Virus record (IMG/VR): IMGVR_UViG_3300044796_000657 | Span: 366,230-430,229 of that record | DNA: 64,000 nucleotides | Reading direction: 5' to 3' (one strand) | Shown here: piece by piece, positions 1-64,000 of the stretch | Position numbering within the stretch: position 1 is the stretch's first letter | Layout: each line of letters opens with the position of its first letter | Position numbers and translations under genes: made by a program | The notes under the pieces: generated by a model | The model's database searches: none | Told to the model about the DNA's origin: nothing | Seen by the model: only the letters and a program-made list of their open reading frames with translations

Positions 1-533
1 TCCAATCTAAGATCACTGGTGTACAATTCATTCCTTTGACACACTTACAGATAAACCTTGCGTCGGCATGTGTGAGGCTCTTGGCTGTTTTGAGTGTCTT
101 AGCCAAATAGTGAATTAGTACAAATGGTTTATCTGGCAGAGTTTTGATGAAATCGTCAGCTAATTGATGCTCATGAGGCTGGATTGTAATATCGTAGCCT
201 TCATAGAGCTTTTCAATTGGCTTAACTTTTAATACGTGCTTCAAAAATTGCGTAGGCTTAGTGGAAGGTAAATTACTGCAACAACTCTTTGGAATTGGCC
301 AAAGAATATCTAAAATTTCGTCATAAGAACGACTTTCATATTGATCAATTTTTCTACGAAAGATGTTTCCGACTTTGCCTAGAAAGTAAGATTCCTTTCC
401 GGAGCCGACTTCAATATCCAGATTCCAATGAGGAAAGTAATGTGCAATATGCCGCATCACAATTGAAAATTGGGCATTGTCGCCCAAACCGTGCCTCATC
501 TTAAACAAAACTCGCATACTCTATGAAAGTAAG

Positions 534-1520
534 TTAAATCATATTCGGCGAACCACCGAGAAAATGTCTAACTCTTTGCCCTCTCATAAGACCGTCATAT
601 ATCTCCTTATTGATCATATCCTGTAGCTGATATGGAGTTCCTCGCCAATCTTCGTGCGGGCCAATGAAATCACTATCTTTCATTGGTGGCAACGCAAGCA
701 ATGGCGGACGACTCAATCCAAGGGTTTTTTCGCCAAATGCTAAATCATCGATGTGTTCACCGAGTATTGAAATTTCTGCCGTAAACTTTTCCCGCATCCG
801 TGGTTTACTATTAAAGATTTTCGGTTGCGGCAAATTGGAAAGAGGATCGGCATCAACACCCAATAACCGACATCGTAATATATTCCATTCGTCCAACGGC
901 ATTTCGTTGACGTTGATACGGTAATCATTTGTGAAAAGGTCTAATGTTGGTGCAACATCGGGAGCACAATTATGAATTAGATCGTAAGTTAAACAAATCG
1001 CTACTCCCATCCAAAAGTTGGGATTGTTCAACGGAAACACTTTTTGGTTACGAGTGATCTTATCGAGTATGGTTGGCGGGCTGCGGTGATACGTTTTAAC
1101 ATATCGACATTGCCCGTGCAATAAATTCCGATAGTGATGACTTAGATCACGGATACTATGAAATTGGTGTTGGGCGAGATGTTCACTTTTGCCAAAGATT
1201 GCCCAAGGAATTACGCTGACGCTACGACTTCCCGCAACAAAAAGTGTGCGATATGACAAAAAGCCGTTAACTCTATCAAACATATCACATACCGTTTCAC
1301 CCCATTCACACCAATGCTGCCGACGGCGGAAGCGGGAATCTTCGGGGTACGTATCGATATGCGCAAAGTATTTTTTCAAGAAAAAGGTTTTCTTGAGAGC
1401 GCCTTTCGGTATAGCGAACTCCAGAACGTGATATTCGGTATCATCGACTACTTCGATGCTTGATGAGACATTGCCGTTATGGAAGGCTTCTTTTGGTGTC
1501 ATAATGTTGCTATTTTGCAA
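534..1520 (-). CDS. hypothetical protein (328 aa)
   Basis: Long ORF; no recognisable motif. Confidence 0.75.
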   Translation of the reverse strand: MQNSNIMTPKEAFHNGNVSSSIEVVDDTEYHVLEFAIPKGALKKTFFLKKYFAHIDTYPEDSRFRRRQHWCEWGETVCDMFDRVNGFLSYRTLFVAGSRSVSVIPWAIFGKSEHLAQHQFHSIRDLSHHYRNLLHGQCRYVKTYHRSPPTILDKITRNQKVFPLNNPNFWMGVAICLTYDLIHNCAPDVAPTLDLFTNDYRINVNEMPLDEWNILRCRLLGVDADPLSNLPQPKIFNSKPRMREKFTAEISILGEHIDDLAFGEKTLGLSRPPLLALPPMKDSDFIGPHEDWRGTPYQLQDMINKEIYDGLMRGQRVRHFLGGSPNMI

Positions 1521-1540
1521 ATTTAAGGTATACTAAACCC

Positions 1541-2425
1541 ATGAGCAAATTTCTAATTACCGGTGCTAGTGGTTTCATAGGATCAAATCTAGTAAATAAC
1601 TTACTAGACATGGGGCATGAAGTCACATGCATCGGAAGAATAGACGAACAACCAGTTCGATGTCTATCATACACTTTCCATGACATTAATTGGAAGAGCA
1701 TTGGGCAGATTGATGGTATATTTCATCAAGCGGCAATCACCAATACGCTTCATCCCAACAAAACAGATTTTAACTTAATAAACTTTGAATACACGAAGTC
1801 ACTGTTTGAGGCGGCTAAGCATAATGTCAAATCTATTGTGTACGCAAGTTCCTGTGGCGTTTACGGCGATGTTCCCACCCCATTTAGGGAAGATGGCCCC
1901 ACCAAGCCACTCAATCTGTACAGTCAATCTAAATTGGATCTTGATCAATGGGCAATGAAATGGTCTCTTGCAAATCGTGTTAAGGTCGTTGGCCTCAGAT
2001 ATAGCAACGTGTACGGTGCTGGCGAATCACACAAGGGCAAGAGTGCCAGTATGATTTACCAATTGGCCAAAAGTATCAGTCGGGGAATTCGTCCTAGATT
2101 ATTTGAACATGGCGAACAAAAGAGAGATTTCGTTTACATTGAAGATGTCATGACAGCAAATCGTTTGGCTTTAAGTGCTCCGTCCGGTGTCTACAATGTT
2201 GGCTCTGGATCAGCTACCTCGTTCAATGATATTGTTAATCATCTAAATGCCACCTTAAGCACAGATGTTAAACCTGAATACTTCCCCAATCCACATCAAT
2301 CAGTTTACCAAAATTCTACATTGTGCGATTTGAGTTTATCAAAAGATCGTTTGTGCTATTTCCCTCTGTACGACATTGCTTCTGGCATCAAAGCATATCA
2401 CCAATCGGGAAAGCTAGTCTCTTAA
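1541..2425 (+). CDS. NAD-dependent epimerase/dehydratase (ADP-heptose 6-epimerase-like extended SDR)
   Basis: ITGASGFIGSNL Rossmann motif, FHQAA, YASSCGVYG, YSQSK (YxxxK), RYSNVYG, RDFVYIEDV. Confidence 0.9.
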   Translation: MSKFLITGASGFIGSNLVNNLLDMGHEVTCIGRIDEQPVRCLSYTFHDINWKSIGQIDGIFHQAAITNTLHPNKTDFNLINFEYTKSLFEAAKHNVKSIVYASSCGVYGDVPTPFREDGPTKPLNLYSQSKLDLDQWAMKWSLANRVKVVGLRYSNVYGAGESHKGKSASMIYQLAKSISRGIRPRLFEHGEQKRDFVYIEDVMTANRLALSAPSGVYNVGSGSATSFNDIVNHLNATLSTDVKPEYFPNPHQSVYQNSTLCDLSLSKDRLCYFPLYDIASGIKAYHQSGKLVS

Positions 2426-3268
2426 GCCGCTGGTCGTATTAATAGCAACCGGCAAGCCCATAATTTTGACGCCGAATTTGTCCGGATGAACCGGCAGAGT
2501 ACCTTGCGACACTTCTCTTTTTATCCAAATCGGCAATATGTCACCCGGTAACATTGTCCCAATTTCCAATGGTTCACGACGAGCATTGGTGTCAAACACA
2601 ACGCCAGTTGGTGGATTGTTTGATATTCCTATGTTCGGAGCAGTGCTGTTAATTGGCCCGCCATAGCCGATACGTGTAATCCGAACATTCAAACCTTGAT
2701 CATCAACTACTCTAAGCAATTCTTGCGCTCGCCCTTTTGCGGTACCCGAAAACGTAATAATAAAATCATATGAATCGCTTGTTCTTTGGCCCAAACAAGT
2801 CACGCCTGTCAAATTCCCCAGAGAGTTGATTAGAGCCGCAATCCGTTGAGACATAAATGCGGTGTCTGGTACCCATAGAATATCCCGTGTTTGGGTAGTT
2901 TTTGTACCTTGTGCAGAAGATTCTGTATAAGCCAATCGGAATGAACCACCAACTGGACTTCCGGGTATTGTAATGGCTTGTACATCATTGGTAAAAGCAA
3001 ATCCTAATTCAATATCAGCACCTTTATCTGCTTCTTTGGTCAAAAATACACTGGCATTTTTGAGTTTTTCAATAGAAGACAAGAGTTTAACATAGATACA
3101 ACGGTAATCAATTGAACCATCAATTGTTTGCTCTCTGGTTACGTCATCGAATAAATTGTTAAATATTTTTTTGACTGGCGAGCGAGATGGTTCACCGCCA
3201 ATAGATAACAATGGATCTGAATTGTGCTGTCCGCCGGATAGCATAAACTCAATGTCTTTTTCAGTCAT
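2414..3268 (-). CDS. putative virion structural protein
   Basis: N-terminal FMLSGGQHNSDPLLSIGG resembles motifs I recall from phage structural proteins; beta-rich G/T/S composition. Confidence 0.45.
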   Translation of the reverse strand: MTEKDIEFMLSGGQHNSDPLLSIGGEPSRSPVKKIFNNLFDDVTREQTIDGSIDYRCIYVKLLSSIEKLKNASVFLTKEADKGADIELGFAFTNDVQAITIPGSPVGGSFRLAYTESSAQGTKTTQTRDILWVPDTAFMSQRIAALINSLGNLTGVTCLGQRTSDSYDFIITFSGTAKGRAQELLRVVDDQGLNVRITRIGYGGPINSTAPNIGISNNPPTGVVFDTNARREPLEIGTMLPGDILPIWIKREVSQGTLPVHPDKFGVKIMGLPVAINTTSGLRD

Positions 3269-3369
3269 TTGGTCTATATACCTTTATAGAAATTTGTAGC
3301 CTTGTGTATATATGTCATATCGTTGCAAGTGCCGATTGTACATTGGGTTGACTAGGAGAATACAGAAAC

Positions 3370-4386
3370 ATGATGAATTATCAAACATACAAACTCCTTA
3401 ACGAAACTTTGGGTTTGTCGGCTCTTGGTGTTAAGTCCCCCCACAACTTGGGAATTGGCGCAGCACCATCGGGCTGGAGTGAAGCGGGTATGCTGCCTCC
3501 AGTGGGTGGGGCACTTAGCGGTGGCAATCCTTTTGGCGGCGTTGGTGGTGGCGGTGAAGCCCCTGCTCCCGGTGCCGATGATATGGGCGGCGATGACATG
3601 AATGCTGATCCTGATGCCGGTGACGATCAAGGTGATCAAGGTGATAAAGATCCAGCCGATATGTCTCACGAAGAATTGGTTGCTGCTTTAACTGATTTGG
3701 GACACGAAGAAGACGAACTTGAAGGCAAAGAAGACGACGAACTCCGTGATATGCTCGTCCAAGCCCAAGCCGAACAAGGCGATGATAGTGGCGACGGCGA
3801 AACCGATGCCGATCTGGATGCCGATCACGGCGACGATATGGGTGATGCTTCAGCGGGTAGTGGTGATGACAATCTCGTACCTAATAAGAAGCCAGTTAGC
3901 CCATTCATGAAGGCTTTTATGAAGAAAGAAGCCGCTGAAGCTAAGGCCAATGACAAAGAAGACAAAAAGGGCAAAGACGACGGCAAGCCTACTTTCATGA
4001 TGAAGAAAAAGTGCGGTTCCGGCATGGATGATAAGAAGATGGTTATTGGCAGCAAGAACTGCAAAGGGTGCAAAGACAATATGAAGAAAGAAAATACCGC
4101 TGGTGATTACGCTCGTCCAAAGAGTTACGATGGCAGCGAAGCGGCCTTCAAGAAGAGCATTCGTGAACAACTCGCTGCTACCAATGTTAATCAAAAATTC
4201 AACGATGGTATGCGAGATTTCAAAAAGGAAGATTTGCTGATTATGCCAAATCCCCTTGAAACCCCTGCTATGTCTCAACCCGGCGAAGCAGGTTTTGCAC
4301 CACAGGGCAAGATTGGTGACTTAGGATTTACTGCGGAAGCCGTTGCCAGTATGATGAAGCGAATTGAAAAATTGGAAAAGAAATAA
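3370..4386 (+). CDS. low-complexity acidic/Lys-Met-rich protein, possible head-internal or scaffold protein
   Basis: 338 aa with Gly/Asp-rich then Lys-rich tracts; followed by terminator. Confidence 0.6.
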   Translation: MMNYQTYKLLNETLGLSALGVKSPHNLGIGAAPSGWSEAGMLPPVGGALSGGNPFGGVGGGGEAPAPGADDMGGDDMNADPDAGDDQGDQGDKDPADMSHEELVAALTDLGHEEDELEGKEDDELRDMLVQAQAEQGDDSGDGETDADLDADHGDDMGDASAGSGDDNLVPNKKPVSPFMKAFMKKEAAEAKANDKEDKKGKDDGKPTFMMKKKCGSGMDDKKMVIGSKNCKGCKDNMKKENTAGDYARPKSYDGSEAAFKKSIREQLAATNVNQKFNDGMRDFKKEDLLIMPNPLETPAMSQPGEAGFAPQGKIGDLGFTAEAVASMMKRIEKLEKK

Positions 4387-4391
4387 CTCAT

Positions 4392-4425
4392 CAAAAAAAG
4401 CCCGCATTTGCGGGCTTTTTTATTT
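4392..4425 (+). terminator. intrinsic terminator (probably bidirectional)
   Basis: aaaaaaagcccgc-attt-gcgggctttttt. Confidence 0.85.
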
Positions 4426-4580
4426 GGGTTCACAATATTATACTACTGTGCAAGTTAATACAAGGAAAATATGGACAAGACGAGATATTTGAATTTTTGG
4501 CTCTTGAGAGCTGAAATAAGGAGACGATTAGTAGAAGAAAAAACCAAAGAAGTTAAAGTGGTCTACAAAAAGTCTTGATA

Positions 4581-4607
4581 CAAGCCCCGCTAAGCGGGGC
4601 TTTTTTA
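4581..4607. terminator. intrinsic terminator hairpin
   Basis: aagccccgc-taa-gcggggctttttt. Confidence 0.75.
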
Positions 4608-5213
4608 TTTGCATTTCCATTGATTACGGCAAACAATCTCTTTCCAATCTTCTTTTTTCTTTGGTAATTTTTTTTCAAGAAGCCAAGAGGGATCAAAAAT
4701 AGGTGTCTTTTTCAAGAGCTCTAATGTCCAAGTTTGAGTTTCTTGATAGGGCAACTTGGATGTTTCGTGGATTGATCCCGGCCCCACAAAGAGGCCACCG
4801 TCGCCTCGAATGTCCAAGTTATATTTAACGCCGTCTTTGACTATTTTTTGAACATTACGAATACTTCTGTTCATTGGATGCCGATAAATGTAATGTGTAC
4901 CGTGTCCGGAACCGCTGACCTGCATGAGTGGTGTAGGTGGACATGCTTTTTGTACGACTTGCTCAGCGGCCTCATCGTCGGCATCTACAACGATAATACC
5001 AGAAATTTTGCCTGTGATAATGGCATAATTCAAACCGGCATACCTTTGATACCAATAAACAATTTGGTCTAAGCTGGCTCGTTCTGATTGATAGGGCTTC
5101 CATCGTTCTACGGTACACCCTTTGTTGGATGCTCCCTTAACGAGTGGCGGTGATATGGAGAAGCCGAGATTGCATAATCGCAAAGCATTTTCAAAGATCA
5201 GTCTATGATTCAT
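4605..5213 (-). CDS. bifunctional DNA primase/polymerase N-terminal (Prim-Pol) domain protein
   Basis: NYAIITGKISGIIVVDAD, SGSGHGTHYIY, LDIRGDGGLFVGPGSIH; start placed at ATG 5213. Confidence 0.85.
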   Translation of the reverse strand: MNHRLIFENALRLCNLGFSISPPLVKGASNKGCTVERWKPYQSERASLDQIVYWYQRYAGLNYAIITGKISGIIVVDADDEAAEQVVQKACPPTPLMQVSGSGHGTHYIYRHPMNRSIRNVQKIVKDGVKYNLDIRGDGGLFVGPGSIHETSKLPYQETQTWTLELLKKTPIFDPSWLLEKKLPKKKEDWKEIVCRNQWKCK

Positions 5214-5353
5214 AAATATGATATGGGTTCTTTCAAAAAATGGCTTGAGTCTGCTGATCAACAACGACAAAAAGATAAGGCTTCCCTCGCTCTGAAAAAA
5301 CCAGAAGTGAGAGATAGCCTAATATCTCGTTACGGTGGATTTTTGAAGAAAAC

Positions 5354-6031
5354 TTAATACATGTCTTCCCCGACGTTTTCGTTTTCAATGACTTCGTAAT
5401 CATCGTAGTAACCGAATCGTTTTGAGAAAAAGTCTCTCAGTAATCTAACGTCCAGATGGGATACTTGATGCCCACCGTGGTATCTTTCTACAAAGTCCAC
5501 TGGATATTTTTGCTTTTGAAGTGCCTTTTGCATTGGTACATATCGTTCGTCCCACTTGAAACAATTATCATCCATGTTGTGTTGGACGATGAGCGGCGCA
5601 CCGGTAGGGCATTTTGGCAATTGTTTCGGATTGAGAATTGCACCAGCCAAACACACACCACCTGCCAATGGCTCAACGCTATGTGCCATGACGTTAATTG
5701 TCATAACACCACCTGCCGAGAAGCCCATAATGCCGATTTCGTTTCGCTTAAAGCCCCAACCGTTTTGGATGGTACTAATTGCCTTTTCGATCACGGCACG
5801 GGCAGCAGGCAAGCCTTCTACAGCGTCGTTTTGATCGTGGATGCCGTTTGGTTGAGGGTACCATTCAAGATTGTTTGGCTCTAGAATGACGGCCATACTT
5901 CGCCATAAGCCACTATGCTCGAAGATGGATTCCATGTAAGAAGTGGGAATTCCACGCCCCGGCAAAGCCAACATACAACCCACTGGCTTTGTACCAGAAA
6001 CGGGTTCAATAACCGTCCATTTAGAAAGCAT
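5354..6031 (-). CDS. phospholipase/carboxylesterase (alpha/beta hydrolase)
   Basis: GFSAGG nucleophile elbow (GxSxG), late Asp and GGH His. Confidence 0.85.
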   Translation of the reverse strand: MLSKWTVIEPVSGTKPVGCMLALPGRGIPTSYMESIFEHSGLWRSMAVILEPNNLEWYPQPNGIHDQNDAVEGLPAARAVIEKAISTIQNGWGFKRNEIGIMGFSAGGVMTINVMAHSVEPLAGGVCLAGAILNPKQLPKCPTGAPLIVQHNMDDNCFKWDERYVPMQKALQKQKYPVDFVERYHGGHQVSHLDVRLLRDFFSKRFGYYDDYEVIENENVGEDMY

Positions 6032-6097
6032 GACAACTCCGAAAATATGTACGTATTAAGGCCACCGATCAAAAGATCGGTGGCTTAGAGACGACGA

Positions 6098-7060
6098 TTA
6101 GAAACCCCATGCCGTTGCGAGGTCAGTCCACGTTGCGGTGCAGTGTCGCTTGCCGTTGATGGGTTCGCAAGCCAACAGCAATTCTTCGTACAGCTTGGCG
6201 GGCATGTACTTCTTCACCAACCCGTTCAAGAAGGTTTTGCCCAACTTCTTGTCGGAATTGTTAATTGCGTTTTTGAGGTCTTCCACCTTGTAGGCGGTGC
6301 AGGTCTGTTCATCTTTCCAGAGTTCCAGATGCTTCTTTTCGGCGACGAAATCGACCGTGAACTTGCTCAACCGATAAATCAGTTGAACGAGGGCCGGACT
6401 GCGGAGCCAGAAGTTGCCGGTTGCTCGGTATTCAACGCCGTAATCCTTCGGACGGTGGGTACCGGCGTTCCCATAGAGCTTCCGACGAGCGGCGCTGGTT
6501 GGGTCTTGATCCATCCACAGGGAGGGAATGCCGACGAACAAATCCATCATGCGTACCACCCACACCCGACCCCAAGGGCGTGCTTGGCCTTCGTCTTGGT
6601 CTTCCGGGGCAGTTAACGGGTACACTTGGTCGGCAAAGCCCAAGTGGATGTGCCCGCCCGCCGAACGGAATGTGGTTTCGCAGCTCGGTGCTTGAACCAT
6701 TGCCATTTCGTAGGCATCGAATTCGGGTTCGCAGCCGAAGACCAGTGCGTCGGGGTGTTGGCATTCCGATTTCGGATATTCGCCCGAAGCACGCAGTTCC
6801 AATTGATATGGGTACACTGCCTTGGAAAGACGATACAAGCAATCCTTGATGGTAGCGACCAGTGCGGCATCGCTATCAGCGGGATTGATGTTAACTTCGA
6901 CGTTCACGTTGTCCGGAAACGCCTTGCCGCCGTTCCCCAAATCGAGTTTCTTTTCCTTGTTACCGTGAATCACGCCGATGGCGGATTTCAGGTAGCCGGT
7001 TTTGGGATCGCAGAGCATCATCTCCGGATCGGTGCCCACAAGCAGTTTCGTCTTCGCCAT
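6098..7060 (-). CDS. phiEco32-like COOH-NH2 ligase type 2 (putative amidoligase)
   Basis: VGTDPEMML, DNVNVEVNI, FGCEPEFDAY, RSAGGHIHLG, RRKLYGNAG, YGVEYR; noticeably GC-richer than flanks. Confidence 0.8.
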   Translation of the reverse strand: MAKTKLLVGTDPEMMLCDPKTGYLKSAIGVIHGNKEKKLDLGNGGKAFPDNVNVEVNINPADSDAALVATIKDCLYRLSKAVYPYQLELRASGEYPKSECQHPDALVFGCEPEFDAYEMAMVQAPSCETTFRSAGGHIHLGFADQVYPLTAPEDQDEGQARPWGRVWVVRMMDLFVGIPSLWMDQDPTSAARRKLYGNAGTHRPKDYGVEYRATGNFWLRSPALVQLIYRLSKFTVDFVAEKKHLELWKDEQTCTAYKVEDLKNAINNSDKKLGKTFLNGLVKKYMPAKLYEELLLACEPINGKRHCTATWTDLATAWGF

Positions 7061-7073
7061 GACTGTCGCTCCC

Positions 7074-7898
7074 TTAAGGTTTAATCGCCGTAGTAGTCGC
7101 ACCGACCATCGATGAAACTACCTTTTCTTCCACCTTTTTCTTTTCGTCAATACTCTTTCGTGTCCAATACTTGCACACGTTTTGCGTTGCGCCACTGGCA
7201 AAACCGCAAATCCCGGCACTGTTGTGCATAGTACTAATTGGCACTTTCGCCGGGTAATTCTTCTGAGTATCGATGAAGAAGAACTTACGATAACCCATCT
7301 TTAGTATCTTTTCTATCCCTTTCAACGCCTGCGAAACCTGATGCTGATCGTTAGTTTGGTATGCGGGTATTTTTCCTGAACCCACGCCTCTTAACGTTAC
7401 CATAAAGTCAGTGCCGGGCTTATGTACGAAGCCAACTCGCAACATAAGGCTGTACATGCTAACCATGACCGGTGAATTGAACCACTTGCCCGATCCGCTA
7501 ATGCGATATGCACCCGTTTTAGCGTATCTTGAAGGGGGATTCGATACCTTCCAAATTCTGGTCGGCTTTAATTTGAGTTTTTGTTCTACCTGATTTAGAA
7601 AATCAAGCACCCCCTGAATTTTTTCATTGAATTTCTTATCACGAGAATTAACCACCACCAACCGAATCCTATCCATCGATATTTTCGGCATTGTGGCCGG
7701 GTTATAGGTAAAACCGTAAATGGATGCCGTGCGGTTATTCAGATGCCCTTGAACGGCATCTTGAATAAAGTCCTTGCAGAAAACAAAAGGATGGCATTGC
7801 TCATTGTTCGCATTGACCAAACAGTACTGCAGTCCCGTGTCATAGATTTCGGAAATGCTCTGACTCGTTTTCAGCCACTTGATTTCAATTTCCTTCAT
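7074..7898 (-). CDS. hypothetical protein, paralog of 51976-52740
   Basis: Shared QCHPFVFCKDFIQDAV...YGFTY block; start at ATG 7898 after GGGG. Confidence 0.7.
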   Translation of the reverse strand: MKEIEIKWLKTSQSISEIYDTGLQYCLVNANNEQCHPFVFCKDFIQDAVQGHLNNRTASIYGFTYNPATMPKISMDRIRLVVVNSRDKKFNEKIQGVLDFLNQVEQKLKLKPTRIWKVSNPPSRYAKTGAYRISGSGKWFNSPVMVSMYSLMLRVGFVHKPGTDFMVTLRGVGSGKIPAYQTNDQHQVSQALKGIEKILKMGYRKFFFIDTQKNYPAKVPISTMHNSAGICGFASGATQNVCKYWTRKSIDEKKKVEEKVVSSMVGATTTAIKP

Positions 7899-7947
7899 TT
7901 GATTTCCCCCAATTACAGAATTCAGTCTCCCAACAATACATACGAAT

Positions 7948-8259
7948 ATGGACAGTTTCAAGCTATTCGAGACAGTAGAACGACATACAGAACACGAAGT
8001 TCTCAACATGTACTACAGCCGAAACCAATACAAAATTGCCGACATTAGTGAATTAACTGGCCTCTCCACCGCTGGCATTTATCGCATCCTTCAAAAACAC
8101 GAAATTGTACCACAACGACGTACAGCCAATGCTGGTCAATATGAAACCATTTATCATTTTGCCGATACAGGAGTTCCCGCTAAGAGAATTGCTGAGTTAT
8201 CAGGTTATTCTTTGAGACAAGTTTACAATATCTTAAATTCCCGCACCCAATCAATTTGA
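7948..8259 (+). CDS. tandem helix-turn-helix DNA-binding protein
   Basis: Two HTH-like repeats: IADISELTGLSTAGIYRIL and AKRIAELSGYSLRQVYNIL. Confidence 0.75.
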   Translation: MDSFKLFETVERHTEHEVLNMYYSRNQYKIADISELTGLSTAGIYRILQKHEIVPQRRTANAGQYETIYHFADTGVPAKRIAELSGYSLRQVYNILNSRTQSI

Positions 8260-8296
8260 TATTACTTTATTAGAGTAAATCAACAGATTGGAAAAT

Positions 8297-9370
8297 ATGT
8301 CTATTTGTTTAACGATGATCGTCAAAAACGAAGGCGCTATTATTGAGCGAGCGTTGGCATCGGTTAAAAATCACATTGCTCATTACATCATTTGTGATAC
8401 CGGTAGCACAGACGATACAGTAGTAAAAATTAAGCAAGTTTTACATGACGTACCGGGCCAAATTTTACATCACGATTGGGTTAACTTTTCGCACAATAAA
8501 AATCTTGCAATTGATATAGCTGCCACTACGAGATGTGACTGGATTTTACTTTTAGATGCCGATGAAGCTCTTATTGTTAACAATAATACCCTAGATCAGC
8601 TTTTGGACAAAGAAGTTGATAGTTATTTGGTTACATTGAAGACCATGAACACCAATAACGTCTACAAAAAACGTAAAATCTTACGCTCCAACTCACAGTG
8701 CCGCTTTGAGGGCGCAACGCACGAAGTATTGGTAAAAAAAGAATTTGTTAAAGATGCTGATTTGATAGGTGCTGAAATTGCCGAATTCAATGATTCTTCA
8801 AGGCGTTTGGGTGGCTTGAAATACATTGACGATTTAATGATTTTGGAAAAGGACTTCAATACAAATCCAACGCCAAGAAAGTGCTTCTATTTAGCACGTA
8901 CATATTACGATATGGGATTTTACAATCCTGCTGCTTTGTATTTTGAAAAAAGAATTAAGATGGGAGAATGGGAAGAAGAAGTTTATTATTCGATGTACCA
9001 ATTAGCCAATTGTCAATGGAATCTTACGCACGACATTTGGAAGTGCTTTGATTTGTTTATAGCGTCGTACAACTACCGCCCCAGTCGATCTGAGGCTTTG
9101 GCTGATCTTGCACAATATTTAGAACAGGCGAAGATGTGGAATACGTTGTACCATGTGACGAAAGGGGAATTCGCCTTATCACAAGATATGTTATTTGTAA
9201 ACAGCTCAGCCCATTGGCGGATCATCGAAAAGCACGCTTTCGCTGCTTATTACTTAGGTGATCGCCAAAAGGCTAAAATGTTATTACAGCGAATTATTGA
9301 TTCTCAAACTTTGGATGCCAATCAAGCCCAAACCCTTGCTAAGAATTTGGCTATTATGAATTCGGTCTAA
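8297..9370 (+). CDS. glycosyltransferase family 2 with C-terminal TPR repeats
   Basis: CLTMIVKNE, ICDTGSTDDT, WILLLDADE, then TPR-like FYLARTYYDMG. Confidence 0.9.
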   Translation: MSICLTMIVKNEGAIIERALASVKNHIAHYIICDTGSTDDTVVKIKQVLHDVPGQILHHDWVNFSHNKNLAIDIAATTRCDWILLLDADEALIVNNNTLDQLLDKEVDSYLVTLKTMNTNNVYKKRKILRSNSQCRFEGATHEVLVKKEFVKDADLIGAEIAEFNDSSRRLGGLKYIDDLMILEKDFNTNPTPRKCFYLARTYYDMGFYNPAALYFEKRIKMGEWEEEVYYSMYQLANCQWNLTHDIWKCFDLFIASYNYRPSRSEALADLAQYLEQAKMWNTLYHVTKGEFALSQDMLFVNSSAHWRIIEKHAFAAYYLGDRQKAKMLLQRIIDSQTLDANQAQTLAKNLAIMNSV

Positions 9371-9815
9371 TTGTTAACGTATAACCGAATTCTTCCCCGT
9401 AATAAATGTTGGCTTTCGGGATCTTCGTATTGGACGCCTTGTAATTCTTGGCTTGCCCTTGAAGGAACGAAAGCGTGTCACGGAAATTCTTAAATGTCGT
9501 TTTCGTCCCATCCAGTAATTGAAGGTTGATGGTATCGTCGGCCATCACTGTAACCTTGAATCTCTTTTCTTCTTCTTCCTCTCTGTCGTTAATACTGAAA
9601 GGAAGGTCGCCATCCGTTGCCTCTGTCAGAATTTCTTTCGTCTTATTCTCAGTGGTGGAATAGACGATGTGCTTGCCTGCTTTCCTTTGATCGACAATAT
9701 GACTCACAAGGTTGAGGCCAAGAATAATGACTTCGTGTTTACCCATTCCCATGCTTGAAGCAAGGTTTGTGATTCTGTTGTCTTCTTCCGTAATCGCTAT
9801 GATGATCTTTCCCAT
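9354..9815 (-). CDS. hypothetical protein, possible ribbon-helix-helix N-terminus
   Basis: ORF 153 aa. Confidence 0.55.
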   Translation of the reverse strand: MGKIIIAITEEDNRITNLASSMGMGKHEVIILGLNLVSHIVDQRKAGKHIVYSTTENKTKEILTEATDGDLPFSINDREEEEEKRFKVTVMADDTINLQLLDGTKTTFKNFRDTLSFLQGQAKNYKASNTKIPKANIYYGEEFGYTLTIRPNS

Positions 9816-9946
9816 GTCTTTTGTCCCTGCTGAATAGAAAGTTAATTTGATAAATCGCTACGGATTTCGCAATTCGCACATAATACCACCATATTTTTTG
9901 TAATCAACACCACTCTAATAGTTAATCTTCTCGTTAGGGTGAAAAA

Positions 9947-10462
9947 TTGAAAATCGCTTACTTCATTTTGGGGCCGGAAAGCAGCGGCACTCGCATGATC
10001 ACCAAGGCTTTTTGTTCGCTTGGCATTTATGGCGACCACAAGCATCGCCAAAGAATGGATGATCTGAATTTTGCTAAGACGCCTGCGAGCATCGTCTTAA
10101 GACGGAGCTTGCCTCACGGTGAACTTTGGCCCGCTATTGCCGATACAATCACATTGATGAAACGTGGCGGCTACCAGCATGTCGTGCCTATCTTAATTAT
10201 TCGTGACAAAGACGCCACTGTTAAATCTCAACTTCGCCATGTTCACGAAAAGGACGAAGAAGTCTCTCGTAACAATGTTGCTTATAGCATCGATCACACC
10301 TATAGAGACTTGGCCAAGATCGGCTTACTGCCGACCATAATTTGCTATGAACCATTTGTTAAATATGAACATGTCCGAAAACTATTCTTTGACAGCTTGG
10401 GTTTGCCAAATCCGGTCATGGATTTTTATGACGCAAACGAGCAATACAAGGAGGGCGAATGA
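9947..10462 (+). CDS. sulfotransferase/P-loop-like protein (paralog 1)
   Basis: FILGPESSGTRM resembles the PAPS 5'-PSB loop; IIRD; YEPFV. Confidence 0.6.
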   Translation: MKIAYFILGPESSGTRMITKAFCSLGIYGDHKHRQRMDDLNFAKTPASIVLRRSLPHGELWPAIADTITLMKRGGYQHVVPILIIRDKDATVKSQLRHVHEKDEEVSRNNVAYSIDHTYRDLAKIGLLPTIICYEPFVKYEHVRKLFFDSLGLPNPVMDFYDANEQYKEGE

Positions 10463-10980
10463 AAAGAGCGTTCTTTGTAATTGGACCAGAAAGTAGCGGC
10501 ACACGAATGATGACGAGAGCGTTCATTAAATGTGGTGCGTACGGCAGTGGTGGACATCTTCAAATACTGGACGAAGAGGGTTTTAAAGGTGGACACGAAA
10601 TGATCGTTTTTCGTCGGAGTGTTCCTCATGGAAAATTCATGCCCAAGTTGTCCAGACTCGTTGGGCGTATGACAAAAAACAATTACGTTATTACCCCCAT
10701 AGTCATTTTGCGAGATAAGGATGCTTGTGCTGCATCTCAAGTCAAAAATAAACATGCTAAAAATTTAGAAGAGTCTCGTTTGAGTATTGAAGAAGCAGTT
10801 AATCATATTTACTCGGAATTGTCTTCTGTCGAGCTCCATCCCATCATCATTCATTATGAACCATTCGTGAAAAATCAGGATGTTCGTAAGGCTTTTTTCA
10901 CATCGTTAGGTCTCTCAGTACCTCAGATGGAATTCTACGATGGTAACGAACAGTACAAAGAAAATAATGAGAGTGACTAA
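10459..10980 (+). CDS. sulfotransferase/P-loop-like protein (paralog 2)
   Basis: FVIGPESSGTRM, ILRDKDA, YEPFV; tandem paralog. Confidence 0.6.
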   Translation: MKRAFFVIGPESSGTRMMTRAFIKCGAYGSGGHLQILDEEGFKGGHEMIVFRRSVPHGKFMPKLSRLVGRMTKNNYVITPIVILRDKDACAASQVKNKHAKNLEESRLSIEEAVNHIYSELSSVELHPIIIHYEPFVKNQDVRKAFFTSLGLSVPQMEFYDGNEQYKENNESD

Positions 10981-11008
10981 TTTAAGTTATTCTCATTTAG
11001 GAATCATT

Positions 11009-11785
11009 ATGCCAATTCGTTTAAAGACTCATTCAACAATTAATCGTGGTTACGGCTGGAAGCGTGGACTCCCCGACCAAAGAAAACCATTCTGTAATAT
11101 CACCTTTGCCGGTGATCTGCCTTCTAAGGTAGATTTGCGTGACAAGTGTCCGGCAGTTTACGATCAAGGCGACTTGGGCAGTTGTACAGCAAATGCTCTC
11201 GCTGGCCTTTCCGAATTCTTAATGATCAAACAAGGTTTGACTCCTTATGTCCCTTCAAGATTGTTCATTTATTATAATGAAAGAGCGATTGAAGGCAGCA
11301 TTAGTGACGATGCCGGTGCTTCGTTAAGTGACGGCGCTTCGGTCATGGGAACCTTCGGTGCTCCTCATGAATCGTTGTGGTGGTACAATACCGCCAAGTT
11401 CAAAACCAAACCCAATAAGTCTGTTTATACAGACGGTGCCAAACATCGACTTCACGAAGTTACCCGTGTTCAACAGAATCTTGATGCTTTCCGCAAAGTA
11501 CTAGCTAGTGGCGTACCTTTCGTCGGCGGCTTCACTGTTTACAGTAGCTTTGAATCACCTTCGGTAGCTGCCAATGGCATTGTTTCAATGCCTAGCGTTG
11601 ATGAAGACGTTTTAGGTGGACACGCAATTCTAATTGTAGGATACGATGATGTGGCCCGCCACTTTATCGTACGCAACAGTTGGGGATCAGGTTGGGGCGA
11701 TAAGGGTTATTTCTATATGCCTTACGACTACCTGCTCAGTAGCGATCTGGCAGATGATTTTTGGACTGCGAGCAAGATAGATTGA
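11009..11785 (+). CDS. papain-like cysteine peptidase (C1)
   Basis: YDQGDLGSCTANA, GGHAILIVGYDD, RNSWGSGWGDKGYF. Confidence 0.92.
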   Translation: MPIRLKTHSTINRGYGWKRGLPDQRKPFCNITFAGDLPSKVDLRDKCPAVYDQGDLGSCTANALAGLSEFLMIKQGLTPYVPSRLFIYYNERAIEGSISDDAGASLSDGASVMGTFGAPHESLWWYNTAKFKTKPNKSVYTDGAKHRLHEVTRVQQNLDAFRKVLASGVPFVGGFTVYSSFESPSVAANGIVSMPSVDEDVLGGHAILIVGYDDVARHFIVRNSWGSGWGDKGYFYMPYDYLLSSDLADDFWTASKID

Positions 11786-11819
11786 GTCCAGAAATCACTT
11801 CTAGTGTCTACATAATTAT

Positions 11820-12389
11820 ATGAAAATAGCAATTGAAGACATTGATTTTGAATTTATTCTCAATGATAAGATGTTTTTGGGAACTCTTTGTAAACGTGGA
11901 CATGATTACGAAAATACCGGCAAGAGTCCGAGGTATAAAAAAGTACCCGGCTCTTGTCGTATTTGTCATGAAATTCGTCGGCGACAATGGTTGGTAGAAA
12001 ACTCTTCAAGAATGAAGGAGCTTCAACGCACATGGAATTCTTCGCATAAAAAACATCATGCTGAGTGGAAGAGAAAATTCCGTAAACAAAAACCATTTTT
12101 GAGATATTTGGGTCGGGCGAGACGTGTATCTCACATAAAAGAAAATTTAATTGATGCTTCTTATCTAGAGGAGCAATGGTTCAAACAAGATGGCAAATGC
12201 TATTGGCTAAAAGTTAACTTAGAAATTGAAGCAGCGTCAAATTCACTTACAAAAGCCACACTTGATCGCCTCATTCCAGAAATGGGCTATACAAAAGAGA
12301 ATGTCGTATGGGCAAGCAGATTCGCCAATATTGGTAGAGGCAATGTTCCCGTTAAAGATTTCACGGCATTCTTGCAAGTAATTTTATAA
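11820..12389 (+). CDS. putative HNH/EndoVII-like endonuclease
   Basis: CKRGH..CRIC N-terminus; CYW...TLDRLIPEMGYTKENVVWASRFANIGRG. Confidence 0.65.
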   Translation: MKIAIEDIDFEFILNDKMFLGTLCKRGHDYENTGKSPRYKKVPGSCRICHEIRRRQWLVENSSRMKELQRTWNSSHKKHHAEWKRKFRKQKPFLRYLGRARRVSHIKENLIDASYLEEQWFKQDGKCYWLKVNLEIEAASNSLTKATLDRLIPEMGYTKENVVWASRFANIGRGNVPVKDFTAFLQVIL

Positions 12390-12427
12390 TAAATCGAGAT
12401 TTTATAGGTTTGGTTGATAGATAATGT

Positions 12428-13117
12428 ATGAAAAATAAATTAATGACAATTGGCGAATTGGCCGAAAGGTTATCCGTGAGTCCTGATGCAATCCGCAAAT
12501 GGGAGCAGCGAGGATTGGTTAACTCAGCAAAAACTATGGGTGGTCATAGAAGATATACTGAATATGAAGCAGAGCGACTGCAACATCAAATGAACTTTCC
12601 ACTTGAAAAAGGATTTTTTTCTGAAGTGACTGATGCTTGGCATCGAAAATCGAAATTTATTTCTTGGAAAAAGTTTGTTGCCTCTCACGATTCCGAAGAA
12701 AAAAATAAACTCGGTAAGTGTCAAGGCTCTAAGATGGCTTTACTTGCTTTAGAAAAATTGGCTGACGCAGATTGGGAATCTATCGACAAAATAGATGAAG
12801 CTTTAGAACCAATTTATGATTGGTATCGTCAAAATAGAGAATACTATTGGGAAACATTTTGTATTGGGTTACCCATGACACCAGAAAGACAAAATGTTGG
12901 GTATCAACTAGACGGCATATATCAAACTCTTTGGGGTATGCTTGGTATAGCAAGCAATGGTGAAAAAAGTGTTTTAGAAGGCAACGGGTCATTTCCACAT
13001 GAAAGAGATCGCATTAAGCTTGCCATTAAAAATGGATGGGACGGCAAAGGCAGTATTCATGATTGGCAGCAAAAACGTCTCTTTGAAAGAATTAAGCAAT
13101 ATGGTGAGCAAAATTGA
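12428..13117 (+). CDS. MerR-family HTH protein with unknown C-terminal domain
   Basis: MTIGELAERLSVSPDAIRKWEQRGLV...GGHRRY. Confidence 0.8.
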   Translation: MKNKLMTIGELAERLSVSPDAIRKWEQRGLVNSAKTMGGHRRYTEYEAERLQHQMNFPLEKGFFSEVTDAWHRKSKFISWKKFVASHDSEEKNKLGKCQGSKMALLALEKLADADWESIDKIDEALEPIYDWYRQNREYYWETFCIGLPMTPERQNVGYQLDGIYQTLWGMLGIASNGEKSVLEGNGSFPHERDRIKLAIKNGWDGKGSIHDWQQKRLFERIKQYGEQN

Positions 13118-13123
13118 CTAAAA

Positions 13124-13159
13124 CAAAAAAAGCCCGGCAATGCCGGGCTTTTTTTTTAT
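13124..13159. terminator. bidirectional intrinsic terminator
   Basis: aaaaaaagcccggca-a-tgccgggctttttttt between convergent genes. Confidence 0.85.
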
Positions 13160-13710
13160 TACTCATCACTCTCTTCTGAACCACCCGAACTTGATGAAAT
13201 GCCTTCTTCATCCTCTTCTTCCAATTCCGCTAATTCTTCCGTTGGAACTTCAACATCGTCGGACATCACTTTGAACTCTTCGCATTGAGGAATGGATTTG
13301 CTCTTCAGCCAATCGTGGAATACCATTAACAATTGTTTCCATACTTCTTCGGTCATTGCCATATAGACTTCGGAAGACACGATCAAGTTAATGGCGTCGT
13401 ATCTCGCTTCATCTTCTTCCGACAAATAAGCCTGGCCGGGAACAAAGATTGCGCCGTGAGTATCGGCCAATAGTTTTTCGTCAGTTGTTTCTTTGAACCA
13501 CAACCAAGGAAAATACCATTCACCTGTCTTTGTCTTCAATCGCCCTACGTATGACTCTTCGGGATTAACATCAGGCTCCATTTCGCCCGTTACAGTAAAG
13601 ACGATTTTACCGCAAAAGTAATTTTCATCATCTGTAGTGATATTGAAAAAATCCACAGGATAGTCATAATCACCTATCTTGAATGTTCCGCTACCAGTTG
13701 TTTCGCTCAT
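13159..13710 (-). CDS. acidic hypothetical protein
   Basis: ORF 183 aa with Glu-rich tail. Confidence 0.65.
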   Translation of the reverse strand: MSETTGSGTFKIGDYDYPVDFFNITTDDENYFCGKIVFTVTGEMEPDVNPEESYVGRLKTKTGEWYFPWLWFKETTDEKLLADTHGAIFVPGQAYLSEEDEARYDAINLIVSSEVYMAMTEEVWKQLLMVFHDWLKSKSIPQCEEFKVMSDDVEVPTEELAELEEEDEEGISSSSGGSEESDE

Positions 13711-13754
13711 TGTTATTTACCTTGTGTATTTGACCTCAATAACAAAGTGTCATC

Positions 13755-14504
13755 GTGCAAAATCTCACCGAAACTCGAATGACTTTTGAACAGGCATACA
13801 AAAATGCCATCATGAACTCCGCTCTTTACGAACTAAAGGAAAATTCCAAAGGGCAGCAACCATCCCTCGCAGCAGTAGAAGCAGCAGCAAAGCAAGATGC
13901 TGCTACGATCCACGGCTTAGTTGATGATCTTTGTAAAGATATGACACTTTTGTTTGGTAAACCTTTTAAGCGGCAGAGCATGTTACATGTTTTCACCTCT
14001 TTTATGTTTATAGGTGTTGGTCAACCACTTAACTATGCGATCAATAACTACAACACATTTTTATCTGGATACATGAACGGCGTTATACAAACCATATCCC
14101 ACTATCGTAAATTGAAATGGGTTGGGTCAGATGTTTTGATCGACAATATCGTGATCAAAAATGCCGAAATTAATGTTTCTAAAAATTTGAATGGTAATTT
14201 ACAGAAAACGAAATTTAATTATGAACCTTATGTTCTCCAAGGCGAAAACAAAAAATCTGTTGTTGCGATCCGCTTCGGGTCAGCATGGAGCAAGATCGGT
14301 CTCGTAAAAAATATTCAGAAAATGTATTACTTCTGGATGGGCTTGCCATTAAGTGGTGCAGCATTTACAATTTGGCTGCTGACGAAATTTGAAGATTCTG
14401 TTGTAGTACTGATGTTGAGTATTATCAGCCTGCTTTGCGTGTCATTGACGGTATTGATGGGCATCAATATCTATCAGAAAAACCACAGCCCCATTAAGGT
14501 TTAA
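13755..14504 (+). CDS. membrane protein with two C-terminal TM helices
   Basis: Two hydrophobic segments near C-terminus. Confidence 0.65.
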   Translation: MQNLTETRMTFEQAYKNAIMNSALYELKENSKGQQPSLAAVEAAAKQDAATIHGLVDDLCKDMTLLFGKPFKRQSMLHVFTSFMFIGVGQPLNYAINNYNTFLSGYMNGVIQTISHYRKLKWVGSDVLIDNIVIKNAEINVSKNLNGNLQKTKFNYEPYVLQGENKKSVVAIRFGSAWSKIGLVKNIQKMYYFWMGLPLSGAAFTIWLLTKFEDSVVVLMLSIISLLCVSLTVLMGINIYQKNHSPIKV

Positions 14505-14505
14505 G

Positions 14506-15255
14506 ATGTTCAACTTCCTGAAAAACAAAGTTAATTCCATCAACACCGAAAAGGTGTTTGCTGTTTGCCGATGGTTCAACATTAAGCTTTGTTCGGCCTT
14601 TGGGATCGTGACGACCATTCACTGGTCTGTTCTCGCATTCATATTGGGCCTTGTAGTGTTCAGTGGCACCGAGACAGCGTGGATTTTCGGTATTGCTATG
14701 TTGAGCGTCGTACCGCACGAATACGGCCACTCTTTGGCTGCACTCTATTACGGCATCAAGACTCAACGCATCCTTATTTATCCAGTCGGTGGCGTAGCAC
14801 TTATAGAGAAGATGCCGCCTAAATGGTACCAAGAAACTGTTGTGTCATTGGCAGGCCCGGCAGTGTCACTAGCACTGGCATTGATAGGGTTTTTAGGTGC
14901 GTGGGCCGAAGGCAAAACCAAACTCGTATTACATGATGGTGAGTTGGGAACCACATATGACATACGCAGTTTTTGGTGTGCGTTGTTTTTAGTAAATATC
15001 GGACTCTTCCTCTTTAACATGCTTCCGGCATTCCCAATGGATGGCGGGCGAGTTTTACGATCAGTCTTATCGAGCTTCTTGGGCTTCTTCCGAGCAACAC
15101 AGATCAGTCATTATGTTGCTATGGCATTAGCTGCTTTGATGGGTGTCGTCGGTTTACTAACTGGCGGATTTGGCTTGATAGTGACGGGAGTGCTGGTATA
15201 CTACATGTCGTCGCAGGAGTACAATTCTGCGAAGGCCCAAAGAAATATTTATTGA
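14506..15255 (+). CDS. site-2 protease (M50 intramembrane metalloprotease)
   Basis: HEYGH, AGPAVS, NMLPAFPMDGGR. Confidence 0.92.
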   Translation: MFNFLKNKVNSINTEKVFAVCRWFNIKLCSAFGIVTTIHWSVLAFILGLVVFSGTETAWIFGIAMLSVVPHEYGHSLAALYYGIKTQRILIYPVGGVALIEKMPPKWYQETVVSLAGPAVSLALALIGFLGAWAEGKTKLVLHDGELGTTYDIRSFWCALFLVNIGLFLFNMLPAFPMDGGRVLRSVLSSFLGFFRATQISHYVAMALAALMGVVGLLTGGFGLIVTGVLVYYMSSQEYNSAKAQRNIY

Positions 15256-15280
15256 AAATACAAAAAGGCCACTATATAAT
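15252..15280 (+). promoter_or_regulatory. sigma70-type promoter
   Basis: TTGAAA-17 nt-TATAAT. Confidence 0.75.
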
Positions 15281-15314
15281 CTTGTTGTTGGAACACCGTT
15301 TTAGAGAATTACAA

Positions 15315-15486
15315 ATGTCATCGAGCTACGAGCATAAATCTGGAAATCAAGGCTGGCACATCGCCAAGCGTCCAGAATGCGCACAGCCTACCACCAACAC
15401 ATAGTCTCAGGTCTTATATGAACCTGAGTTAAACACTCGGTTCAGTAAAAACTTTTTTACCCATCCGAGTTCCGGATGGGTTTTTT
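15315..15486 (+). promoter_or_regulatory. putative leader peptide plus attenuator
   Basis: 29-aa ORF 15315-15404, then mutually exclusive hairpins and terminator acccatccg-agttc-cggatgggt-tttttt. Confidence 0.55.
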
Positions 15487-15514
15487 GTTTTGTATATGGT
15501 AAACTGGTTAGACC

Positions 15515-16894
15515 ATGATACCAGAATTGAAAATCGTGAGATGCATTAGTCCACAGCAAGAAACTGTGGACATGCGACCCCAAGAACTTTTAGAAGTTGT
15601 CTTGGTGGGACATAGCAATGCGAGGTGGGCGTACTTAAATCCGTCTAACACCAGCTTGCCAAGACTGAGAGTTGTAAGACAAGAAACCTCCGTAGATGAT
15701 GGTTTCAAAAGAGGCGGCAGATTGAACTTTAAGGTTCAAAGAGCAGCCCGAAAGCCTTGTGAATGGCAACATCATTTTTGGTTCCGTATAGAGCCAAGTG
15801 ATGTACGAAAACTGGAAGACGCTCTCGAAGGCAGAGGTTCATTTGAGATAGCTCATTTGATGTTCTCGGTAATGGTTAACGACAAACTGAGAACGGTTGC
15901 GGATTTGCGGGTGAATGTTATAGCCGAAAAAGAAGACAAAGAGGAATACTTTGAACTTCTTAACGGTACGAACTTCGCAGGCAAAGATCCGATTTTGAAT
16001 GAGGGTTTGTCAAGCGGATCAAGCGGTAGAGTCTTCAAACTTGAAGATGGTTACATGCTCAATCCTTCGAATGAGCAAGTGATTTTTGAGAGAAATGAGC
16101 AACAGATGCTCGCTGAATTTGCTGCACCACCCAAGCATCAAATTAAGAATAGACGATGGGTGTATAGAGCCGAAAATCAATGGGATGGAATGTCGGTCAA
16201 TGAATTGCCTCCGAGGCAAATCAATGGCCAAATCATTCAAAGGTTCATGATTCAGAATTTGAATAGCTCCGCTTTGATCGGAGTCGCCTGCCGCAAGATG
16301 GGCAAGATTCTGTTTACCATAGTTGATGGCGAAAATGCTCGATATTCCGCTTTTGATCGGAAGCTCGATGTGATCGTCACAAACCAGCGGGAGCTTGGAC
16401 AAGAGTTTGTAGCCACGGAAGACGATGACTTACTTGAGTTAACAGAGAACGTTGCCAAAGAGGCATGGTTAAGTAAGTTCGCAAGAGACTACAAGGAGAG
16501 ACGTACCGCTCGATCAAAAGTCGTGATCGATGAGCTTGAATGCTTCAATCATGACTTAGGACACGGACTGTATGTAAAAAGTTTGGAAAGTATGGACTTG
16601 AAAACAGTCTTTGATGCAAGGGATTTGGATGTAATCTATCTTCCAGAACATCAGGATTTGTTGATCATCCTACCGTCCAATCCGGATGCAAGATGGATGC
16701 TTGAAAACCAAGAGCAATTTCTAAAAACTTTGCTTGCTTTGAATGATGGGAATCGACAACGATTTACTTTCTGTCATAATGACAAAAAGGGCGAGTGTAA
16801 TAATTTGACTTTCCGTGTAGGGAAGATAACGAGACGAGTTTACGTCAGAAGGAAACGAGAAACGGTTTACGATGTAGACCGATACCCAGACTAG
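15515..16894 (+). CDS. hypothetical protein (459 aa)
   Basis: Long ORF directly after the attenuator-like leader. Confidence 0.8.
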   Translation: MIPELKIVRCISPQQETVDMRPQELLEVVLVGHSNARWAYLNPSNTSLPRLRVVRQETSVDDGFKRGGRLNFKVQRAARKPCEWQHHFWFRIEPSDVRKLEDALEGRGSFEIAHLMFSVMVNDKLRTVADLRVNVIAEKEDKEEYFELLNGTNFAGKDPILNEGLSSGSSGRVFKLEDGYMLNPSNEQVIFERNEQQMLAEFAAPPKHQIKNRRWVYRAENQWDGMSVNELPPRQINGQIIQRFMIQNLNSSALIGVACRKMGKILFTIVDGENARYSAFDRKLDVIVTNQRELGQEFVATEDDDLLELTENVAKEAWLSKFARDYKERRTARSKVVIDELECFNHDLGHGLYVKSLESMDLKTVFDARDLDVIYLPEHQDLLIILPSNPDARWMLENQEQFLKTLLALNDGNRQRFTFCHNDKKGECNNLTFRVGKITRRVYVRRKRETVYDVDRYPD

Positions 16895-16905
16895 AGGTAA
16901 AAGCC

Positions 16906-17184
16906 ATGAAATTCAGCAAAGTTGAAACTTATGAAAATTGGTGTAATATCGACAGACTGAACGACAAGGAATTCGTCAACGGTGAAGCAGTAGAAGTTCA
17001 ATGGCCGGATGGAACCACGACAACCGAAAAGATCGTGTACGATAAAGACTCAAAGGTACTCAATGACGCAGGGGAAGATTACCTTGCCAGAGACTACAAA
17101 GCCTTTATTAAAGCGGATGTGCGAGGCAGCAAAGTTAAAGTTCCACTTCGGAAATCAGACATCTTGCTGAGACGCTTGGGATAA
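16906..17184 (+). CDS. hypothetical protein
   Basis: ORF with GAGG SD. Confidence 0.65.
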   Translation: MKFSKVETYENWCNIDRLNDKEFVNGEAVEVQWPDGTTTTEKIVYDKDSKVLNDAGEDYLARDYKAFIKADVRGSKVKVPLRKSDILLRRLG

Positions 17185-17190
17185 ACAACC

Positions 17191-17258
17191 GGGTCTACTT
17201 GCGGGCAAGCTCTGGGTTTTGCAAATCCGGCAACGGGGTTCAACTCCCCGTAGATCCA
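17191..17258 (+). tRNA. atypical tRNA-Ala(UGC)-like, compact D-arm
   Basis: Acceptor gggtcta/tagatcc with G3:U70 and A73; loop tt-tgc-aa; T-arm cgggg-ttcaact-ccccg. Confidence 0.6.
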
Positions 17259-17272
17259 CTAGGAGAAGAAAA

Positions 17273-17467
17273 ATGTTTCACGTATTCAAATGCGACAATG
17301 GAACAGTGATTGCGGTTCATGTTAATAAGTATGGGGACATTAGTGTTTACGATAAGGTGAACCCTAAAGAACTCAAAGAGGTTGGAACATTTGAAGCAGA
17401 TGGTGTTTCAGATTTCAATCACGGCATGAGGCGGGCAATAGAAGTAGCAATGGATGAAGGGGCATAA
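17273..17467 (+). CDS. small hypothetical protein
   Basis: AGGAG SD then ATG 17273. Confidence 0.6.
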   Translation: MFHVFKCDNGTVIAVHVNKYGDISVYDKVNPKELKEVGTFEADGVSDFNHGMRRAIEVAMDEGA

Positions 17468-17472
17468 AACAT

Positions 17473-17545
17473 GCCTTCGTAACTCAACTGGCAGAGTAGC
17501 GGTCTTTTAAACCGAAGGTTGTGGGTTCGACTCCCACCGATGGCA
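17473..17545 (+). tRNA. tRNA-Lys(UUU)
   Basis: Cloverleaf, loop ct-ttt-aa. Confidence 0.9.
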
Positions 17546-17597
17546 CTAACATTCAATCGAAAGATTGAAGTTCTTTGACAACTTAGTTTTTATTTTT

Positions 17598-17665
17598 GAA
17601 CCATCCGGCGGATCGGCGCTAAGTTTGCGAAATTTGGATGGCAAGTTCGACTCTTGCATGGTTCA
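17598..17665 (+). tRNA. atypical tRNA-Arg(GCG)-like, compact D-arm
   Basis: Acceptor gaaccat/atggttc; loop tt-gcg-aa; T-arm gcaag-ttcgact-cttgc. Confidence 0.55.
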
Positions 17666-17811
17666 CTTTGACTAACTCTGTGAAGCGGAGCGGTAGCATA
17701 ACCCCTACCGGTTTAATGAGTGTAGGCTGTGGCAGGCGAAATAACGCTAAGGCCAATGACACTTAACCTTTATCGTGACATTAAGATGATGATAAAGTGA
17801 ATGTCGAACAT

Positions 17812-17884
17812 GCTCTCATAGCTCAACTGGAAGAGTACCTCGTTTCGACCGAGGCGGTTGTAAGTTCAACTCTTACTGAGAGTA
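17812..17884 (+). tRNA. tRNA-Arg(UCG)
   Basis: cctcg-tt-tcg-ac-cgagg. Confidence 0.9.
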
Positions 17885-17955
17885 CTAAGGCGACGACTGC
17901 CTTTCAAATGATAGAGCCTTCAACGGTTTAGTGCCTTTTGATAAATGTCGTAATT

Positions 17956-18028
17956 GATCCCGTCGCCAAGAGGCTCAAGGCATCGATCTGCAAAATCGAC
18001 ATCGTAGGTTCAAATCCTACCGGGGTCT
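17956..18028 (+). tRNA. tRNA-Cys(GCA)
   Basis: tcgat-ct-gca-aa-atcga; U73. Confidence 0.9.
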
Positions 18029-18055
18029 CTGTTAACTTTTCAACTAGGAATAACC

Positions 18056-18271
18056 ATGAACGACATTCAACTTCGAACATTAATCGGTCAAACTGTTGGC
18101 GATGCCGAACTTATTGTAATCGCTAATGGATTTACCCCTATGATTTTTGAAGTTAACGAAATCAGAATTAGTTTGGGTTATTCAGCCAATGTGGTAACAT
18201 TAGAACATCAAGACAACATTGTCGTCGGTGCGTACACACAAGCTACCATTGACAGCCAGTACAGGAAATAA
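18056..18271 (+). CDS. small hypothetical protein
   Basis: AGGA SD; ORF fills the gap between tRNAs. Confidence 0.6.
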   Translation: MNDIQLRTLIGQTVGDAELIVIANGFTPMIFEVNEIRISLGYSANVVTLEHQDNIVVGAYTQATIDSQYRK

Positions 18272-18277
18272 CATAAT

Positions 18278-18350
18278 GCCACCGTAGCTCAATTGGCAGA
18301 GCAAGTGTCTCTTAAACACGAGGTTGTGGGTTCGACTCCCGCCGATGGCA
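18278..18350 (+). tRNA. tRNA-Lys(CUU)
   Basis: gtgt-ct-ctt-aa-acac. Confidence 0.9.
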
Positions 18351-18370
18351 CTCAACACAAGAGGTTAACA

Positions 18371-19045
18371 ATGTGGGATTTAGAAACGATCAAAAGGATC
18401 AATAAAATCGCACTAGCAAAAGGTAGAAAATCTATGCTTCCTCAAGAAAACGTTTCGGTAGTTGACAAAATTTTGGCATCTACCGAAAAAGCAACCAAAG
18501 GTTATTCCAAGCAAGATAAGGCTTTGGTTTGCTTAATGGCTAAGAATGGATTCTTGAAAGCGTTTTTGGCAACTGCTTCGCTCAAAGAGAAAAGTCTTTG
18601 GCATAAGATTGTTTACAACCTTTTGATGAACGACGTTTATCCGTACATTGAAGAAATGGGCTTTGAAAGATTATACGCTGACACTATTCCCGATTTGATG
18701 AAAGATGATGTTCAAGACATCGCATTTTTGAGATTGCTCAAACTCATCAATGCACAACAAGCTCATCAAATGGTGCGGGATAGTTGGTATCTTGGCGACA
18801 GTCATCAGGCATTGTTCGCCTTGAAGTTAAACGACGATGCCGGTGATGATGAACTTTTGGAAATCATCAAAACCGTTATCGCAGGTAGCGGCAAAGTAGT
18901 CGCTGATTATTATGGTGGAAAAGCTGCTGCTGCTAATAGCTTGTTGGGTCAAACGATCAAGCGAGCAAAAGAAGCAGGCAAGAATACAGACCCGACAAAG
19001 ACCAAAGAGTTAATTGTTAAAACCTTAGATGAGACAAAACCATGA
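18371..19045 (+). CDS. GatB C-terminal/YqeY-like domain protein
   Basis: C-terminal VVADYYGGKAAAANSLLGQTIKRAKEAGKNTDP resembles the GatB tail; start moved past tRNA-Lys. Confidence 0.65.
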   Translation: MWDLETIKRINKIALAKGRKSMLPQENVSVVDKILASTEKATKGYSKQDKALVCLMAKNGFLKAFLATASLKEKSLWHKIVYNLLMNDVYPYIEEMGFERLYADTIPDLMKDDVQDIAFLRLLKLINAQQAHQMVRDSWYLGDSHQALFALKLNDDAGDDELLEIIKTVIAGSGKVVADYYGGKAAAANSLLGQTIKRAKEAGKNTDPTKTKELIVKTLDETKP

Positions 19046-19230
19046 TTTTAGTAGAACTAGATCCGAAAGTCACGCCGAAGTTAGGCGATGCGCAATCAAT
19101 GGGCAGTGTTCAATTGGTGGACATGAAAGATGGTACACACCAAGTAGTTGATCATCTTAAGCGATCTGAACAAAACCTTGCAGACGATCTTCGCAAATGT
19201 GGCGATGTTCGTACCGTCAAGGTAATATGA
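19042..19230 (+). CDS. small hypothetical protein
   Basis: ATGA overlap with the upstream gene. Confidence 0.55.
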   Translation: MILVELDPKVTPKLGDAQSMGSVQLVDMKDGTHQVVDHLKRSEQNLADDLRKCGDVRTVKVI

Positions 19231-19237
19231 AACAAAT

Positions 19238-19307
19238 AGGACGTATTGCGTGGGAGTAACATCGAACTCCAAATCCGAATGAGACGGTTCGAATCCGTCA
19301 CGTCCTA
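19238..19307 (+). tRNA. tRNA-Trp(CCA), shortened D-region
   Basis: aggacgt/acgtcct; loop ct-cca-aa; T-arm gacgg-ttcgaat-ccgtc. Confidence 0.7.
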
Positions 19308-19323
19308 CTTAGAAAAGAGGAAA

Positions 19324-19689
19324 ATGTCTTCACAAGATTGGAAAGATAGCAATGCTGACAAATTACGTCTTTATCGACGTGAGTGGTATCATCGCAACAA
19401 AGAAAAAGAAATTGAAAGGATAGTTGCTCGCAAAAAAGAAATGCGAACTTGGTTAAATGAATACAAATCTAATCTTGCTTGCAAAGCTTGTGGTGAAAAT
19501 CATATAGGATGCTTGGAATTTCATCATAAAAATAGCGAAGATAAAGATGTAGCTATAGCAATTGCTATGCAGCGTGGGTACAGTAAAAAAAGAATTATGG
19601 AAGAAATGGCCAAATGCGAAGTACTATGTGCAAATTGTCATAGAAAATTACATTGGGAAAATGGGAAAAAGGGCCAAATCGAATATTAA
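19324..19689 (+). CDS. HNH endonuclease
   Basis: CKACGENHIGCLEFHH...KCEVLCANCHRKLH. Confidence 0.85.
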   Translation: MSSQDWKDSNADKLRLYRREWYHRNKEKEIERIVARKKEMRTWLNEYKSNLACKACGENHIGCLEFHHKNSEDKDVAIAIAMQRGYSKKRIMEEMAKCEVLCANCHRKLHWENGKKGQIEY

Positions 19690-19703
19690 CCAAAAGGTGC
19701 TTT

Positions 19704-20108
19704 ATGAGACTTGTCGCTATATTTCATTATCCGGGCTGTTGGGAATGCAGTGGACATGATGAAGTACGCCCGATGGTCTACGAGAGCGCCGAAGCCTTAC
19801 TCGTTCATTTTGACGATAAAATGAAAGCGTACATTGCGGCACAAGAAGCCCAAAAGAAGGCTTATAAGGCATGGGAGAAATTAAAACCGAAGCCTCGCAA
19901 ACACAAACAGCCTTTAACGGAATACGATGAGGCGTTTACCAAATGGTACCAACAACAGCCTAGAAACATGCCGGGTAGTTTGCACATTGAAATTGGCGGC
20001 TATACTTTCTATGCTGAAGACCTGATGAGCGATGGAAAATATCAACTGCCGACGATCTTGACAGTGGATGAATGGTTTGAACAATGGACGATTAGTTCGC
20101 AAGATTGA
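19704..20108 (+). CDS. hypothetical protein
   Basis: ORF with AGGTG SD. Confidence 0.6.
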   Translation: MRLVAIFHYPGCWECSGHDEVRPMVYESAEALLVHFDDKMKAYIAAQEAQKKAYKAWEKLKPKPRKHKQPLTEYDEAFTKWYQQQPRNMPGSLHIEIGGYTFYAEDLMSDGKYQLPTILTVDEWFEQWTISSQD

Positions 20109-20357
20109 GTTAATAAACGAGTTTGGTTGAATCGAGAAAATGATTTGGTATGATGGAGAAAGACTCGTAAGTGATCTTTTTATGTTGGCTTTCACGGAAT
20201 GAAAGTCGCATAAGGGTGAACAGGTGGGTGGCCTTTTCCTCGATGACACCTGCTTCACCTGCGGAACCGGACGGCTCAAGGAGGTAGTTCACACCAGACG
20301 AGGTTTGTCGCCGACCCGTCGCTATGCCGTCCGGTTAACCGCAAATGGAATAATTGA

Positions 20358-20609
20358 ATGCCAGTAGAAAACGTGATGATTTGGGTGTTAACTATTGTTG
20401 CTGTTTTGTCGATGTTTGGAGCAGTAGCAGTAGTTTTAAACGTAGCAGAAAAGATTTCTCGCCGACGACAACGAAAAAAGTGTGAAATTGTTTTTGGTGG
20501 ACACTCTTACATTGAACTCTCTCATGGTAGACATTGTTGTTTTAGGTGTTTGACACTTCGAAGCAAATTACCCATTAGAGCCAAAATTGAAATCTTGATA
20601 GAGAAGTAA
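20358..20609 (+). CDS. small membrane protein
   Basis: N-terminal TM helix. Confidence 0.5.
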   Translation: MPVENVMIWVLTIVAVLSMFGAVAVVLNVAEKISRRRQRKKCEIVFGGHSYIELSHGRHCCFRCLTLRSKLPIRAKIEILIEK

Positions 20610-20610
20610 T

Positions 20611-20934
20611 ATGAGATGCCCATTATGTAACGCATTGTTAATTATTAAGGTCATTAAAAAGCGTGATATTGATCTTCAATGTCATAATTGTGATTTTGTT
20701 TGGGGAAATTGTTCTCGCAAAATTCCCGATGAAATGAATGAATTCTATACTTGCGGCAACGTAGAGTGGACAAGAGAGGAATTGTCTCTTATTGGCCAAG
20801 CAATGAAAAGAAGTTATCTTTTTGATGATGACAGAAGGTTTTTCAAAGGCAGAAAAACTTATAGTGTTTGGCGTGAAAACGATAAGATAATTAACGTCTT
20901 TGATAAATGTGAAGAACTAATCAAAGACATTTAG
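20611..20934 (+). CDS. zinc-ribbon protein
   Basis: CPLC...CHNC. Confidence 0.6.
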   Translation: MRCPLCNALLIIKVIKKRDIDLQCHNCDFVWGNCSRKIPDEMNEFYTCGNVEWTREELSLIGQAMKRSYLFDDDRRFFKGRKTYSVWRENDKIINVFDKCEELIKDI

Positions 20935-21114
20935 TGGAGATCGTCATGCAGTGTATTAATTGTAATAAAGAATGTGAATTTGATAGTCCTTATTTTCTTT
21001 GTCGTGAACACTGGATTGAATGGTTTGCCGAAAATACGGCAGATGATGAAATTCAATTAACACCACAAGAAATCATTGAATTCAAAAAAGAATTACAAGA
21101 AACAATTTGATTTT

Positions 21115-21188
21115 CGGGCGGTAGCTCAATTTGGTAGAGCGCCTGGTTTGGGACCAGGAGGTTGCAGGTTCAATTCCTGTCCGCCCGA
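21115..21188 (+). tRNA. tRNA-Pro(UGG)
   Basis: cctgg-tt-tgg-ga-ccagg; C1:G72. Confidence 0.92.
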
Positions 21189-21526
21189 CTGACTTTTACA
21201 GAATTTCGTATGTAACTACATTTTTAGGCAATGAATTGTTACATACACTACTCGTCAGTAAAAGTCTATTTTCTCATACCACCCTGATGTTGCAAAACGT
21301 GGCGGGTGGAATTTGTGAGACCGCTATCTTAATGTGTGATAGCAAAGAGAGTGAAAAGTGGAAGCCTCATAAGCGTTCATGCTCTGAAGTTAATAACTCA
21401 GATATAATAACTCTCTAATACGACGGGATGGCATCCTGTCGTGTGACAACATCTCAGAAACCTTAAACAAGTGGTCTGGCTTGCCCGCAAGGGAAGATCG
21501 GTTCAATTCCGATGTAGTTGTTTTTA

Positions 21527-21600
21527 GGCTCGTTCGTCTACGTTGGCTAGGACCGTTGTTTTTCAGGCAACAGAAGGCGGATCGTCACCGCCACGAGTCA
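21527..21600 (+). tRNA. tRNA-Glu(UUC)
   Basis: gttgt-tt-ttc-ag-gcaac. Confidence 0.85.
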
Positions 21601-21703
21601 TCGACCGAAAGGTCACAATACTGAGTTCTGTCACACAGAATACAACACCCGGAAGGGGAAGGGAAGTTAATAGCTTTCGCTCGACAATTTTTTGAGGTGC
21701 GTT

Positions 21704-21931
21704 ATGGAAGTAATGGTAATTGTTGAAGATGATTTTCATTGTCAATCTGTTGCTGGTGAATTGGCAAAGATCGGCATGGTAATCACAGAAATTTTGCCAG
21801 CAGTCGGTGCTGTAACGGGAAGCATTATGCCTCCTCTCACACTGTCAGACTTGAAAAAAGTTAACGGTGTTCTGGATGCCGAAGAAACGGTAATTTCAAC
21901 TACAAACCATAAGTACGGTTGCTGTGGATAA
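21704..21931 (+). CDS. small hypothetical protein (ferredoxin-like/ACT fold possible)
   Basis: GAGGTG SD; alternating beta-alpha pattern. Confidence 0.5.
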   Translation: MEVMVIVEDDFHCQSVAGELAKIGMVITEILPAVGAVTGSIMPPLTLSDLKKVNGVLDAEETVISTTNHKYGCCG

Positions 21932-22187
21932 TAAAATCTTAACTGTTGAACATGTGATGAGATGCAAAGGCACTCAACTCATTGGCAAACTTGAATGCGA
22001 TGTTAAGGTAAACGATCAAGTTAACATCAAAAATAACACTGTTCGTATTTTTGCTATCCTTAAGGGTATGTCACAAGACCTTCAAGACTTTGCCAGCAAG
22101 GGTGACCATGTAGTATTAATGTTTAGAAATATACCACATGTTCCAATTAGTCCCGGCGATGAAGTCTTGACTGCTCCCAATACATAA
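21924..22187 (+). CDS. stand-alone EF-Tu domain II-like beta-barrel protein
   Basis: GTQLIGKLECDVKVNDQV...FASKGDHVVLMFRNI...ISPGDEVL parallels the EF-Tu domain II pattern. Confidence 0.55.
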   Translation: MDNKILTVEHVMRCKGTQLIGKLECDVKVNDQVNIKNNTVRIFAILKGMSQDLQDFASKGDHVVLMFRNIPHVPISPGDEVLTAPNT

Positions 22188-22190
22188 GGC

Positions 22191-22772
22191 ATGGAAACCT
22201 TTAAGCAGTTTTTTGAAGTTCAAAGTGGTGTCATTGTAGCTTATCACGGAACGCCCCACGGACTTTTTGATAAATTTGACGCATCAAAGCGTGGTGAAGG
22301 CGCTGACCAAGGCGACTTTGGCAATTATGGTAATGGTTTTTATTTTACCATTGATAAAGCAATGGCAATAAGGTATGCTAAAAAACTTACTGAACGCCAA
22401 ATTGGTAATCAGCCATATTTGTACACTGTCAATTTGAGAATATTCAAACCATTCTCTTTTGACAGGTTGCGTAATTATGAAAAAGACTTTTGGGATACAA
22501 TTAAGGCTAATCATGCGGCAGGAATGAAACACGGTTTGATAAACATTTCAAGTGAGCAAGAAAATGCTATAATGAAAAAGTATCAGACGACAGAAGATGA
22601 AATTGAGTTTATGAAGTGGTTAGAGTCGAAGATGAATGACAATTGGGAAGATGTGAACTTCGCACAAATATTGAAAAAGAAAAGATATGATAGTGTTGTG
22701 ATCAAAGGCGGCGAAGAAATAGTCGTCTTTGACGAACATCAAATACAGATAATCAAAAGAGAACCAGTATGA
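22191..22772 (+). CDS. ADP-ribosyltransferase-like protein
   Basis: AYHGT, FDKFD, YGNGFYFT, C-terminal EEIVVF. Confidence 0.7.
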   Translation: METFKQFFEVQSGVIVAYHGTPHGLFDKFDASKRGEGADQGDFGNYGNGFYFTIDKAMAIRYAKKLTERQIGNQPYLYTVNLRIFKPFSFDRLRNYEKDFWDTIKANHAAGMKHGLINISSEQENAIMKKYQTTEDEIEFMKWLESKMNDNWEDVNFAQILKKKRYDSVVIKGGEEIVVFDEHQIQIIKREPV

Positions 22773-23041
22773 GCAAAAAAGTATATTACAGACAGTGTCG
22801 GTTAAGTAAGCCGGGTTATTTGGATCAAGTAAGTTGGATTCCTGAAACCTTCGCCGAAGCTGGCAAGATAGTCAAGTTGAAGAATGAAGGAACAGAGGAT
22901 TGGGCGAATGGATGGTCAGTTAAGTCCGTTGGTTTGACAAGACTTGCTGAAACGCCTCATACCGAAGGATTGATTCGCAATCACAGAAATGCGACTGGCG
23001 ACTCAATGCCAAAGAAGGCAAATGTCGTTGTAGCGGAATAA
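22769..23041 (+). CDS. hypothetical protein
   Basis: ATGA-coupled ORF. Confidence 0.6.
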   Translation: MSKKVYYRQCRLSKPGYLDQVSWIPETFAEAGKIVKLKNEGTEDWANGWSVKSVGLTRLAETPHTEGLIRNHRNATGDSMPKKANVVVAE

Positions 23042-23055
23042 ATAAGAAGTAAAGA

Positions 23056-23126
23056 CGGCCCGTAGCACAATGGTAGTGCAAAGTTCTGATAAAGCTGAGA
23101 CAAAGGTTCAATTCCTTTCGGGCCGA
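23056..23126 (+). tRNA. tRNA-Ile(GAU)
   Basis: cggcccg/cgggccg; loop ct-gat-aa. Confidence 0.85.
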
Positions 23127-23266
23127 TTTGAGTTATGTTTGGTTAACCAGCATCGTTTGGAAGCAACGAAGCATAACTTGATTTTTTGTCCAACGTCAGT
23201 GATTAAAAAGTAGCTAAGCCCGATGCGAAGAGGCAAACGCTTACTGTTCAGACGTTGTGCTTTTTT

Positions 23267-23287
23267 GCGGGGATAGCTCAATTGGTA
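23267..23287 (+). pseudogene. 5' fragment of a tRNA
   Basis: gcgggga-ta-gctc-aattggta, then no continuation. Confidence 0.55.
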
Positions 23288-23321
23288 TATTGGTTGTTAG
23301 AAAAGCTTTAATAGATTTGAG

Positions 23322-24164
23322 ATGTTTAATATGAAATCGGCGATTAACGAAGACTTTGTTTGGAAAACAACAGTCGTAAAACCGGTAGACATTCTTGATG
23401 CCATTAAAACTATTGATGGCGATGGCTTGGAGTTGAGCTTAGTTCCAGAAAATTGGGCTAATGCTCATTTGTACCTAAGTTGGGCAAAAGCGGAACTTGA
23501 GAATGATAACCCGTTCGGATGGGAAAAGGTTGTGAATTACGCCAAGAAGACAGTATGTCGACTTATAGACGGTCTACTCTTGAACAATTACTTCGGAAAA
23601 TATCTTGGATCGAATTATCCAAAAAAAATTAAATTACTACAGACTCTCGGAATTGAAATTCCTGACCTAGTCCATGATTGGATCATTCATAAACGAAATA
23701 AAATCGAACACGACTATCAGTTGGCGGACAAAAAACAAGCAAAGAATGCCGTAGAAATTGCTGGACTATTCCTCGCAGCAACAACGGGAGATGCGGCTCG
23801 CAAACCATTCCTAATTGGCGGTACATCAATTGTGTGCCGTTTTGGAAGTGGATGGCCTGGGGATCATGTAGAAAAATTGAATAGAATGAGGGTGAACGGA
23901 AATCCATTTGTTTTCTTCGATTCTCATGAAGATCACAAAAAATCAATTGTTAAAATTATTTATCCTATTGATATGGAAATTCGATCTTCTCAAATAAAAG
24001 AATTTTCAGAAGTGGAAATGATTGAATTTTCTAAGATTATGCGAAAATATAAGTTTTTTCTTGAATTTGCAAAACCAATGATAGAAAATTCGGGATTGTC
24101 TCTGGAGAGTGTGATGAATTATCAAGTTATGGAAGCATTCAAAAAACGATTAAATGTTGATTAA
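23322..24164 (+). CDS. hypothetical protein, AT-rich probable insertion
   Basis: 280 aa; KRNKIEHDY resembles the HEPN Rx4-6H motif. Confidence 0.7.
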   Translation: MFNMKSAINEDFVWKTTVVKPVDILDAIKTIDGDGLELSLVPENWANAHLYLSWAKAELENDNPFGWEKVVNYAKKTVCRLIDGLLLNNYFGKYLGSNYPKKIKLLQTLGIEIPDLVHDWIIHKRNKIEHDYQLADKKQAKNAVEIAGLFLAATTGDAARKPFLIGGTSIVCRFGSGWPGDHVEKLNRMRVNGNPFVFFDSHEDHKKSIVKIIYPIDMEIRSSQIKEFSEVEMIEFSKIMRKYKFFLEFAKPMIENSGLSLESVMNYQVMEAFKKRLNVD

Positions 24165-24181
24165 TGAAAGCGGTTCAATAA

Positions 24182-24580
24182 ATGAAAAAATGTTGTATGT
24201 GTCAGAAGGAACTTGATAAAATAAATTTCAAGACAAACAAAAGACGATTGGATGGATTACAATCTCAATGTATTAACTGTCATAAAGAATACCGTCGTCA
24301 GCACTACTTGAAGAACCGTGAAAAATACATTAAGTTAGCTGCTGACGGTGGTGATAATTTTAGAACATGGTGGGCAGAATACAGAAAACAATTTGTTTGT
24401 TCCTGTGGTGAAAGTCATCCCGGTTGTATAGATTTTCATCATCCAAACGATAATAAATCTGCCAATGTTTCAAAACTTGTTATTGATAAGTGCAAGACAA
24501 AACTTTTGACGGAAATTGAAAAATGTATTCCATTATGTGCTAACTGTCATAGAAAACATCATTGGAATGAGAGAAATTAA
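24182..24580 (+). CDS. HNH endonuclease
   Basis: CCMC..CINC; CSCGESHPGCIDFHH; KCIPLCANCHRKHH. Confidence 0.85.
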   Translation: MKKCCMCQKELDKINFKTNKRRLDGLQSQCINCHKEYRRQHYLKNREKYIKLAADGGDNFRTWWAEYRKQFVCSCGESHPGCIDFHHPNDNKSANVSKLVIDKCKTKLLTEIEKCIPLCANCHRKHHWNERN

Positions 24581-24651
24581 GCGGAATTGGCATATCGGTT
24601 GTGCTCCAGCCTTCCAAGCTGGCCAGACGGGTTCGACTCCCGTATCCCGCT
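24581..24651 (+). tRNA. tRNA-Gly(UCC)
   Basis: ccagc-ct-tcc-aa-gctgg; U73. Confidence 0.9.
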
Positions 24652-24653
24652 CT

Positions 24654-24733
24654 GAATATAGGTCGTTTTAAGTCAGTTAAGACTCCGTCAATCGTCTGTT
24701 GCCGGAATAGAGGTTCAAATCCTCTCCTATTCA
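24654..24733 (+). ncRNA. tRNA-like RNA with extended anticodon arm
   Basis: T-arm agagg-ttcaaat-cctct; bulged acceptor gaata(ta)gg/cctattc; 13-nt anticodon region. Confidence 0.45.
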
Positions 24734-24832
24734 CAAACGCAATGGCCGAGGGGTCTAAGCCCCCCATAAACTAGGTAGCGATCCCTAAATTCTGGGACGA
24801 CTTGCTCCGAGTGCCTATGCTGATCAAATTGT

Positions 24833-24905
24833 ACGGGCTTAGAGAAACGGTTATCTCACAACCCTCATAAGGTTGAAATAGGTGGTTCGACTCCATCAGT
24901 CCGCA
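24833..24905 (+). tRNA. tRNA-Met/Ile2(CAU)
   Basis: caacc-ct-cat-aa-ggttg; 1:72 mismatch but no three G:C pairs. Confidence 0.85.
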
Positions 24906-24906
24906 T

Positions 24907-24935
24907 TGATTTTGTAAATTAAATATGATACTATT
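24907..24935 (+). promoter_or_regulatory. sigma70-type promoter
   Basis: TTGATT-17 nt-TACTAT. Confidence 0.5.
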
Positions 24936-24958
24936 GTCGTATCAGAAAGGTTAGTCAG

Positions 24959-25300
24959 ATGCATTACACGCTTTGTAAATATGGGAATGTGTCAGAGAGG
25001 TTGCTGGACACGACATATCCACTGACTTTAACCCCCGATGAAGTTGAGAATATGTTTGACTGCGGTGGCAACCCTCCCGTCCATTGTTACAGCGTCACTC
25101 ACATGCATGTGGTAGATCGTCTGAAAAAAGACCTTCCTGATTACAAATTTAATTTCAATCGGTGTTCGTATATGATTGAAGCGGGTGCCGATGTTTGGAA
25201 CGAGCAATACGAAGGTTTGTATCCTGCTCCCGATGAATTCACGCAAGGCATTCCAGATAGTTCGCCGTTAAATTCAGCGGTTGCTGTTATGCCCGGTTGA
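24959..25300 (+). CDS. hypothetical protein
   Basis: ORF with AAGG SD. Confidence 0.65.
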   Translation: MHYTLCKYGNVSERLLDTTYPLTLTPDEVENMFDCGGNPPVHCYSVTHMHVVDRLKKDLPDYKFNFNRCSYMIEAGADVWNEQYEGLYPAPDEFTQGIPDSSPLNSAVAVMPG

Positions 25301-25310
25301 TGGAAAATTT

Positions 25311-25382
25311 TGCCTTATAGCTCAACGGTAGAGCGGCGTGCTGTTAACACGAAGGTTGAAGGTTCAAATCCTTCTAGGGCAG
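25311..25382 (+). tRNA. tRNA-Asn(GUU)
   Basis: cgtg-ct-gtt-aa-cacg; G73. Confidence 0.9.
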
Positions 25383-25422
25383 CTTGGTTTGTATTTTTTG
25401 GAAACTCTGTCTAAAGGTCATC

Positions 25423-25731
25423 ATGAAAACGACGCAAAACTTCATCACGTGTAAGCTGGTTTTCGGCTTCGGGTTTAAGAAGGAAGATGTTGTGGCGTTG
25501 TTGGCCAAGTACACGCAAGATGGTGTCATTGCCAATTTCGTTGAAGACATCCATATCGGCTGCAATCGCTTGGCTTTTGCCGTCGTGGACATTCCTGCCT
25601 CTGTTAGCCACCAGTTGGTTAACGATAACGTAGTGAAGGAAATGGATATGCTTGCTTCATATGGCAAGCCTCTATCAATGGCCGAAAACTGCGGGGCTGG
25701 CGGATGCTGTGGTGGTGGTTGCGGACCTTAA
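25423..25731 (+). CDS. hypothetical protein with Cys/Gly-rich tail
   Basis: Ends CGAGGCCGGGCGP. Confidence 0.6.
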   Translation: MKTTQNFITCKLVFGFGFKKEDVVALLAKYTQDGVIANFVEDIHIGCNRLAFAVVDIPASVSHQLVNDNVVKEMDMLASYGKPLSMAENCGAGGCCGGGCGP

Positions 25732-26018
25732 TATTGATGGGGCTTAGATCGCCTTAATGTTGTGAAAGAGAAGACTTATGATAAATGTAGAGACAAATGC
25801 TGAGATTAGAGTAAGAGTAGAAAATGCTCTGCGTCGTCGCAATTTGTGGGACGTATTCAAGCAAGAAGGAATAATGGAAGAAGTGATTTCCGATATAACG
25901 AAAATACAAGGCGGTAGAAGTCCGTTATTGTGGTCGCAACTTGAAGATTTCTTGATAGGTTGGAGGGGCTAAAGTGGGCCTCGCCTAAGCCCCCATGTCG
26001 TATTCAGGGAAACGAATC

Positions 26019-26258
26019 ATGGCAACAGTAAAGTTCCAATTTGAAGCTGGCATGGTTGTGCGAAGTGATGTTCGCTCAATCATTAAAAAGTATTGCTTTC
26101 GGTGGAATTATGATTTGGCCATTGAAGAGGATGCCGGATTTTTTTCTACGACTTTTTATTGTAAGGTTAAGTGTCCAGACTCACAAAGCAAACTGGCCAA
26201 GGAACGAATCAATACATTGTTGATCGCATTGAAAAATCAACTTGACAACGGCAAATAG
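26019..26258 (+). CDS. small hypothetical protein
   Basis: ORF. Confidence 0.55.
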   Translation: MATVKFQFEAGMVVRSDVRSIIKKYCFRWNYDLAIEEDAGFFSTTFYCKVKCPDSQSKLAKERINTLLIALKNQLDNGK

Positions 26259-26579
26259 GTGTGTATAATGGGTGAAATGTCGCCATTCGCCTCTCGTGGA
26301 AGGGGCTTAGTTAGACAGGGTGTTAAACCTATTTATAACTATGTGAGTGGCCCGTTCGCAACTTACATACAAGCGGACACGTATCGGCGAAATTGTTGTC
26401 ATATGGGGTTTGAGATAGTGACGTTGGATGCGGTGACGGGCGGCGGATTTCGTCCCCCGAACTATCCATCCTACGGTTTCTATATTGTTCACCATCTGAA
26501 TAAACATCCACAAACGCCACCACCCGAACCAGTTGTTAAATCAACTTTCAAAACCTACTTTCGTGAGGCAAAAAAATGA
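26259..26579 (+). CDS. hypothetical protein
   Basis: Its stop overlaps the ATG at 26576 (ATGA). Confidence 0.55.
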   Translation: MCIMGEMSPFASRGRGLVRQGVKPIYNYVSGPFATYIQADTYRRNCCHMGFEIVTLDAVTGGGFRPPNYPSYGFYIVHHLNKHPQTPPPEPVVKSTFKTYFREAKK

Positions 26580-27305
26580 CTATGGTGTTACTTTGGCTCT
26601 AAGAACCTTTGCGGTTTGCGTCCTACGGGTCGCCTTCATATCGGTCACTACTTCTCGGTAATCTTGCCGGGTCGTGATGGGGCTGAAGTCCTCATAGCCA
26701 ATTATCACGCTCCGCAAGAAACCAACTTGGAGGAGCTTGTTAAAGTTCTCAACAAATTCGGTGTAAACCAAATCAGAATGCAGCGTGATGTATTCAATGC
26801 CGAACTTTACTTCCGCCTTCTCTCAATTGCCGGTTTTGGCGATTTAGCCAGAATGCCGCAATTCAAATCGGCTGATGAAGACAAACAAACTGGTCAACTA
26901 CTCACCTATCCAGTCTTGATGACACACGATGTCGTCGGCTATGAGAACGTGTTGGTAGGTGAAGATCAGAAGGTGCATTTGGAATACGCTCGTAGGCTAA
27001 TTCGCAAATACAACAAAACCTTTAATGAAGAAGTTGTTTTGCCTCGTCCGATGATTGTTGGCGGGAAAGTTAAGGACTTGCGGAAGCCGACTGAAAAGAT
27101 GAGCAAGTCGTCACCTGATGGTTGTTTGTTCCTTGACGATACGCCCGACGATATTCGTACAAAATTGAAGGCAGCAACCACGACACCGGAAGGGATAGAG
27201 AACCTTTCTACATTGTACACTCATTTTGTTGGGCCTACAGTGCCTTCTATGAATTCTGAGCTTAAGTCTCAGTTGGCAGATGCTTTGATTGAGGCTTTTA
27301 AATAA
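26576..27305 (+). CDS. trpS: tryptophanyl-tRNA synthetase, shortened; probable +1 frameshift at 26591-26597
   Basis: GLRPTGRLHIGHY (HIGH), LTYPVLMTHDV, VGEDQKVHLE, KMSKS; no in-frame ATG before the Rossmann strand. Confidence 0.85.
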
Positions 27306-27324
27306 TCTTGGCAAAGGAAACGCC

Positions 27325-27507
27325 ATGCAAACCGCACCGTTAGGTCATTGGATAGCATTTTTCCTTTCCATGATCACATTGATATTTTTATCAGTGGTTC
27401 CAGCAACCGATTTATCAGTTAATCAAAAACTGATTACTGCTGTTTATTTATTTCTATTTGGCCTTATTGGATTTCTAATTGGGCGAATTGGAACAAAAAA
27501 AGATTGA
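27325..27507 (+). CDS. small two-TM membrane protein
   Basis: Two hydrophobic helices. Confidence 0.55.
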   Translation: MQTAPLGHWIAFFLSMITLIFLSVVPATDLSVNQKLITAVYLFLFGLIGFLIGRIGTKKD

Positions 27508-27532
27508 CTTTCTGTAATGATGCGGGTATAGT
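27504..27532 (+). promoter_or_regulatory. sigma70-type promoter
   Basis: TTGACT-17 nt-TATAGT upstream of the GlyRS-like gene. Confidence 0.65.
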
Positions 27533-27584
27533 ATCTCTATGAAACCCGGCTAGACCAAGGCCGATACTTTATGAGGATTTTGCG

Positions 27585-28310
27585 ATGGAAGCGTTGTATG
27601 ACAAAAATGGCTTAATGTTTTATTCGGAGCGGGAAGTCAAGTTGCGGGAACAGTTCCGTGATTACTTTGCGGATCGAATGAGGGAAACGTTGTTAGCGAC
27701 GAATCCTATGTGGCGGTTTTTGATGGTGGAAGCACCTCTGTTAACGCCCAACAAACACATCAACAAGAATTACACTGCCGAAGATGTATTCGTGTGTGAC
27801 GATCTAACCTTAAGGCCGGAAACGACGCCGGGTACTTATCAGTGGATTCGTTCCAAGTTTGATGACAGCAACAGTGGTTTTCGTCCCCCGATTTGCGTTT
27901 GGCAATACGGCAAGAGTTTTCGGCAAGAACAGGATCAAGTATCAAAGCATTGCCGGTTCAAAGAGTTTTACCAGCAGGAATTCCAGTGCGTCTTTACGTC
28001 GGATACTGCGAATGATTATCACACGGTTTTACAAAAACCGGTTGAAAAGATGATTCGTGATATGATTGGCTTGCCGACTCGGTTGGTGGTTAGTGATCGG
28101 TTGCCGGATTACAGCAAGAGTACAATGGATATCGAAGTAGACAACGGCGACAAGTGGATGGAAGTTTGTAGTATGAGCCTGCGAACCGATTTTCCCGGTA
28201 CGGTCAGTTTCACGACCAAAACGAAGGTTGTGGAAAGGGATCTGTTGGTTGCGGAGGTTGCCATCGGTTTAGATCGGTGTGTTTACAATTTCCTGCAAAG
28301 GGTAGATTAA
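27585..28310 (+). CDS. class II aaRS catalytic core, GlyRS (alpha2-type)-like, lacking anticodon-binding domain
   Basis: LRPETTPG, GKSFRQE..RFKEFYQQEFQ (motif 2), WMEVCS, EVAIGLDRCV (motif 3); ends soon after motif 3. Confidence 0.8.
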   Translation: MEALYDKNGLMFYSEREVKLREQFRDYFADRMRETLLATNPMWRFLMVEAPLLTPNKHINKNYTAEDVFVCDDLTLRPETTPGTYQWIRSKFDDSNSGFRPPICVWQYGKSFRQEQDQVSKHCRFKEFYQQEFQCVFTSDTANDYHTVLQKPVEKMIRDMIGLPTRLVVSDRLPDYSKSTMDIEVDNGDKWMEVCSMSLRTDFPGTVSFTTKTKVVERDLLVAEVAIGLDRCVYNFLQRVD

Positions 28311-28576
28311 TGCGTGATTTTATTCGCTGGTTATTAGCTGGCATTTGCTTGATTATTGCCTTGAACTGCATAGTAGAGGTTTACTTTGTTATGCGGGCGG
28401 CAGAGAGCTTGAAGCATTACACCAAAGTTAAGTTTTATGTTCCTTCGGGATGTGATCTTTACATTGAGGGGCAGAAAAGCAGGTTGCCAGTCTACTTGAA
28501 TAAAGAACACGTGTACAAGATGGAATTTCGGCGTGGTGATGTTGTTGAGAAGCAGTGGGACTATAAACCAGAGTGA
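28310..28576 (+). CDS. small membrane-anchored protein
   Basis: N-terminal TM helix. Confidence 0.55.
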   Translation: MRDFIRWLLAGICLIIALNCIVEVYFVMRAAESLKHYTKVKFYVPSGCDLYIEGQKSRLPVYLNKEHVYKMEFRRGDVVEKQWDYKPE

Positions 28577-28784
28577 TTTATGTGTTTAGACTTTTTAGCC
28601 TTTTGTGTTGTTCTTTTCCTTTTGCTAAGTGTAACAGGACGACCGCACGATCAAAAGAATGATGCTCTTTTCCCGAAACCAAAACCTGTGTCGCCCCGCA
28701 AAGGTCGCAGATTGGAACGAGAGTTATTTCAATGGGTGCGTATAAACTCAATGCGGTTTCACCATTGGCTTTGTGGAATTTTGA

Positions 28785-28857
28785 TGCGATGTCGTCTAGG
28801 CCGGTAGGACAACTGTCTCTGAAGCAGTTTACGAAGGTTCAAATCCTTCCGTCGCAA
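28785..28857 (+). tRNA. tRNA-Gln(CUG)
   Basis: actgt-ct-ctg-aa-gcagt; U1:A72. Confidence 0.9.
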
Positions 28858-28884
28858 CTTTTTACTTAACTAAATAAACTAATC

Positions 28885-29121
28885 ATGAATGTAATCCGTA
28901 GTAAATATTTTTACCAAATCAGTCACTTTATTTCTGGCTCGCCGGAAAATATGCAAAAAGTTGATGAGAACTTTCTGAGGCAAATCGAAGAGATAGCCGG
29001 GATACAGGAAGAGGATGTTTATTCGTGGAGATTCGATGTATACTCACAATACCTCCAAGGGCGTTGTCAGTTGGTCGATGAAAGAATGGGACATGTACTT
29101 GCCGACATAGGACAAGTATGA
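28885..29121 (+). CDS. hypothetical protein
   Basis: ORF between the Gln tRNAs. Confidence 0.55.
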   Translation: MNVIRSKYFYQISHFISGSPENMQKVDENFLRQIEEIAGIQEEDVYSWRFDVYSQYLQGRCQLVDERMGHVLADIGQV

Positions 29122-29194
29122 TGGGGTTTCGTCTAATCTGGTAGGACAACTGTCTTTGGAACAGTCTGTGAAGGTTCAAATCCTTCAACCCCAA
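29122..29194 (+). tRNA. tRNA-Gln(UUG)
   Basis: actgt-ct-ttg-ga-acagt. Confidence 0.9.
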
Positions 29195-29212
29195 TTATAG
29201 GGAGGCGTATAT

Positions 29213-29611
29213 ATGATATGTGAAAGAATGTGGCGCAACTGCATTATTAAGCATCTGAATATTGCTAATATTTGGCGAAATGCTGACGCAGATCGTATCA
29301 AGCCTGCCAAGCAAGACATATTTTGGGTAGAGGCTTCATTGGCCGATGCTTCTTATCTTATGTCTTACGTACACGATGAAGATCATATTAGCCGTATTCG
29401 GTTTGCTATCAAAGGGGTTCAGGTGTCCCCTCGCAAAATGAACTTCATTGTTTCTCGAAATGGGCTTTTTGTTCAATACTATCCGATGTTAAGTTTTGAT
29501 TCGCCGGGGATAAAATGGGAAAAAGTTCATCCATTTTCATTTTCCAGTTTTGCTGAAATGAACAAGAAGATTCCTGTAGTTGCGGAAAAGATTTATTGTG
29601 GTGATTTGTGA
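29213..29611 (+). CDS. hypothetical protein
   Basis: GGAGG SD. Confidence 0.65.
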   Translation: MICERMWRNCIIKHLNIANIWRNADADRIKPAKQDIFWVEASLADASYLMSYVHDEDHISRIRFAIKGVQVSPRKMNFIVSRNGLFVQYYPMLSFDSPGIKWEKVHPFSFSSFAEMNKKIPVVAEKIYCGDL

Positions 29612-29614
29612 TAG

Positions 29615-29688
29615 GGCAACGTGGTGTAGTGGTTTCTGCATGTCTGGTTGTCAACCAGTTGGTGCGAGTTCGATTCTCGTCGTTGTCG
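29615..29688 (+). tRNA. tRNA-Asp(GUC)
   Basis: ctgg-tt-gtc-aa-ccag; G73. Confidence 0.9.
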
Positions 29689-29702
29689 TTTTTAGGTGAA
29701 AG

Positions 29703-29993
29703 ATGAAGAGTTTATCCGAAATATACTCGGAAGTTAAGAAGGTGCCTTTTCGGGTGCGAAATGTTGAGACGAATGAAGATTGGTTTATTGTGATGGTAAC
29801 TTTGGCACAAAATCGTCCGGTGATAATGTCGGCAATAAGATTAGAGGGATGTTCGTTTACGAAATATCAATATTCAGCTAGTCATAAAGTATATGCTTTG
29901 TTATCATCAAAAGAAGAATGTGTTTTTTGGCAAGGCTTAAGTCATCAACAGGCTACTTTCAGGGCTAAATCCTTTTATCGCAGGGCATCATGA
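29703..29993 (+). CDS. hypothetical protein
   Basis: PFRVRNVET motif shared with the next gene. Confidence 0.55.
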   Translation: MKSLSEIYSEVKKVPFRVRNVETNEDWFIVMVTLAQNRPVIMSAIRLEGCSFTKYQYSASHKVYALLSSKEECVFWQGLSHQQATFRAKSFYRRAS

Positions 29994-30358
29994 CACCGAA
30001 AAGTATTGCCCAATTATGGGTAGAGCTTAATGGCCCAACATCTTTTCGAGTGAGGGATATTAATACATTGGAAGACTTTGTAACTTGTTACAAATATGAA
30101 TGGAAATGTGAAAATGGCGTTCCAGTATTAGTGGCTTTGGAAGCTGCCGATAATATGGAAAAGTCCATGATCAAAATAGATGCTAATGAAAAAAGATTTG
30201 CATTACTTTCAACGCTGCCTGAAATTAAGAAATACACAGAAATGCCTCCGTCAACTTGTGTATACTTTGTAAAAGGTGAATATCGTAAAGCAAAAGAAAA
30301 GATTGCGAAAGAAGCGAGACAACCTGTTCATAGCACTTATGAGCATGATTATAGTTAA
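29990..30358 (+). CDS. hypothetical protein
   Basis: SFRVRDINT motif; possible tandem paralog of the previous gene. Confidence 0.55.
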   Translation: MTPKSIAQLWVELNGPTSFRVRDINTLEDFVTCYKYEWKCENGVPVLVALEAADNMEKSMIKIDANEKRFALLSTLPEIKKYTEMPPSTCVYFVKGEYRKAKEKIAKEARQPVHSTYEHDYS

Positions 30359-30361
30359 TAT

Positions 30362-30434
30362 GGTGGATATGGTGTAGTGGTCTGCACAAATGTTTGTGAA
30401 GCAAAAGGTGCGAGTTCGATCCTCGTTATCCACC
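30362..30434 (+). tRNA. tRNA-His(GUG)
   Basis: loop tt-gtg-aa; encoded G-1:C73. Confidence 0.88.
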
Positions 30435-30454
30435 CTTTTTTATAGAGAGAAATC

Positions 30455-30889
30455 ATGCGATATACTAAAAAGTTCAGCAGTGTTGCTGCCGAAGAAGTAA
30501 AGGCCAGAGAGAGCATAAGAAAAATGTTTCATAAGGACATCAAATCAGATAAGATATTCAAAAGAATAATCAAAAAACAAGCTACTGCAATTTCGGAAGC
30601 AGAGCATGCACTTAGACTTGCTAGACTTTCAAGAGCTGGACTCAGTGCCCAAGCTAGTCGGATATTACAAGTTAATAATTTGTTGCCTGTATCAATGGTG
30701 GTGTTGAATAACGCTGTCATTGGAAAGACGGTTGCCAATGCCGAATCGGAGTTGAAAAAAATGGGTTATGAAATGCGAGTCGTCATGGATGATGGGGAAA
30801 GATTGGTTGTGACGGAAGACTTGCATAATCGCCGGGCGAATGTTGAAAAGCTCAACAACACGATCATGAGAGTTATTGACGTACGTTAA
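30455..30889 (+). CDS. hypothetical protein with possible I78/potato-inhibitor-like C-terminal domain
   Basis: GYEMRVVMDDGERLVVTEDLHNRRANV. Confidence 0.5.
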   Translation: MRYTKKFSSVAAEEVKARESIRKMFHKDIKSDKIFKRIIKKQATAISEAEHALRLARLSRAGLSAQASRILQVNNLLPVSMVVLNNAVIGKTVANAESELKKMGYEMRVVMDDGERLVVTEDLHNRRANVEKLNNTIMRVIDVR

Positions 30890-30996
30890 CTGGTTGTAGT
30901 TTATCGACGGTTAAAATTACAATTAGGGAAAACGTGACTAATCCAAGTTATGTTGCCCATATAATTGAGAAACGGGTTCAAATCCCGTCAGCCAGA
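30890..30996 (+). ncRNA. tRNA-like RNA with long extended anticodon arm
   Basis: ctggttg/cagccag acceptor, D-loop GG, T-arm acggg-ttcaaat-cccgt, long irregular middle stem. Confidence 0.65.
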
Positions 30997-31024
30997 TTTT
31001 TGATAGTTTTCACTAACTTAAGTT

Positions 31025-31276
31025 ATGGAATCAATCAAACAAAAACACGTTGACCCTGTTTGGGGTGAATGTACTCTAATTTTCGCACCAGAAGCCGCCC
31101 AAGATATGGCTATGTACCAAATGATGTCCGACATGCCAAGATCGGGTGAAATTAGGGAACAAGAGGTAAAAGATTGGCGAACAATTAATAGTTTGATTTC
31201 AGAATTGTACTGGACAACAGATTTCAAATATGGTAGTATTGATGGGGAATTAGACCCCTTTGGATACTACGAATGA
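31025..31276 (+). CDS. hypothetical protein
   Basis: ORF coupled to nadD. Confidence 0.55.
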   Translation: MESIKQKHVDPVWGECTLIFAPEAAQDMAMYQMMSDMPRSGEIREQEVKDWRTINSLISELYWTTDFKYGSIDGELDPFGYYE

Positions 31277-31836
31277 AAATCAGTATTTTGGGTCTGTCAG
31301 CCAATCCAGTTACAAATGGGCACATAGGTGTTTCTGAACTTATTGTAGCTTCGGGTGCTGTTGATGAAGTATGGTTTTTGCCTTGCTATCATCACATGTA
31401 CGGCAAAGACTTGATTGATTCGTCGCATCGGCTCAAAATGTGCGAGTTGGCAGGAGTTAAGGTTTGTGATTGGGAAGTCAAAAATGGAAAATCTGGTAAG
31501 ACCTACGAAACTGTCGTCGGTTTGAAGAAGGAATTTCCCGAACATGAATTCTCTTGGATTATTGGCTCTGACAACGCAGACACAATACACAAATGGTACA
31601 ACTACGAAGAATTGGTGAATACAATTCCGTTCCTAGTTGTCCAAAGAGCGGGTAGTCCACTAAAAGGCGGCTGGTACGATTATCCCCCGCACAAAGTCAT
31701 TCCCACGAAATGGGTAAATGAAATAAGCTCCACTTTGGTGAGAGCAATGGTCAAGAGTGGCGATCCCAAAGTTGTTGATCTTGTACCGGCGAGTGTCCTA
31801 GATTACATTCGCAAACACAATTTTTACAAAGGTTAA
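31273..31836 (+). CDS. nadD: nicotinate-nucleotide adenylyltransferase
   Basis: GLSANPVTNGH, RLKMCEL, WIIGSDN, EISSTLVR. Confidence 0.88.
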   Translation: MKISILGLSANPVTNGHIGVSELIVASGAVDEVWFLPCYHHMYGKDLIDSSHRLKMCELAGVKVCDWEVKNGKSGKTYETVVGLKKEFPEHEFSWIIGSDNADTIHKWYNYEELVNTIPFLVVQRAGSPLKGGWYDYPPHKVIPTKWVNEISSTLVRAMVKSGDPKVVDLVPASVLDYIRKHNFYKG

Positions 31837-31837
31837 T

Positions 31838-32185
31838 ATGAAAGTCACCATCACCCCCAAAGCCGTTGCCGAAGTTCGTCGTATTATTACCGAACAATTG
31901 GCAGAAGAAACCAAAGAAAACGAAAAGACTTATCTGCGGATTCGGGTTCAAGGCGGTGGCTGTTCTGGCTTCCAACACAAATTGGATTTGTCCAGTGAAA
32001 TCAACGAAAAGATCGACACCGTCATGGTTGTCGAAGGCGTTGATGTGGTTATTGATAAGAGAAGTGCCTTGTATCTGGATGGCGTGGTTGTGGATTTCTT
32101 GGATGAAATTAACAACCGTGGATTCAGTGTCAAAAATCCGAATTCCAAAGGTACATGCGGTTGTGGTAGCTCCTTCACAATGTAA
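31838..32185 (+). CDS. iscA: HesB/IscA-type Fe-S cluster carrier
   Basis: VQGGGCSGF and KGTCGCGSSF. Confidence 0.92.
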   Translation: MKVTITPKAVAEVRRIITEQLAEETKENEKTYLRIRVQGGGCSGFQHKLDLSSEINEKIDTVMVVEGVDVVIDKRSALYLDGVVVDFLDEINNRGFSVKNPNSKGTCGCGSSFTM

Positions 32186-32194
32186 GGCGATCCA

Positions 32195-32467
32195 ATGAGC
32201 AAGTTAAAAAAAGGCAGAACCATTTATTTGGCTTGTTCTGCCACAGTGGCTTACTTGGATAAAAATAAAACGTACTATTTCAGTGGCACTTGGTCGGTTG
32301 AGCCGTTTGAAACTCATTGGAGTGCTGACGAATATCTCAAGACCTTGAAAGCAAAATACAAGGATAGGATTTGGGAGCCGTTAACTGTTCAGGGTCGTAA
32401 GGGTATCGGCAGTTGGGCACATGGAGATTGTTGGTTTTTATTCGTTGACACCAAAATAATGAAATGA
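32195..32467 (+). CDS. hypothetical protein
   Basis: ORF in operon. Confidence 0.55.
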   Translation: MSKLKKGRTIYLACSATVAYLDKNKTYYFSGTWSVEPFETHWSADEYLKTLKAKYKDRIWEPLTVQGRKGIGSWAHGDCWFLFVDTKIMK

Positions 32468-32473
32468 GTCACA

Positions 32474-32725
32474 ATGAAAATCACAAAAGAAAACTTGTTG
32501 GCTTTTGGGTTCAAAGAACTTGAAGGTCGTGAAGACTGCTACAGTTTACAATCCAAGGATACATCTTTTTTGATTATGCTTTTGAGGGATGGATGGGATT
32601 TCAGTGGGCATATCGTTACTGAAATGGCCGAATTGGTTTCATGGGCATATCAAGATGGATGGATAGATGGTAAATACAGAGTAGAAGCAAAATTGGCGGC
32701 GTTCATGGATTTGGATAAGGAATAA
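32474..32725 (+). CDS. hypothetical protein
   Basis: ORF in operon. Confidence 0.55.
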   Translation: MKITKENLLAFGFKELEGREDCYSLQSKDTSFLIMLLRDGWDFSGHIVTEMAELVSWAYQDGWIDGKYRVEAKLAAFMDLDKE

Positions 32726-32726
32726 T

Positions 32727-33056
32727 ATGGGTTTTGGAGTTTTTGGTTGTTGTTGTAAAGATTGTAGTGCCGAATGGAATGTCGTTACTACCGATCATTT
32801 GAATGACCACTTCTGCCCAAATTGTATCTCGGAGAATGTTAATGTTCTCAACAGGTCTGTTCCTTTCTGCGTGAATGACGGTTTGCCGCCCGATCATGTC
32901 TATAACTGTATTTGCGGTAAAGTTTTTCAACGTCAACCCGATGCGGACTTCGATCCGTTCGTTAAAGATGTTGAAAAAATAAGAAAACAATTATGTGTTC
33001 AATGCCCTTACTGCAAAAGGCGTAATGATCACGAATTGGGTTGGTATGTACCATAA
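32727..33056 (+). CDS. Cys-rich zinc-finger protein
   Basis: Several CxxC pairs. Confidence 0.6.
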   Translation: MGFGVFGCCCKDCSAEWNVVTTDHLNDHFCPNCISENVNVLNRSVPFCVNDGLPPDHVYNCICGKVFQRQPDADFDPFVKDVEKIRKQLCVQCPYCKRRNDHELGWYVP

Positions 33057-33137
33057 GGATCTGCTTACTAAGTGGGATTAGTACCCGGCTGTAACCCGGT
33101 TGCCAAGTGCTAAGGAGTTCAATTCTTCACAGATCCA
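33057..33137 (+). tRNA. tRNA-Tyr(GUA)
   Basis: ccgg-ct-gta-ac-ccgg; long variable arm. Confidence 0.85.
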
Positions 33138-33207
33138 TTTGATTTCGGTTGAGCAAAAGTAGGTTAATTTCTTCAAAAAAATGCATACATACCACAGGAG
33201 GTTTGTG

Positions 33208-33600
33208 ATGCATAAAAAAAGAAAAAACCTAATGGGACGTATGAAGCACAACGTCGCAGAAGCAGCTGCCGGTCAATGCCCCGATTCTAACGAATTGAAG
33301 GGTGATAATATTCCAGACCATAAGATGTTTCACAAAGCCCCTAAAGCTAAAAAAGGCAAAAAGGGTAAGATGAAAGCTAAGATGGGCAAGAAAGCCCATA
33401 TGAAGCGGAATGTTAAGGCTAAGATGAAACGTCGTAATGCTAAGGCTAAAATGAAGCATCGTAATGCTCAAGCCAGTCAATGGCATTTAGTCAAGAAGAA
33501 TAATGGCGAATGTAAGTGTACACAAAACTTACGTCGTCGTCTCTCTTTGAGGAAATTTACTACGCAGAGCGAATGTGAAAATCATCGCAGCGGTTGCTAA
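33208..33600 (+). CDS. Lys-rich basic protein with C-terminal 4-Cys domain
   Basis: AGGAGG SD; KAKMK repeats; paralog of 55602-55919. Confidence 0.7.
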   Translation: MHKKRKNLMGRMKHNVAEAAAGQCPDSNELKGDNIPDHKMFHKAPKAKKGKKGKMKAKMGKKAHMKRNVKAKMKRRNAKAKMKHRNAQASQWHLVKKNNGECKCTQNLRRRLSLRKFTTQSECENHRSGC

Positions 33601-33612
33601 ATTGCTTCTACA

Positions 33613-33640
33613 AGGGAGGCTGAGTCCTCCCTGTTTTATT
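33613..33640 (+). terminator. intrinsic terminator
   Basis: agggagg-ctgagt-cctccct-gttttattt. Confidence 0.6.
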
Positions 33641-33644
33641 TAAC

Positions 33645-33718
33645 GGGCCTATAGTTCAACCGGGGAGAACATCCAACAGGAATGTTGGAAGGTCGAGGTT
33701 CAAATCCTCATAAGCCCA
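33645..33718 (+). ncRNA. tRNA-like RNA with GGAA-capped 7-bp arm instead of a 7-nt anticodon loop
   Basis: gggccta/taagccc, D-arm gttc/gaac, tccaaca-ggaa-tgttgga, T-arm. Confidence 0.7.
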
Positions 33719-33722
33719 CTTT

Positions 33723-33793
33723 GCTTTCATAGTATAATGGTATTACCCTAATTCGGTAAATTAGAAACCTGCGTTCGATTCGCAGTGAAAGCT
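33723..33793 (+). tRNA. tRNA-Thr(GGU), C33
   Basis: ctaat-tc-ggt-aa-attag. Confidence 0.8.
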
Positions 33794-33798
33794 CTCTC

Positions 33799-33869
33799 GC
33801 TTCCATAGTATATTGGTATTATTCTTCCTTCGTACAGAAGAGATAGTGGTTCGATTCCACTTGGAAGCC
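33799..33869 (+). tRNA. tRNA-Thr(CGU)
   Basis: loop tt-cgt-ac. Confidence 0.8.
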
Positions 33870-33881
33870 CTTGGTTAATTT

Positions 33882-33954
33882 GCCTCAGCAGCACAAAGGC
33901 AGGTGCACCGCTCTTGTAAGGCGGAACTTGTGGGTTCGACTCCCACCTGTGGCT
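33882..33954 (+). tRNA. tRNA-Thr(UGU)
   Basis: ccgct-ct-tgt-aa-ggcgg. Confidence 0.88.
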
Positions 33955-33956
33955 CT

Positions 33957-34550
33957 ATGAAGATGTCAAGAAGTGATGCGGGCAAGTTAGGACACTTAGC
34001 ATCCAAAGAAATACAACAAAAAAATAGAGATTTAATCGTTAACCAATACGAGCAACATCCTAATCTATGTTTGTATTGTCAAGAAGCATTGCCTTATAAA
34101 AAAAGATTTAATGTTTTTTGTAATCATTCATGTTCTGCTAAAAAGAATAATCGCAACATCGATAAACCTTGTTTGAATTGCAATACAATAACTAAAAATC
34201 CTGTATATTGTACAAAAAAATGCGCCAATGAATATCGCTGGAATGTGATATATCAAAAAATCACAACAGAAGGCAAGCTCTTGAATATTCCTAGTGGTTA
34301 TGGCTATAATGCCGTAGTCTCTAAAAGATATTTAGTAGAAACCCGTGGTCATTGTTGTGAAATATGTAAAGGCGATACTTGGATGGGTAAACCAATGCCA
34401 TTAGTTTTAGATCATATTAACGGTAATCCTACTAATCATAATTTGGACAATGTTAGGCTTGTTTGTGGAAATTGTAATATGCAGCTTCCAACCTTTTGTG
34501 GTAAAAATATAGGCAATGGCCGAACGAAACATCGTGAGACGAATAAATGA
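33957..34550 (+). CDS. HNH endonuclease with N-terminal Zn-binding repeats
   Basis: CEIC..LVLDHINGNPTNHNLDNVRLVCGNC. Confidence 0.88.
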   Translation: MKMSRSDAGKLGHLASKEIQQKNRDLIVNQYEQHPNLCLYCQEALPYKKRFNVFCNHSCSAKKNNRNIDKPCLNCNTITKNPVYCTKKCANEYRWNVIYQKITTEGKLLNIPSGYGYNAVVSKRYLVETRGHCCEICKGDTWMGKPMPLVLDHINGNPTNHNLDNVRLVCGNCNMQLPTFCGKNIGNGRTKHRETNK

Positions 34551-34837
34551 TTACTTGTCATGGCTGCGGGATACTGAAAGATCAAACTATTCTGGAAATC
34601 TATCCATATCCAGAAGAAGATAGTTTGTGTGATGAGCCAATAGAGCCGACACTTGAATTGGATTGTTGTCCTAATCCGGGCAGTACTGGTGATCGTGGTT
34701 GGAAGAAAGTAACGGTTTGTCACGAGTGTTTTCACAAGTTGCAACCTGATATGTGGATTAGTGAACAGTGTTGGGAGAAGATTAACCCAACAACATTATT
34801 TGATCAGTTGCCACCATTGTACGGGACTTTAGCATAA
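34547..34837 (+). CDS. Cys-rich hypothetical protein
   Basis: CHGC, CHEC; ends GTLA inside a tRNA-derived repeat. Confidence 0.6.
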   Translation: MITCHGCGILKDQTILEIYPYPEEDSLCDEPIEPTLELDCCPNPGSTGDRGWKKVTVCHECFHKLQPDMWISEQCWEKINPTTLFDQLPPLYGTLA

Positions 34838-35165
34838 CGGCAGTGTTCAATTTCTTTATCAACTTTGAAAGTTAATGTGATTTATGGCTCGTCCTCCTGA
34901 ATTTGATAAACACGCAGAATTAATTACTGATTACATTCGTAAGATGGGACTTTACGGGGTAACGCAAGAAATTCGCTTTGCTTTAACTGCTATTTTTGTC
35001 AACGATATTAATGATGATGAATTGTTTCATAAAGTAATGAAAGCATTGGAATCTTTCCAAGACGAATTAGGTAAAATTCAAGAAGATCGTATGAGTAATA
35101 GGAAAAAAGATCAACCTATTTATCCAATTGGGACAGTTATCGGGACTTTAGCATAACGGCAGTGT
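34822..35165 (+). repeat. 25-bp direct repeat of a tRNA 5' end (34822-34846 and 35141-35165)
   Basis: cgggactttagcataacggcagtgt occurs twice. Confidence 0.9.
34884..35156 (+). CDS. hypothetical protein between the repeats
   Basis: Ends GTLA in the second repeat. Confidence 0.6.
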   Translation: MARPPEFDKHAELITDYIRKMGLYGVTQEIRFALTAIFVNDINDDELFHKVMKALESFQDELGKIQEDRMSNRKKDQPIYPIGTVIGTLA

Positions 35166-35223
35166 GTTCCGGTAAGACCTACGTGGTTCCGGAATGGTAA
35201 GAGTTCGACTCTCTTAAGTTCCA
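35142..35223 (+). ncRNA. tRNA-like RNA with enlarged anticodon region
   Basis: gggactt/aagttcc, D-arm, ttccgg-16 nt-ccggaa, T-arm aagag-ttcgact-ctctt. Confidence 0.7.
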
Positions 35224-35244
35224 CTAGAACGAATAGATACATCT

Positions 35245-35448
35245 ATGAAAGATAATCTTGTGGCAAATGCCGTCGTTCCTACTATCACACTCAAACAGTT
35301 AAAGCTTAAGAATAATTATGATGACTCTCGTAAGCATCTTGGGCAATACGCAGAAGGTTTTTGGTTTCAGGACAACGTGTACAGATTGCCTTTTTTGAGA
35401 CAGTCGTACGAGGGGAATTATGTTTCCCCGACATTAAATGGAAAATAG
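35245..35448 (+). CDS. small hypothetical protein
   Basis: Stop lies within the 5' end of tRNA-Ser. Confidence 0.45.
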   Translation: MKDNLVANAVVPTITLKQLKLKNNYDDSRKHLGQYAEGFWFQDNVYRLPFLRQSYEGNYVSPTLNGK

Positions 35449-35526
35449 GTAAATGCTGGTTTGTTACGTCAATTTGCTAAATTGATCCGGTTAACCCCGG
35501 CAGAGGTTCGATTCCTCTATTTTCCG
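35440..35526 (+). tRNA. tRNA-Ser(GCU)
   Basis: tcaat-tt-gct-aa-attga; long variable arm; G73. Confidence 0.88.
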
Positions 35527-35529
35527 CTT

Positions 35530-35616
35530 GGAAGGGTTTGCACATTGGTAAGTCAGCTTGTTTGGAAAACAAGTCGACCGTAAAAGGTCGTGCAGGTTCG
35601 ATCCCTGTTCCTTCCG
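35530..35616 (+). tRNA. tRNA-Ser(GGA)
   Basis: cttgt-tt-gga-aa-acaag; long variable arm. Confidence 0.9.
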
Positions 35617-35638
35617 CTCATATTTAATAGGAGTACAG

Positions 35639-35809
35639 ATGAAAGGTAACTTGACTCTGGAAGAGAAATTGGTAATAATACAGAAGGAAATTTTAGATTA
35701 TAAACCTGCTACTAAATGGGAGGCAGCTAATGATCGTACCCTAAAACAGCTCCACGCTGAACAACAGCGACTTGAACGAGCAATTGAAAGAAGAGAACAA
35801 AACGCTTAA
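35639..35809 (+). CDS. small coiled-coil protein
   Basis: AGGAG SD. Confidence 0.55.
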   Translation: MKGNLTLEEKLVIIQKEILDYKPATKWEAANDRTLKQLHAEQQRLERAIERREQNA

Positions 35810-35839
35810 TGTCCATAGTGGCTCTCAACGAGGATTGTA

Positions 35840-36523
35840 GTGAGCAGCAAAAAATCCGCCCGCCGACGAGCTAAGCAACTTCAGCAAATGGCTGATGAGC
35901 AAGTTCGTAAAAATAACAATCAAAATAATCCTCCTCAGCCACAATCAAATCATCCCAAACCAAAACCGAAGCCGAAACAAGCTAATCCGCAACCTCAACC
36001 GCCCAAAAACATTCCGACAGCTAAAGTCGTGGCAATCAGGTGTTTTGAAATTAACTTTCAACTCATTGATGTTGAAGTTCGCAAGACGAGGGATATTCGG
36101 CAGTGGTTTTATCAGCCGGAAGGTCAGCATAGGGCTATTCTTGATACATTGAGATTTGTTGTTAGTGAATCAGAACGATGTATCAAAGCTAGTAATCGTT
36201 TCAAGATGGTGGTAGACGAAGTTAAGTTGTATGAGTGGACTTTGGCAAAGCCCACTATGGATGGTGAAATAGCCACAAAGAAAAACGGTTTACCGATTTT
36301 TGAATGGCATCACCGAAAACAAATTGTCAAGATGCCGGAATCTTTGACAAAAAAGCAACAAAGACAAATTGGCTATGTTGCTGCTACCTTGGACAAATAT
36401 CGACCACTGAAAATTAAGGTCGAGATCGAAGAAATAGGCCAAGAGCTCACCAATGAAGGTGCGGTACCCTTGCATCAAGACAAACAAAAGCAACTTGCCT
36501 TGATGACTGCTGGTGCTTTATAA
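35840..36523 (+). CDS. hypothetical protein with N/Q/P-rich linker
   Basis: 227 aa; GAGGA SD. Confidence 0.7.
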   Translation: MSSKKSARRRAKQLQQMADEQVRKNNNQNNPPQPQSNHPKPKPKPKQANPQPQPPKNIPTAKVVAIRCFEINFQLIDVEVRKTRDIRQWFYQPEGQHRAILDTLRFVVSESERCIKASNRFKMVVDEVKLYEWTLAKPTMDGEIATKKNGLPIFEWHHRKQIVKMPESLTKKQQRQIGYVAATLDKYRPLKIKVEIEEIGQELTNEGAVPLHQDKQKQLALMTAGAL

Positions 36524-36541
36524 TCTCACAAGGAGCGTTTT

Positions 36542-36736
36542 ATGCAATGCCAAATCACGGTTGATGGTGGTAAAGACAAAAAGGCCAAAGAAGTAGCCAC
36601 CCTTCTTGAGTCGGTAATTGCCGAGTACATGTGGAAAAACGCCGACAAATTTGTTGGTATGGAAAATGAAGCAATGAATTTGAAGGTCGTCTTTGGCAAC
36701 AGGGCCATTGACACGAACGTTGGCGAAGTTAGCTAA
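36542..36736 (+). CDS. small hypothetical protein
   Basis: AAGGAG SD. Confidence 0.6.
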   Translation: MQCQITVDGGKDKKAKEVATLLESVIAEYMWKNADKFVGMENEAMNLKVVFGNRAIDTNVGEVS

Positions 36737-36745
36737 GGAGAAGAC

Positions 36746-36970
36746 ATGAGCGAGAAAAACGTACAGGTGCGTTGTCCTGTCTGTGGCATCGTCATGTTGT
36801 GTGATAGCAGTAAGATGCCAGAACACGTTAATCGAATGGATACAAAGAAGCAAACTTGCTATGGAAGCAAGTTGCCTGTGATGGCGGGTTTGTACGGCGA
36901 TTTTTTTCCGGGGGAACTAATTTATCCTAACCCCAATCGTCGTAACAACCCCGCTCAGGGTGGATATTGA
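36746..36970 (+). CDS. small zinc-ribbon protein
   Basis: CPVC; AAGGAG SD. Confidence 0.6.
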   Translation: MSEKNVQVRCPVCGIVMLCDSSKMPEHVNRMDTKKQTCYGSKLPVMAGLYGDFFPGELIYPNPNRRNNPAQGGY

Positions 36971-37038
36971 CGCAATCGTACGGGGTACAGTTGGTTCTCA
37001 TAAGACTAATTTGCTGAGTTCGAGTCTCAGGTTTGCGA
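36971..37038 (+). tRNA. atypical tRNA(CAU), compact D-arm
   Basis: cgcaatc/gtttgcg; gtac-ggg-gtac mini arm; loop ct-cat-aa; T-arm ctgag-ttcgagt-ctcag. Confidence 0.6.
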
Positions 37039-37052
37039 TTTAGGAGAATGTT

Positions 37053-37304
37053 ATGGTGAAGTTTTTAGCAGGCTTAATTCTTGGCCTGATATTGACCGTT
37101 TCAGTGCATACGTATTTCGTTTCAAAAGCGTCACAAGAAAGAATGCCGGGCGTTACGGAAGAAGATGTTCAACAACTTCCGCCCGGTGCTAAAAATCTAA
37201 AAAGTTTGGGGAATCGATGGTTGACTTTCGAAATGGAAGACAAGACCTATTACATGCACAGAGCGTCAAGCACGAATTTGGCACCAATGATCTTTCCGAA
37301 GTAA
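37053..37304 (+). CDS. small membrane-anchored protein
   Basis: N-terminal TM helix; AGGAG SD. Confidence 0.6.
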   Translation: MVKFLAGLILGLILTVSVHTYFVSKASQERMPGVTEEDVQQLPPGAKNLKSLGNRWLTFEMEDKTYYMHRASSTNLAPMIFPK

Positions 37305-37540
37305 TAGAAGTCAATTACAAATCTCAAAAATTAAATCAAAAAAATCGCTGGCACACATGCCCAAATTGTCGTCGCCACAATAGCTTGCTGTACACACCTA
37401 TAACCATCAACAATGTGCTATTTACCAAAATAAAATGTATGGGTTGCGAGTGTTATTCAAACGTCCGCAATTGATCTTCAGTTGATAAATTGTCCCTTTT
37501 TGTTATACTCATCTTATTAGTACTCAAGCGGTGAGAACAC

Positions 37541-38056
37541 ATGCCTAAGATCAGCGACCAAGTAGTTCAGGGTAATAGCCCTGAAGAATTTGACTGCTCA
37601 ACATTGAATCATTCGGTGTTTCCAGTTAACATGCGATTGTTTAATGTCAGTCCATTCTATCGCCAGATCATTATGGACTGTATCCAATACATGGAGAGTC
37701 ACCTTAACATGCACTTTGATGATTACCACAATCACCGTGGAATCAGTGGTGCTGAGTTAGGCTTACCTTGGAATATCATCGCTTACAAACACGGCCAAGT
37801 TAAAAAATATTGTATCAACCCAAAAATCATTAACGTCTCAAAAGACGGCGTAGAAACCGAAACCAAGTGTGGTGCTTTGAAACTCGATAAGGCCGTTAAG
37901 GTTTTTCGGCATTCATTCATTGACTTGGAATATTACGATCTTAAGGGTGGTCATATTGTTGAACGGAATATTGGTCGTACTGAAGGCGGATTTACAATTC
38001 AGCACGAAATCGATCACAACAACGGCATCAGTATCCTCGACAGGGAGATAAAGTAA
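37541..38056 (+). CDS. def: divergent peptide deformylase
   Basis: GISGAELG, INPKI, ETKCGAL, IQHEIDHNNGI; motifs 1 and 2 degenerate. Confidence 0.75.
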   Translation: MPKISDQVVQGNSPEEFDCSTLNHSVFPVNMRLFNVSPFYRQIIMDCIQYMESHLNMHFDDYHNHRGISGAELGLPWNIIAYKHGQVKKYCINPKIINVSKDGVETETKCGALKLDKAVKVFRHSFIDLEYYDLKGGHIVERNIGRTEGGFTIQHEIDHNNGISILDREIK

Positions 38057-38457
38057 TGTTCTGGAACAACGAAAAAAACACCAAGCTGGCAACGGTTGGT
38101 GCGAAGACTACGGCGATTGCGGAAGCGGTCATCGCTTCGCCGACTGACATTACGATCCATCGGGGGCCATCTTCTTTGTCGCCCCGTGCGCCCAGTAATT
38201 CACTGGTACAGTTTCGTAGCAAAGCAATTATGATTGCTGGCCAAGAAGTTAAGATCGATCCTTATCAATTGATTCGGGCCATCAAACGTGTTACTCAGCA
38301 AATCGGTGAGTACAAAGATAACGACGATATTTTTTCTCTCGTCTCGGCTAACGCATTCCGCAAAGCCCGTGGTGATCTAGTTAACAAACTGGAAGTTCAC
38401 TTCCATATCCACTGGCACATTGACAAAGAAACCGGCGAATCTGTCTTTTACATGTAA
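38056..38457 (+). CDS. hypothetical protein
   Basis: ORF in operon. Confidence 0.6.
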   Translation: MFWNNEKNTKLATVGAKTTAIAEAVIASPTDITIHRGPSSLSPRAPSNSLVQFRSKAIMIAGQEVKIDPYQLIRAIKRVTQQIGEYKDNDDIFSLVSANAFRKARGDLVNKLEVHFHIHWHIDKETGESVFYM

Positions 38458-38465
38458 GGGAAACT

Positions 38466-38780
38466 ATGCTCAAAGTCACTGGTGGGAAAAAGGGAAGTTC
38501 CAATGATCCTATGCTGGCCGCTTTGGAAAAATTGCGGTTAGCAGAAAAGGAAGTCGAAGAACTGAAAAAAACGAACGGTTGGACTCCAAAGTCTTTGGAG
38601 TCGTACACTGCCGCTGAAAAAACGGCTTGGTTTGACACGATGTACTCTTCGGCCTTGCAGCACTTTAACGAACGTAAGGCTGGAAAGTTTTCCGAAGATG
38701 ATGATGACGCACGATACACTTTTGAGAACGTCATTGAATTGCTTGGCAAGGATGTATGGGATACCCTCAATAAGTTTTAA
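38466..38780 (+). CDS. hypothetical protein
   Basis: ORF in operon. Confidence 0.6.
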   Translation: MLKVTGGKKGSSNDPMLAALEKLRLAEKEVEELKKTNGWTPKSLESYTAAEKTAWFDTMYSSALQHFNERKAGKFSEDDDDARYTFENVIELLGKDVWDTLNKF

Positions 38781-38785
38781 TGTGA

Positions 38786-39109
38786 GTGATAATGATATTT
38801 CGGTATTTGTCGGTATTCTTTCTGTTGAATCTTGTAGATGGATTTATCACGCAGTATCTTCTTGCGAATGATTACGAAGTTGACGAGTTCAATCCAGTTA
38901 TTAACTACACGGTAAATCATTGGGGATGGACTGGCTTTTGGATTTACAAAGCCCTCATTTTGCCCCTTTTGATGTCTGGCGTTTTCTTTTTCTTTCGTGG
39001 TGAAAAGCGTTTGCGAATAATTAAGTGGTCGTGTATCGGTTTTGGCGTTCTGGTTTTTTACATGACTATTTTGTTTTTGATACAGATTTTAGGAGTCGGC
39101 CATGTATAA
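38786..39109 (+). CDS. membrane protein (DUF5658-like)
   Basis: LNLVDGFITQY..EFNPVI; multiple TM helices. Confidence 0.55.
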   Translation: MIMIFRYLSVFFLLNLVDGFITQYLLANDYEVDEFNPVINYTVNHWGWTGFWIYKALILPLLMSGVFFFFRGEKRLRIIKWSCIGFGVLVFYMTILFLIQILGVGHV

Positions 39110-39377
39110 GGTCGCAGATGTCAGAAAAGCAATAGAGTACCACAAAGCTCGTCAATTACGTACGGACTTCGTACTTGAACATTACGAAGCCATTGCTTGT
39201 GATGCCTCACATCCGGCAATTCGGTTTGGTATGTTAAAGAACATAGCAATTCTGCGTGAACAAAACACGCTTGCGAGAGCCAAAAATCGGCGTGAAATTG
39301 CTATGTTAGAACACCTCTTGGCTGAAGATGAAGCAGCCAATTTCTGGAAAGGTGAAGATCGGTTGTTAGACATATGA
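39102..39377 (+). CDS. hypothetical protein
   Basis: ORF in operon. Confidence 0.55.
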   Translation: MYKVADVRKAIEYHKARQLRTDFVLEHYEAIACDASHPAIRFGMLKNIAILREQNTLARAKNRREIAMLEHLLAEDEAANFWKGEDRLLDI

Positions 39378-39904
39378 ATGAAATGTTAATGCCAGACGAA
39401 GGCTTTCAAAAACTGTGCGATGAATTTCTTACTCCCGATTCTATGGTTGTTGAAATCGGCGCTTACAAGGGTGGCAATTCTGTATTTCTGTCAGCAAATT
39501 GTCTCGTATTAGCCTGTATTGATGAATGGCGAGATTACGAAGACAATGGTGTTTCATATAAGGAAATGGTAGAATCGGAAGCATACTTTGATGTGCAGGT
39601 TGCTCATTTGGACAATGTACACAAATTTAGAACGAGCAGTCGAGTAGCGGCGAGTATGTTTGGGAACAGGATTGTTGATCTTGTGTACATAGATACAAGA
39701 ACCACTTATGCGTCCATCAAAGAGGATGTTGAGAATTGGTGGCCGAAGGTTAAGTTTGGCGGGACGATAAGCGGCAGTCATTACAATCTTCCAGAAGTCA
39801 AAAAGGCAATCGATGAAATATTCGAAAAAGCCGATAGGGTCTACAGTGATAATTCGTGGGCTATTATGAAATTTCCGGGTCGGTGGCAAGAAAACGAGAA
39901 GTAA
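39374..39904 (+). CDS. class I SAM-dependent methyltransferase
   Basis: VVEIGAYKGGNS, DLVYID, WWPKVKFGGTISG. Confidence 0.8.
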   Translation: MNEMLMPDEGFQKLCDEFLTPDSMVVEIGAYKGGNSVFLSANCLVLACIDEWRDYEDNGVSYKEMVESEAYFDVQVAHLDNVHKFRTSSRVAASMFGNRIVDLVYIDTRTTYASIKEDVENWWPKVKFGGTISGSHYNLPEVKKAIDEIFEKADRVYSDNSWAIMKFPGRWQENEK

Positions 39905-39912
39905 AGTGCTCC

Positions 39913-40086
39913 ATGCCTAAAAAAGATGATGTCTGCCATTGCCCGTGTCATTCTTCGCCGACAACGATTATCCACATAATGGCTTGTTGTTACAAATGCC
40001 CCAAGTGTGGTCAAAATATTAAGAACGAGTGTTATGATGAACATGTCAAAAAATGCGGAAAAGAAAAACCGGCTGATCGACATTGA
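39913..40086 (+). CDS. small Cys/His-rich metal-binding protein
   Basis: CHCPCH, CCYKCPKC. Confidence 0.5.
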   Translation: MPKKDDVCHCPCHSSPTTIIHIMACCYKCPKCGQNIKNECYDEHVKKCGKEKPADRH

Positions 40087-40381
40087 TGGTACGGTGTGTG
40101 AAGACATCGCAAATGAAAACTCTCATTTGTATCCAACTGCCAAACTTTGGCCCGGTTCGGTTCAGAAAATCAACTTTTTTTATGATCAAGGCGATTTCAT
40201 TGTGTTCTTTACGGCACGTGAAGAAAAGGATAGAAAAGTTACTGAAGATTGGTTACAATCCAATGGCTTCAAGTATCACGCCCTAATAACTGGAAAGCCC
40301 AGAGGCGGCAATTACCAGTGGATAGACAATCTCAAAGGGGAGTTTGTTCTATTTGAGGGCGATTGGGAGAAAATCCTGTGA
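40043..40381 (+). CDS. HAD-superfamily phosphatase-like protein
   Basis: LIDIDGTV, FFTAR, GKPR, WIDN; start approximate. Confidence 0.75.
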   Translation: MSKNAEKKNRLIDIDGTVCEDIANENSHLYPTAKLWPGSVQKINFFYDQGDFIVFFTAREEKDRKVTEDWLQSNGFKYHALITGKPRGGNYQWIDNLKGEFVLFEGDWEKIL

Positions 40382-40614
40382 AACCTTTCGGCATCATCTT
40401 AATGTTGATCGCTTTTGGAATGCTAATTGGTGGATTTTATGACTCTCATGATTTGCGTTGGGAATTTCCCGATGCGACTGAGCGTCGATTGTGGATTGAC
40501 CATTCGGATCGTTTGATGATGCAATGCGGATTGTTATTCGGCGGTTTCGTTGTTGGTTTCATAGGCTATCTTTTGATGGCACTTGATAACAGAAGATATT
40601 AACTAACATCACAA

Positions 40615-40950
40615 ATGAGAACTTCTATGAAATGGCTTCAAGACAAAATTGTTAAGTTGTTATTCAAGAAGCCGTATTACACCGGTAATTTTGCAACAAA
40701 CCTGATTTATTTCTTTTGTCATTTGTTCGTGTCGCCGCCGTATTTACAAGGTCGCTTTTTGACCTTTACCAAAGAGGCTTTACAGAGCAACCCTCATTGG
40801 AAATATCAGCACGGACAGACTCTTATTGTACAACGCCGTGAGTGGATACCGGCAAAGTATAATTTGATACCGGGCTACCATTATCATTTAGAGCGATTCG
40901 ATGGAAAAACCATTATTTTCCACGAGAATTGGTTAACACTCCTAAGATGA
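40615..40950 (+). CDS. hypothetical protein
   Basis: ORF in operon. Confidence 0.55.
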   Translation: MRTSMKWLQDKIVKLLFKKPYYTGNFATNLIYFFCHLFVSPPYLQGRFLTFTKEALQSNPHWKYQHGQTLIVQRREWIPAKYNLIPGYHYHLERFDGKTIIFHENWLTLLR

Positions 40951-40953
40951 GGA

Positions 40954-41304
40954 ATGATCATGAGCCTTTACGGACTTCAAAAACAGTTTGAGTATTATCG
41001 TGATGTGGATCAGCAATTGGACGATTACAGTGCCGCTCAGACGAAAAGGCGTGCCGTGATTCTTCCCGAAGCGGAACTTCAAGTGGAAGCAACGGAACTT
41101 CACGGCAAAATTCTGAATACGATGATGAAACACGCCCGCAACGGCTGGTCAAATGTTCCTTTGAAAACCCATCCGGAATGTGTCATTAACCGGGTGATTG
41201 CCATGTTAGCCGAAAAAGGCATCAAGGCAAAACATTCTTACAATGAACATACCCCCAAATACGACCATTTGGGGATTGATTTGAGTACCGTGAAGGTAGG
41301 GTAA
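40954..41304 (+). CDS. hypothetical protein
   Basis: GAGGA SD. Confidence 0.6.
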   Translation: MIMSLYGLQKQFEYYRDVDQQLDDYSAAQTKRRAVILPEAELQVEATELHGKILNTMMKHARNGWSNVPLKTHPECVINRVIAMLAEKGIKAKHSYNEHTPKYDHLGIDLSTVKVG

Positions 41305-41603
41305 TGAGCAATTGTAAAGCACAAGCTGAGAGGTTGTTGAAGGGCGAGACGGTGAAGTTTCGCCCTGTTGGTAATTCAATGCGGCCCAAAATTGAAAGCA
41401 AGGCATTAGTTACTGTTTCGCCTGACATTGAAGAGATTGTTAAAGGTGACATTGTTCTTTGTAAAGTAAACGGTTATTATTGCGTACATCTGGTGGGTGC
41501 CGTCAAAGGAAACCAATATCAGATTACCAATGCCAAAGGCTATGTGAATGGTTGGATTACCAAAAATGGCATTTACGGCAAAGTAATCGAAGTGGAAAAT
41601 TAG
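41304..41603 (+). CDS. S24/S26 peptidase-like protein
   Basis: FRPVGNSMRPKI, GDIVLCKV. Confidence 0.6.
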   Translation: MSNCKAQAERLLKGETVKFRPVGNSMRPKIESKALVTVSPDIEEIVKGDIVLCKVNGYYCVHLVGAVKGNQYQITNAKGYVNGWITKNGIYGKVIEVEN

Positions 41604-41673
41604 GCCCGGTCGTCTATCGGCAGGACATCACATTCTCAATGTGAGAAGAAGAGTTCAATTCTCTTTCGGGTCA
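41603..41673 (+). tRNA. tRNA-Glu(CUC)
   Basis: tcaca-tt-ctc-aa-tgtga. Confidence 0.88.
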
Positions 41674-41691
41674 CTTAATTTCAATGGGGCA

Positions 41692-42252
41692 ATGATGACT
41701 AAGATTCTCATCGGAAAATCTGGCGGACAAGAAGCTAAGTTATCAACGCTAATCAATCCAAGTATGGATTTTACCGGAACGAGACCAGATTTAACGAAAT
41801 TGTTTACCGGTACCCGCATGACAAGGGAAATGGGTAATATAATTTCCTCGTCTAGTAGAATGCCTAGAATCTTATTGTCTAGCGACTATTCTAAGCCGAT
41901 GACCAGACAAGCGTTAATTGAAAAATTCTTGGCCAAAGGTTGGTTGACGGAAAAACAAGAAGATGGAATGAAGCCGTGGATTCGTGACATGCTCAATGAG
42001 TTTGCCATTGAAATCTTGCTTCATGCTAAAAATGGTGGTATTGATCAATTATTATCGGAAATCAACTTGCCTCAAAAAAGACCAAGTGTTATTCCATTAA
42101 AAATTATATCGTCACCACCTGTCAAGCCAACAAAAAGCACAATCGCCATTAATGAAATCGATGGTGATTTGTTGGGCGGTGAAAAAACGGTTAAGTTACA
42201 AGATGTTGTTTTAAAAAACCCAAATGAGGATGATCACTATGGTTGTTGTTAA
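41692..42252 (+). CDS. hypothetical protein
   Basis: Start moved past tRNA-Glu. Confidence 0.6.
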   Translation: MMTKILIGKSGGQEAKLSTLINPSMDFTGTRPDLTKLFTGTRMTREMGNIISSSSRMPRILLSSDYSKPMTRQALIEKFLAKGWLTEKQEDGMKPWIRDMLNEFAIEILLHAKNGGIDQLLSEINLPQKRPSVIPLKIISSPPVKPTKSTIAINEIDGDLLGGEKTVKLQDVVLKNPNEDDHYGCC

Positions 42253-42427
42253 TTGTTTGAAGCGTAGCGGACGTTGGCTCATTGGTCGCATCCGTTGGTC
42301 TTGTGGTAAGTGTCCAAATTGCGGCCACGTTTTTGGAACAGATACGCATAAATGCGATCTTTGCAGGGATGCTCAAAATGCCGACTTGAAGTTGTGGGTC
42401 GATTTTGGACACAGCTTACATAAATAA
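42224..42427 (+). CDS. small zinc-ribbon protein
   Basis: CPNC..CDLC. Confidence 0.5.
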   Translation: MRMITMVVVNCLKRSGRWLIGRIRWSCGKCPNCGHVFGTDTHKCDLCRDAQNADLKLWVDFGHSLHK

Positions 42428-42434
42428 AAACTAA

Positions 42435-42521
42435 GGAAGGTTTAGTACATTGGCAAGTCAGCCGGTCTTGAAAACCGTTACACCTGAAAGGGTGTTGTCA
42501 GTTCGACTCTGACACCTTCCG
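42435..42521 (+). tRNA. tRNA-Ser(UGA)
   Basis: cggt-ct-tga-aa-accg; long variable arm. Confidence 0.9.
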
Positions 42522-42542
42522 CTTGAATTTTCGTAAAAATAA

Positions 42543-42613
42543 GCCGTTTTAGTGTAATGGTAGCACGCTGGCCTGAAAACCCGGTAGTCTAAGTTCAAAT
42601 CTCAGAGACGGCA
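42543..42613 (+). tRNA. tRNA-Phe(GAA)
   Basis: loop ct-gaa-aa; gccgttt/agacggc. Confidence 0.82.
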
Positions 42614-42648
42614 CTTTATTAAACATTAACTTTTTTAGGAGATGCATC

Positions 42649-42996
42649 GTGTTTGTTATGACTGCATGTGTCTTCCATGAAGACGATGAAAGTCCAGAAT
42701 TTTTCCTGAATGAAGATGTAGCTTTAGGGTTTCTGGAACTTCTGGATAAAATTCCATTCGCTTTTTCCGATTACGCAACCTCTGACGCATTCATTGACAA
42801 TCGCCCACTGGGATTTAGCGGTTACGAAGTTAACGATGCCGAATCTGGTAATTATTGGGAAATTCGTGGTAAAACCGTATTCAAATTTGATACTAAGGGT
42901 GTTTGGTTAGGTAATGACGATGAAGAGATCCTAGAAGCATTTTTGTACAATCACATCACCGAGCCGATCATCAAGGCACTCGCTACCAAATCCTGA
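42649..42996 (+). CDS. acidic hypothetical protein
   Basis: AGGAG SD. Confidence 0.6.
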   Translation: MFVMTACVFHEDDESPEFFLNEDVALGFLELLDKIPFAFSDYATSDAFIDNRPLGFSGYEVNDAESGNYWEIRGKTVFKFDTKGVWLGNDDEEILEAFLYNHITEPIIKALATKS

Positions 42997-43564
42997 CCGC
43001 TTTGTAAAGATTGTAAGAGTTTTGGGGTCTGCCCGAAATGGTCATACCTAAGCGGTGGTATACACGACCGTCACCGTCAATATCTGCCCATCTGTTAACC
43101 ATTTTGTTGCGAGTGATAAAGCTGCGGCGGCGCTTAACGTAAGGGTCTTCGAAAAAGATGTATTTTTCGTCATATCCAATAGCAATAACCCAATGGCCAC
43201 ACCAAATCAAGTCACGATAATAGCGGTGTGAGCCATATGCTTGTATGGCGCACATAACAGGGTTGCCATTGTCCAGTGAAGTTAACAATTGATCCAGTTC
43301 TAGGTTTTTTTCAACACGGACAGTTAATCCAAGATTTCGTAAGCCAGATACGATATTAATTGGCTTAGTTCCATCAGCTTTATCAGTACTTAGCAATTTG
43401 CCCCAAGCGGCCTCTCCTTGTGGCCCAACACCATAATAACGGCCTAAAGTACGACAGGCAGCGGCTCCGCAGCTATGCCATGTTGATTGCTGGTAGTGCG
43501 GTAGTGGAACTAAAATCCCGGTTGGATTTATGTTGATCTGGTTTTTTTCGAACCATTCTTCCAT
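42983..43564 (-). CDS. C39-like cysteine peptidase
   Basis: QQSTWHSCGAA, GHWVIAIGYD, EDP. Confidence 0.8.
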   Translation of the reverse strand: MEEWFEKNQININPTGILVPLPHYQQSTWHSCGAAACRTLGRYYGVGPQGEAAWGKLLSTDKADGTKPINIVSGLRNLGLTVRVEKNLELDQLLTSLDNGNPVMCAIQAYGSHRYYRDLIWCGHWVIAIGYDEKYIFFEDPYVKRRRSFITRNKMVNRWADIDGDGRVYHRLGMTISGRPQNSYNLYKAVRIW

Positions 43565-43598
43565 GACTTAACTTAGTAAGACACAATATGAGGTATTT

Positions 43599-44099
43599 AT
43601 GACTCTTCTCGCAGACCTTAGAACAAAACTTGTAGTGGCCTTAAAAGCCAAAAAAGAAACTGAAAAATCGATCATTCGTATCGTTTTGGGTGAAGTGGCG
43701 ACACATCAAGGCCGTACTGGAAAAGAACCGTCAGATGATGATGTCAAGCGTATTATCAAAAAATTGATTCAAAGTAATCAAGAAACAATGAATTTTTATG
43801 AAGATGAAATAGGTGGGTGTTTAGACGCCCAACGCAAATGGGACACCCTTGCCGAAGAAAACTTGATTTTATTAAGTATTGTCCCACCTGCTAGGAAGTT
43901 GGATGCTAACGGCATTTACAACACTGCTTTGCTTGCTGGCGAACCGATATTTAACAACCTCAAAGATGCCAAATCGGAAGGTCAGGCAATTGGGCTTTGT
44001 TTTAAATATCTTAAGAGTTATAATTGGGAGTCTGAACCCGATGATGTATTACAGGCAGTTAAAAGGATTCGCTCTGAAGGACATATCCTCAGCATTTAA
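43599..44099 (+). CDS. GatB/YqeY domain protein
   Basis: LRTKLVVALKAKKETEKSIIRIVLGEV..DDDVKRIIKKLI. Confidence 0.75.
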   Translation: MTLLADLRTKLVVALKAKKETEKSIIRIVLGEVATHQGRTGKEPSDDDVKRIIKKLIQSNQETMNFYEDEIGGCLDAQRKWDTLAEENLILLSIVPPARKLDANGIYNTALLAGEPIFNNLKDAKSEGQAIGLCFKYLKSYNWESEPDDVLQAVKRIRSEGHILSI

Positions 44100-44107
44100 G
44101 GTATCTA

Positions 44108-44569
44108 ATGGAAGTTCACATCAGATCGCATAAAGAAGCATTGGCAATGATTGTTGCCAAGCCGAATACGTACGATGTGATTTTCATCAATGAGCCGTAT
44201 TTCGGTGTTGATGCGATATTTAAACAAAAATCTCGCAGCTTAACAACTCACTTTTTCCATGATCTTGAAAGACCTATCAAGGGAAGAAGGATGCCAAAAT
44301 ACAACGACGTTAAGGCAATGTTGGATTTTGTAGATAAGAAATCCAACATTCTCTGCTGTTGTCCAAGTGGAATTTCTCGCAGCGCAGCCATTGGGTATGC
44401 TGTTACGTGTATGAAATTTTACAACCCCGAAGCGGCCTTGAAAATTTTAGATTATGATAAGCATATTCCCAATGTATTAATTTCACAATACGCAAGTGAA
44501 ATTTTACAAAAACCAGACATACTCGGTCGCATCAATCGGTTTAGAGAAGGTGTTTTTTCCACCCTATAA
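44108..44569 (+). CDS. protein-tyrosine/dual-specificity phosphatase-like protein
   Basis: CCCPSGISRSAA (Cx5R), FFHD, HIPN. Confidence 0.8.
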   Translation: MEVHIRSHKEALAMIVAKPNTYDVIFINEPYFGVDAIFKQKSRSLTTHFFHDLERPIKGRRMPKYNDVKAMLDFVDKKSNILCCCPSGISRSAAIGYAVTCMKFYNPEAALKILDYDKHIPNVLISQYASEILQKPDILGRINRFREGVFSTL

Positions 44570-44582
44570 AGGCAAGATTAAT

Positions 44583-45863
44583 ATGTCCATGCTCGCCGAA
44601 GCTAAACAGCAATTAGAAGCCGCTTACAAATATGCTTCCATTGATCCTGAATCGTGGGAGCGTCTTCAACACCCCCAAAGAACCATACAATGTGCCATTC
44701 CTATGAGGCACGATGATGGGGTACTTCAAGTTTACAAAGCGTACAGATGTCAATACGACACGACATTGGGGCCAGCAAAGGGCGGCATTCGCTACCATCC
44801 ACACGTTGACCGTGACCATTGTGAAGCATTAGCCTTCTGGATGACTTTCAAGTGTGCTGCTGTTAAGATTCCTTTCGGTGGGGCAAAAGGTGGAATTGCC
44901 GTTGATGCCAAGAGTCTTTCCCACCGAGAATTGGAACGATTGAGCAAAGCTTACATTGATGCTTTCGCCGATGTGATTGGCCCGGACATTGATATTCCGG
45001 CACCTGATATGTATACCGACGAACGGACGATGGGTTGGATGTACAGCGAATACCGCAAGATCAAGGGCGGTCATCCCAAAGATATGATTACTGGTAAGCC
45101 GACTGCTTTGGGTGGCATTGAAGGCCGACACAGTGCTACAGGATACGGTGGCTTTTTCGTCTTGGATACAATTCTGAAGCAATACGCAAGTCAAATCAAT
45201 TTGAAGTTAAGTGAAGGCCAAAAAACCATTGCCTTACAGGGATTTGGTAAGGTCGGTACTTGGCTTGCCGAAAAGGCTTGGGAGCAAGGATACAAAGTTG
45301 TTGCGATCACTAATGAATTTGGCGGTGTATATGAACCCAAACACGGTTTACATATTCCTACTGCCAAAGCCGCACAAGAAGAATCGGGCGGTAAGAGTTG
45401 GGGTGTCCACGCAGCGGAAACATCTGTTATCACCAATGAAGATTTGTTAGCTTTGGATGTTGACGTTCTTGTCCCTGCCGCAATGGAACGAGTGATTACA
45501 GACAAGAATGCGAATGCTGTACAGGCCAAGATTATTTTGGAGCTTGCCAACGGCCCGACTACGAATGCGGCTGATACCATTTTGAATGATCGTGGAATTT
45601 TTGTTATCCCAGACATTTTGGCGAATGCCGGTGGGGTGGTTGTCAGTTATTTTGAATGGGTGCAAAACAGAGGTGGCATCGTTAAGTCACTAGAAGAAGT
45701 GAATAAGGAATTACGTACGGTTATGTTGGGAGCAACGAACAAAGCGATGGATCGATTACTGGAATTCAAAATCCCGCTTAGGACAGCAACGTACGCATTA
45801 GCTTTGAAGCGTATCGGAATGGCTAATGAGAGCCTTGGCGTGAGGCAGTATTTCAGGAAATAA
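44583..45863 (+). CDS. gdhA: Glu/Leu/Phe/Val dehydrogenase (glutamate dehydrogenase)
   Basis: GPAKGGIRY, GGAKGG, DIPAPD, ITGKP, QGFGKVG, ELANGP, ANAGGV. Confidence 0.93.
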   Translation: MSMLAEAKQQLEAAYKYASIDPESWERLQHPQRTIQCAIPMRHDDGVLQVYKAYRCQYDTTLGPAKGGIRYHPHVDRDHCEALAFWMTFKCAAVKIPFGGAKGGIAVDAKSLSHRELERLSKAYIDAFADVIGPDIDIPAPDMYTDERTMGWMYSEYRKIKGGHPKDMITGKPTALGGIEGRHSATGYGGFFVLDTILKQYASQINLKLSEGQKTIALQGFGKVGTWLAEKAWEQGYKVVAITNEFGGVYEPKHGLHIPTAKAAQEESGGKSWGVHAAETSVITNEDLLALDVDVLVPAAMERVITDKNANAVQAKIILELANGPTTNAADTILNDRGIFVIPDILANAGGVVVSYFEWVQNRGGIVKSLEEVNKELRTVMLGATNKAMDRLLEFKIPLRTATYALALKRIGMANESLGVRQYFRK

Positions 45864-45866
45864 CTT

Positions 45867-46220
45867 ATGGTTGATTTTAGAAGCACTAGGAATTATCATT
45901 TGAATGGTCGCAACGTAATACCGTGTAGTGGTTTTTTCTTTCAATTGATCCAATCTCAACAAGTTGGCTCATTTGTAGTCGCTCAAATCAAGTACACAAC
46001 ATGTACTACTTTTGACGGCAATAAAATCATCGTGTTTGATGGAATGAAAATTGACGATTTGATGAAGTTAAAAACCATCGATCCTCATTTTTCCGAAGAA
46101 GTAAAAAATTGCCATCCAATAGCAAGGTTCATGCCAACGCCTGAAGGATGGAATCACGCAATAAAGTTTTGCGAAATGTTAAGTGTTGAACAGTCGGCTT
46201 GTCCACAATATTCTTTTTGA
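45867..46220 (+). CDS. hypothetical protein
   Basis: ORF in operon. Confidence 0.6.
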   Translation: MVDFRSTRNYHLNGRNVIPCSGFFFQLIQSQQVGSFVVAQIKYTTCTTFDGNKIIVFDGMKIDDLMKLKTIDPHFSEEVKNCHPIARFMPTPEGWNHAIKFCEMLSVEQSACPQYSF

Positions 46221-46229
46221 GGTTTTTCT

Positions 46230-46418
46230 ATGAAGTCTTTTCTTATTGGTTTGGTAATTTTGGCTATTGGTTTCGGTGGAGGCTTATATGCTTCCAAGTT
46301 TGATTGTGTTCGCTCATGTCCTTGTCTCGGCAAAGTTTGCGGTGCCAAGGAGTGCCCATGCCCATGTCCACCTGCTAAGGGTGATGTTGCCGGTGACTGC
46401 TGCGTTCCAAAGAAGTAA
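46230..46418 (+). CDS. small secreted Cys-rich protein
   Basis: Signal/TM segment then multiple Cys. Confidence 0.55.
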   Translation: MKSFLIGLVILAIGFGGGLYASKFDCVRSCPCLGKVCGAKECPCPCPPAKGDVAGDCCVPKK

Positions 46419-46427
46419 ATTGAATCC

Positions 46428-46462
46428 AATTAAGCAAGCCTTATAATGAGGCTTGCTTAATT
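46428..46462. repeat. perfect 13-bp inverted repeat
   Basis: aattaagcaagcc-ttataatga-ggcttgcttaatt. Confidence 0.8.
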
Positions 46463-46484
46463 CACTAAACCCTTTCAGGAGATC

Positions 46485-46763
46485 ATGATGGCTCTTACGC
46501 TAATTCAAGTTAAGGATGTCTGCCAAGCACAAGCGAGCAATAAGTCTCCGTGGTCTTGGGGAACGCCAAATACAACTTGTAAATACCTTACCGGCGAAAT
46601 AGTTGGCAAACAGTACAAACAACTCTGTATGAAGTTGGCGCCGGGTGTGGTTGAAAAGAAGAGAAAAGATGGTATGCTGGCTCATGACTTTGATAAGTTG
46701 CCCGATAACTGTCCCGGCTACTCATACCTGAAGTATAAGGATCAAGGATACGACGTTCCTTAA
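46485..46763 (+). CDS. hypothetical protein
   Basis: AGGAG SD. Confidence 0.65.
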   Translation: MMALTLIQVKDVCQAQASNKSPWSWGTPNTTCKYLTGEIVGKQYKQLCMKLAPGVVEKKRKDGMLAHDFDKLPDNCPGYSYLKYKDQGYDVP

Positions 46764-46780
46764 CTTCTCTTCTTGAAAGA

Positions 46781-46990
46781 ATGAAAATGAGCAAGACATC
46801 CGAAAGCATCGCAATGGCTGAGTATGAAAAATACAAAGCCCAAATGACGAGTTTGGAAACACAGGGCGACACCACAAGCAAGAATGCCATCTCAATTCGA
46901 ACGATGCTCTTTCAATTGTGGAATAAGTTAACGCCAGAGCAACAAAGAGAAATAGCAAAGAAGTACATTCCTTCCGGAAGTTTTTCATAA
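46781..46990 (+). CDS. small hypothetical protein
   Basis: ORF in operon. Confidence 0.55.
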   Translation: MKMSKTSESIAMAEYEKYKAQMTSLETQGDTTSKNAISIRTMLFQLWNKLTPEQQREIAKKYIPSGSFS

Positions 46991-47000
46991 AAGGTAAGCC

Positions 47001-49838
47001 ATGAATCTTGACCCTAACACTCGTGAACAAGAAGTTCTCAAATTGTGGAAGGGTCAAGATACGTTTCAGGCGATTCAATTTCGTCGGAAATCGGCTAAGC
47101 CTTTTGTGATGTTTGAAGGCCCGCCAACCGCCAATGGCAAACCCGGCATCCATCACGTTCTCACCCGCACATTTAAAGATGCAATCGCACGCTTCCAAAC
47201 CATGAAAGGCCGTTACGTTGAACGACGGGCCGGATGGGATGAACACGGATTGCCAGTAGAATTAGAAGTCCAAAAAGCCTACGGACTCCCCACCAAAGAA
47301 TCCATTCTCGATTACGGTGTTGCTGAATTTAATAACAACTGCCAAGTCAGCACCCGCAACTTCATCGCCGATTGGGAAAAATTAACCCACCGAATGGGTT
47401 ATTGGCTCGATTTTGAAAACGCCTATAACACATCAGATCCTAGTTATATCAACAAAGTTTGGACAGTCTTAGATAATCTCATGGCTAATGATGAGATTTA
47501 TCAAGACTATAAAATCGTGCCTTGGGCTTGCGATTCCCAAACCGTCTTATCCAATTCAGAATTAGAACAAGGTTATAAAGAGGTTGAACACAATACGATG
47601 ACGGTTAAATTCCGCATCGATGATGACACCAATACCTATCTGATCGCATGGACAACTACCCCTTGGACATTGCCAGCTAATATGGCTTTAGCAGTCAATC
47701 CTTCGTTAACATATTACGAAACCATTGACTCAGAGGGGTGCCATTGCATTAGCCTCAAAAAAACCGAACCCTCATTACCAATCAGTGGCCACAAACTTGT
47801 CGGCCTAAAATATCGTCACCCATTTATCTCTGGTAAGGTCTGTCAAGTCTATGGCGACAACTTCGTTAGAGGCGATACAGGAACCGGAATTGTACATATC
47901 GCACCTGCTTTTGGCATTGATGATTACGCTCTTTGGAAAAAGAGTATGGCCCTTGAGCCAATCATCTGTCACGTAAATCCGGATGGTTCTTTCAACGCAG
48001 CAGCTCCAGACTTGCTGCGAGGCATCAATTTGTTGGACAGAAATTTCAAAACTGTTAACTCTTTAATTCATGCCCACTTGACTTCGGCAGGAGCAAACTA
48101 CGAAAATCAATCCTTCAAGGATTCGGGATTTACACATCAATACCCGCACAATTGGCGAACGGGTAAGCCTCTTATCTATATGTTTAGACATAGTTGGTTC
48201 GTGAAAACAACCGGCCTCAAACTTCGTCAAGTTAACAAAGAAGAAGTGACTTGGTATCCTAGTAATATCAAAGAAGGTAGATTTGGACAATGGCTTGATG
48301 GTGGCAAAGATTGGGCAATTTCCCGTGAACGATTTTGGGGTACACCGTTGCCCTTTTATCGTGATGCTGACAATAACGTCTCTTTCCAAGTCCCTCAATA
48401 TTATCACAAGCCGGGTTCTGATACGCCCATCGTCAAAGATAGAGTAATCTGGAAACGAACCTCAGAAGTTTTGGACTGCTGGTTCGATAGTGGCGCAATG
48501 CCGTTTGCCGCTTATGAGAAGTTCCAGCCAGCCGATGTAATTTGTGAGGGCATCGATCAAACCCGTGGGTGGTTCTATTCGTTAATGGTTATTGGTGTTG
48601 CTCTCACAGAACATACGCCATTCAAGGCAGCGATTTGCCTCGGCCATGTTCTGGATAAGAACGGCGTGAAAATGAGCAAGTCCAAAAAGAATGCTGTTGA
48701 TCCTTGGGAAGTTTTTGAGCGAGAAGGCGCTGATGCCGTTCGTTGGTACATGCTCAAAACACCAATCGGACAATCTCTTTTGTGGAATGAAGCCGAAGTT
48801 AAAAAAGTCAATCAAACATTCTTCAATCGCTTGCTTAGCTCTCTTGACTTTTACGAGCAACAACAAAACCCCGACAAGCCTCATCGATCTAGTAATGGGT
48901 CAAAAGATGCTACGGATATTTGGATGATGGCACGCCTACACAGTGTTGTTAACAGCGTATCCCAATATTTGGAAGATTATGAATTTGCCAAAGCGATTGA
49001 AGCCATTGAGCTTTTTACCAACGATCTTTCTAATGTTTGGATTAGAACAAATCGATCACGATTCCTTGCTGATGGTGCCCATGTTCCTAACGGTATTTTG
49101 AAAAACTGCCTAAAAACACTAACATTGTTAATTGCACCGTTGGCGCCGATGTTGGCTGAACATGTCTGGTATCGTTTGTGTCCAGAAAACATTGTTTATG
49201 GAAGCATGGGTTCGGTACATGCTACCGATTGGCCTAAACCAGAAGATAATACGTGGGACGCATTCTCAAAAAATATTGTTATTCTTGAAGCCATGAAAGA
49301 AGCTCGTCAAGTTATCACTGAAGGCTTGAAACAGAGAGACAAGCGGAATATCCGTTTGAGGCAACCGATCAAAGCAGTGCGGGTGCCTCGTAACATCAAT
49401 CCACAACTCATTCAATTCGTCAAGACGGAGTTGAATGTTAAAGACATCATCGTTGATGCTAAGGGGGAATCCGTGGAAATGGATTTCAACCTTACGGATG
49501 AACTTGTAGCGGAAGGTATGGCAAGAGATTTGATGCGGGCTATTCAAGTTCGCCGCAAAGATTTAGGTTTGAAGCGTGGTGAACCAATTCGTATCGTATT
49601 GGAAGTCGATAAAAAGACCAGATCCATGCTTGAACCACATATGAGTGAGTTGATGTTAAGTGTGACTTGTGGTGATCTGCGATACAAAGAAGTCGCAGAT
49701 ACAGCATCGCCGATTGTAATGGAAGTCACAAAAATGGAACCGGCTAACCCAGATGGCTATAAGGAATTCGGAAAAGCCACAACAAAACTGACTTCTGCTG
49801 AAATCGCCAAAGTGATATTGACAAATCGTGTCGGTTAA
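47001..49838 (+). CDS. ileS: isoleucyl-tRNA synthetase (type 2-like)
   Basis: FEGPPTANGKPGIHH, GWDEHGLP, WTTTPWTL, GTGIVH, DWAISRERFWG, EGIDQTRGWF, KMSKS. Confidence 0.93.
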   Translation: MNLDPNTREQEVLKLWKGQDTFQAIQFRRKSAKPFVMFEGPPTANGKPGIHHVLTRTFKDAIARFQTMKGRYVERRAGWDEHGLPVELEVQKAYGLPTKESILDYGVAEFNNNCQVSTRNFIADWEKLTHRMGYWLDFENAYNTSDPSYINKVWTVLDNLMANDEIYQDYKIVPWACDSQTVLSNSELEQGYKEVEHNTMTVKFRIDDDTNTYLIAWTTTPWTLPANMALAVNPSLTYYETIDSEGCHCISLKKTEPSLPISGHKLVGLKYRHPFISGKVCQVYGDNFVRGDTGTGIVHIAPAFGIDDYALWKKSMALEPIICHVNPDGSFNAAAPDLLRGINLLDRNFKTVNSLIHAHLTSAGANYENQSFKDSGFTHQYPHNWRTGKPLIYMFRHSWFVKTTGLKLRQVNKEEVTWYPSNIKEGRFGQWLDGGKDWAISRERFWGTPLPFYRDADNNVSFQVPQYYHKPGSDTPIVKDRVIWKRTSEVLDCWFDSGAMPFAAYEKFQPADVICEGIDQTRGWFYSLMVIGVALTEHTPFKAAICLGHVLDKNGVKMSKSKKNAVDPWEVFEREGADAVRWYMLKTPIGQSLLWNEAEVKKVNQTFFNRLLSSLDFYEQQQNPDKPHRSSNGSKDATDIWMMARLHSVVNSVSQYLEDYEFAKAIEAIELFTNDLSNVWIRTNRSRFLADGAHVPNGILKNCLKTLTLLIAPLAPMLAEHVWYRLCPENIVYGSMGSVHATDWPKPEDNTWDAFSKNIVILEAMKEARQVITEGLKQRDKRNIRLRQPIKAVRVPRNINPQLIQFVKTELNVKDIIVDAKGESVEMDFNLTDELVAEGMARDLMRAIQVRRKDLGLKRGEPIRIVLEVDKKTRSMLEPHMSELMLSVTCGDLRYKEVADTASPIVMEVTKMEPANPDGYKEFGKATTKLTSAEIAKVILTNRVG

Positions 49839-49876
49839 GTTAGACTATCTGACCGATACAAATAAAGGGCGATTTT

Positions 49877-51313
49877 ATGAAAAAGGCAGAATTAGTAGAA
49901 GCAGGCATTCCCGTGAATTGCCATGCTGCTGCCATTAAGGTCATTCAAGATGGCTTCCGGCACAAAATCTTCCCTTCCAACAAAGGGGCACGGGAAGCTT
50001 TAACGAGAGTGGCCGCTGCGCCTGAAATGCACCTCGGCGCAGACGACTTCTACCGAGAATTGGCAAGCACCATCATTGCCACCCGCAAACAGCACGTTGA
50101 AGACGAAGCTCTTTACGCCAAAAACAGCATTGGTACAAGCCAATCGTTTGCCTCTTGGGGTGCCGACATTGAACAAGGTGCCATTGATCAAATGCAAAAT
50201 GCGGTATCCCTGCCAGTTTCAGTGGTCGGCGCCATGATGCCCGATGCCCACAGTGGGTACGGTTTGCCCGTAGGCGGTGTTCTGGCCACATACGACAGCA
50301 TCGTTCCTTATGCGGTAGGCGTCGATATTGGTTGCCGGATGCGTTTTACGTTCACCGATATCGATCCATCACTCCTCAAGGATTCTCACGACAAGAAGGC
50401 GACTCCGCTCTGTAAAGCCTTGCGTGAAGGAACGGTTTTTGGCGTCGGCGGTCAACACGAAATTAAGATGAACCATCCAGTCATGGACAAGGATTGGAAC
50501 ATCACGGCTGTCACAAAAGCCGCCAAAGATAAGGCATGGCGGCAGTTGGGAACCAGCGGTTCCGGCAATCACTTCGCCGAATGGGGCATTGTGACGTTAA
50601 CTCAAAAAGAATTCGGTTTAGAGCCGGGGAAATACGTCGCTCTCATGACTCACAGCGGCTCCCGTGGTTCGGGTTCTGATGTTTGTAGTTACTATACCGA
50701 CGTTGCCGCTTCCAAGCTGCCAAAGGCTTATGAGAAATTCGGCAAAATGAAATTGGCGTGGTTGCCAATGGCTTCCGAAGCTGGCCAAGAGTATTGGGCA
50801 GCTATGAACCTTATGGGTGATTATGCCGCTGCCAATCACTACGTCATTCACGAATTGGTTCTCAAGAATATGGGAGCAACGGCCCTTAAAGTGATTGAGA
50901 ACCACCACAATTTCGCATGGAAAGAAGATTACAAGGGAACCGAAGTGTACGTTCACCGTAAAGGTGCTACACCTGCCGGAAAGGGCGTACTGGGTATTAT
51001 CCCCGGTAGTATGGCCACTTCCGCATTCGTCGTACGAGGCAAGGGCAATCCTGAAAGCTTGATGTCGGCTTCTCACGGTGCCGGGCGGGCAATGAGCCGC
51101 ACCAAAGCTAAGGAACAGTTTAACTGGAGCACATGGAAGAGCCAAATCCAAAATGCCGGTGTACGACTATTGAGCGGCGGGATTGATGAGGTTCCCGGTG
51201 CTTACAAAGACATTCACAAAGTCATGGCTCAACAAACCGACTTGATTGATGTTGTGGCAGAATTCATGCCCAAAATCGTCCTCATGGGTCAAGATGGTCG
51301 GAGCGAAGATTAA
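49877..51313 (+). CDS. rtcB: RtcB RNA ligase
   Basis: PDAHSGYGLPVGG, GVDIGC, GSGNHF, HSGSRG, HHNFA, HRKGAT, PGSM, SASHGAGR, DEVPGAYK. Confidence 0.95.
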   Translation: MKKAELVEAGIPVNCHAAAIKVIQDGFRHKIFPSNKGAREALTRVAAAPEMHLGADDFYRELASTIIATRKQHVEDEALYAKNSIGTSQSFASWGADIEQGAIDQMQNAVSLPVSVVGAMMPDAHSGYGLPVGGVLATYDSIVPYAVGVDIGCRMRFTFTDIDPSLLKDSHDKKATPLCKALREGTVFGVGGQHEIKMNHPVMDKDWNITAVTKAAKDKAWRQLGTSGSGNHFAEWGIVTLTQKEFGLEPGKYVALMTHSGSRGSGSDVCSYYTDVAASKLPKAYEKFGKMKLAWLPMASEAGQEYWAAMNLMGDYAAANHYVIHELVLKNMGATALKVIENHHNFAWKEDYKGTEVYVHRKGATPAGKGVLGIIPGSMATSAFVVRGKGNPESLMSASHGAGRAMSRTKAKEQFNWSTWKSQIQNAGVRLLSGGIDEVPGAYKDIHKVMAQQTDLIDVVAEFMPKIVLMGQDGRSED

Positions 51314-51723
51314 TGGACGCAACACAACAACAACGGTTAACTGAATTGCGAAATAGGCAACGAATATGCCTTATGAGTCGCACCGTTCTTTCGTCGGACG
51401 AAAAGACGGAGTTGAAGAATTTATCACAACAAGAAAAACGGGAAATGATTGAATTTGTTGGGCAAGAGCTTTACGAGTGGGCAACAGAAATGTTATTTCG
51501 TCATGACCCTATTGGGTTGGGCGGTATGGATTGTCCAAAAAACGAATATTCCTTGGAAGCAAGATGTATTATGTCTCGTGTCAAAAATATGACATCGGTT
51601 GATAAGATACACGAAATTGTTTGGAATGTATTTCTGCAAATGTTTAGTGAACATTGTGCTGGTGAAAAAGAAAAATATCTCCCAATTGCTCAAGATATTC
51701 TCAAAAAGTTAACGGATGCATAG
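51313..51723 (+). CDS. hypothetical protein
   Basis: ORF coupled to rtcB. Confidence 0.6.
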   Translation: MDATQQQRLTELRNRQRICLMSRTVLSSDEKTELKNLSQQEKREMIEFVGQELYEWATEMLFRHDPIGLGGMDCPKNEYSLEARCIMSRVKNMTSVDKIHEIVWNVFLQMFSEHCAGEKEKYLPIAQDILKKLTDA

Positions 51724-51725
51724 CC

Positions 51726-51971
51726 ATGAGCGAAAAAGGCATTTCAAGAGTCATCATCGGCCTATTTGTGCTGTTTGGCGGCATCATTGTATGTTATTTT
51801 GGTGCTATGCAACTTGGGCCAATGCAAGCGAAACCTGAACACCTACAAGCTCTCAAAGCAAATAAGATGGGCGATTTCAGCGACAGTTATGGCGGCTCAC
51901 GATACAAGCTTTGCCGTGTTGATTTGCCCGATGGATCTTGGTACGTAGTCGCTATACCCACTACTAGGTGA
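51726..51971 (+). CDS. small membrane-anchored protein
   Basis: N-terminal TM helix. Confidence 0.55.
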   Translation: MSEKGISRVIIGLFVLFGGIIVCYFGAMQLGPMQAKPEHLQALKANKMGDFSDSYGGSRYKLCRVDLPDGSWYVVAIPTTR

Positions 51972-51975
51972 GTCC

Positions 51976-52740
51976 ATGAAAGTTGCGAAATGGTTTACGA
52001 AACATTATACACTCGCACAAACCTTTGACACGGGCATTCAGTATGCTTTTTTGTCAGCGGATAACGAACAGTGTTTCCCATTGGTGACTTGTAAGGAATT
52101 TTTGATTGACGCCGTTCATGCGTTAATTCATAACAAGCCTACGTTCCTCTATGGGTTTACGTACAGTATAGCCAACAACCCGCCGATCTGTCTTGACCCT
52201 TGTCGTCTACTTCTTTCTACCAATAGCAAAAAAAACAAAGCCACATTTTACGAAGATGCGGTTCGACTGAAATCCTTTTTAAATCTCCTTGAACAAAAAA
52301 TGGGATGCGAAAACGAGTCAGAAATTGAAGTGGTAGAAAATCATCCCCCTCTACCTTACATCAAACAGCCTATGGTTTTGTTAACCAGTCCGGCCTTGTG
52401 GATGCTTTCACCGCCAATGCTTTCGTTATTCGCCCTACTCATTCGGGTGGGGTTCTACTACAACGGCAAAGAAACAGCATGGGGTCACTGTCAAAAAGTC
52501 CGTGACAAAAAGATCATCACCGATCATCCACGAAACGGCGAGTATCTTAAGTCGGCTTGGAAAACCATAATGGATTTGGTGGAATCGGGCGGTATGTGCC
52601 GGTTCAAACCAGATATGAAAGATAATTGGCCACTATTCGCTCAACAATGGCAGTTGCACGAATGGTCAGGAATTGTATCGCTGGCCAAGGGAACAACGAA
52701 AAATCTCTGTCCACAATGGTATCCCAAATCTACATCTTGA
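51976..52740 (+). CDS. hypothetical protein, paralog of 7074-7898
   Basis: QCFPLVTCKEFLIDAV...YGFTY; SPPMLSLFALLIRVG vs SPVMVSMYSLMLRVG. Confidence 0.75.
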   Translation: MKVAKWFTKHYTLAQTFDTGIQYAFLSADNEQCFPLVTCKEFLIDAVHALIHNKPTFLYGFTYSIANNPPICLDPCRLLLSTNSKKNKATFYEDAVRLKSFLNLLEQKMGCENESEIEVVENHPPLPYIKQPMVLLTSPALWMLSPPMLSLFALLIRVGFYYNGKETAWGHCQKVRDKKIITDHPRNGEYLKSAWKTIMDLVESGGMCRFKPDMKDNWPLFAQQWQLHEWSGIVSLAKGTTKNLCPQWYPKSTS

Positions 52741-52749
52741 GGGACTACA

Positions 52750-54741
52750 ATGAACAGTCAATTTGGTTTTGTCTGCGTTGGAGCAGGTTCGTCACGTGTT
52801 TCAGTCGGCAACCCCGTCTATAACGCCGATGAAACCATTGCTCTGATACGCAGAATGAAAGATTGTGATATTGTGGTTCTCCAAGAGTTGGGGATCACTG
52901 GCTACACTTGTCGCAATCTTTTCAGTCAAGAGCTTCTTATTAACTCTGCTGCACAGCAGGTTCAACGTGTCGCCGAAGCAACCAATTGGGTCAAAAATGG
53001 GATTCCCCCTCAATTGGTCTTTGTAGGCTGTCCCATATACGTTAACAACAATCTGTACAATTGCGCCGTAGCGATCCAAGACGGCGAAGTGATCGGTATC
53101 GTCCCGAAGCAGCACCTTCCCAATTACAAGGAATTTGAAGAAACTCGTTGGTTTCAACCCGGTTCTTCTAAGTTGCCACAATCCATTAAGTGGCAAGGCG
53201 AAACCGTCCCATTTGGCACTGATCTCCTATTTGACTTCGGCAACAATGTTGTCGTCGGTGTGGAAATTTGTGAAGATTTGTGGATGCCTATTCCGCCTAG
53301 TTCCCATCAGGCACAAGCGGGCGCAACCATTTTAGTTAACCTTTCGGCGTCCAATGAAACGGTTGCCAAAGCAGACTACCGTCGTGATTTGGTAGTTGGA
53401 CAATCTGGCCGATGTATTGCCGCATACGTTTATTCGTCTGCCGGGCCTTCCGAATCGACAACAGACTTGATTTTCGGCGGTCACTGTATGATTGCCGAAA
53501 ATGGGAGCCTCTTGAAACAGTCCAAGAGAGTTGGCGATGGATCAAAGCTGTCGTTCAATTCGCACTTCATCATGGGTGATGTTGATGTGCAAAAGATTAT
53601 GTTTGAGAGACGGCAAACTACAAGCTATGGCCAAGAAGTCAGGTTGAACTACCGCAGAATTAACGTTCGCTCACGACAAAAAACCAAAACATTACATCGC
53701 ACCATTGACAGTATGCCATTTGTTCCCAAAGACTCTGGTAAACTCAATGAACGATGTACGGAAATTTTCGCCTATCAAGTGGCCGGTCTTGCTTGTCGTC
53801 TCAACAGAATAGGACGCTACAATCCTGTGATCGGTGTTTCGGGTGGTTTAGACTCCACTTTGGCGTTGCTTGTGTTAGCGAAAACGTTCGAAGCTCTTGG
53901 TATTGATCCCGGCAAGATCCAAGGAATCACGATGCCCGGTTTCGGTACCACCAGCCGGACGCTTGACAACGCTAAAAAGCTGATGGATCAATTGAAAATC
54001 AGCCAAACGACCATTGACGTTTGTCATTTGAGTTTGGAAACATTCCGTCAGATGGGACACAAACCTTTCGGACTTTCGCCTTATCTGGAAATGGATAAAT
54101 TTAAAGAAGCACTCAAAGGTTTAAAGAAACAAGATCGTCATGATCTTGTTTTTGAGAACGTTCAAGCGAGAGTGCGAACCCACTTCCTAATGAATCAGGG
54201 CTTCGTCGTTGGCACTGGCGACTTAACCGAAGCAGCGTTGGGTTGGTGCACGTTCAATGCTGACCATATGAGTATGTACAACCCCAATTGCTCTGTACCA
54301 AAGACATTGGTCAAGTTCCTAGTCAAATGGGCCGCTGAAAACGAATTCGACGGCAAAACACAAAAAACCCTGCTCGATATTGTTGATACGGAAATTTCGC
54401 CCGAATTGTTGCCGGTGGACAATGAGGGGAAAGCTCAATCTACCCAAGATACGTTGGGGGCTTTTGAGTTACATGACTTTTTCCTATTCAACATTATTCG
54501 GAATGGATTTTCACCGGATAAAGTGTTATTCTTAGCGGAATATGCCTTTGACGGTGCTTACAAAAAAGAAGTTATTCACAAGACGTTGAAGTTATTTTAT
54601 GAAAAATTCTTCCGCAATCAGTTCAAACGAAATTGCGTTCCCGATGGTGTTAAAGTTGGATCTGTGAGTTTGTCGCCCCGTGGTGATTGGCGAATGTCTT
54701 CCGACTCCGATCCCACTCTTTGGCTTAAGGAGCTACAGTAA
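52750..54741 (+). CDS. nadE: glutamine-dependent NAD+ synthetase
   Basis: Nitrilase-like domain (QELGITGY, PKQHLPNY, EICEDLW), GVSGGLDSTL, ENVQARVR, GTGDLTE. Confidence 0.95.
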   Translation: MNSQFGFVCVGAGSSRVSVGNPVYNADETIALIRRMKDCDIVVLQELGITGYTCRNLFSQELLINSAAQQVQRVAEATNWVKNGIPPQLVFVGCPIYVNNNLYNCAVAIQDGEVIGIVPKQHLPNYKEFEETRWFQPGSSKLPQSIKWQGETVPFGTDLLFDFGNNVVVGVEICEDLWMPIPPSSHQAQAGATILVNLSASNETVAKADYRRDLVVGQSGRCIAAYVYSSAGPSESTTDLIFGGHCMIAENGSLLKQSKRVGDGSKLSFNSHFIMGDVDVQKIMFERRQTTSYGQEVRLNYRRINVRSRQKTKTLHRTIDSMPFVPKDSGKLNERCTEIFAYQVAGLACRLNRIGRYNPVIGVSGGLDSTLALLVLAKTFEALGIDPGKIQGITMPGFGTTSRTLDNAKKLMDQLKISQTTIDVCHLSLETFRQMGHKPFGLSPYLEMDKFKEALKGLKKQDRHDLVFENVQARVRTHFLMNQGFVVGTGDLTEAALGWCTFNADHMSMYNPNCSVPKTLVKFLVKWAAENEFDGKTQKTLLDIVDTEISPELLPVDNEGKAQSTQDTLGAFELHDFFLFNIIRNGFSPDKVLFLAEYAFDGAYKKEVIHKTLKLFYEKFFRNQFKRNCVPDGVKVGSVSLSPRGDWRMSSDSDPTLWLKELQ

Positions 54742-55013
54742 TGCAGATAGGCGATTTAATTGTTTTCAAAGAATCCAAATACTTCAAAGACCCATTTGTT
54801 GTGATGAGGGGCTTTAAGAACCAGAATGGCATTAATTATTCAGTTTCATCATTCGACGCTCGAATGATGATGACCATTCTTGAGCGTGAGTCCAAAAAAG
54901 TTGGACAAATAGACGGTGACTCATTTTATGAAATCAAATCAAAGTGGGGCCACACGATTAGTGCTTATGCCACTTCGATGGTGTACCTAAGCGAAATCAC
55001 ATTCTCAGATTGA
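54741..55013 (+). CDS. hypothetical protein
   Basis: ORF coupled to nadE. Confidence 0.55.
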   Translation: MQIGDLIVFKESKYFKDPFVVMRGFKNQNGINYSVSSFDARMMMTILERESKKVGQIDGDSFYEIKSKWGHTISAYATSMVYLSEITFSD

Positions 55014-55038
55014 TTTAACTGACGATTTAAGTTATAGT
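55010..55038 (+). promoter_or_regulatory. sigma70-type promoter
   Basis: TTGATT-17 nt-TATAGT. Confidence 0.55.
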
Positions 55039-55068
55039 AGTACCATCTACTCGGCGAAAGGGATTTAT

Positions 55069-55605
55069 ATGAGCGAACCCAAACCAAAAACGTGGCAGGA
55101 TTACTTGCCAGCAGAGGAACGTCGCAAGTATGAAGAAGAGCGACGAGAACACCTTAAGCGATTGGACGATGAAACCTTTCGTGAAATTCAAGCATTGGTT
55201 GACGGTTTACCCGATAAAAAAGGTGAAAAAGTGAGTCCATTTTATACGCCAAACATCGCTAAGACTTACCCCTATGCGGAAGCAAGGGTGGCTGTGGAAG
55301 AAACAGCAAAAGAAGAAAAAGTTAAGCCTTCTCTCACCATGAAGATGATGCAGGAAGCAAAGGAATTGTCGAGTAAGGGGATGAGCGAACATGCCATCTC
55401 AAAGCAAATTGAAAAATCAGAAGGTTGGGTCAAAGGAAGTTTGTTAATTCTTAACAAACTTCCGCCATCTGTTCATCAAGCAATTGAAAGCAATCAATTG
55501 AGCAGAATTGCTGCCCTACAATTGCTTTTGTGTCCTCCGGATAAACTTGAAAAAGTTGTCGAGGGACTTGTGAAATTGTATGCCATAGAAGGCACGAAAC
55601 TTTAA
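55069..55605 (+). CDS. HTH protein (ParB/KorB-like helical region)
   Basis: GMSEHAISKQIEKSEGWVKGSLLILNKLPPSVHQAI. Confidence 0.6.
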   Translation: MSEPKPKTWQDYLPAEERRKYEEERREHLKRLDDETFREIQALVDGLPDKKGEKVSPFYTPNIAKTYPYAEARVAVEETAKEEKVKPSLTMKMMQEAKELSSKGMSEHAISKQIEKSEGWVKGSLLILNKLPPSVHQAIESNQLSRIAALQLLLCPPDKLEKVVEGLVKLYAIEGTKL

Positions 55606-55919
55606 CCCATCATGCCCATGCCCATACCCATAAGTCGCCTGCGTCTTCCACGAAGCATTTTCTTCGCTGGTGTTAAGGGCATCTTCATGAAGAACGACGA
55701 ACAATCACCAACAAACTTGGTGCATTCTGCCTGTGTTGAAAACGAATTGATTGCTATCCATTTGGCTGTTGGCAATTTATTCTTGAAGCACTGACACTTA
55801 TTGTTGTCGTCTGGGTTGTTGCCTAGAATCCAAGGTTTGAGTTGAGCCTTTTTCATTTGGGCCTTCATCTTACCTTTTTTCATCTTGGCTTTTTTCATTC
55901 GCTTTTTCTTAGGCATCAT
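55602..55919 (-). CDS. Lys/Met-rich basic protein with 4-Cys domain
   Basis: KKAKMKKGKMK repeats; AGGAGG SD; paralog of 33208-33600. Confidence 0.7.
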   Translation of the reverse strand: MMPKKKRMKKAKMKKGKMKAQMKKAQLKPWILGNNPDDNNKCQCFKNKLPTAKWIAINSFSTQAECTKFVGDCSSFFMKMPLTPAKKMLRGRRRRLMGMGMGMMG

Positions 55920-55965
55920 AAGCCTCCTGTTTCGTAAAAATATATACGGTAGAAAGTATCAAAAC

Positions 55966-56436
55966 ATGAAAGACGACATCGAGAAGGCTGGAAGTGTTAA
56001 CGAAGCATTGGAGATTTTGTTCAGTGGTGGAGCATTGCCTACTCCCCAATCAACGCAAATCAATGAACTTAAAGACTCAATTCTTGTGTCTGCTGTTCAA
56101 ACATTCATTCAAATGATGCCAAGATTTCTGTCGCTGACAGACGATCAGAAGAAGGAATTTATCGGCGCATTAATGTGCTATCATTCCCAAGAAACTGATC
56201 CCATCGTCAGAAATGAGGCATTCTATGTCTTGTACGAATATCTGCTCGATGCCCCACCAGCAGCACAAGAAGAGATACCTGAACCGCAAAAAACCATAGA
56301 GCGTTTTGAAGCGTCAACAACGCCATGCGAAGATTGTCAAGAAATCCCAACCAACAGAATTAAGTTCACTGAAAAGAACCGATCAGAAGAGCATTTCTTG
56401 TGCGAAAGATGTGAAGAATCAACACGACACGAATAA
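55966..56436 (+). CDS. hypothetical protein with C-terminal zinc ribbon
   Basis: CEDC..CERC. Confidence 0.6.
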   Translation: MKDDIEKAGSVNEALEILFSGGALPTPQSTQINELKDSILVSAVQTFIQMMPRFLSLTDDQKKEFIGALMCYHSQETDPIVRNEAFYVLYEYLLDAPPAAQEEIPEPQKTIERFEASTTPCEDCQEIPTNRIKFTEKNRSEEHFLCERCEESTRHE

Positions 56437-56445
56437 GGATGTTCC

Positions 56446-56631
56446 ATGAAAGATTTTCTAAAGGCTTGCAAACTTTCCTTGGGATGTTTAGGATTTTATT
56501 TCTGGTGTGTATTAATTGCGTTGCCGATTTTTGGATTGAATAACTTTGGAAACTATGGTATAGTGATGTTCGTACTTTGTGCTTTGATGTTTCCCTTACA
56601 AGTGTTAAACAGGCTCAAATATGGCGACTAA
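56446..56631 (+). CDS. small two-TM membrane protein
   Basis: Hydrophobic helices. Confidence 0.55.
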   Translation: MKDFLKACKLSLGCLGFYFWCVLIALPIFGLNNFGNYGIVMFVLCALMFPLQVLNRLKYGD

Positions 56632-56854
56632 ATTTTTATGCATAGGTGGCCCACTAGATAAGGTGCGAGCAACCAGCGAAGAATTAGCAATACGGATGCC
56701 AGAATATAACTCAGTGTATACTTCTTATAACTGTAGTTATCGCATTCGTCGTCCCAATAAAAAAATGATCGAGAATGCCAAAGAATCTGGCAGACCGGTG
56801 TTAACTTCCGCAATTATGGTTCACAATAGTGTGTTCCAAGTAAAGCCCATGTGA
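56621..56854 (+). CDS. hypothetical protein
   Basis: FLCIGGPLD; stop inside tRNA-Leu. Confidence 0.55.
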   Translation: MATKFLCIGGPLDKVRATSEELAIRMPEYNSVYTSYNCSYRIRRPNKKMIENAKESGRPVLTSAIMVHNSVFQVKPM

Positions 56855-56928
56855 TGGAACTGGCAGACTTCACGGTTCGAGAAGCCGTGGCTCTTTTGAG
56901 CGTGCAGGTTCGAAGCCTGTCATGGGCA
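56845..56928 (+). tRNA. tRNA-Leu(GAG), C33
   Basis: acggt-tc-gag-aa-gccgt; variable arm gctc-tttt-gagc; A73. Confidence 0.82.
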
Positions 56929-56957
56929 CTGTTTTCCCCTTTTATCGGAGTATGATT

Positions 56958-57248
56958 ATGAATCTTGAACTTTGCGCCTCGTTCGCCGAAGCTGTGTTTC
57001 CCGCCGACGCTGTCGCCCGTGAGAACCTTTTCGAAAACGCCAAGTTGGGCCGCTTCAAAGACTTCGATGAAGCCATCATGCAGCAAGCTGTGGACTTCTA
57101 TGCTGAAGGCGTCAGATCGGGTGGTGTTAAGTTCCCCACTCTGTTCTGCCAAGATGTTCAGGCCGCTCTCCCAACCCACGACAAACAGAACTTCAAGATC
57201 CTTGCGCACGTCGCCCAATGCGAATGCTGCCAGCAAAAAGTCAGCTAA
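56958..57248 (+). CDS. hypothetical protein
   Basis: GGAG SD; GC-richer codon usage. Confidence 0.6.
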   Translation: MNLELCASFAEAVFPADAVARENLFENAKLGRFKDFDEAIMQQAVDFYAEGVRSGGVKFPTLFCQDVQAALPTHDKQNFKILAHVAQCECCQQKVS

Positions 57249-57252
57249 GTAG

Positions 57253-57381
57253 GTATCCGGTGTGAGCATGGGACTCACTCCTGTAGGTATTACTGGACTT
57301 GGGATAGACCCAAGCTGCTCGAAAGGCGGAAGACCGGTGCAACTCCGGAAATGACAAAAGGTTCGATTCCTTTCGGATGCT
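57253..57381 (+). ncRNA. tRNA-like RNA with multi-hairpin insert replacing the anticodon arm
   Basis: gtatccg/cggatgc, gtgag/ctcac D-like arm, three internal hairpins, T-arm aaagg-ttcgatt-ccttt. Confidence 0.6.
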
Positions 57382-57385
57382 ACTT

Positions 57386-57691
57386 ATGAAACCTCGCATC
57401 ATGTATGTTGAAAACAAAGCGACCGGCGAAGCTCATATCGGAAGAGTGAGCTTTTCTAAAACCGGTCGCACGGTTTACTACAACAGCAAAAGCCTATCCA
57501 ATCTTGGCGGAAGAGGCTTTAAAGCCAATCACTACGACATTGACACACACGAAGAGTATTGGGTGTCCGGGCCTCACAAAGATGGCAATGACAAACTGTA
57601 CGGTGGACAGAAGGGCGTTGTAATAGACGCCGACGTTTGGGACGAGTATTGGATAGAGATAAGGGGATTGAAAGAGATTCCCAAACGTTAA
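57386..57691 (+). CDS. conserved-looking hypothetical protein
   Basis: RIMYVENK..GRVSFSKTGRTVYY..YWVSGP. Confidence 0.65.
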   Translation: MKPRIMYVENKATGEAHIGRVSFSKTGRTVYYNSKSLSNLGGRGFKANHYDIDTHEEYWVSGPHKDGNDKLYGGQKGVVIDADVWDEYWIEIRGLKEIPKR

Positions 57692-57700
57692 TATGTTTGA

Positions 57701-57774
57701 GTCGGGGTAGCCCAACGGCAGGAGGCGACACACTCAAAATGTGTACAGTGTGGGTTCGAATCCCACCCTCGATA
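57701..57774 (+). tRNA. tRNA-Leu(CAA) with short variable loop
   Basis: acaca-ct-caa-aa-tgtgt. Confidence 0.82.
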
Positions 57775-57880
57775 TTATGAAGAAGTTTATTAAATACACT
57801 TGTAATGTTGCTCGCAATGCGGTTTGTCTTTATTTTCGTCCGATCACGGCAACAATTCAATTTGTCAAAAAGAAGTTAAG

Positions 57881-58063
57881 ATGAAACCAACAGATAAAGA
57901 ACATGAATGTTTTACCAAATTAGATAATGGATCAATACCGGCGGGTAGAGATGTTGATGTTTATCGTATTGACGACAAAACAATTTTTGTCAGCTTCCCA
58001 AATGGTGGGCATATTAGGATTGTAAGCGAAACACCAATTAAGACATTTTGCAAACCTGAATAA
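57881..58063 (+). CDS. small hypothetical protein
   Basis: ORF. Confidence 0.5.
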   Translation: MKPTDKEHECFTKLDNGSIPAGRDVDVYRIDDKTIFVSFPNGGHIRIVSETPIKTFCKPE

Positions 58064-58220
58064 CAAAAGAAGTTAAAATGATTACCGCAATGGTTATTTG
58101 TTTTGTTTGTATGGTTATTGGAGCGGCTACTGATAGCGATTTGGCAACGCTGGCTTTCATTATTTTTATGATTTTATTGGGCATAAAAATAATTAGTTTT
58201 ATTAATTCTTAATATAATTT

Positions 58221-58296
58221 GGTCTCGTAACATAGTCTGGTCTAATGTGCCGATCTTATAAGTCGGATATCGAAAGTTCAAATCTTTCCGAGACTA
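58221..58296 (+). tRNA. tRNA-Ile(UAU)
   Basis: ccgat-ct-tat-aa-gtcgg; A73. Confidence 0.88.
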
Positions 58297-58297
58297 C

Positions 58298-58369
58298 TGT
58301 CGTTTAGCTGAGTGGTAAAGCGTCTGTACGACATGCAGAAGATCATCGGTTCAATTCCGGTAACGACAA
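58298..58369 (+). tRNA. tRNA-Val(GAC), C33
   Basis: tctgt-ac-gac-at-gcaga. Confidence 0.8.
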
Positions 58370-58373
58370 CTTT

Positions 58374-58445
58374 GGCTCGTTAGTATAACGGATAGTGCGG
58401 TTGTTTCCTAAACGACAAGCAGAGGTTCGACTCCTCTACGGGCTA
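58374..58445 (+). tRNA. tRNA-Arg(CCU)
   Basis: gttgt-tt-cct-aa-acgac. Confidence 0.88.
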
Positions 58446-58450
58446 CTTAT

Positions 58451-58526
58451 GCCTTCGTAATGGCCCCGGTTTCTACCCGGAAGGTGCATAACTGGAATTA
58501 TACAGGTTCGACTCCTGTCGAGGGTG
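58451..58526 (+). tRNA. D-armless tRNA-Arg(UCU)-like with long variable arm
   Basis: gccttcg/cgagggt; 7-nt linker; ccgg-tt-tct-ac-ccgg; T-arm acagg-ttcgact-cctgt. Confidence 0.6.
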
Positions 58527-58545
58527 CTGGTTTCAATTAACGGAG

Positions 58546-58836
58546 ATGATTATTATGATGAAGAATATTTTGATCGCATTGGCAGTTATCGCAGGTGTGG
58601 CATTCACCACTTCTGCTGCTTCCGCACAACATCGCTATCCCCCAAGAGGTGGTGCTGTTGTTGTAGTTAGACCGCCAGTATATGCCCCACCTGTCGTTGT
58701 AGTTCGCCCACCAGTTTATAATTATAACTACAATTATGGCTATAACTACAACTATGGTTTCTACAATCCGTACTATAATCCATTCATATACGGCAATTCT
58801 TTTTACGGTAGTTCCTTTTTCTTCCGTATTCGTTAA
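58546..58836 (+). CDS. small secreted Pro/Val- and Tyr/Asn-repeat protein
   Basis: Signal peptide, VVVRPPVY repeats, YNYNY tract. Confidence 0.7.
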   Translation: MIIMMKNILIALAVIAGVAFTTSAASAQHRYPPRGGAVVVVRPPVYAPPVVVVRPPVYNYNYNYGYNYNYGFYNPYYNPFIYGNSFYGSSFFFRIR

Positions 58837-58841
58837 ACTTC

Positions 58842-58870
58842 AAAAAACCCGGTTTTAGCCGGGTTTTTTT
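58842..58870 (+). terminator. intrinsic terminator
   Basis: aaaaaacccgg-ttttag-ccgggtttttttt. Confidence 0.85.
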
Positions 58871-58885
58871 ACTTCATGGTGATAT

Positions 58886-59152
58886 ATGGAAATTGTTTGG
58901 ATATTGGCTTATTTGGTCTTTAATTTCACAATGGTGTTGTTTTTAGTTCGCTATAATTTAATTTCTAAAAAAGATTGCCTTCCGGTGTTATTAGCGTGGC
59001 CGTATTTAGTTTTGATGACAGTTGTTACGATATTAGCGGTCTTGATATCGATGCCATTTATGGTATTATATAGCTTAACAGCTCAACGTTGGTTGGGCGG
59101 CATTAATGATGTCTTATGGCGACTAGGAAGTCGTCATTCTGATCAAGGATAG
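58886..59152 (+). CDS. small membrane protein
   Basis: Hydrophobic helices. Confidence 0.55.
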   Translation: MEIVWILAYLVFNFTMVLFLVRYNLISKKDCLPVLLAWPYLVLMTVVTILAVLISMPFMVLYSLTAQRWLGGINDVLWRLGSRHSDQG

Positions 59153-59155
59153 CAA

Positions 59156-59842
59156 ATGGCGATTCAACTTGCCCGATCCACCCAATCGGTACCAGTCAAA
59201 ATGGTAAAGGTTAAGTTCAATTACAAAATTGGCGAAACGGTCACATTCAAGTTGTGGAAAACAAGACACTACGGAATGATCCTTGCCCGTGAACAAAATT
59301 GGCACGGCGGCTTGAAAGTCTACAAAGTTCAAGTAGACAAATACAGAAGCCATTACGTTTACGAATCTGAAATACGTCGTACAAAACGTCGTCCTAAATA
59401 CATCGTCAAAATTACTGAGATCCAATTCGAATCTTTGGGTGAAGGTTTACACATTTTCCCAAATCGCTGGATCAACTTAAACAAATCTGCAAGTAAATTC
59501 GGCTCGCTCATTCGCAGGGCAATTCCACTTCGTCCAACATTGGATGATATTAAACTCCCCCCTCGTGTCCCCGAACCACGCATCGGCATTCCATACAGCA
59601 ACATTGAAGACATGGACAAAAATGCCGGTGTCTTAGTGATGGCTGTTTCTCTTGAAGGACCGGCATGGAAGGGTGGTTTGAGAGAGTGGGACATTATCGT
59701 TAAGATGGGCAGTCAAATTGTCCATAATAGAGCGGAATACACAATCGCACTCAGACACATGTACATCGGTCAGGCAATGGAAGTGACTGTGATACGTGAT
59801 AAACAGCCTGTTCAATTGGTCATTGTCATTGAAGGGTTCTAA
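59156..59842 (+). CDS. protein with C-terminal PDZ domain
   Basis: GVLVMAVSLEGPAWKGGLREWDIIVKMGSQIV..IGQAMEVTVIRD. Confidence 0.75.
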   Translation: MAIQLARSTQSVPVKMVKVKFNYKIGETVTFKLWKTRHYGMILAREQNWHGGLKVYKVQVDKYRSHYVYESEIRRTKRRPKYIVKITEIQFESLGEGLHIFPNRWINLNKSASKFGSLIRRAIPLRPTLDDIKLPPRVPEPRIGIPYSNIEDMDKNAGVLVMAVSLEGPAWKGGLREWDIIVKMGSQIVHNRAEYTIALRHMYIGQAMEVTVIRDKQPVQLVIVIEGF

Positions 59843-60098
59843 TCGTGTTTTTGCCAAAGCCAACATGCGACGAATTCTTGCCAGAAGAAGAACCTAAGCC
59901 CAAACCCAAATTTGATTGGCGAAAGGTTCAAGAAGAAAAATTTAACACCAAAAAAGTTCCGCCTGAAATGTATCTCTCACAAGACGATCAGGGGGAATTT
60001 TCTTTTTGGCGATAAATTTTTCCATAATTTCTCTTGCTATTTGAAACAGGATGTGATACACTCATTTGGCGTTCACAACTTTCTTTCAAGGGGAAATC

Positions 60099-60701
60099 AT
60101 GTTCGACAAATTCGGAAAATTGGTGGTGTTGGGATGCGGCGGGTTAATTGCGAGCGTTGTAGTCGTCGGCATCATCTTTGGCATCTGGTATTTCGGCACA
60201 TTCAACAAGCAAGCAAGATTCGTCGCTCAAATTTCGGGCGAACAAGACGTATGCAAGATCAGCTACGACAACACATGGAAGGTCATTCAAGAAATGGCCC
60301 AAGTTCCCGATGCCTACAAAGACGGCTTCAAGGAATCATGGGGTGTGATTGTTAACAGCAGTCCTAGCAAAACCGCTGGCCTCGTAAACGCCTACGTCAC
60401 TCGCTTCAACCCCAAATTTGACAGCAAGTTGTATGAAAAGCTTATGGTCACCATCGAGCATCAGCGGAAATCATTCGCAGAAGCCCAAAAGAAGCTGCGG
60501 GCACTGAAAACCGAACACGACGCTTTCCGAACAACCATGCCCGTTGACAGCATGTTGGGCCGAATGCTCTTCGGCACTTTCCCGCCAATCGAAGTCCAAC
60601 TCGTTCTCTCGGAAAAGACCGACAACGCCTTCGAGACCGGTCGAGACGACAAGATCAACGTCTTTGACCGCAAACCCGCCACCGTTCCTACCGCCAGTTG
60701 A
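60099..60701 (+). CDS. membrane-anchored coiled-coil protein (LemA-like possible)
   Basis: N-terminal TM helix then helical domain; GC-richer. Confidence 0.6.
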   Translation: MFDKFGKLVVLGCGGLIASVVVVGIIFGIWYFGTFNKQARFVAQISGEQDVCKISYDNTWKVIQEMAQVPDAYKDGFKESWGVIVNSSPSKTAGLVNAYVTRFNPKFDSKLYEKLMVTIEHQRKSFAEAQKKLRALKTEHDAFRTTMPVDSMLGRMLFGTFPPIEVQLVLSEKTDNAFETGRDDKINVFDRKPATVPTAS

Positions 60702-60803
60702 TCCGCCGATGTGGGCAGTATTGATGACTTACGGCGTGACATTTCTAGCCAACGTCGGCATCGTTTTGGGATTTAGTTTGAAGAAAGACTGAATAGATAA
60801 TGA

Positions 60804-61190
60804 ATGACTTTCAAAGAATTTATAGCAAAGCATGATATCGACTTTTCGCCAGTCGTTAACTTGATCGATAAGGCTTTGCTATCTATCAAGAGAGTTGAAC
60901 CACAAATCGATCATCCGCTTTGGATGCAATCAAAACAACATCTGAGTGGATATGAGGATGTTGTTCAATTCTTTTACAACAGTTTACATTCATTGCGGGA
61001 ATGGGTGAGCCGAGGCGCTCACAACAAGAAGTTATCTCAGACGATAAAGCCATTGTACAATAAGATTTTGAAAGATGTGTCTAGGCTTGTAGCGAAGAAA
61101 GAAACGCATCCTACGCTTCAACAATTCAATGTACAGAACACTTTTGACTCAATTCAGAAGATGATTCAAGACATAACTTCTAGTGTTTGA
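60804..61190 (+). CDS. hypothetical protein
   Basis: Starts MTFKEFIAK. Confidence 0.6.
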   Translation: MTFKEFIAKHDIDFSPVVNLIDKALLSIKRVEPQIDHPLWMQSKQHLSGYEDVVQFFYNSLHSLREWVSRGAHNKKLSQTIKPLYNKILKDVSRLVAKKETHPTLQQFNVQNTFDSIQKMIQDITSSV

Positions 61191-61344
61191 CTTGGCCTTG
61201 GCTCGTCTGCATATGGATGAACATACCAAGTATGATCACTTACTTGATAAGCCTCAATTTTGTCAAGAAATTGCTCTCGTTCTTCTTCGGTAGCAGATTG
61301 CCACCATTTAATAGCTTCTTCCATTTTATCTCTTACGATTTGAG

Positions 61345-61417
61345 TGGGCGTTGAGGGATTCGAACCCCCGGCTCTTTCCGTGTAAAGGAAATACTCTGGC
61401 CTCTGAGTTAAACGCCC
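61345..61417 (-). tRNA. tRNA-Val(UAC)
   Basis: Reverse strand tttcc-tt-tac-ac-ggaaa; only minus-strand tRNA seen. Confidence 0.92.
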
Positions 61418-61468
61418 ATTTGTATTTAGATATTAAAGTATTTGCCCGTCGGTTTCAATATATAAAGT

Positions 61469-62548
61469 ATGCATCGTAGAAAAAGATTAGCAGCAAGAGC
61501 AGAAAGTTTCGGCGGAAGTTTAAGTTTAAGTTCCGCAGCAGCAGCGTCCTCTTCATTGGCTCCACAGAAAAAAATGGGCATGGGTATGGGCATGAAACCC
61601 CCCGGCAACGGCATGGGTATGGGAATGGGTGGTGGCCCCGGTCCCGGCCCCGGAGGGCCGGGTGGTCCAGGTGGTGGTGGTGGACCGGGTAACGGTGGTC
61701 CCGGCCCCGGAGGGCCGGGTGGTCCAGGGCCGGGCATGGGAAAAACAACTAGCTCTCACGATTCTCAATCAAGTCACGCACCCACCATTCCATCGGCCCC
61801 ACCAACTGGCCCCTTACCAGCAGGTGGTGGCCCCACAAACTGGCAAGTAGATTTCATTAACAATAGCAATGCGGTAACTGATGCCGATCTGCAAACTTGT
61901 ATTGCCGCTCTACAAAAACAGGTTCAATTCCATTTTGGCCCGGTTTGGAACATTAATGCCGATCTTAAATTTAGCACTCAATTAAACTTCAATCCTACAA
62001 TCTTCGTTCTGGATTATTCGTCCGATGTTAGCATTTTGGGTTATCACGACATAACACAAGCTGGTATTCCAGTAGGATTCGTATTCGCACAATCTTCAAT
62101 TGATTCAGGTGAGTCTTGGCAAGTCACAGCAAGCCATGAACTTTTGGAACTATTAGGCGATCCTTATGTTAATTTGGCTTGCCAAGGTCAATTTGCCGGG
62201 CAGAACGTATTCTTTGCCTATGAAACTTGTGATGCAGTAGAAAATGACGTTTATCAGATTGACGGTGTGGATGTATCTAACTTCCAATATCCATCATGGT
62301 TTGTCAATCAAAACTCTGATCGTTATGATTATATGGGAGTTTTAGATGCACCATTCACAATTTCTTCTGGTGGTTATTTAACGTATTTTCGAACAGTAGG
62401 CGACTGGATTGATGTATCTTCCAATGGTTTGCTACCACTGAATAAGCCGAAATTCACCAGACATTTCCGAAGACGCAAACTTGCCAACCCGCTTTACTCA
62501 GTACCATTAGAAACCCCGATCAATAGGCACAACCATGTCAAAGATTAA
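61469..62548 (+). CDS. Gly/Pro-rich N-terminus plus zincin-like metallopeptidase domain
   Basis: GPGGPG repeats; ILGYH; TASHELLELLGDP; ETCDAVE. Confidence 0.65.
   Translation: MHRRKRLAARAESFGGSLSLSSAAAASSSLAPQKKMGMGMGMKPPGNGMGMGMGGGPGPGPGGPGGPGGGGGPGNGGPGPGGPGGPGPGMGKTTSSHDSQSSHAPTIPSAPPTGPLPAGGGPTNWQVDFINNSNAVTDADLQTCIAALQKQVQFHFGPVWNINADLKFSTQLNFNPTIFVLDYSSDVSILGYHDITQAGIPVGFVFAQSSIDSGESWQVTASHELLELLGDPYVNLACQGQFAGQNVFFAYETCDAVENDVYQIDGVDVSNFQYPSWFVNQNSDRYDYMGVLDAPFTISSGGYLTYFRTVGDWIDVSSNGLLPLNKPKFTRHFRRRKLANPLYSVPLETPINRHNHVKD
61640..61728 (+). repeat. 32-bp intragenic direct repeat
   Basis: ggtcccggccccggagggccgggtggtccagg at 61640 and 61697. Confidence 0.85.
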
Positions 62549-63137
62549 TATGAAGTTCAAACATTGGTTAGAAGATACGAATGTTCCCGATCAGCATATC
62601 GATATTGATATTCCGCCAACTCACCAACAGAAAGATTATTCTTGTGGTGCTGCCTGTCTGCGAGCCATTAGTACTTACTTTAAAGTCGGCCCGAAAACCG
62701 AACAAGAATTCATGAAGGATTGTAATACCAAACATGATAAAGGGACGCACCCAGAGAACCTAGAAAGGGTCGCCAAACAGTATGGTTTGAGTGTACAAGC
62801 CAAAAAGAACATGACATTGAGTGAACTGCAGAACTATTTAAAGAACGGTGTACCAGTCATTTGCGTGATGCAGGCTTGGGGAGATCCAAAAGATTATCAT
62901 AACGAAGATAGCGGCCATTATGTAGTGGCTATTGGATTCAATGAAGTTAACATTTATTTTATGGACCCACTCATTGAGGATGCAGCACGTGGTCATTTGT
63001 CTCACTCAGAATTTGTGAAAAGATGGCACGACCATGCACCAGATGGTGAAAAATATATAAGATTTGGTATTGCCATGTGGAAGAATGTTAATTCGCCCAA
63101 AGCCGAAAAATTACATACGACTCAAAAGATCAAGTAA
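62535..63137 (+). CDS. C39-like cysteine peptidase
   Basis: QQKDYSCGAACL, SGHYVVAIGF, MDP. Confidence 0.85.
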   Translation: MSKINMKFKHWLEDTNVPDQHIDIDIPPTHQQKDYSCGAACLRAISTYFKVGPKTEQEFMKDCNTKHDKGTHPENLERVAKQYGLSVQAKKNMTLSELQNYLKNGVPVICVMQAWGDPKDYHNEDSGHYVVAIGFNEVNIYFMDPLIEDAARGHLSHSEFVKRWHDHAPDGEKYIRFGIAMWKNVNSPKAEKLHTTQKIK

Positions 63138-63653
63138 TTATTTTCTTGGTGTCCAATTTGTATCCCAAGGGTGTTTGATATTGGCATTTCGACATCGAAG
63201 CATTGTGAAGCAGAAGCTATAACTTGCATTTTCGGTTATTTCATCTTCTTCACTGGCTTGAAGCATACGTTCAATGTATTGGGCATCATTACTGTTAACG
63301 ATCAATCCTCGCCATTTGGCAATTTGAACAATATACTCGGTTAGTTCTTTATTTTTCATTATGCGTTGGCTTTCTTTTTCCGAAACGACAAGATCGTCTT
63401 GGAAGTAAAAAGATACAGCTTCCCACAATGGAAAATCTCTACGAATCATACAAAGGTCTGTATAACGATGATTTAAAATTTGTTCTACCCGCCATTGAAC
63501 TTCGGGATTTGACGATGTTTTGAGTATTTCTATAAGTTGAGGCACAACGACAAAACCCGCCTGATCGAGTCCTTTGGTCGCAAATTCTCGCATTTGATAA
63601 CTTGGACTGTCTAGGTTTTGTAAGAAAAACGATAAAAGAATTGCGGTTAACAT
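63138..63653 (-). CDS. secreted HEAT-repeat-like protein
   Basis: NLDSPSYQMREFATKGLDQAG..LIEILKTSSNPEVQWRVEQIL. Confidence 0.6.
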   Translation of the reverse strand: MLTAILLSFFLQNLDSPSYQMREFATKGLDQAGFVVVPQLIEILKTSSNPEVQWRVEQILNHRYTDLCMIRRDFPLWEAVSFYFQDDLVVSEKESQRIMKNKELTEYIVQIAKWRGLIVNSNDAQYIERMLQASEEDEITENASYSFCFTMLRCRNANIKHPWDTNWTPRK

Positions 63654-63664
63654 ATAGTTATAAA

Positions 63665-63698
63665 TAAAAAACGCCGGATTTTTATCCGGCGTTTTTTA
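63665..63698. terminator. bidirectional intrinsic terminator
   Basis: aaaaaacgccgga-tttta-tccggcgtttttt. Confidence 0.8.
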
Positions 63699-63700
63699 CA

Positions 63701-64000
63701 TTAAATCTTTTGGCGAGCGGTTGGTGGATGCTCGGTGATATGGCTCTTAAGTTCTCGGACGGTGAACTTGTAGTAATCACTACGAGTCTTGCCCTTCCAT
63801 TGAGCCAGAACCTTAGTCGTTACTGGCAATTTCAAAAGTTCTTCTGCCGTATAAACGACATCAACCTTCATTTGAGTCTTACCGGGCGTCATCACCACGA
63901 AAGGATGCTGCTTTTGAATCCGATTATTGCGAAGACCTGAATCTTCGAAGTAGTGGCGGTTAGCAACACGAACATTCTTACCATTGGTCAATCTAATCAT
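63701..64000 (-). CDS. hypothetical protein (may start beyond the window edge)
   Basis: ORF reaches the window end. Confidence 0.5.
   Translation of the reverse strand: MIRLTNGKNVRVANRHYFEDSGLRNNRIQKQHPFVVMTPGKTQMKVDVVYTAEELLKLPVTTKVLAQWKGKTRSDYYKFTVRELKSHITEHPPTARQKI

What the first reader, a model, noticed from the sequence alone, without database searches (positions are those of the whole stretch)
17191..58526. Candidate system: non-canonical tRNA-like RNAs with anticodon-domain-reduced synthetases and RtcB
Seen: five RNAs keep acceptor, D and T arms but have rebuilt anticodon arms (24654, 30890, 33645, 35142, 57253). Four or five others have shrunken or missing D-arms. The same region encodes a GlyRS-like core without an anticodon-binding domain, a C-terminally trimmed TrpRS, two GatB/YqeY-like tRNA-binding domains, an EF-Tu domain-II-like protein, RtcB and a HAD phosphatase. 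In several aberrant arms the stems remain paired. Inference: options are intron-like inserts removed and sealed by RtcB, decoys for host anticodon nucleases or tRNA-sensing defences, or aminoacyl donors for non-ribosomal reactions charged through acceptor-only recognition.
Basis: inference. Interest (0 to 1): 0.82.

Follow-up and report, generated by a model that had tools for sequence, protein, structure and literature searches.

The report
Sealed-anticodon tRNA mimics in huge phage
A peat-soil giant phage carries, among about 37 working tRNA genes, six tRNA look-alikes whose anticodon loop is replaced by a closed hairpin so they cannot read codons, and a shortened TrpRS gene beside them appears to be switched on by a ribosomal frameshift at a tryptophan codon.

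Summary
The RNAs are real. A strict T-arm plus 7/7-acceptor scan finds 29 elements on the + strand against 0.18 expected by chance. Six of them (24654, 30890, 33645, 35142, 57253, 58451) keep acceptor and T arms, and usually the D arm. Their anticodon loop is replaced by a longer closed helix, so they cannot decode. Four others (17191, 17598, 19238, 36971) keep a 7-nt anticodon loop on an atypical D arm.

One sealed RNA (24654) has an ortholog in a related phage, with compensatory changes. Similar capped arms occur in other huge phages.

The "system" reading is not supported. RNA-library contigs show the elements unspliced. The insert positions are not intron-like. The minimal TrpRS and GlyRS-like families are large and also occur in small phages without tRNA arrays. 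No EF-Tu domain-II-like protein was found.

Best reading: this is a translation-support island. The sealed RNAs are non-decoding tRNA-derived modules, most likely RNase P/Z processing or stability signals. Decoy, aminoacyl-carrier and pseudogene readings remain open.

New finding: in seven genomes the minimal TrpRS can only be made through a +1 frameshift in a short leader containing an invariant CUU-UGG-C. This resembles prfB, with the Trp codon as sensor.

The parts
17191..17259 (+). tRNA-Ala(UGC)-like gene with a 3-bp D stem, a 6-bp anticodon stem, a normal 7-nt loop, G3:U70 and A73
   Evidence: ARAGORN at lowered threshold. Fold z -2.5. Weak Rfam mascRNA-type hit.
17598..17666 (+). tRNA-Arg(GCG) with a 3-bp D stem and a 6-bp anticodon stem
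   Evidence: no Rfam tRNA hit
19238..19308 (+). atypical tRNA-Trp(CCA), the likely substrate of the phage TrpRS
   Evidence: ARAGORN; Rfam 26.6 bits, below threshold
24654..24734 (+). sealed-anticodon tRNA mimic 'b': a 9-pair helix (24684-24706) capped by CGUCU, an acceptor stem with a bulge, sited directly after tRNA-Gly
   Evidence: Ortholog at L035:325-405 with 2 compensatory and 2 one-sided changes and an identical loop.
30890..30996 (+). sealed-anticodon tRNA mimic 'c': anticodon arm replaced by an approximately 18-pair hairpin with an AAUCCA loop
   Evidence: Rfam tRNA 32.4 bits with 50 nt in place of the arm. Arm fold z -4.74, 0 of 200 shuffles.
33645..33719 (+). sealed-anticodon tRNA mimic 'd': 7-bp stem plus a GGAA (GNRA) tetraloop at 33672-33689, heading the Thr tRNA cluster
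34822..34846 (+). orphan copy of the first 25 nt of element 'e' (a tRNA 5' fragment). Together with 35141-35165 it brackets ORF 34884-35156.
   Evidence: perfect 25-nt direct repeat
35142..35224 (+). sealed-anticodon tRNA mimic 'e': 6 bp + bulge + 4 bp + UACGU loop at 35167-35194; acceptor stem has G3:U70 and A73
   Evidence: Rfam tRNA 45.7 bits with 18 nt in place of the 7-nt loop
36971..37038 (+). tRNA-Met(CAU) with a 3-bp D stem and a 6-bp anticodon stem
57253..57381 (+). 129-nt composite tRNA-like RNA 'f': acceptor, D and T arms, a closed arm with a GGUAU loop, and three extra hairpins, one of which resembles a second T arm
   Evidence: 18-nt identity to the T arm of a tRNA-Thr in L017/L021. 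No Rfam family.
58451..58526 (+). D-armless tRNA-like 'k' with either a long closed hairpin or a 4-bp stem with a UCU loop
   Evidence: weak fold, z -0.8
26576..26602 (+). leader ORF MTMVLLWL-stop of the TrpRS gene; proposed +1 frameshift site CUU-UGG-C at 26591-26597
26580..27305 (+). minimal TrpRS: HIGH and KMSKS motifs present, about 65 C-terminal residues of the anticodon-binding region absent, no in-frame start codon
27585..28310 (+). 241-aa class II GlyRS-like catalytic core without an anticodon-binding domain
18371..19045 (+). stand-alone GatB/YqeY-type tRNA-binding domain protein
43599..44099 (+). second YqeY-like protein
40007..40381 (+). HAD-family phosphatase-like protein
   Evidence: E 2e-7
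47001..49838 (+). full-length IleRS with its anticodon-binding domain
49877..51313 (+). RtcB RNA ligase
37541..38056 (+). peptide deformylase

Best explanation
The stretch is the translation-support island of a huge phage (at least 430 kb) from peat. It carries ordinary tRNA genes and four decoding tRNAs with an atypical D arm. It also carries six tRNA-derived genes whose acceptor stem, T arm and (in five of them) D arm are intact. In those six the 7-nt anticodon loop has become a longer, closed helix capped by a tetra-, penta- or hexaloop. Shown: these RNAs cannot present an anticodon. They sit tightly between same-strand ORFs. One of them is conserved with compensatory changes. Inferred: they are kept as non-decoding tRNA-shaped modules. 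They retain the part of a tRNA that RNase P, RNase Z and the CCA-adding enzyme recognise. This would let them cut and stabilise the interleaved tRNA/ORF transcripts, like plant-mitochondrial t-elements or the stable RNAs of the T4 tRNA cluster. Sealing the loop would keep them out of decoding. The neighbouring proteins are independent, widely spread phage genes. RtcB would repair tRNAs cut by host nucleases. The minimal TrpRS, the GlyRS-like enzyme and IleRS would keep tRNAs charged. The TrpRS is made only after a +1 frameshift sensed at a Trp codon.
For: Tests against chance. tRNA-model matches with replaced anticodon arms. Closed, stable arms: (arm of 30890, z -4.74). The elements are packed against ORF ends: 30890 starts at the base after a stop codon, 35142 overlaps the end of an ORF, and 57253 abuts the next start codon. 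Ortholog of 24654 in L035: identical T arm and loop, covarying helix, while the other intergenic DNA does not align. Capped arms recur elsewhere: a UUCG-capped element in L022, four tandem 6-nt-loop tRNAs in L043, and insert-bearing tRNA-likes in L022, L024, L029 and L056. Independence of the protein genes. RtcB as a phage tRNA-repair ligase: PMC7824862.
Against: No cleavage at these elements has been shown. The RNA-library contigs run straight through three of them, and may in part be DNA carry-over. Only one element has an ortholog, and with two sequences the covariation is not statistically strong: 122 of 500 shuffles reach the observed values. The acceptor stem of 24654 is bulged in both phages, which is odd for an RNase P substrate. 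A pure processing signal would not need the D arm or a long anticodon helix. 57253 looks like a recombinant of two tRNAs, and a bare 25-nt tRNA fragment lies at 34822, so some debris is certainly present.
Confidence: 0.38

Rival explanations
1. Most of the aberrant elements are recently inactivated tRNA genes. They were hit by insertions, duplications or recombination in a fast-turning tRNA array and are on their way to loss.
For: Each anticodon arm is altered in a different way, with no shared motif. A 25-nt tRNA fragment and a direct repeat bracket an ORFan at 34822/35141. 57253 contains a second T-arm-like hairpin identical over 18 nt to a tRNA-Thr arm of other phages. 58451 and 21444 fold no better than shuffles. 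No orthologs were found for 30890, 33645, 35142 or 57253.
Against: All other arms are intact in six elements at once. The inserts extend the helix rather than disrupt it (z -4.7 for 30890). One arm has a GNRA cap. 24654 is conserved, with compensatory changes, at about 70% nucleotide identity between the two genomes. Similar capped arms recur in unrelated huge phages. The absence of orthologs reflects the absence of close relatives in the collections, not a negative test.
Confidence: 0.25
2. The sealed tRNA mimics are decoys or sponges. They would bind host tRNA-targeting defence nucleases or other tRNA-shape readers without being cut or entering translation.
For: The L-shape determinants (G18G19-type D loop, canonical T loop, acceptor helix) are kept in 30890, 33645, 35142 and 57253, while the usual cleavage site is removed. 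Phage tRNAs are known to counter anticodon nucleases, PARIS and retron effectors (PMC10264068, PMC11464382 and PMC11555353, listed). RtcB in the same island points to pressure from tRNA cleavage.
Against: Known anticodon nucleases recognise the anticodon loop, which these RNAs lack. No defence or target protein is identified. Nothing here shows abundance or binding.
Confidence: 0.17
3. Some sealed mimics are charged through acceptor-stem identity alone and carry amino acids for a non-ribosomal reaction or for regulation.
For: 35142 (and the decoding 17191) carry G1-C72, G2-C71, G3:U70 and A73, the AlaRS identity set, which does not need the anticodon (tRNA identity rules are established knowledge). 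Synthetases without anticodon-binding domains and free GatB/YqeY tRNA-binding domains are encoded nearby.
Against: No aminoacyl-tRNA-dependent transferase was found in the window. The TrpRS is regulated by a Trp codon, which fits ordinary translation. The minimal synthetase families occur without such RNAs. 24654 has a bulged acceptor stem.
Confidence: 0.08
4. The extra nucleotides are small introns that are cut out and sealed by RtcB to give normal tRNAs.
For: ARAGORN in intron mode can derive Met(CAU), Leu(AAG) and Thr(GGU) from 30890, 35142 and 57253. RtcB is the ligase for such ends.
Against: The predicted insertion points differ (35/36, 36/37, 37/38), and the derived anticodon AAG sits in a class I body. 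No splicing endonuclease gene or self-cleaving ribozyme family was found. The RNA-library contigs carry only the unspliced forms and no joints. In 24654 the tip loop is conserved and the helix covaries, as expected for a mature structure.
Confidence: 0.05

Closest known systems
t-elements and tRNA punctuation in plant and animal mitochondria; stable 'species 1/2' RNAs of the phage T4 tRNA cluster (from my own knowledge)
   Same: tRNA-derived structures that keep the acceptor/T-arm half, lie between genes in polycistronic transcripts, and do not decode.
   Different: Here the D arm and a long, closed anticodon helix are also kept. Cleavage by RNase P/Z is not shown. T4 species RNAs have no assigned function.
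Phage tRNAs that evade anticodon nucleases, PARIS or retron effectors (PMC10264068, PMC11464382, PMC11555353)
   Same: Phage-encoded tRNA variants altered in the anticodon arm, encoded together with RNA repair enzymes.
   Different: The known cases keep a 7-nt loop and still decode. The six elements here have no anticodon loop at all.
Naturally non-canonical tRNAs (PMC7609411), such as tRNAPyl, tRNASec and mitochondrial D-armless tRNAs
   Same: 17191, 17598 and 36971 have a short D arm and a 6-bp anticodon stem, as tRNAPyl and tRNASec have a 6-bp anticodon stem.
   Different: They have ordinary T loops and ordinary anticodons (Ala, Arg, Met). No dedicated synthetase is evident.
prfB (RF2) CUU-UGA-C and yeast Ty1 CUU-AGG-C programmed +1 frameshifts
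   Same: A short ORF0, the slippery codon CUU followed by a slowly decoded codon and then C, an SD-like GGUG 3 nt upstream, and a sensor codon tied to the gene's own function.
   Different: The sensor is the Trp sense codon in a TrpRS gene, at the very start of the gene in phages. Frameshifting is inferred from seven genomes and has not been measured.
Stand-alone or truncated synthetase paralogs and huge-phage translation genes (PMC9437257, PMC7824862)
   Same: Phage-encoded aaRS, tRNA-binding domains, Pdf and RtcB clustered with tRNAs.
   Different: The 230-250-aa TrpRS and GlyRS-like cores form very large metagenomic families that are also present in small phages.

Membership tests
tRNA (Rfam RF00005) | Score at or above the gathering threshold (29 bits), with acceptor, D and T arms | tested here: met
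   33645 at 46.9, 35142 at 45.7 and 30890 at 32.4 bits. Not met for 24654 (15.4 bits), 57253 (no hit), 17191 and 58451.
tRNA (Rfam RF00005) | 5-bp anticodon stem with a 7-nt loop (U33, purine 37) | tested here: not met
   The loops of 24654, 30890, 33645, 35142, 57253 and 58451 are replaced by closed helices with 4- to 6-nt caps.
Intron-bearing pre-tRNA spliced by an endonuclease plus RtcB | Insert at a fixed position (37/38), with a bulge-helix-bulge motif or a ribozyme | tested here: not met
   Positions are 35/36, 36/37 and 37/38, plus a 2-nt 'intron'. There are no ribozyme or group I hits.
Intron-bearing pre-tRNA spliced by an endonuclease plus RtcB | Spliced joints in RNA | tested here: inconclusive
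   No joints, and unspliced contigs across 30890, 33645 and 35142. However, the data are assembled contigs of one metatranscriptome, which cannot show short mature tRNAs.
RtcB RNA ligase (PF01139) | Full-length match to the family profile | tested here: met
   303.8 bits, profile positions 1-425 of 426.
Tryptophanyl-tRNA synthetase (class Ic) | Rossmann core with HIGH and KMSKS motifs | tested here: met
   RLHIGHY and KMSKS are present. TIGR00233 92 bits; PDB TrpRS E 1e-20.
Tryptophanyl-tRNA synthetase (class Ic) | C-terminal helical anticodon-binding region and full length (about 330 aa); score above the equivalog cut-off | tested here: not met
   241 aa. The alignment ends near residue 263 of the 388-residue PDB chain 3prh_A that was printed (native bacterial TrpRS chains in the same table are 326-335 residues, aligned to about residue 227-229). 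92 bits against a cut-off of 176.75.
Glycyl-tRNA synthetase (alpha2 type) | Class II catalytic core most similar to GlyRS | tested here: met
   PRK04173 E 1e-13 and PDB GlyRS E 7e-6 over residues 76-238.
Glycyl-tRNA synthetase (alpha2 type) | Anticodon-binding domain; score above the equivalog cut-off; glycine activation | tested here: not met
   241 aa, 50.7 bits against a cut-off of 312, no C-terminal domain. Activity is not testable here. The gene lies next to tRNA-Gly genes in L012 and L014.
prfB-type programmed +1 frameshift | No start codon in the main frame; an ATG with SD in the frame that needs a +1 shift; a short ORF0 ending in a stop | tested here: met
   Seen in seven genomes (window, L035, L124, L125, L126, L127, L180).
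prfB-type programmed +1 frameshift | Conserved slippery site CUU-N with a slow A-site codon and an upstream SD-like element | tested here: met
   GGTG-NNN-CTTTGGCTCT is invariant, including three synonymous positions, while downstream third positions vary.
prfB-type programmed +1 frameshift | Shifted protein product and response to Trp-tRNA charging | not testable with these tools
   Needs a reporter assay or mass spectrometry.
t-element-like processing signals | tRNA-like acceptor/T-arm structure at the borders of mRNAs | tested here: met
   The elements abut ORF stops and starts on the same strand.
t-element-like processing signals | Cleavage by RNase P and RNase Z in vivo | not testable with these tools
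   The contig data give no ends at the elements.
Bacterial Y RNA (YrlA) tRNA mimics | Rsr/Ro60 gene nearby; RNA ends lie in the stem that replaces the anticodon arm | tested here: not met
   No Ro-like protein in the ORFs scanned. The RNA ends lie in the acceptor stem. No Rfam hit.

The most novel reading that the evidence does not exclude
Sealed-anticodon tRNA mimics are a conserved, so far undescribed class of huge-phage RNAs. They keep the tRNA body but cap the anticodon arm with stable tetra- or pentaloops. They act in trans, either as decoys for tRNA-shape-reading host defences or as AlaRS-chargeable carriers (35142 has G3:U70), rather than as passive processing signals.
Probability: 0.2. 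Interest if true: 0.8.

Novelty: new variant of a known kind. Interest (0 to 1): 0.62.

Why it matters
Phage tRNA arrays are usually read as codon supplements or as spare parts against anticodon nucleases. A recurrent set of tRNA bodies that have been made unable to decode, at least one of them under selection, points to a further use of the tRNA shape by viruses. It also gives concrete RNAs to test.

The TrpRS leader would be a second natural bacterial-type case, after prfB, in which a gene senses its own product through a +1 frameshift. Here the signal would be the supply of charged tRNA-Trp. It also explains why gene callers truncate hundreds of these genes. The size of the minimal TrpRS and GlyRS-like families in phages of all sizes suggests a general counter to host attacks on charging, for example HipT/HipA2 kinases that inactivate TrpS (PMC8262856).

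Tried and rejected
- **Close relatives for covariation.** IMG/VR scans with four proteins returned only the source contig, or relatives at 44-62% aa identity (GlyRS-like) and 42-64% (RtcB), without the RNAs. The ORF next to 30890 is an ORFan. blastn of the elements against all loci and against cultured phages found nothing beyond 24654 in L035. Pattern scans for the 24654 type in IMG/VR gave only self or unrelated coding hits. The genome-contig scan gave one distant hit.
- **Known RNA families.** 57253 and the others match no Rfam family other than tRNA. The similarity of 57253 to a cobalamin-riboswitch stem, and the YrlA idea, were dropped.
- **57253 as a homolog of the 138-nt element in L029.** Only hairpin-level resemblance was seen, so this is not claimed.
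- **TGA read-through fusion of ORF 26259-26579 with TrpRS.** Rejected because the upstream ORFs are not homologous between genomes, and L124 and L180 have other arrangements.
- **Stop-codon recoding.** Rejected because long ORFs are intact under code 11.
- **Body-similarity assignment of the mimics to amino-acid families.** Weak: the best matches are Ala-type for 33645 and 35142.
- **EF-Tu domain-II-like protein.** Not found.

Full report
**Source and context**

The window is part of IMGVR_UViG_3300044796_000657, a 430-kb viral contig. One protein look-up reports the same gene on a 614-kb contig. A peat metagenome run holds the stretch in full. No cultured phage is similar at the DNA level. 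From about 17 kb to 58.5 kb nearly all genes are on the + strand, and tRNA genes alternate with small ORFs.

**Are the RNAs there?**

- ARAGORN finds 33 tRNAs and Rfam finds 25.
- A strict form of the scan required a 5-bp T stem ending in G, a TTYRANN loop, and a 7/7 acceptor stem at 60-139 nt. It gave 29 hits on the + strand, one on the - strand (a true tRNA-Val), and 0.18 per window in 100 dinucleotide shuffles.
- With lax filters the Rfam tRNA model matches 30890 (32.4 bits), 35142 (45.7 bits) and 33645 (46.9 bits) end to end. The anticodon part is replaced by 50, 18 and 8 nt respectively.
- 24654 scores 15.4 bits and 57253 gets no tRNA match.

**Anatomy of the anticodon arms**

The minimum-energy folds give cloverleaf-like shapes. 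In every case the anticodon arm is a closed helix.

| Element | Anticodon arm |
|---|---|
| 24654 | nine pairs with one mismatch, capped by CGUCU |
| 30890 | about 18 pairs with an AAUCCA loop (arm alone z -4.74; 0 of 200 shuffles fold as well) |
| 33645 | 7 bp with a GGAA tetraloop |
| 35142 | 6 bp, a 3-nt bulge, 4 bp, and a UACGU loop |
| 57253 | seven pairs with a GGUAU loop, followed by three more hairpins before the T arm |
| 58451 | no D arm; either a 10-pair hairpin or a 4-bp stem with a UCU loop (weak fold, z -0.8) |

- None of the six can present a normal anticodon.
- 30890, 33645, 35142 and 57253 keep a GG-containing D loop and a canonical T loop.
- 35142 has G1-C72, G2-C71, G3:U70 and A73, the alanine identity set. 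So does 17191, which is otherwise a decoding tRNA-Ala(UGC).
- 17191, 17598 (Arg) and 36971 (Met) share a 3-bp D stem and a 6-bp anticodon stem with a normal loop. 19238 (Trp) is atypical.

**Selection or decay?**

- The only close relative recovered is L035, a 5-kb contig. Its GlyRS-like protein is 74% identical and its TrpRS-like protein 71% identical.
- L035 carries an ortholog of 24654 directly after a tRNA, as in the window.
- The T arm is identical apart from one loop base, and the cap CGUCU is identical. The nine-pair helix shows two compensatory and two one-sided changes. Pairing falls from 89% to about 45% when the partners are slid.
- Apart from genes and tRNAs, this is the only intergenic match between the two contigs.
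- With two sequences the shuffle control is not significant (122 of 500), so this is supportive rather than proof.
- Other huge-phage loci fetched here carry comparable elements:
  - a tRNA-like in L022 whose arm reads CCUU-UUCG-AAGG;
  - four tandem tRNAs in L043 with 6-bp stems and TTAAGT/TTAAAT loops;
  - 97- to 138-nt insert-bearing tRNA-likes in L022, L024, L029 and L056.
- Signs of debris also exist:
  - a perfect 25-nt copy of the 5' end of 35142 lies 319 nt upstream, and the two copies bracket an ORFan;
  - 57253 contains a T-arm-like hairpin identical over 18 nt to the T arm of a tRNA-Thr in L017/L021, which suggests a recombinant origin.

**Introns and RtcB**

- ARAGORN can model "introns", but at different positions in each element.
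- No ribozyme, group I intron or splicing endonuclease was detected.
- A peat metatranscriptome run holds 79% of the sampled words of window 30300-36200. Its contigs cross 30890, 33645 and 35142 unspliced, and no joints are reported.
- These are assembled contigs and DNA carry-over cannot be excluded. They cannot show mature small RNAs, so the result is only mildly negative.

**The proteins**

Confirmed:

- two GatB/YqeY-type proteins;
- a 241-aa TrpRS with HIGH and KMSKS but without the last ~65 residues;
- a 241-aa class II core closest to GlyRS;
- RtcB;
- a HAD-like protein;
- peptide deformylase;
- a complete IleRS.

No EF-Tu domain-II-like protein was found among about 70 ORFs.

- The GlyRS-like family has 1523 hits and the minimal TrpRS family 4729 hits at E below 1e-5.
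- Members of both families lie in ordinary-size phages with no tRNA array. One sits between the small and large terminase genes (L115). Another is in a phage with integrase, portal and capsid genes (L127).
- GlyRS-like genes also lie on megabase, GC-rich contigs.
- In L012 and L014 the GlyRS-like gene sits beside tRNA-Gly genes.
- L119 keeps several of the island's proteins with only two or three tRNAs.
- The proteins and the sealed RNAs are therefore not inherited as one unit.
- RtcB in jumbo phages is already read as a ligase for cleaved tRNAs (PMC7824862).

**The TrpRS frameshift**

- Homology between the window and its relatives starts right after an in-frame stop at 26577-26579. There is no start codon in that frame before the HIGH motif.
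- In the window and in L035, L124, L125, L126, L127 and L180, an ATG with a Shine-Dalgarno sequence opens a 6- to 8-codon ORF ending in a stop. The leaders read MTMVLLWL, MTTVYLWL, MVCLWL, MTQVYLWL, MTPVCLWL, MSTVRLWL and MMVCLWL.
- This ORF lies in the frame from which a +1 shift reaches the TrpRS body.
- GGTG-NNN-CTTTGGCTCT is invariant in all seven, including three synonymous positions of the TrpRS frame. Downstream third positions vary freely.
- CUU-UGG-C has the same form as prfB CUU-UGA-C and Ty1 CUU-AGG-C (my own knowledge). GGUG lies 3 nt upstream, where prfB has its SD-like element.
- I infer that a ribosome waiting for Trp-tRNA at UGG slips from CUU to UUU and then makes TrpRS. When Trp-tRNA is plentiful it reads on to the stop.
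- The exact slip site is inferred. A shift nearer the ATG cannot be excluded, because the residues LWCY in the TrpRS frame resemble the N-termini of homologs that have normal starts.
- No paper in the library describes this.
- The arrangement argues that the enzyme charges tRNA-Trp for translation.
- Host HipT and HipA2 toxins inactivate TrpS (PMC8262856). This offers one reason for phages to carry their own TrpRS; this is inference.

**Verdict**

The proposed system does not hold. The sealed-anticodon tRNA mimics are unusual and probably functional, and I favour a processing or stability role over the rivals with modest confidence. The TrpRS leader is the most clearly supported new feature.

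Noticed in passing
window 26576-26602 (also L035:2432, L124:~512, L125:~9872, L126:~6320, L127:~6900, L180:~907): The minimal TrpRS genes have no in-frame start. A short leader ORF with an invariant GGTG-NNN-CTT-TGG-CTC-TRA requires a +1 frameshift, probably at CUU-UGG-C with the Trp codon as sensor.
   Followed up: yes
L115:5224-5967, L116, L127:6971-7645, L026-L114 set: The 240-aa GlyRS-like and TrpRS cores are very large metagenomic families. They are also found in small phages (between terS and terL, or beside integrase/portal genes). The GlyRS-like core is also found on GC-rich contigs of 1-2 Mb.
   Followed up: partly
window 34822-34846 and 35141-35165: A perfect 25-nt direct repeat (the 5' part of tRNA-like 35142) brackets the ORFan 34884-35156. 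This is a trace of recombination or insertion at a tRNA gene.
   Followed up: partly
L043:14455-14842: Five tandem tRNA genes on an 859-kb contig. Four have 6-bp anticodon stems and the conserved odd loops TTAAGT/TTAAAT, with covarying stems between paralogs.
   Followed up: partly
L056:633-759 and 850-985: Two different tRNA genes each carry a 55- to 60-nt insert in the anticodon region. The inserts share a hairpin with the loop CCATTT(T)GAACYACRGTTCCG, which may be a small mobile or functional insert. The motif is absent from the window.
   Followed up: partly
L021:4452-4922: A GOLLD RNA (165 bits) sits inside the tRNA array of an RtcB-encoding phage contig.
   Followed up: no
L017, L018, L019, L021 tRNA arrays; window 57332-57348: Many tRNAs of these phages have T loops that read TGCRANT (G instead of T at position 54). 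The same type of hairpin is embedded in element 57253.
   Followed up: partly
window 21527-21600 and 58221-58297: tRNA-Glu(UUC) has a non-canonical T loop (AUCGUCA) and gets no Rfam hit. A tRNA-Ile with anticodon UAU is present. L119:8720-8790 has a UAU-loop tRNA-like with an aberrant D region.
   Followed up: no
L035:4640-4900: A consensus promoter, followed by a ~230-nt non-coding stretch with a T-arm-like hairpin, ending in a terminator-like T run. This may be an unclassified small RNA in the closest relative.
   Followed up: no
L039:9611: An amber-suppressor-type tRNA (anticodon CUA) lies about 390 nt upstream of a GlyRS-like gene in another phage contig.
   Followed up: no
window 22191-22772, 31273-31836, 44496-45863, 52750-54741: The island also encodes an ADP-ribosyltransferase (ART-PolyVal), a cytidylyltransferase-like (NMNAT-type) protein, glutamate dehydrogenase and a glutamine-dependent NAD synthetase.
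   Followed up: no
window 30300-30570 and 35260-35746: The RNA-library contigs leave gaps over tRNA-His and the two tRNA-Ser genes, yet cover tRNA-Tyr, the Thr cluster and the sealed mimics. The cause is unknown, and filtering cannot be excluded.
   Followed up: no

Follow-up and report, generated by a model that had tools for sequence, protein, structure and literature searches.

A strongly structured, probably non-coding element with a tRNA-like 3′ module in the tRNA array of an uncultured giant peat phage

Genomic context

The window analysed here is a stretch of 64,000 nucleotides, positions 366230–430229 of the 430,229-bp IMG/VR virus record IMGVR_UViG_3300044796_000657, and the record in turn is part of a 614,480-bp JGI peat-metagenome contig. 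The source is an uncultured giant peat phage with a large module of translation-related genes, whose large terminase is encoded in the 430,229-bp record. ARAGORN places 33 tRNAs in the window, nearly all of them within 17.4–61.4 kb and on the + strand; also encoded there are a class I aminoacyl-tRNA synthetase, RtcB, an NAD synthase and a glutamate dehydrogenase. The phage tRNAs carry no encoded CCA, and the phage encodes an enzyme of the PolyA_pol/CCA-adding family, together with both a TROVE/Ro protein and RtcB. Standard tRNA finders overlook several non-canonical tRNAs in the window, including the sole tRNA-Ala.

The element described here (21190–21526, 337 nt; coordinates are those of the window unless record coordinates are specified) occupies the gap between two + strand tRNAs, tRNA-Pro(UGG) and tRNA-Glu(UUC). 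Both were scored with a covariance model, termed R1, that was built from 24 of the phage's own tRNAs and searched across 16.5–62.5 kb with filters off. The upstream gene, tRNA-Pro(UGG) at 21115–21189, is found by ARAGORN, by the Rfam tRNA model (71.7 bits) and by R1 (70.8 bits), and has no encoded CCA; its 3′ end at 21189 forms the 5′ border of the element. The downstream gene, tRNA-Glu(UUC) at 21527–21600, is found by ARAGORN and by R1 (34.6 bits), with Rfam silent, and its T-loop has the non-canonical sequence AUCGUCA. The 3′ border of the element would be set by the RNase P site of this tRNA-Glu, with a U-rich spacer of 4–6 nt.

Predicted fold

The stretch 21189–21526 (338 nt) has a minimum free energy (MFE) of −103 kcal/mol, compared with −78.9 ± 4.7 kcal/mol for dinucleotide shuffles (z −5.17; none of 100 shuffles as stable). 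Its first 257 nt (21190–21446) are more extreme, with a z of −6.39 and none of 200 shuffles as stable. The reverse complement reaches only −88 kcal/mol (z −3.26), so that the + strand is the more stable by 15 kcal/mol, as expected if the + strand, which also encodes the tRNAs, makes use of G.U pairs. In a survey of 19 crude non-coding gaps of the tRNA region the element ranks first by energy density (−30.6 kcal/mol per 100 nt) and second by z; several further gaps of the array are clearly structured in the same survey, and a high degree of structure may be common to array spacers in general and need not point to a gene.

A first-pass annotation, made from the sequence alone, had described nested helices arranged in two domains, the second of them enclosed by a long-range helix, ctgatgttg/caacatc. 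Every sequence string that it quoted occurs where it was placed, and eight of its ten helices appear in the partition-function ensemble (p 0.5–1.0). The two that do not are the domain-closing helix, which when forced gives a fold of −87.2 rather than −103.0 kcal/mol (a cost of 15.8 kcal/mol), and gcgg/ccgc, which is displaced by the pairing of GGCGGGUGG with CCACCC in a stronger local hairpin capped by GCAA. The two-domain layout with its long-range closing helix is thus thermodynamically disfavoured, and a string of local domains followed by a tRNA-like four-way junction fits better. The stretch reads as five local domains (H1–H5, ∼257 nt) and a four-way junction of 75–78 nt (H6), all of whose helices are thermodynamic predictions.

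H1 (21191–21266) is a long hairpin of 76 nt with a module energy of −20 kcal/mol and pair probabilities of 0.97–0.99. It has an outer 9-bp stem, GACUUUUAC/GUAAAAGUC (21191–99/21258–66, p 0.99), and an inner 9-bp stem, GUAUGUAAC/GUUACAUAC (21208–16/21238–46, p 0.97), separated by an internal loop; the apical region comprises 21 nt and ∼20 pairs are stacked in all. On this model H1 is a possible RNase III-type processing site. H2 (21272–21320; −22.5 kcal/mol, pair p 0.85–1.0) is a hairpin, UCUCAUACCACCC.../...GGGUGG..UGUGAGA, with the cap AUGUU-GCAA-AACGU, which contains a GNRA tetraloop. The short hairpin H3 (21323–21343), GCUAUC-UUAAUGUGU-GAUAGC, is predicted with a p of 1.0 for its stem (G)CUAUC/GAUAG(C) at 21323–28/21338–43. 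H4 (21346–21416; −16.1 kcal/mol) is a three-way junction of 71 nt, closed by the 7-bp stem AGAGAGU/ACUCUCU (21346–52/21410–16, p 0.93) and holding two small hairpins (p 0.5–0.65), one of which is UCUGA/UCAGA (21383–87/21398–402, p 0.51). The last of the five, H5 (21418–21444; −16.6 kcal/mol), is a near-perfect 12-bp hairpin, AUACGACGGGAU-GGC-AUCCUGUCGUGU, with pair probabilities of at least 0.77 (strands 21418–29/21433–44, p 0.77).

The tRNA-like 3′ module

H6 (21445–21522, + strand) is a four-way junction of tRNA size that is present in both the MFE and the centroid fold. Its acceptor-like helix pairs 21445–21453 with 21514–21522 and directly abuts the T-arm; the order of its positions is G.U, A-U, C-G, A-U, A-U, C-G, then the mismatches A.A and U.U, then C-G at the T-arm. 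Arm A (21454–21479) is a stem UCAGA/UCUGG with a loop of 16 nt. Arm B (21480–21496) follows it with no linker nucleotides and has the form CUU-G-CCC-GCAA-GGG-AAG, in which the CCC-GCAA-GGG pairing (21484–86/21491–93) has a p of 0.96. As a whole, H6 taken alone is not thermodynamically unusual (z −1.1).

The fourth arm is a canonical T-arm, AUCGG-UUCAAUU-CCGAU (21497–21513, + strand; p 0.93), that is also recovered by a local R1 match and by a motif scan. This bears out the proposal of the first-pass annotation that the helices end in a tRNA-type T-arm: there is a 5-bp stem, a UUCRANY loop and, directly after it, the 3′ strand of a closing helix. The loop is identical to that of the neighbouring tRNA-Pro. 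The R1 match to the element covers model positions 48–64 only, that is, the T-arm, at 12.8 bits and an E-value of 0.054 in 46 kb; searched genome-wide, the E-value of the same T-arm exceeds 1. Taken alone, the T-arm is only marginally significant. A full cloverleaf was not found in H6, where R1 matches the T-arm only and the Rfam tRNA model has no match, and R1 recognizes no D-arm mimic in the element. H6 is not a full tRNA, since R1 matches its T-arm only.

T-arms elsewhere in the array

We scanned for T-arm motifs outside annotated tRNAs, requiring a stem of 5 bp closed by a G-C pair and a loop of the form TTCRANN. Of such orphans, the window has eight on its + strand and no − strand example, and the remainder of the record (366 kb) has 10, both strands counted. 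These counts indicate a strong concentration in the tRNA array, and by the same counts a chance T-arm is ∼0.5% likely in a given stretch of 337 nt.

Four orphans lie in full-length genes overlooked by ARAGORN, either non-canonical tRNAs or tRNA-like (35142–35223, 58451–58526, 17191–17258 and 24656–24733). Three match R1 in the T-arm only, namely those at 30968–30988 (15.4 bits) and 57357–57373 (14.2 bits) and that of the present element. The other two lie in elements at 30890–30996 (106 nt) and 57246–57386 (∼140 nt), in both of which the 3′ strand of a closing stem abuts the T-arm and the 5′ strand lies 100–130 nt upstream, a geometry like that of H6. As modelled, this suggests that a closing stem set against a T-arm is a recurring design in this phage. 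More broadly, the array contains a graded run of degenerate or non-canonical tRNA-like sequences, whose scores range from 47 down to 12 bits.

Two further candidates were noted in the phage: an alanine-identity tRNA-like RNA with an anticodon loop of 18 nt, and a T-arm-bearing RNA directly downstream of the Ro gene.

Relatives and RNA-library evidence

Searches for relatives returned only identical copies. A blastn search of 50,697 phage records with the element DNA matched the tRNA-Pro part only; pattern scans of IMG/VR, JGI metagenomes and GTDB genomes gave no relatives of the element; and neither blastn (word size 7) nor nhmmer found a paralogue in the 430-kb genome. Three independent assemblies of this phage show 100% identity over the region.

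The neighbouring genes were followed as well. A search with the class I aminoacyl-tRNA synthetase neighbour yielded no related locus, and a neighbouring protein of 459 aa matched only itself. A neighbouring protein of 280 aa has homologues in bacterial contexts. The ART-PolyVal neighbour has 50% identical copies in ENA phage contigs of 550–777 kb, with no tRNAs and no copy of the element within 10 kb of them. The closest relatives of the large terminase are 46–48% identical among 1.8 billion representatives, and 25–26% identical in IMG/VR.

The region is also represented in an RNA library. One peat metatranscriptome contains 81% of the sampled words of 19–24 kb, and a contig of 1,577 nt in its assembly covers 21133–22709, with an even depth like that of neighbouring contigs; carried-over DNA would look alike.

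Possible processed RNA or decayed tRNA gene

The stretch, which probably does not code for protein, is a strongly structured part of a megaphage tRNA operon and has a tRNA-like module at its 3′ end. By analogy with known phage RNAs, it may be processed, yielding one or two discrete nuclease-resistant small RNAs with a tRNA-like handle that would be cut from a polycistronic tRNA transcript; we consider the case for such processing about evenly balanced.

The closest analogue is the pair of species I and II RNAs of phage T4. There, eight tRNAs and both of these RNAs derive from one primary transcript of ∼1.75 kb (PMC2330249). In the T4 annotation rnaD (species II, 119 nt) and rnaC (species I, 139 nt) come immediately after tRNA-Arg in the tRNA cluster, and in our fold of rnaC (z −4.6) long hairpins are followed by a T-arm, CCGGG-UUCGAAU-CCCGG, abutted by a seven-position closing stem, CGAUUCG/CGUUUCG, with two central U.U mismatches. 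The T4 RNAs and the present element thus share their setting, a phage tRNA cluster in which they adjoin a tRNA and lie on its strand, and species I resembles H6 in that its T-arm adjoins a closing stem interrupted by two mismatches. The order is similar too: a tRNA, species II with no T-arm and species I with a T-arm in T4, and tRNA-Pro, H1–H5 and H6 here. The differences are that rnaC and rnaD have no sequence similarity to the element (blastn against the phage collection); that the element, at 337 nt, is larger than species I and II combined (258 nt); that it lies between two tRNAs, whereas species I and II are at the end of their cluster; and that the T4 species accumulate as stable RNAs, whereas the element is known here from its sequence and from assembled contigs.

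A more distant parallel is the MALAT1-mascRNA principle, by which a tRNA-shaped module recruits RNase P and defines the end of the RNA upstream of it. In that system, as in the element, a tRNA-shaped module adjoins a longer structured RNA; MALAT1-mascRNA is, however, eukaryotic and nuclear and has no homology with the element, at which RNase P cleavage next to H6 is only putative. Maturation of the tRNA-like 3′ end of MALAT1 is the topic of PMC8457004.

We propose the following pathway. The stretch would be co-transcribed with tRNA-Pro and tRNA-Glu, and RNase P would cut 5′ of tRNA-Glu and possibly also 5′ of H6. Trimming of the 3′ end would be followed by action of the CCA-adding-type nucleotidyltransferase of the phage on the acceptor/T-arm minihelix of H6, and RNase III or RNase E could cut within the long duplex of H1 or in AU-rich linkers. 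The product, one discrete nuclease-resistant RNA or two, would parallel T4 species II, which lacks a T-arm, and species I, which has one. The tRNA-like handle could serve in processing, in protection of the 3′ end and in access to tRNA-binding proteins, with H1–H5 as its cargo.

It is possible, though we think it doubtful, that the stretch is instead a spacer containing a decayed tRNA gene, in which H6 would be a relic consisting of a T-arm and part of an acceptor stem, H1–H5 would be incidental or would act in cis (in processing or insulation), and any excised RNA would be degraded. H6 would suit such a relic, being tRNA-sized, situated in a tRNA array and endowed with the T-loop of tRNA-Pro, yet matched by the tRNA model in its T-arm only, with a mismatched acceptor helix and an ordinary stability. 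The array contains the graded series of degenerate or non-canonical tRNA-like sequences, other spacers are structured too, and the element stands alone, no conservation having been found in the collections searched. Against decay, a z of −6.4 over 257 nt and the asymmetry between strands exceed what random decay should leave; moreover, the stretch retains two GCAA tetraloops and a 12-bp hairpin, and the RNAs of the T4 tRNA cluster do accumulate as stable species.

Coding potential

The JGI gene caller annotates an ORF of 60 codons within the element (21236–21418, + strand), which is probably spurious. It starts with TTG, with an AGG 8 nt upstream; an ATG version of 44 codons, from 21287, has no Shine-Dalgarno sequence, and the neighbouring genes have GGAG or GAGG. 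With a codon score of 0.087 the ORF ranks at the 3.5th percentile among true coding segments of the genome, and a different frame of the ORF outscores the called one. Read in frame, five neighbouring genes score 0.22–0.41; one further ORF nearby, at 20358–20609, reaches just 0.076. No Pfam or PHROG match was found for the 60-codon ORF. It spans about half of the structured stretch and is buried in stems with pair probabilities of 0.9–1.0. The coding potential of the stretch is low.

That one of these forms is nevertheless translated, the hairpins then being mRNA structure, strikes us as very unlikely. The gene call itself, the open frame and the AGG before the TTG are in keeping with a small protein gene, but the codon score is far from that of the five neighbours and inferior to that of another frame, no protein family is matched, the ATG lacks a Shine-Dalgarno sequence, and the ORF would leave about half of the stretch unaccounted for while lying within high-probability stems.

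Known RNA families

The first-pass annotation had put forward one or two large non-coding RNAs, which might be tmRNA-, 6S- or intron-like or else novel, and had proposed as the check an Rfam search that included group I introns and RNase P RNA. Running cmscan on 21100–21700 against 4,227 families returned, at E ≤ 10, tRNA-Pro and four chance-level matches, which leaves none of the named families in place. At gathering thresholds, Rfam finds only tRNAs in the entire window, and group II introns, the T-box and the recently described Rfam tRNA mimics likewise have no match in 21100–21700 at E ≤ 10. What survives of the earlier proposal is the appearance of a structured non-coding RNA and the T-arm at its end; the family names do not. 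6S RNA was rejected because it has no Rfam match here and because local hairpins follow one another in the fold, in place of a single long bulged duplex.

Phage-encoded tmRNAs exist, and the element resembles tmRNA in its size (∼300 nt) and in having a T-arm followed by a 3′ acceptor-type strand. ARAGORN with the -m option finds no tmRNA at the element at an 80% threshold. There is no G3:U70: whether the 3′ strand GUAGUUG is paired with CAACAUC (21447) or with UAACUAC (21213), the result is A3-U70. The tmRNA-like closure that joins UAACUAC (21213–19) to GUAGUUG (21514–20) costs 10.4 kcal/mol and the loss of H1, and by our own estimate chance alone would supply roughly one 7-mer of this kind per 330 nt. 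Neither a tag reading frame nor the pseudoknots of tmRNA are detectable in the element. A canonical tmRNA is encoded elsewhere in the genome, at record coordinates c[131045–131411], and no SmpB gene was found in the genome.

At an 85% threshold ARAGORN can be forced to model a tRNA-Thr with an intron of 20 nt at 21407–21522, with a mismatched acceptor and an irregular D arm that make it unconvincing; its minus-strand prediction at that threshold is an artefact. As for the T-box, GGGUGG...ACCGC in the element faintly recalls the T-box motif; this family was rejected on the absence of an Rfam match and of a downstream aminoacyl-tRNA synthetase or amino-acid gene.

YrlA-type Y RNAs, which are bound by Ro60/Rsr, share a tRNA-type T-arm with the element. 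One YrlA, a bacterial non-coding RNA with a T-arm and an acceptor stem of 7 bp, is a substrate both of RNase P and of CCA addition (PMC4201824). The genes for YrlA RNAs are found no more than 4 kb from Ro and share its strand (PMC4201824), whereas the element is 145 kb from the TROVE ORF (− strand, record ∼242.05–243.67 kb) and on the opposite strand (+, record 387.4 kb); the Y RNA reading was rejected on this location. The better Y RNA candidate in this phage is the T-arm RNA right after the Ro gene.

We give hardly any credence to a very divergent member of a known family, whether a second or two-piece tmRNA, a YrlA-type Y RNA, a T-box-like sensor or an intron-bearing tRNA: the T-arm near the 3′ end, the Ro/TROVE and RtcB genes of the phage, the faint T-box-like motif and the forced intron-bearing tRNA are set against the lack of any Rfam family at E ≤ 10 and of an ARAGORN tmRNA, a standard tmRNA elsewhere with neither G3:U70 here nor SmpB, a distant Ro gene on the other strand with its own T-arm RNA, the missing downstream gene that a T-box needs and the irregularity of the forced tRNA.

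Significance

Giant phages carry near-complete tRNA sets along with genes for translation and RNA repair, and the RNAs of their arrays that are not tRNAs are essentially unannotated. The non-canonical tRNAs that standard finders miss matter for claims of complete phage tRNA sets. Should the element prove to be a stable RNA released by processing, an unrelated megaphage lineage would share the T4 species I/II phenomenon; to our knowledge, species I and II RNAs are still unexplained after ∼50 years. It would then also hint at a general design, in which a structured cargo RNA is joined to a minimal tRNA handle and which annotation pipelines overlook or mis-call as small ORFs.

A broader and rather improbable idea is that the phage has an undescribed set of 'tRNA-handle' RNAs, in which structured cargo domains are fused to a minimal acceptor/T-arm module. 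Its candidates may be the 337-nt element, which is the largest, the elements at 30.9 kb (106 nt) and 57.3 kb (∼140 nt), the alanine-identity RNA and the Ro-adjacent RNA. They would draw on the maturation of tRNAs, on CCA addition or on proteins that bind tRNAs; they might be decoys against host defences that attack tRNAs, or might guide or tether RNA-repair enzymes of the phage such as RtcB and Ro.

Record and gene content of the tRNA region

The 430,229-bp IMG/VR 'provirus' was cut from a 614,480-bp contig, and the 3′ end of the window (64000) is the called provirus boundary, beyond which the contig continues for ∼184 kb. The nearest terminases show only 46–48% identity, so the phage belongs to an isolated lineage. 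Among the tRNA genes of the plus strand, the tRNA region also encodes, on the same strand, a glutamate dehydrogenase (44496–45863), a class I aminoacyl-tRNA synthetase of the Ile/Val/Leu type (47001–49838), an RtcB RNA ligase (49877–51313) and a glutamine-dependent NAD synthetase (52750–54741). An ART-PolyVal ADP-ribosyltransferase (22191–22772) lies 670 nt downstream of the structured spacer with a tRNA-like end (the element, 21190–21526).

Alanine-type and other irregular tRNA and tRNA-like genes

Without an unannotated tRNA-Ala(UGC) at 17191–17258 (+), the genome would seem to lack tRNA-Ala. This gene scores 26.6 bits with the covariance model built from the phage's own tRNAs, and is called neither by ARAGORN nor by Rfam at its gathering score. 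Its acceptor stem GGGUCUA/UAGAUCC carries G3:U70, its anticodon loop is UUUGCAA and its D arm is reduced. The same alanine identity pair, G3:U70, occurs in a tRNA-like gene at 35142–35223 (+; 47.3 bits), where the acceptor stem (GGGACUU/AAGUUCC), D arm and T arm are normal and an 18-nt loop takes the place of the 7-nt anticodon loop; the gene may specify a non-decoding RNA that accepts alanine, or else a tRNA that carries a small insertion or intron.

A tRNA at 33645–33719 (+) that scores 46–47 bits with both tRNA models has an 8-nt anticodon loop, CAGGAAUG, is reported by ARAGORN as 'tRNA-??? (ggaa)', and possibly decodes four bases or acts as a frameshift-type tRNA. The tRNA-Glu(UUC) that adjoins the element (21527–21600, +) has the non-canonical T-loop AUCGUCA; it scores 34.6 bits with the phage-specific model and has no Rfam match even at E ≤ 10. 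Two weak full-length matches to the tRNA model, directly 3′ of tRNA-Arg(CCU) (58451–58526, +; 27.1 bits) and of tRNA-Gly (24656–24733, +; 17.8 bits), have 7-bp-like acceptor stems and irregular inner arms.

Predicted structured RNAs elsewhere in the record and between the tRNAs

Beyond the window, the minus strand of the record carries an ARAGORN-predicted tmRNA (131045–131411) with the tag VEPELRMAA*; the 430-kb record yielded no gene for SmpB. Just downstream of a TROVE/Ro ORF of 537 aa (742–2355 of the locus slice L002, −), on the same strand, lies a YrlA-like candidate for a Y RNA (record positions ∼241,930–242,050, −; L002:620–735). It comprises, in this order, a long hairpin, the T-arm GAUGG-UUCAAUU-CCAUC and a hairpin that resembles a terminator and has a U-run; the tRNA model gives 17.9 bits at 241976–242045, and no match was found in Rfam.

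Within the tRNA region, two intergenic gaps hold T-arm-only elements, at 30890–30996 (+; 106 nt, folding z −2.9) and 57246–57386 (+; ∼140 nt, z −2.5). In both, the T-arm is canonical and directly adjoined by a closing stem, and the D and anticodon arms give way to long or additional hairpins. Both have the look of siblings of species I, a stable RNA of the T4 tRNA cluster. Four further, putatively non-coding gaps of the plus strand fold strongly (17667–17811, 23127–23321, 27306–27584 and 58837–59155; z −3.0 to −4.5, 30 shuffles). Structure in the spacers may be typical of the tRNA array in general.

What the first reader, a model, noticed from the sequence alone, without database searches (positions are those of the whole stretch)
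26571..27305. Phage trpS appears to be expressed through a prfB-like, Trp-starvation-sensing +1 frameshift
Seen: the only ATG coupled to the upstream gene (ATGA overlap at 26576) reads ATG ACT ATG GTG TTA CTT TGG CTC TAA (MTMVLLWL*). The TrpRS frame (GSKNLCGLRPTGRLHIGHY) is the +1 frame, with a stop at 26577 and no ATG before the Rossmann strand. The junction is CUU-UGG-C, with an SD-like GGUG ending 3 nt before CUU. The TrpRS-frame product contains no Trp codon. Known: prfB shifts +1 at CUU-UGA-C, where tRNA-Leu slips CUU to UUU helped by an internal SD 3 nt upstream. Inference: here the A-site codon is Trp, so the shift should be favoured when Trp-tRNA is scarce or cleaved, giving an autoregulatory hungry-codon switch for a phage synthetase. 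I do not know of a described equivalent.
Basis: partly seen in the sequence, partly recalled or inferred. Interest (0 to 1): 0.92.

Follow-up and report, generated by a model that had tools for sequence, protein, structure and literature searches.

The report
Frameshift-gated tryptophan-tRNA synthetase in huge phages
A compact tryptophanyl-tRNA synthetase gene of a huge phage, and of at least 35 relatives from independent metagenomes, can only be made if the ribosome slips forward one base at a conserved CUU-UGG-C site whose waiting codon is tryptophan, which looks like a built-in sensor that switches the enzyme on when charged tRNA-Trp runs short.

Summary
ATG 26576 opens a 9-codon frame (MTMVLLWL*). 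The TrpRS frame is +1 to it, is closed by TGA 26577, and has no start codon before strand beta1 of the Rossmann fold.

Comparative data make this a conserved signal. In 35 distinct relatives (52-83% aa identity), from IMG/VR, JGI, ENA, Logan and GenBank assemblies, the SD-preceded ATG is also in the -1 frame. It is followed 1-10 codons later by (GGUG or GGAGG)-N3-CUU-UGG-C and an early 0-frame stop.

- **Nucleotide-level selection:** the synonymous sites inside the motif are frozen.
- **Conventional initiation:** eighteen loci have no canonical in-frame start before the HIGH motif.
- **Controls:** more distant relatives, and one nested secondary loss, use an ordinary in-frame ATG and lack the motif.
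- **The product:** it folds as a compact TrpRS (pLDDT 88; every top PDB match is TrpRS) and contains no Trp.
- **Other signals:** no downstream RNA structure, T-box or intron was found.

Best reading: an obligatory prfB-type +1 frameshift whose A-site codon is the cognate sense codon UGG, as in the Ty1 hungry-codon site. That it responds to Trp-tRNA shortage is inferred, not shown. I found no published equivalent. A 2016 review says of starvation-specific hungry-codon products that "no examples are known".

The parts
26242..26269 (+). Consensus sigma-70-type promoter (TTGACA-16-TATAAT, 12/12). It would give a ~300-nt leader ahead of trpS
   Evidence: The leader is not unusually structured (z = -0.74) and matches no Rfam family. 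It lies in a stretch absent from relative L162.
26565..26568 (+). Initiation Shine-Dalgarno GAGG, 7 nt before ATG 26576
   Evidence: All relatives have GGAG, AAGGA or GAGG 5-10 nt before their -1-frame ATG.
26576..26602 (+). 0-frame leader ORF ATG ACT ATG GTG TTA CTT TGG CTC TAA (MTMVLLWL*). Starts are possible at 26576 or 26582
   Evidence: Equivalent short 0-frame ORFs (MVCLWL*, MVRLWLETVRI*, MTTVYLWL* and others) occur in the 31 relatives tabulated; L169-L172 show the same.
26577..26579 (+). TGA stop in the TrpRS frame, directly upstream of the open TrpRS frame
   Evidence: Eleven relatives have a stop in the same place, and none has an in-frame ATG with an SD.
26584..26587 (+). Internal SD-like GGTG (complementary to CACC of the 16S 3' end), ending 3 nt before the P-site codon
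   Evidence: GGTG in 27 of 31 and GGAGG in 4 of 31 relatives, always ending exactly 3 nt before CTT.
26588..26590 (+). Spacer or E-site codon TTA (weak A:U pairs at positions 2 and 3)
   Evidence: Relatives have TGT 10, CGT 10, TAT 7. TAT is the prfB spacer. Weak E-site pairing favours +1 frameshifting.
26591..26597 (+). Shift heptamer CTT TGG C. Peptidyl-tRNA-Leu re-pairs from CUU to UUU while UGG waits in the A site, and GGC is the first +1-frame codon
   Evidence: Invariant CTTTGG in 35 of 35 relatives, with a following C in all but L006. The synonymous sites are frozen.
26595..27305 (+). TrpRS-like coding sequence in the +1 frame (GSKNLCGLRPTG...EAFK, 236 aa, plus TAA). The predicted trans-frame product is MTMVLL+GSKNLCG..., 242 aa
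   Evidence: Pfam PF00579 1e-29. TrpRS are the best PDB and NCBIfam hits. AF2 pLDDT 88, and the top 50 Foldseek hits are all TrpRS.
26604..26618 (+). First beta-strand of the Rossmann fold (NLCGL). The rival start TTG 26616 is its last codon
   Evidence: DSSP strand at residues 9-13 of the model.
26637..26648 (+). HIGH signature (H-I-G-H)
   Evidence: Conserved in the alignment.
27096..27110 (+). KMSKS signature
   Evidence: K173 to S177 invariant.
19238..19308 (+). Phage tRNA-Trp(CCA).
56845..56929 (+). Phage tRNA-Leu(GAG). It acts in trans and has the same anticodon as the tRNA that slips CUU to UUU in prfB
   Evidence: The role of tRNA-Leu(GAG) in prfB is described.

Best explanation
The gene encodes a compact (~240 aa) tryptophanyl-tRNA synthetase. 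Making it requires a programmed +1 ribosomal frameshift a few codons after initiation.

**Sequence of events**
1. Ribosomes start at the SD-preceded ATG (26576 or 26582) and translate M(T M)V L L.
2. CUU (26591-93) then sits in the P site and UGG (26594-96) in the A site.
3. An SD-like GGUG exactly 3 nt upstream pairs with the 16S 3' end. The E-site codon UUA pairs weakly.
4. If Trp-tRNA-Trp arrives promptly, the ribosome reads W-L and terminates at UAA 26600. The product is an 8-residue peptide and no enzyme.
5. If the A site stays empty, peptidyl-tRNA-Leu(GAG) re-pairs from CUU to UUU. GGC is then read and the ribosome continues in the TrpRS frame, giving MTMVLL-GSKNLCGLRPTG...

Because the enzyme makes the very aminoacyl-tRNA that competes with the shift, this forms a negative-feedback loop that holds charged tRNA-Trp steady during infection.

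**Shown and inferred**
- Shown by sequence comparison: the frame arrangement, the conserved motif, the lack of alternative starts, and the TrpRS fold.
- Inferred: the slip mechanism, its efficiency and its response to Trp-tRNA.
For: 1. **Recurrence.** The frame arrangement recurs in 35 distinct relatives at 52-83% aa identity, from many independent assemblies.
2. **Motif.** It is invariant. CTT-TGG is found in 35 of 35, the following C in all but L006, and GGTG or GGAGG ends exactly 3 nt before CTT in 31 of 31 scored.
3. **Nucleotide-level selection.** At the site, Phe is TTT in 31 of 31 (49% elsewhere in the same genes). Gly is GGC in 30 of 31 (30% elsewhere). The preceding third position is C in 31 of 31 (22% elsewhere).
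4. **No alternative start.** Eighteen loci have no ATG, GTG or TTG in the TrpRS frame before the HIGH motif, and many have a stop directly upstream.
5. **Structure.** The AF2 model puts strand beta1 at NLCGL, upstream of and including TTG 26616. The residues encoded 5' of the shift site in the TrpRS frame have pLDDT below 50.
6. **Controls.** L164, L165, L008, L036, L041 and LR756501/2 have ordinary in-frame ATGs and no motif. L164 is nested in a well-supported clade of frameshift members, which indicates a secondary loss.
7. **Match to prfB.** The elements match the defined prfB site: SD-like element, 3-nt spacer (UAU in 7 relatives), CUU, U-starting A-site codon, 4th C, tRNA-Leu(GAG). The heptamer differs from Ty1 CUU_AGG_C by one base and has the same +1 codon, GGC.
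8. **Trp content.** 120 family members contain 2 Trp in 26,816 residues, against 1.76% in the window's ORFs. Every Trp-containing member found is a non-frameshift one.
9. **UGG retention.** UGG is never replaced by UGA or by another U-starting codon, although non-frameshift relatives show that the encoded Gly is dispensable.
10. **In trans.** The phage carries tRNA-Trp(CCA) and tRNA-Leu(GAG).
11. **Kinetics.** +1 frameshifting competes with A-site tRNA selection and rises with starvation.
Against: - No experiment has been done. Frameshift efficiency, the trans-frame peptide and Trp dependence are all untested.
- GGUG is a weak 4-bp SD.
- The site lies only 3-5 codons from the start codon, whereas in prfB it is at codon 25-26. 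The initiation context could therefore matter in unknown ways.
- With a sense A-site codon and normal Trp-tRNA levels, efficiency may be low. From memory, prfB constructs with UGA changed to UGG shift at only a few percent.
- The protein is about 90 residues shorter than bacterial TrpRS, with a truncated C-terminal domain. It scores below the NCBIfam trpS cutoff (95 against 176.75), so real tRNA-Trp charging is not proven.
- Low Trp content is partly a property of the whole family, since several non-frameshift members also have none.
- A single evolutionary origin means that the match between the A-site codon and the enzyme's amino acid is, statistically, one event.
Confidence: 0.72

Rival explanations
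1. The +1 frameshift is real and obligatory, but it works as a constitutive throttle. It sets a fixed low yield of TrpRS, and UGG is there for reasons other than sensing charged tRNA-Trp.
For: All the evidence for the frameshift itself applies. Nothing computational measures its responsiveness. The match between the A-site codon and the enzyme's amino acid stems from one evolutionary origin. Only about 16 U-starting codons allow the CUU to UUU re-pairing, so the prior chance of a match is about 1 in 16.
Against: UGG is kept in 35 of 35 diverged lineages, although UGA (one transition away), other stops or rare codons would also support shifting. The encoded Gly is not needed, since non-frameshift relatives read MNKRLCG or MKTLCG. 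The frameshift clade has no Trp downstream of the site. A-site competition makes any such site respond to its aminoacyl-tRNA on kinetic grounds.
Confidence: 0.17
2. There is no recoding. TrpRS is initiated conventionally at TTG 26616, or by re-initiation after the short leader ORF ends at TAA 26600. The leader acts as a small regulatory uORF.
For: TTG 26616 is the first canonical start in the frame and lies 13 nt after the leader's stop. Gene callers used such starts in 21 of 120 family members.
Against: The codon at that position is TTC, TTT, CTT, CTG or TTA in most relatives. Eighteen loci have no canonical start before HIGH. The 0-frame stop lies 1 to 12 codons after TGG, so its position is not conserved. 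Starting at 26616 removes strand beta1. This reading does not explain the frozen synonymous sites or the SD-like element at fixed 3-nt spacing. TTG 26616 has no SD of its own.
Confidence: 0.04
3. It is an artefact or a dead gene: a 1-nt assembly or sequencing indel, or a pseudogene.
For: A single-base frame break near a 5' end is the commonest signature of an error.
Against: The same break, at the same motif, occurs in 35 distinct sequences from different projects, assemblers and ecosystems. The downstream ORF is intact and conserved, with HIGH and KMSKS and a confident TrpRS fold. There is no homopolymer at the site.
Confidence: 0.02
4. TGA 26577 is read through or recoded, fusing upstream ORF 26259-26579 (same frame) to TrpRS.
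For: The two ORFs share a frame and are separated only by the TGA.
Against: The upstream ORF is not conserved. It lies in a stretch absent from L162, its start lies inside a consensus promoter, and it has no family hit. In relatives the upstream in-frame stops are TGA, TAA or TAG at varying distances, with unrelated sequence or even tRNA genes ahead of them. This reading does not explain the -1-frame ATG with its SD, or the motif.
Confidence: 0.02

Closest known systems
prfB (release factor 2) autoregulatory +1 frameshift, AGGGGG-UAU-CUU-UGA-C
   Same: The P-site CUU is read by tRNA-Leu(GAG) and re-pairs to UUU. An SD-like element sits 3 nt upstream. The spacer or E-site codon pairs weakly (UAU itself in 7 relatives). 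A C follows the A-site codon. No 3' RNA structure is present. The site lies early in the gene. The logic is the same: the gene product is the factor that decodes the A-site codon and so suppresses its own synthesis.
   Different: The A-site codon is the sense codon UGG, not the stop UGA. The competitor is therefore an aminoacyl-tRNA made by the enzyme rather than the protein itself, which adds one step of indirection. The gene is an aaRS in a phage. The SD-like element is usually the weaker GGUG. The site is 3-5 codons from the start rather than about 25. The failed path ends at a stop 1-12 codons further on.
Yeast Ty1 / ABP140 +1 frameshift, CUU_AGG_C (hungry-codon paradigm)
   Same: The heptamer differs by one base (CUU-UGG-C against CUU-AGG-C). 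The A-site codon is a sense codon whose slow decoding drives the shift. Peptidyl-tRNA-Leu slips on CUU. The +1 codon is the same, GGC (Gly).
   Different: Ty1 relies on a constitutively rare tRNA-Arg(CCU) and sets a fixed Gag:Gag-Pol ratio. It has no SD stimulator, is eukaryotic, and has no link between the hungry codon and the product's function.
Experimental hungry-codon frameshifting in E. coli (Gallant, Weiss, Curran and Yarus; starvation-induced shifts at sense codons)
   Same: The same physical principle applies: limiting one aminoacyl-tRNA raises +1 shifting at its codon when the P-site tRNA can re-pair.
   Different: Those are laboratory constructs or translation errors. The 2016 review says of natural starvation-specific trans-frame products that 'no examples are known'.
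Amino-acid-sensing control of bacterial aaRS and trp genes: T-box riboswitches, trpL and pheST leader-peptide attenuation
   Same: They sense shortage of a specific charged tRNA and raise expression of the matching synthetase or pathway. trpL also uses Trp codons in a short leader peptide.
   Different: No T-box or other Rfam element is present. There are no conserved alternative hairpins or terminator. The leader has a single Trp codon. The output is a change of reading frame, not transcription antitermination.
Bacterial TrpRS (class Ic aminoacyl-tRNA synthetase)
   Same: It has HIGH and KMSKS signatures and a Rossmann fold with TMq about 0.8 to many TrpRS crystal structures. The GEDQ and LMxxD blocks typical of TrpRS are present.
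   Different: It is about 236 aa rather than about 330, with shorter CP1 and C-terminal anticodon-binding regions. Identity is 25-30%, and it scores below the trpS equivalog cutoff. It contains no Trp.

Membership tests
prfB-type programmed +1 frameshift | P-site CUU that can re-pair with the overlapping UUU | tested here: met
   CTT T at 26591-94. Found in 35 of 35 relatives.
prfB-type programmed +1 frameshift | SD-like element about 3 nt 5' of CUU | tested here: met
   GGTG 26584-87. GGTG in 27 of 31 and GGAGG in 4 of 31 relatives, always ending 3 nt before CTT. Pairing with the 16S rRNA is inferred.
prfB-type programmed +1 frameshift | In-frame UGA stop in the A site ('shifty stop') | tested here: not met
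   The A-site codon is UGG (Trp) in every member.
prfB-type programmed +1 frameshift | C immediately 3' of the A-site codon | tested here: met
   C in 30 of 31 scored relatives and T in L006.
prfB-type programmed +1 frameshift | The gene encodes RF2, which autoregulates by decoding the A-site codon | tested here: not met
   The gene encodes a TrpRS-like enzyme. An analogous feedback loop is inferred only.
Hungry-codon +1 frameshift (Ty1 type, CUU_AGG_C) | A heptamer CUU-NGG-C with a sense A-site codon and +1 codon GGC | tested here: met
   CUU-UGG-C. The Ty1 site is as quoted.
Hungry-codon +1 frameshift (Ty1 type, CUU_AGG_C) | The A-site codon is decoded slowly because its aminoacyl-tRNA is limiting | not testable with these tools
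   This needs tRNA-Trp charging levels and reporter assays.
Programmed ribosomal frameshift (any) | A trans-frame protein is demonstrated | not testable with these tools
   This needs MS or N-terminal sequencing. It is supported indirectly by the absence of alternative starts and by beta1 lying 5' of any start.
Tryptophanyl-tRNA synthetase | Class I HIGH and KMSKS signatures and a TrpRS-type Rossmann fold | tested here: met
   HIGH 26637-48 and KMSKS 27096-110. The top 50 Foldseek hits are all TrpRS, with TMq 0.76-0.84.
Tryptophanyl-tRNA synthetase | Full-length architecture with an anticodon-binding domain; score above the trpS equivalog threshold | tested here: not met
   236 aa against about 330. 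TMt is only about 0.6. TIGR00233 scores 95.1 against a cutoff of 176.75.
Tryptophanyl-tRNA synthetase | Charges tRNA-Trp with tryptophan | not testable with these tools
   This needs an aminoacylation assay.
T-box / leader-peptide attenuation | A conserved leader RNA structure (specifier and antiterminator, or alternative hairpins) | tested here: not met
   No Rfam hit in 25300-27700. The alifold consensus energy is -0.57 with single-sequence z-scores near 0. The leader z-score is -0.74.

The most novel reading that the evidence does not exclude
This may be the first natural example of an amino-acid-specific hungry-codon switch. A viral aminoacyl-tRNA synthetase would be translated only when its own product, charged tRNA-Trp, is scarce, through an SD-stimulated +1 frameshift at CUU-UGG-C. 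The device is conserved across a widespread clade of huge phages. It could act as a homeostat for the phage's private translation system. It could also be a counter-measure that fires when the host depletes or damages tRNA-Trp or inactivates its own TrpRS; the same genome island carries 33 tRNAs and an RtcB tRNA ligase.
Probability: 0.6. Interest if true: 0.92.

Novelty: new variant of a known kind. Interest (0 to 1): 0.88.

Why it matters
If true, this would matter in five ways.

1. It would fill a gap that the recoding field has stated openly. Starvation-induced hungry-codon frameshifting has been a laboratory phenomenon for decades, yet for natural, functional starvation-specific trans-frame products 'no examples are known' (Atkins et al. 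2016).
2. It would add a fourth principle of aaRS regulation, beside T-boxes, leader-peptide attenuation and tRNA-mimic operators. This one needs only about 16 nt of mRNA.
3. It would show that huge phages regulate their imported translation genes in response to the state of the tRNA pool, rather than merely carrying them.
4. It has a practical consequence for annotation. At least 68 of the 120 closest database gene calls for this family are cut into or past the HIGH motif.
5. The compact cassette could serve as a genetically encoded reporter or switch for Trp-tRNA charging.

Tried and rejected
- **Motif scan of IMG/VR.** An exact scan with GGTGNNTCTTTGGCTC returned 119+ mostly unrelated hits. 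Fourteen specified bases are too unspecific, so it was not used.
- **Nucleotide search against GenBank phages.** It found only the neighbouring class II aaRS-like gene. The protein search found only distant relatives at no more than 35% identity, with ordinary starts.
- **Stimulatory RNA structure 3' of the site.** None is conserved.
- **T-box, intron or other RNA family in 25300-27700.** None beyond tRNA-Asn.
- **Structured 300-nt leader.** It is not significant.
- **Transcriptional slippage.** The A7 run at 26570-76 is upstream of the ATG and is not conserved. There is no homopolymer at the shift site.
- **The odd tRNA with an 8-nt anticodon loop (33645-33719).** I considered it as a quadruplet decoder for the site. 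Its anticodon GGAA would read UUCC, not CUUU, UUUG or UGGC, so it was rejected.
- **Window-wide scan for further sites of the same design.** Only trpS qualifies.
- **CTT TGA C at 52023.** It lies inside ORF 51976-52740, out of context and without an SD, so it is taken as chance.
- **CTTTGGC at 60176, between overlapping ORFs 59912-60355 and 60066-60701.** It looked like a second candidate. However, ATG 60099 with an SD starts the second ORF in frame (MFDKFGKLVV...), so no shift is needed.
- **DNA for P0053 (WWVFGSE variant).** It could not be fetched.
Full report
**1. The observation**

- ATG 26576 overlaps the TGA (26577-79) that closes ORF 26259-26579. It reads ATG ACT ATG GTG TTA CTT TGG CTC TAA, that is MTMVLLWL*.
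- The frame with homology to class I W/Y synthetases (Pfam PF00579, 1e-29) is +1 to that ATG and is open from 26580 to TAA 27303-05.
- Its first canonical start is TTG 26616, and its first ATG lies 198 nt in.
- GGTG (26584-87) ends 3 nt before CTT. The 14-nt pattern GGTGNNNCTTTGGC is unique in the window, against 0.01 expected.
- Two details were added. There is a second 0-frame ATG at 26582, and the upstream ORF shares the TrpRS frame, so TGA readthrough had to be tested as a rival.

**2. The genomic setting**

The window comes from a huge phage. It is identical to part of IMG/VR contig 3300044796_000657, 430 kb, and the same protein is recorded on a contig of 614 kb. The region is a translation island containing:
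- 33 tRNA genes, including tRNA-Trp(CCA) and tRNA-Leu(GAG);
- a truncated class II aaRS core directly downstream of trpS;
- a 945-aa class I synthetase, an RtcB tRNA ligase, and a GatB/YqeY-domain protein.

**3. The decisive evidence is comparative**

A protein search found a large family of short (200-285 aa) TrpRS-like proteins, mostly on large metagenomic contigs. I fetched DNA for relatives from IMG/VR, JGI/ENA/GenBank metagenomes, a GTDB genome and Logan assemblies.

In 35 distinct relatives at 52-83% amino-acid identity the arrangement is the same:
- An ATG preceded by a good Shine-Dalgarno lies in the -1 frame relative to TrpRS.
- It is followed after 1-4 codons (10 in one case) by G-GTG or GG-AGG, then one codon, then CTT TGG C.
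- The ATG frame stops 1-12 codons later.

Of the 31 scored, the 5 nt ending 3 nt before CTT are NGGTG in 27 and GGAGG in 4. L024 reads GGAGG TAT CTT TGG C, which is the E. coli prfB site (AGGGGG UAU CUU UGA C) with one base changed in the A-site codon.

**4. The signal is selected at the nucleotide level**

In the TrpRS frame the site is read as xxC TTT GGC.
- Phe is TTT in 31 of 31, although TTT is only 49% of Phe codons in the rest of these genes.
- Gly is GGC in 30 of 31, against 30% elsewhere.
- The preceding third position is C in 31 of 31, against 22% elsewhere.

These sequences are related, so the naive probabilities (1e-10 to 1e-21) overstate the case. The contrast with the freely varying synonymous sites of the neighbouring HIGH motif is nonetheless plain.

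**5. Conventional initiation cannot explain the family**

- Eighteen loci have no ATG, GTG or TTG in the TrpRS frame between the upstream stop and the HIGH motif. In L022 the first one lies 177 nt beyond the RPTG anchor.
- Eleven loci have a stop directly 5' of the conserved stretch.
- The AlphaFold model of the window's protein (pLDDT 88, pTM 0.81) puts the first Rossmann strand at NLCGL, 26604-26618. A start at TTG 26616 would therefore delete it.
- The four residues encoded 5' of the shift site in the TrpRS frame have pLDDT below 50.
- The position of the 0-frame stop varies from 1 to 12 codons after TGG, which argues against termination-reinitiation.
- Gene callers failed accordingly. 68 of the 120 closest database entries begin inside or after HIGH, 21 begin at a Leu codon just before RPTG, and the window's own call starts at LPGRDG.

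**6. Controls**

- More distant relatives have an ordinary SD-ATG in frame (MKYISGIRPTG and the like) and no motif. These are L008, L036, L041 and the 642-735 kb phages LR756501/2 at 34% identity.
- Two closer ones, L164 (P0005, MNKRLCGLRPTG) and L165 (P0006), also have in-frame ATGs.
- In a maximum-likelihood tree L164 is nested in a well-supported clade (100/98) with the window, L162, L163 and L009, all of which frameshift. The device was therefore lost there secondarily, and the residues between the shift site and LCG are dispensable for the enzyme.

**7. Other rivals**

- **Error or pseudogene:** excluded by recurrence across projects and by the intact, conserved, well-folding ORF.
- **TGA readthrough:** unlikely. 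The upstream ORF is not conserved and lies in about 815 nt absent from L162. Its start lies inside a 12/12 consensus promoter. In relatives the upstream sequence is unrelated, with TAA, TAG or TGA at varying distances and sometimes a tRNA gene.
- **RNA elements:** there is no conserved RNA structure 3' of the site, no Rfam family, and no significant fold in the leader.
- **The odd tRNA:** the tRNA with an 8-nt anticodon loop cannot read the site.

**8. What the product is**

All 50 best Foldseek matches in the PDB are bacterial or mitochondrial TrpRS (TMq 0.76-0.84, 23-30% identity). TrpRS also lead the sequence searches. HIGH and KMSKS are intact.

The protein is about 90 residues shorter than cellular TrpRS (TMt about 0.6) and scores below the NCBIfam trpS cutoff. 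It is therefore a minimal, divergent TrpRS whose charging activity remains to be shown.

**9. Mechanism**

*Inferred from established knowledge.* With CUU in the P site, tRNA-Leu(GAG) can re-pair with UUU. An SD:anti-SD helix ending 3 nt upstream and a weakly pairing E-site codon favour the forward slip. The slip competes with decoding of the A-site codon.

Here that codon is UGG, so the competitor is Trp-tRNA-Trp, which is the product of the enzyme encoded downstream.
- Plentiful Trp-tRNA gives the peptide MTMVLLWL and termination.
- Scarce Trp-tRNA gives the shift and MTMVLL-GSKNLCG..., the enzyme.

*Observations in favour of Trp-specific sensing over a fixed throttle:*
- UGG is never replaced in 35 lineages, although UGA is one transition away and would make the classical shifty stop.
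- Non-frameshift relatives show that the encoded Gly is not needed.
- The family has 2 Trp in 26,816 residues, against 1.76% in the window's ORFs. All four Trp-containing sequences found (P0005/L164, P0117, L036, L041) are non-frameshift ones.

The enzyme can therefore be completed when Trp-tRNA is limiting. These points are suggestive, not proof. Several non-frameshift relatives also lack Trp, and the device has a single origin.

**10. Comparison with what is known**

The site works like prfB in CUU, SD, spacer, 4th C and feedback logic, and like Ty1 in its sense hungry codon and +1 codon GGC. It is a member of neither family: the A-site codon is not a stop, the gene is not RF2, and the system is not eukaryotic.

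Full-text searches found no paper describing a frameshift in trpS or any phage aaRS, and none describing CUU UGG as a natural site. The comprehensive 2016 review says that for starvation-specific hungry-codon trans-frame products 'no examples are known'. The library is limited to open-access papers and bioRxiv, so an unseen report cannot be excluded.

**11. Verdict**

- The frameshift requirement and its prfB-like anatomy are strongly supported by comparative sequence evidence (about 0.9).
- Trp-tRNA-responsive autoregulation is the best-supported function but is inferred (about 0.6-0.7).
- It is a new variant of programmed +1 frameshifting, with a new regulatory logic and wide distribution in a clade of huge phages.

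Noticed in passing
window 33645-33719 (+): ARAGORN reports a tRNA of undetermined identity with a 4-base anticodon (GGAA) and an enlarged anticodon loop, lacking the usual U33. It sits directly upstream of three tRNA-Thr genes. It could be a quadruplet (UUCC) decoder or a degenerate tRNA-Phe. It does not match the trpS shift site.
   Followed up: partly
window 27585-28310 (+): A 241-aa truncated class II aaRS catalytic core (PF00587; weak GlyRS/HisRS-like NCBIfam hits) lies immediately downstream of trpS behind its own promoter-like site (27504-27532). It is conserved as a neighbour in L009 and resembles genes in Sinorhizobium phage Phosso and Xanthomonas phage XbC2. It has an ordinary ATG start.
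   Followed up: partly
window 25731-26545: An ~815-nt stretch with three small ORFs (25778-25972, 25995-26258, and the start of 26259-26579) and a perfect TTGACA-16-TATAAT promoter (26242-26269) is absent from the closest relative, L162. There trpS directly follows the homologue of 25384-25731. This may be an insertion that brought a new promoter for trpS.
   Followed up: partly
window 47001-51313 and 18293-19045: The window is a translation and tRNA-repair island. It holds a 945-aa class I (Ile/Val/Leu-type) synthetase, an RtcB tRNA ligase and a GatB/YqeY-domain protein among 33 tRNA genes. RtcB suggests that the phage expects tRNA cleavage by its host.
   Followed up: no
L040:~1490-1530 compared with L020: L040, from a sample of the same series as L020, has a 9-nt deletion (GGTGCGTCT). 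This removes the ATG's G, the SD-like element and the spacer, leaving CTA TTT TGG CTC TAA with no start codon. It is a natural variant that should be unable to express the enzyme, or an assembly variant.
   Followed up: no
whole window, both strands: The heptamer CTTTGGC occurs 31 times, against 9.85 +/- 2.85 expected from dinucleotide shuffles. Most copies lie out of frame or antisense inside genes (Phe-Gly or Ala-Lys codon pairs), so this looks compositional. The excess itself is unexplained.
   Followed up: partly
L003, L025, L168 and P0017 (5' of trpS): In several relatives a tRNA gene ends only 15-40 nt before the trpS leader ATG. Translations such as GSIPT, WVRVP and RFDSS are T-arm read-throughs. 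trpS may therefore be co-transcribed with tRNAs and released by tRNA processing.
   Followed up: no
protein database entries P0001-P0120: 68 of the 120 closest gene calls for this family start inside or after the HIGH motif, and 12 read across the shift site from fortuitous upstream ATGs. The family is systematically mis-annotated in public collections.
   Followed up: yes
window 52023-52029 (+): An exact prfB-type heptamer, CTT TGA C, lies out of frame inside ORF 51976-52740 (which has no Pfam hit). It has no SD-like element upstream and is probably chance.
   Followed up: partly
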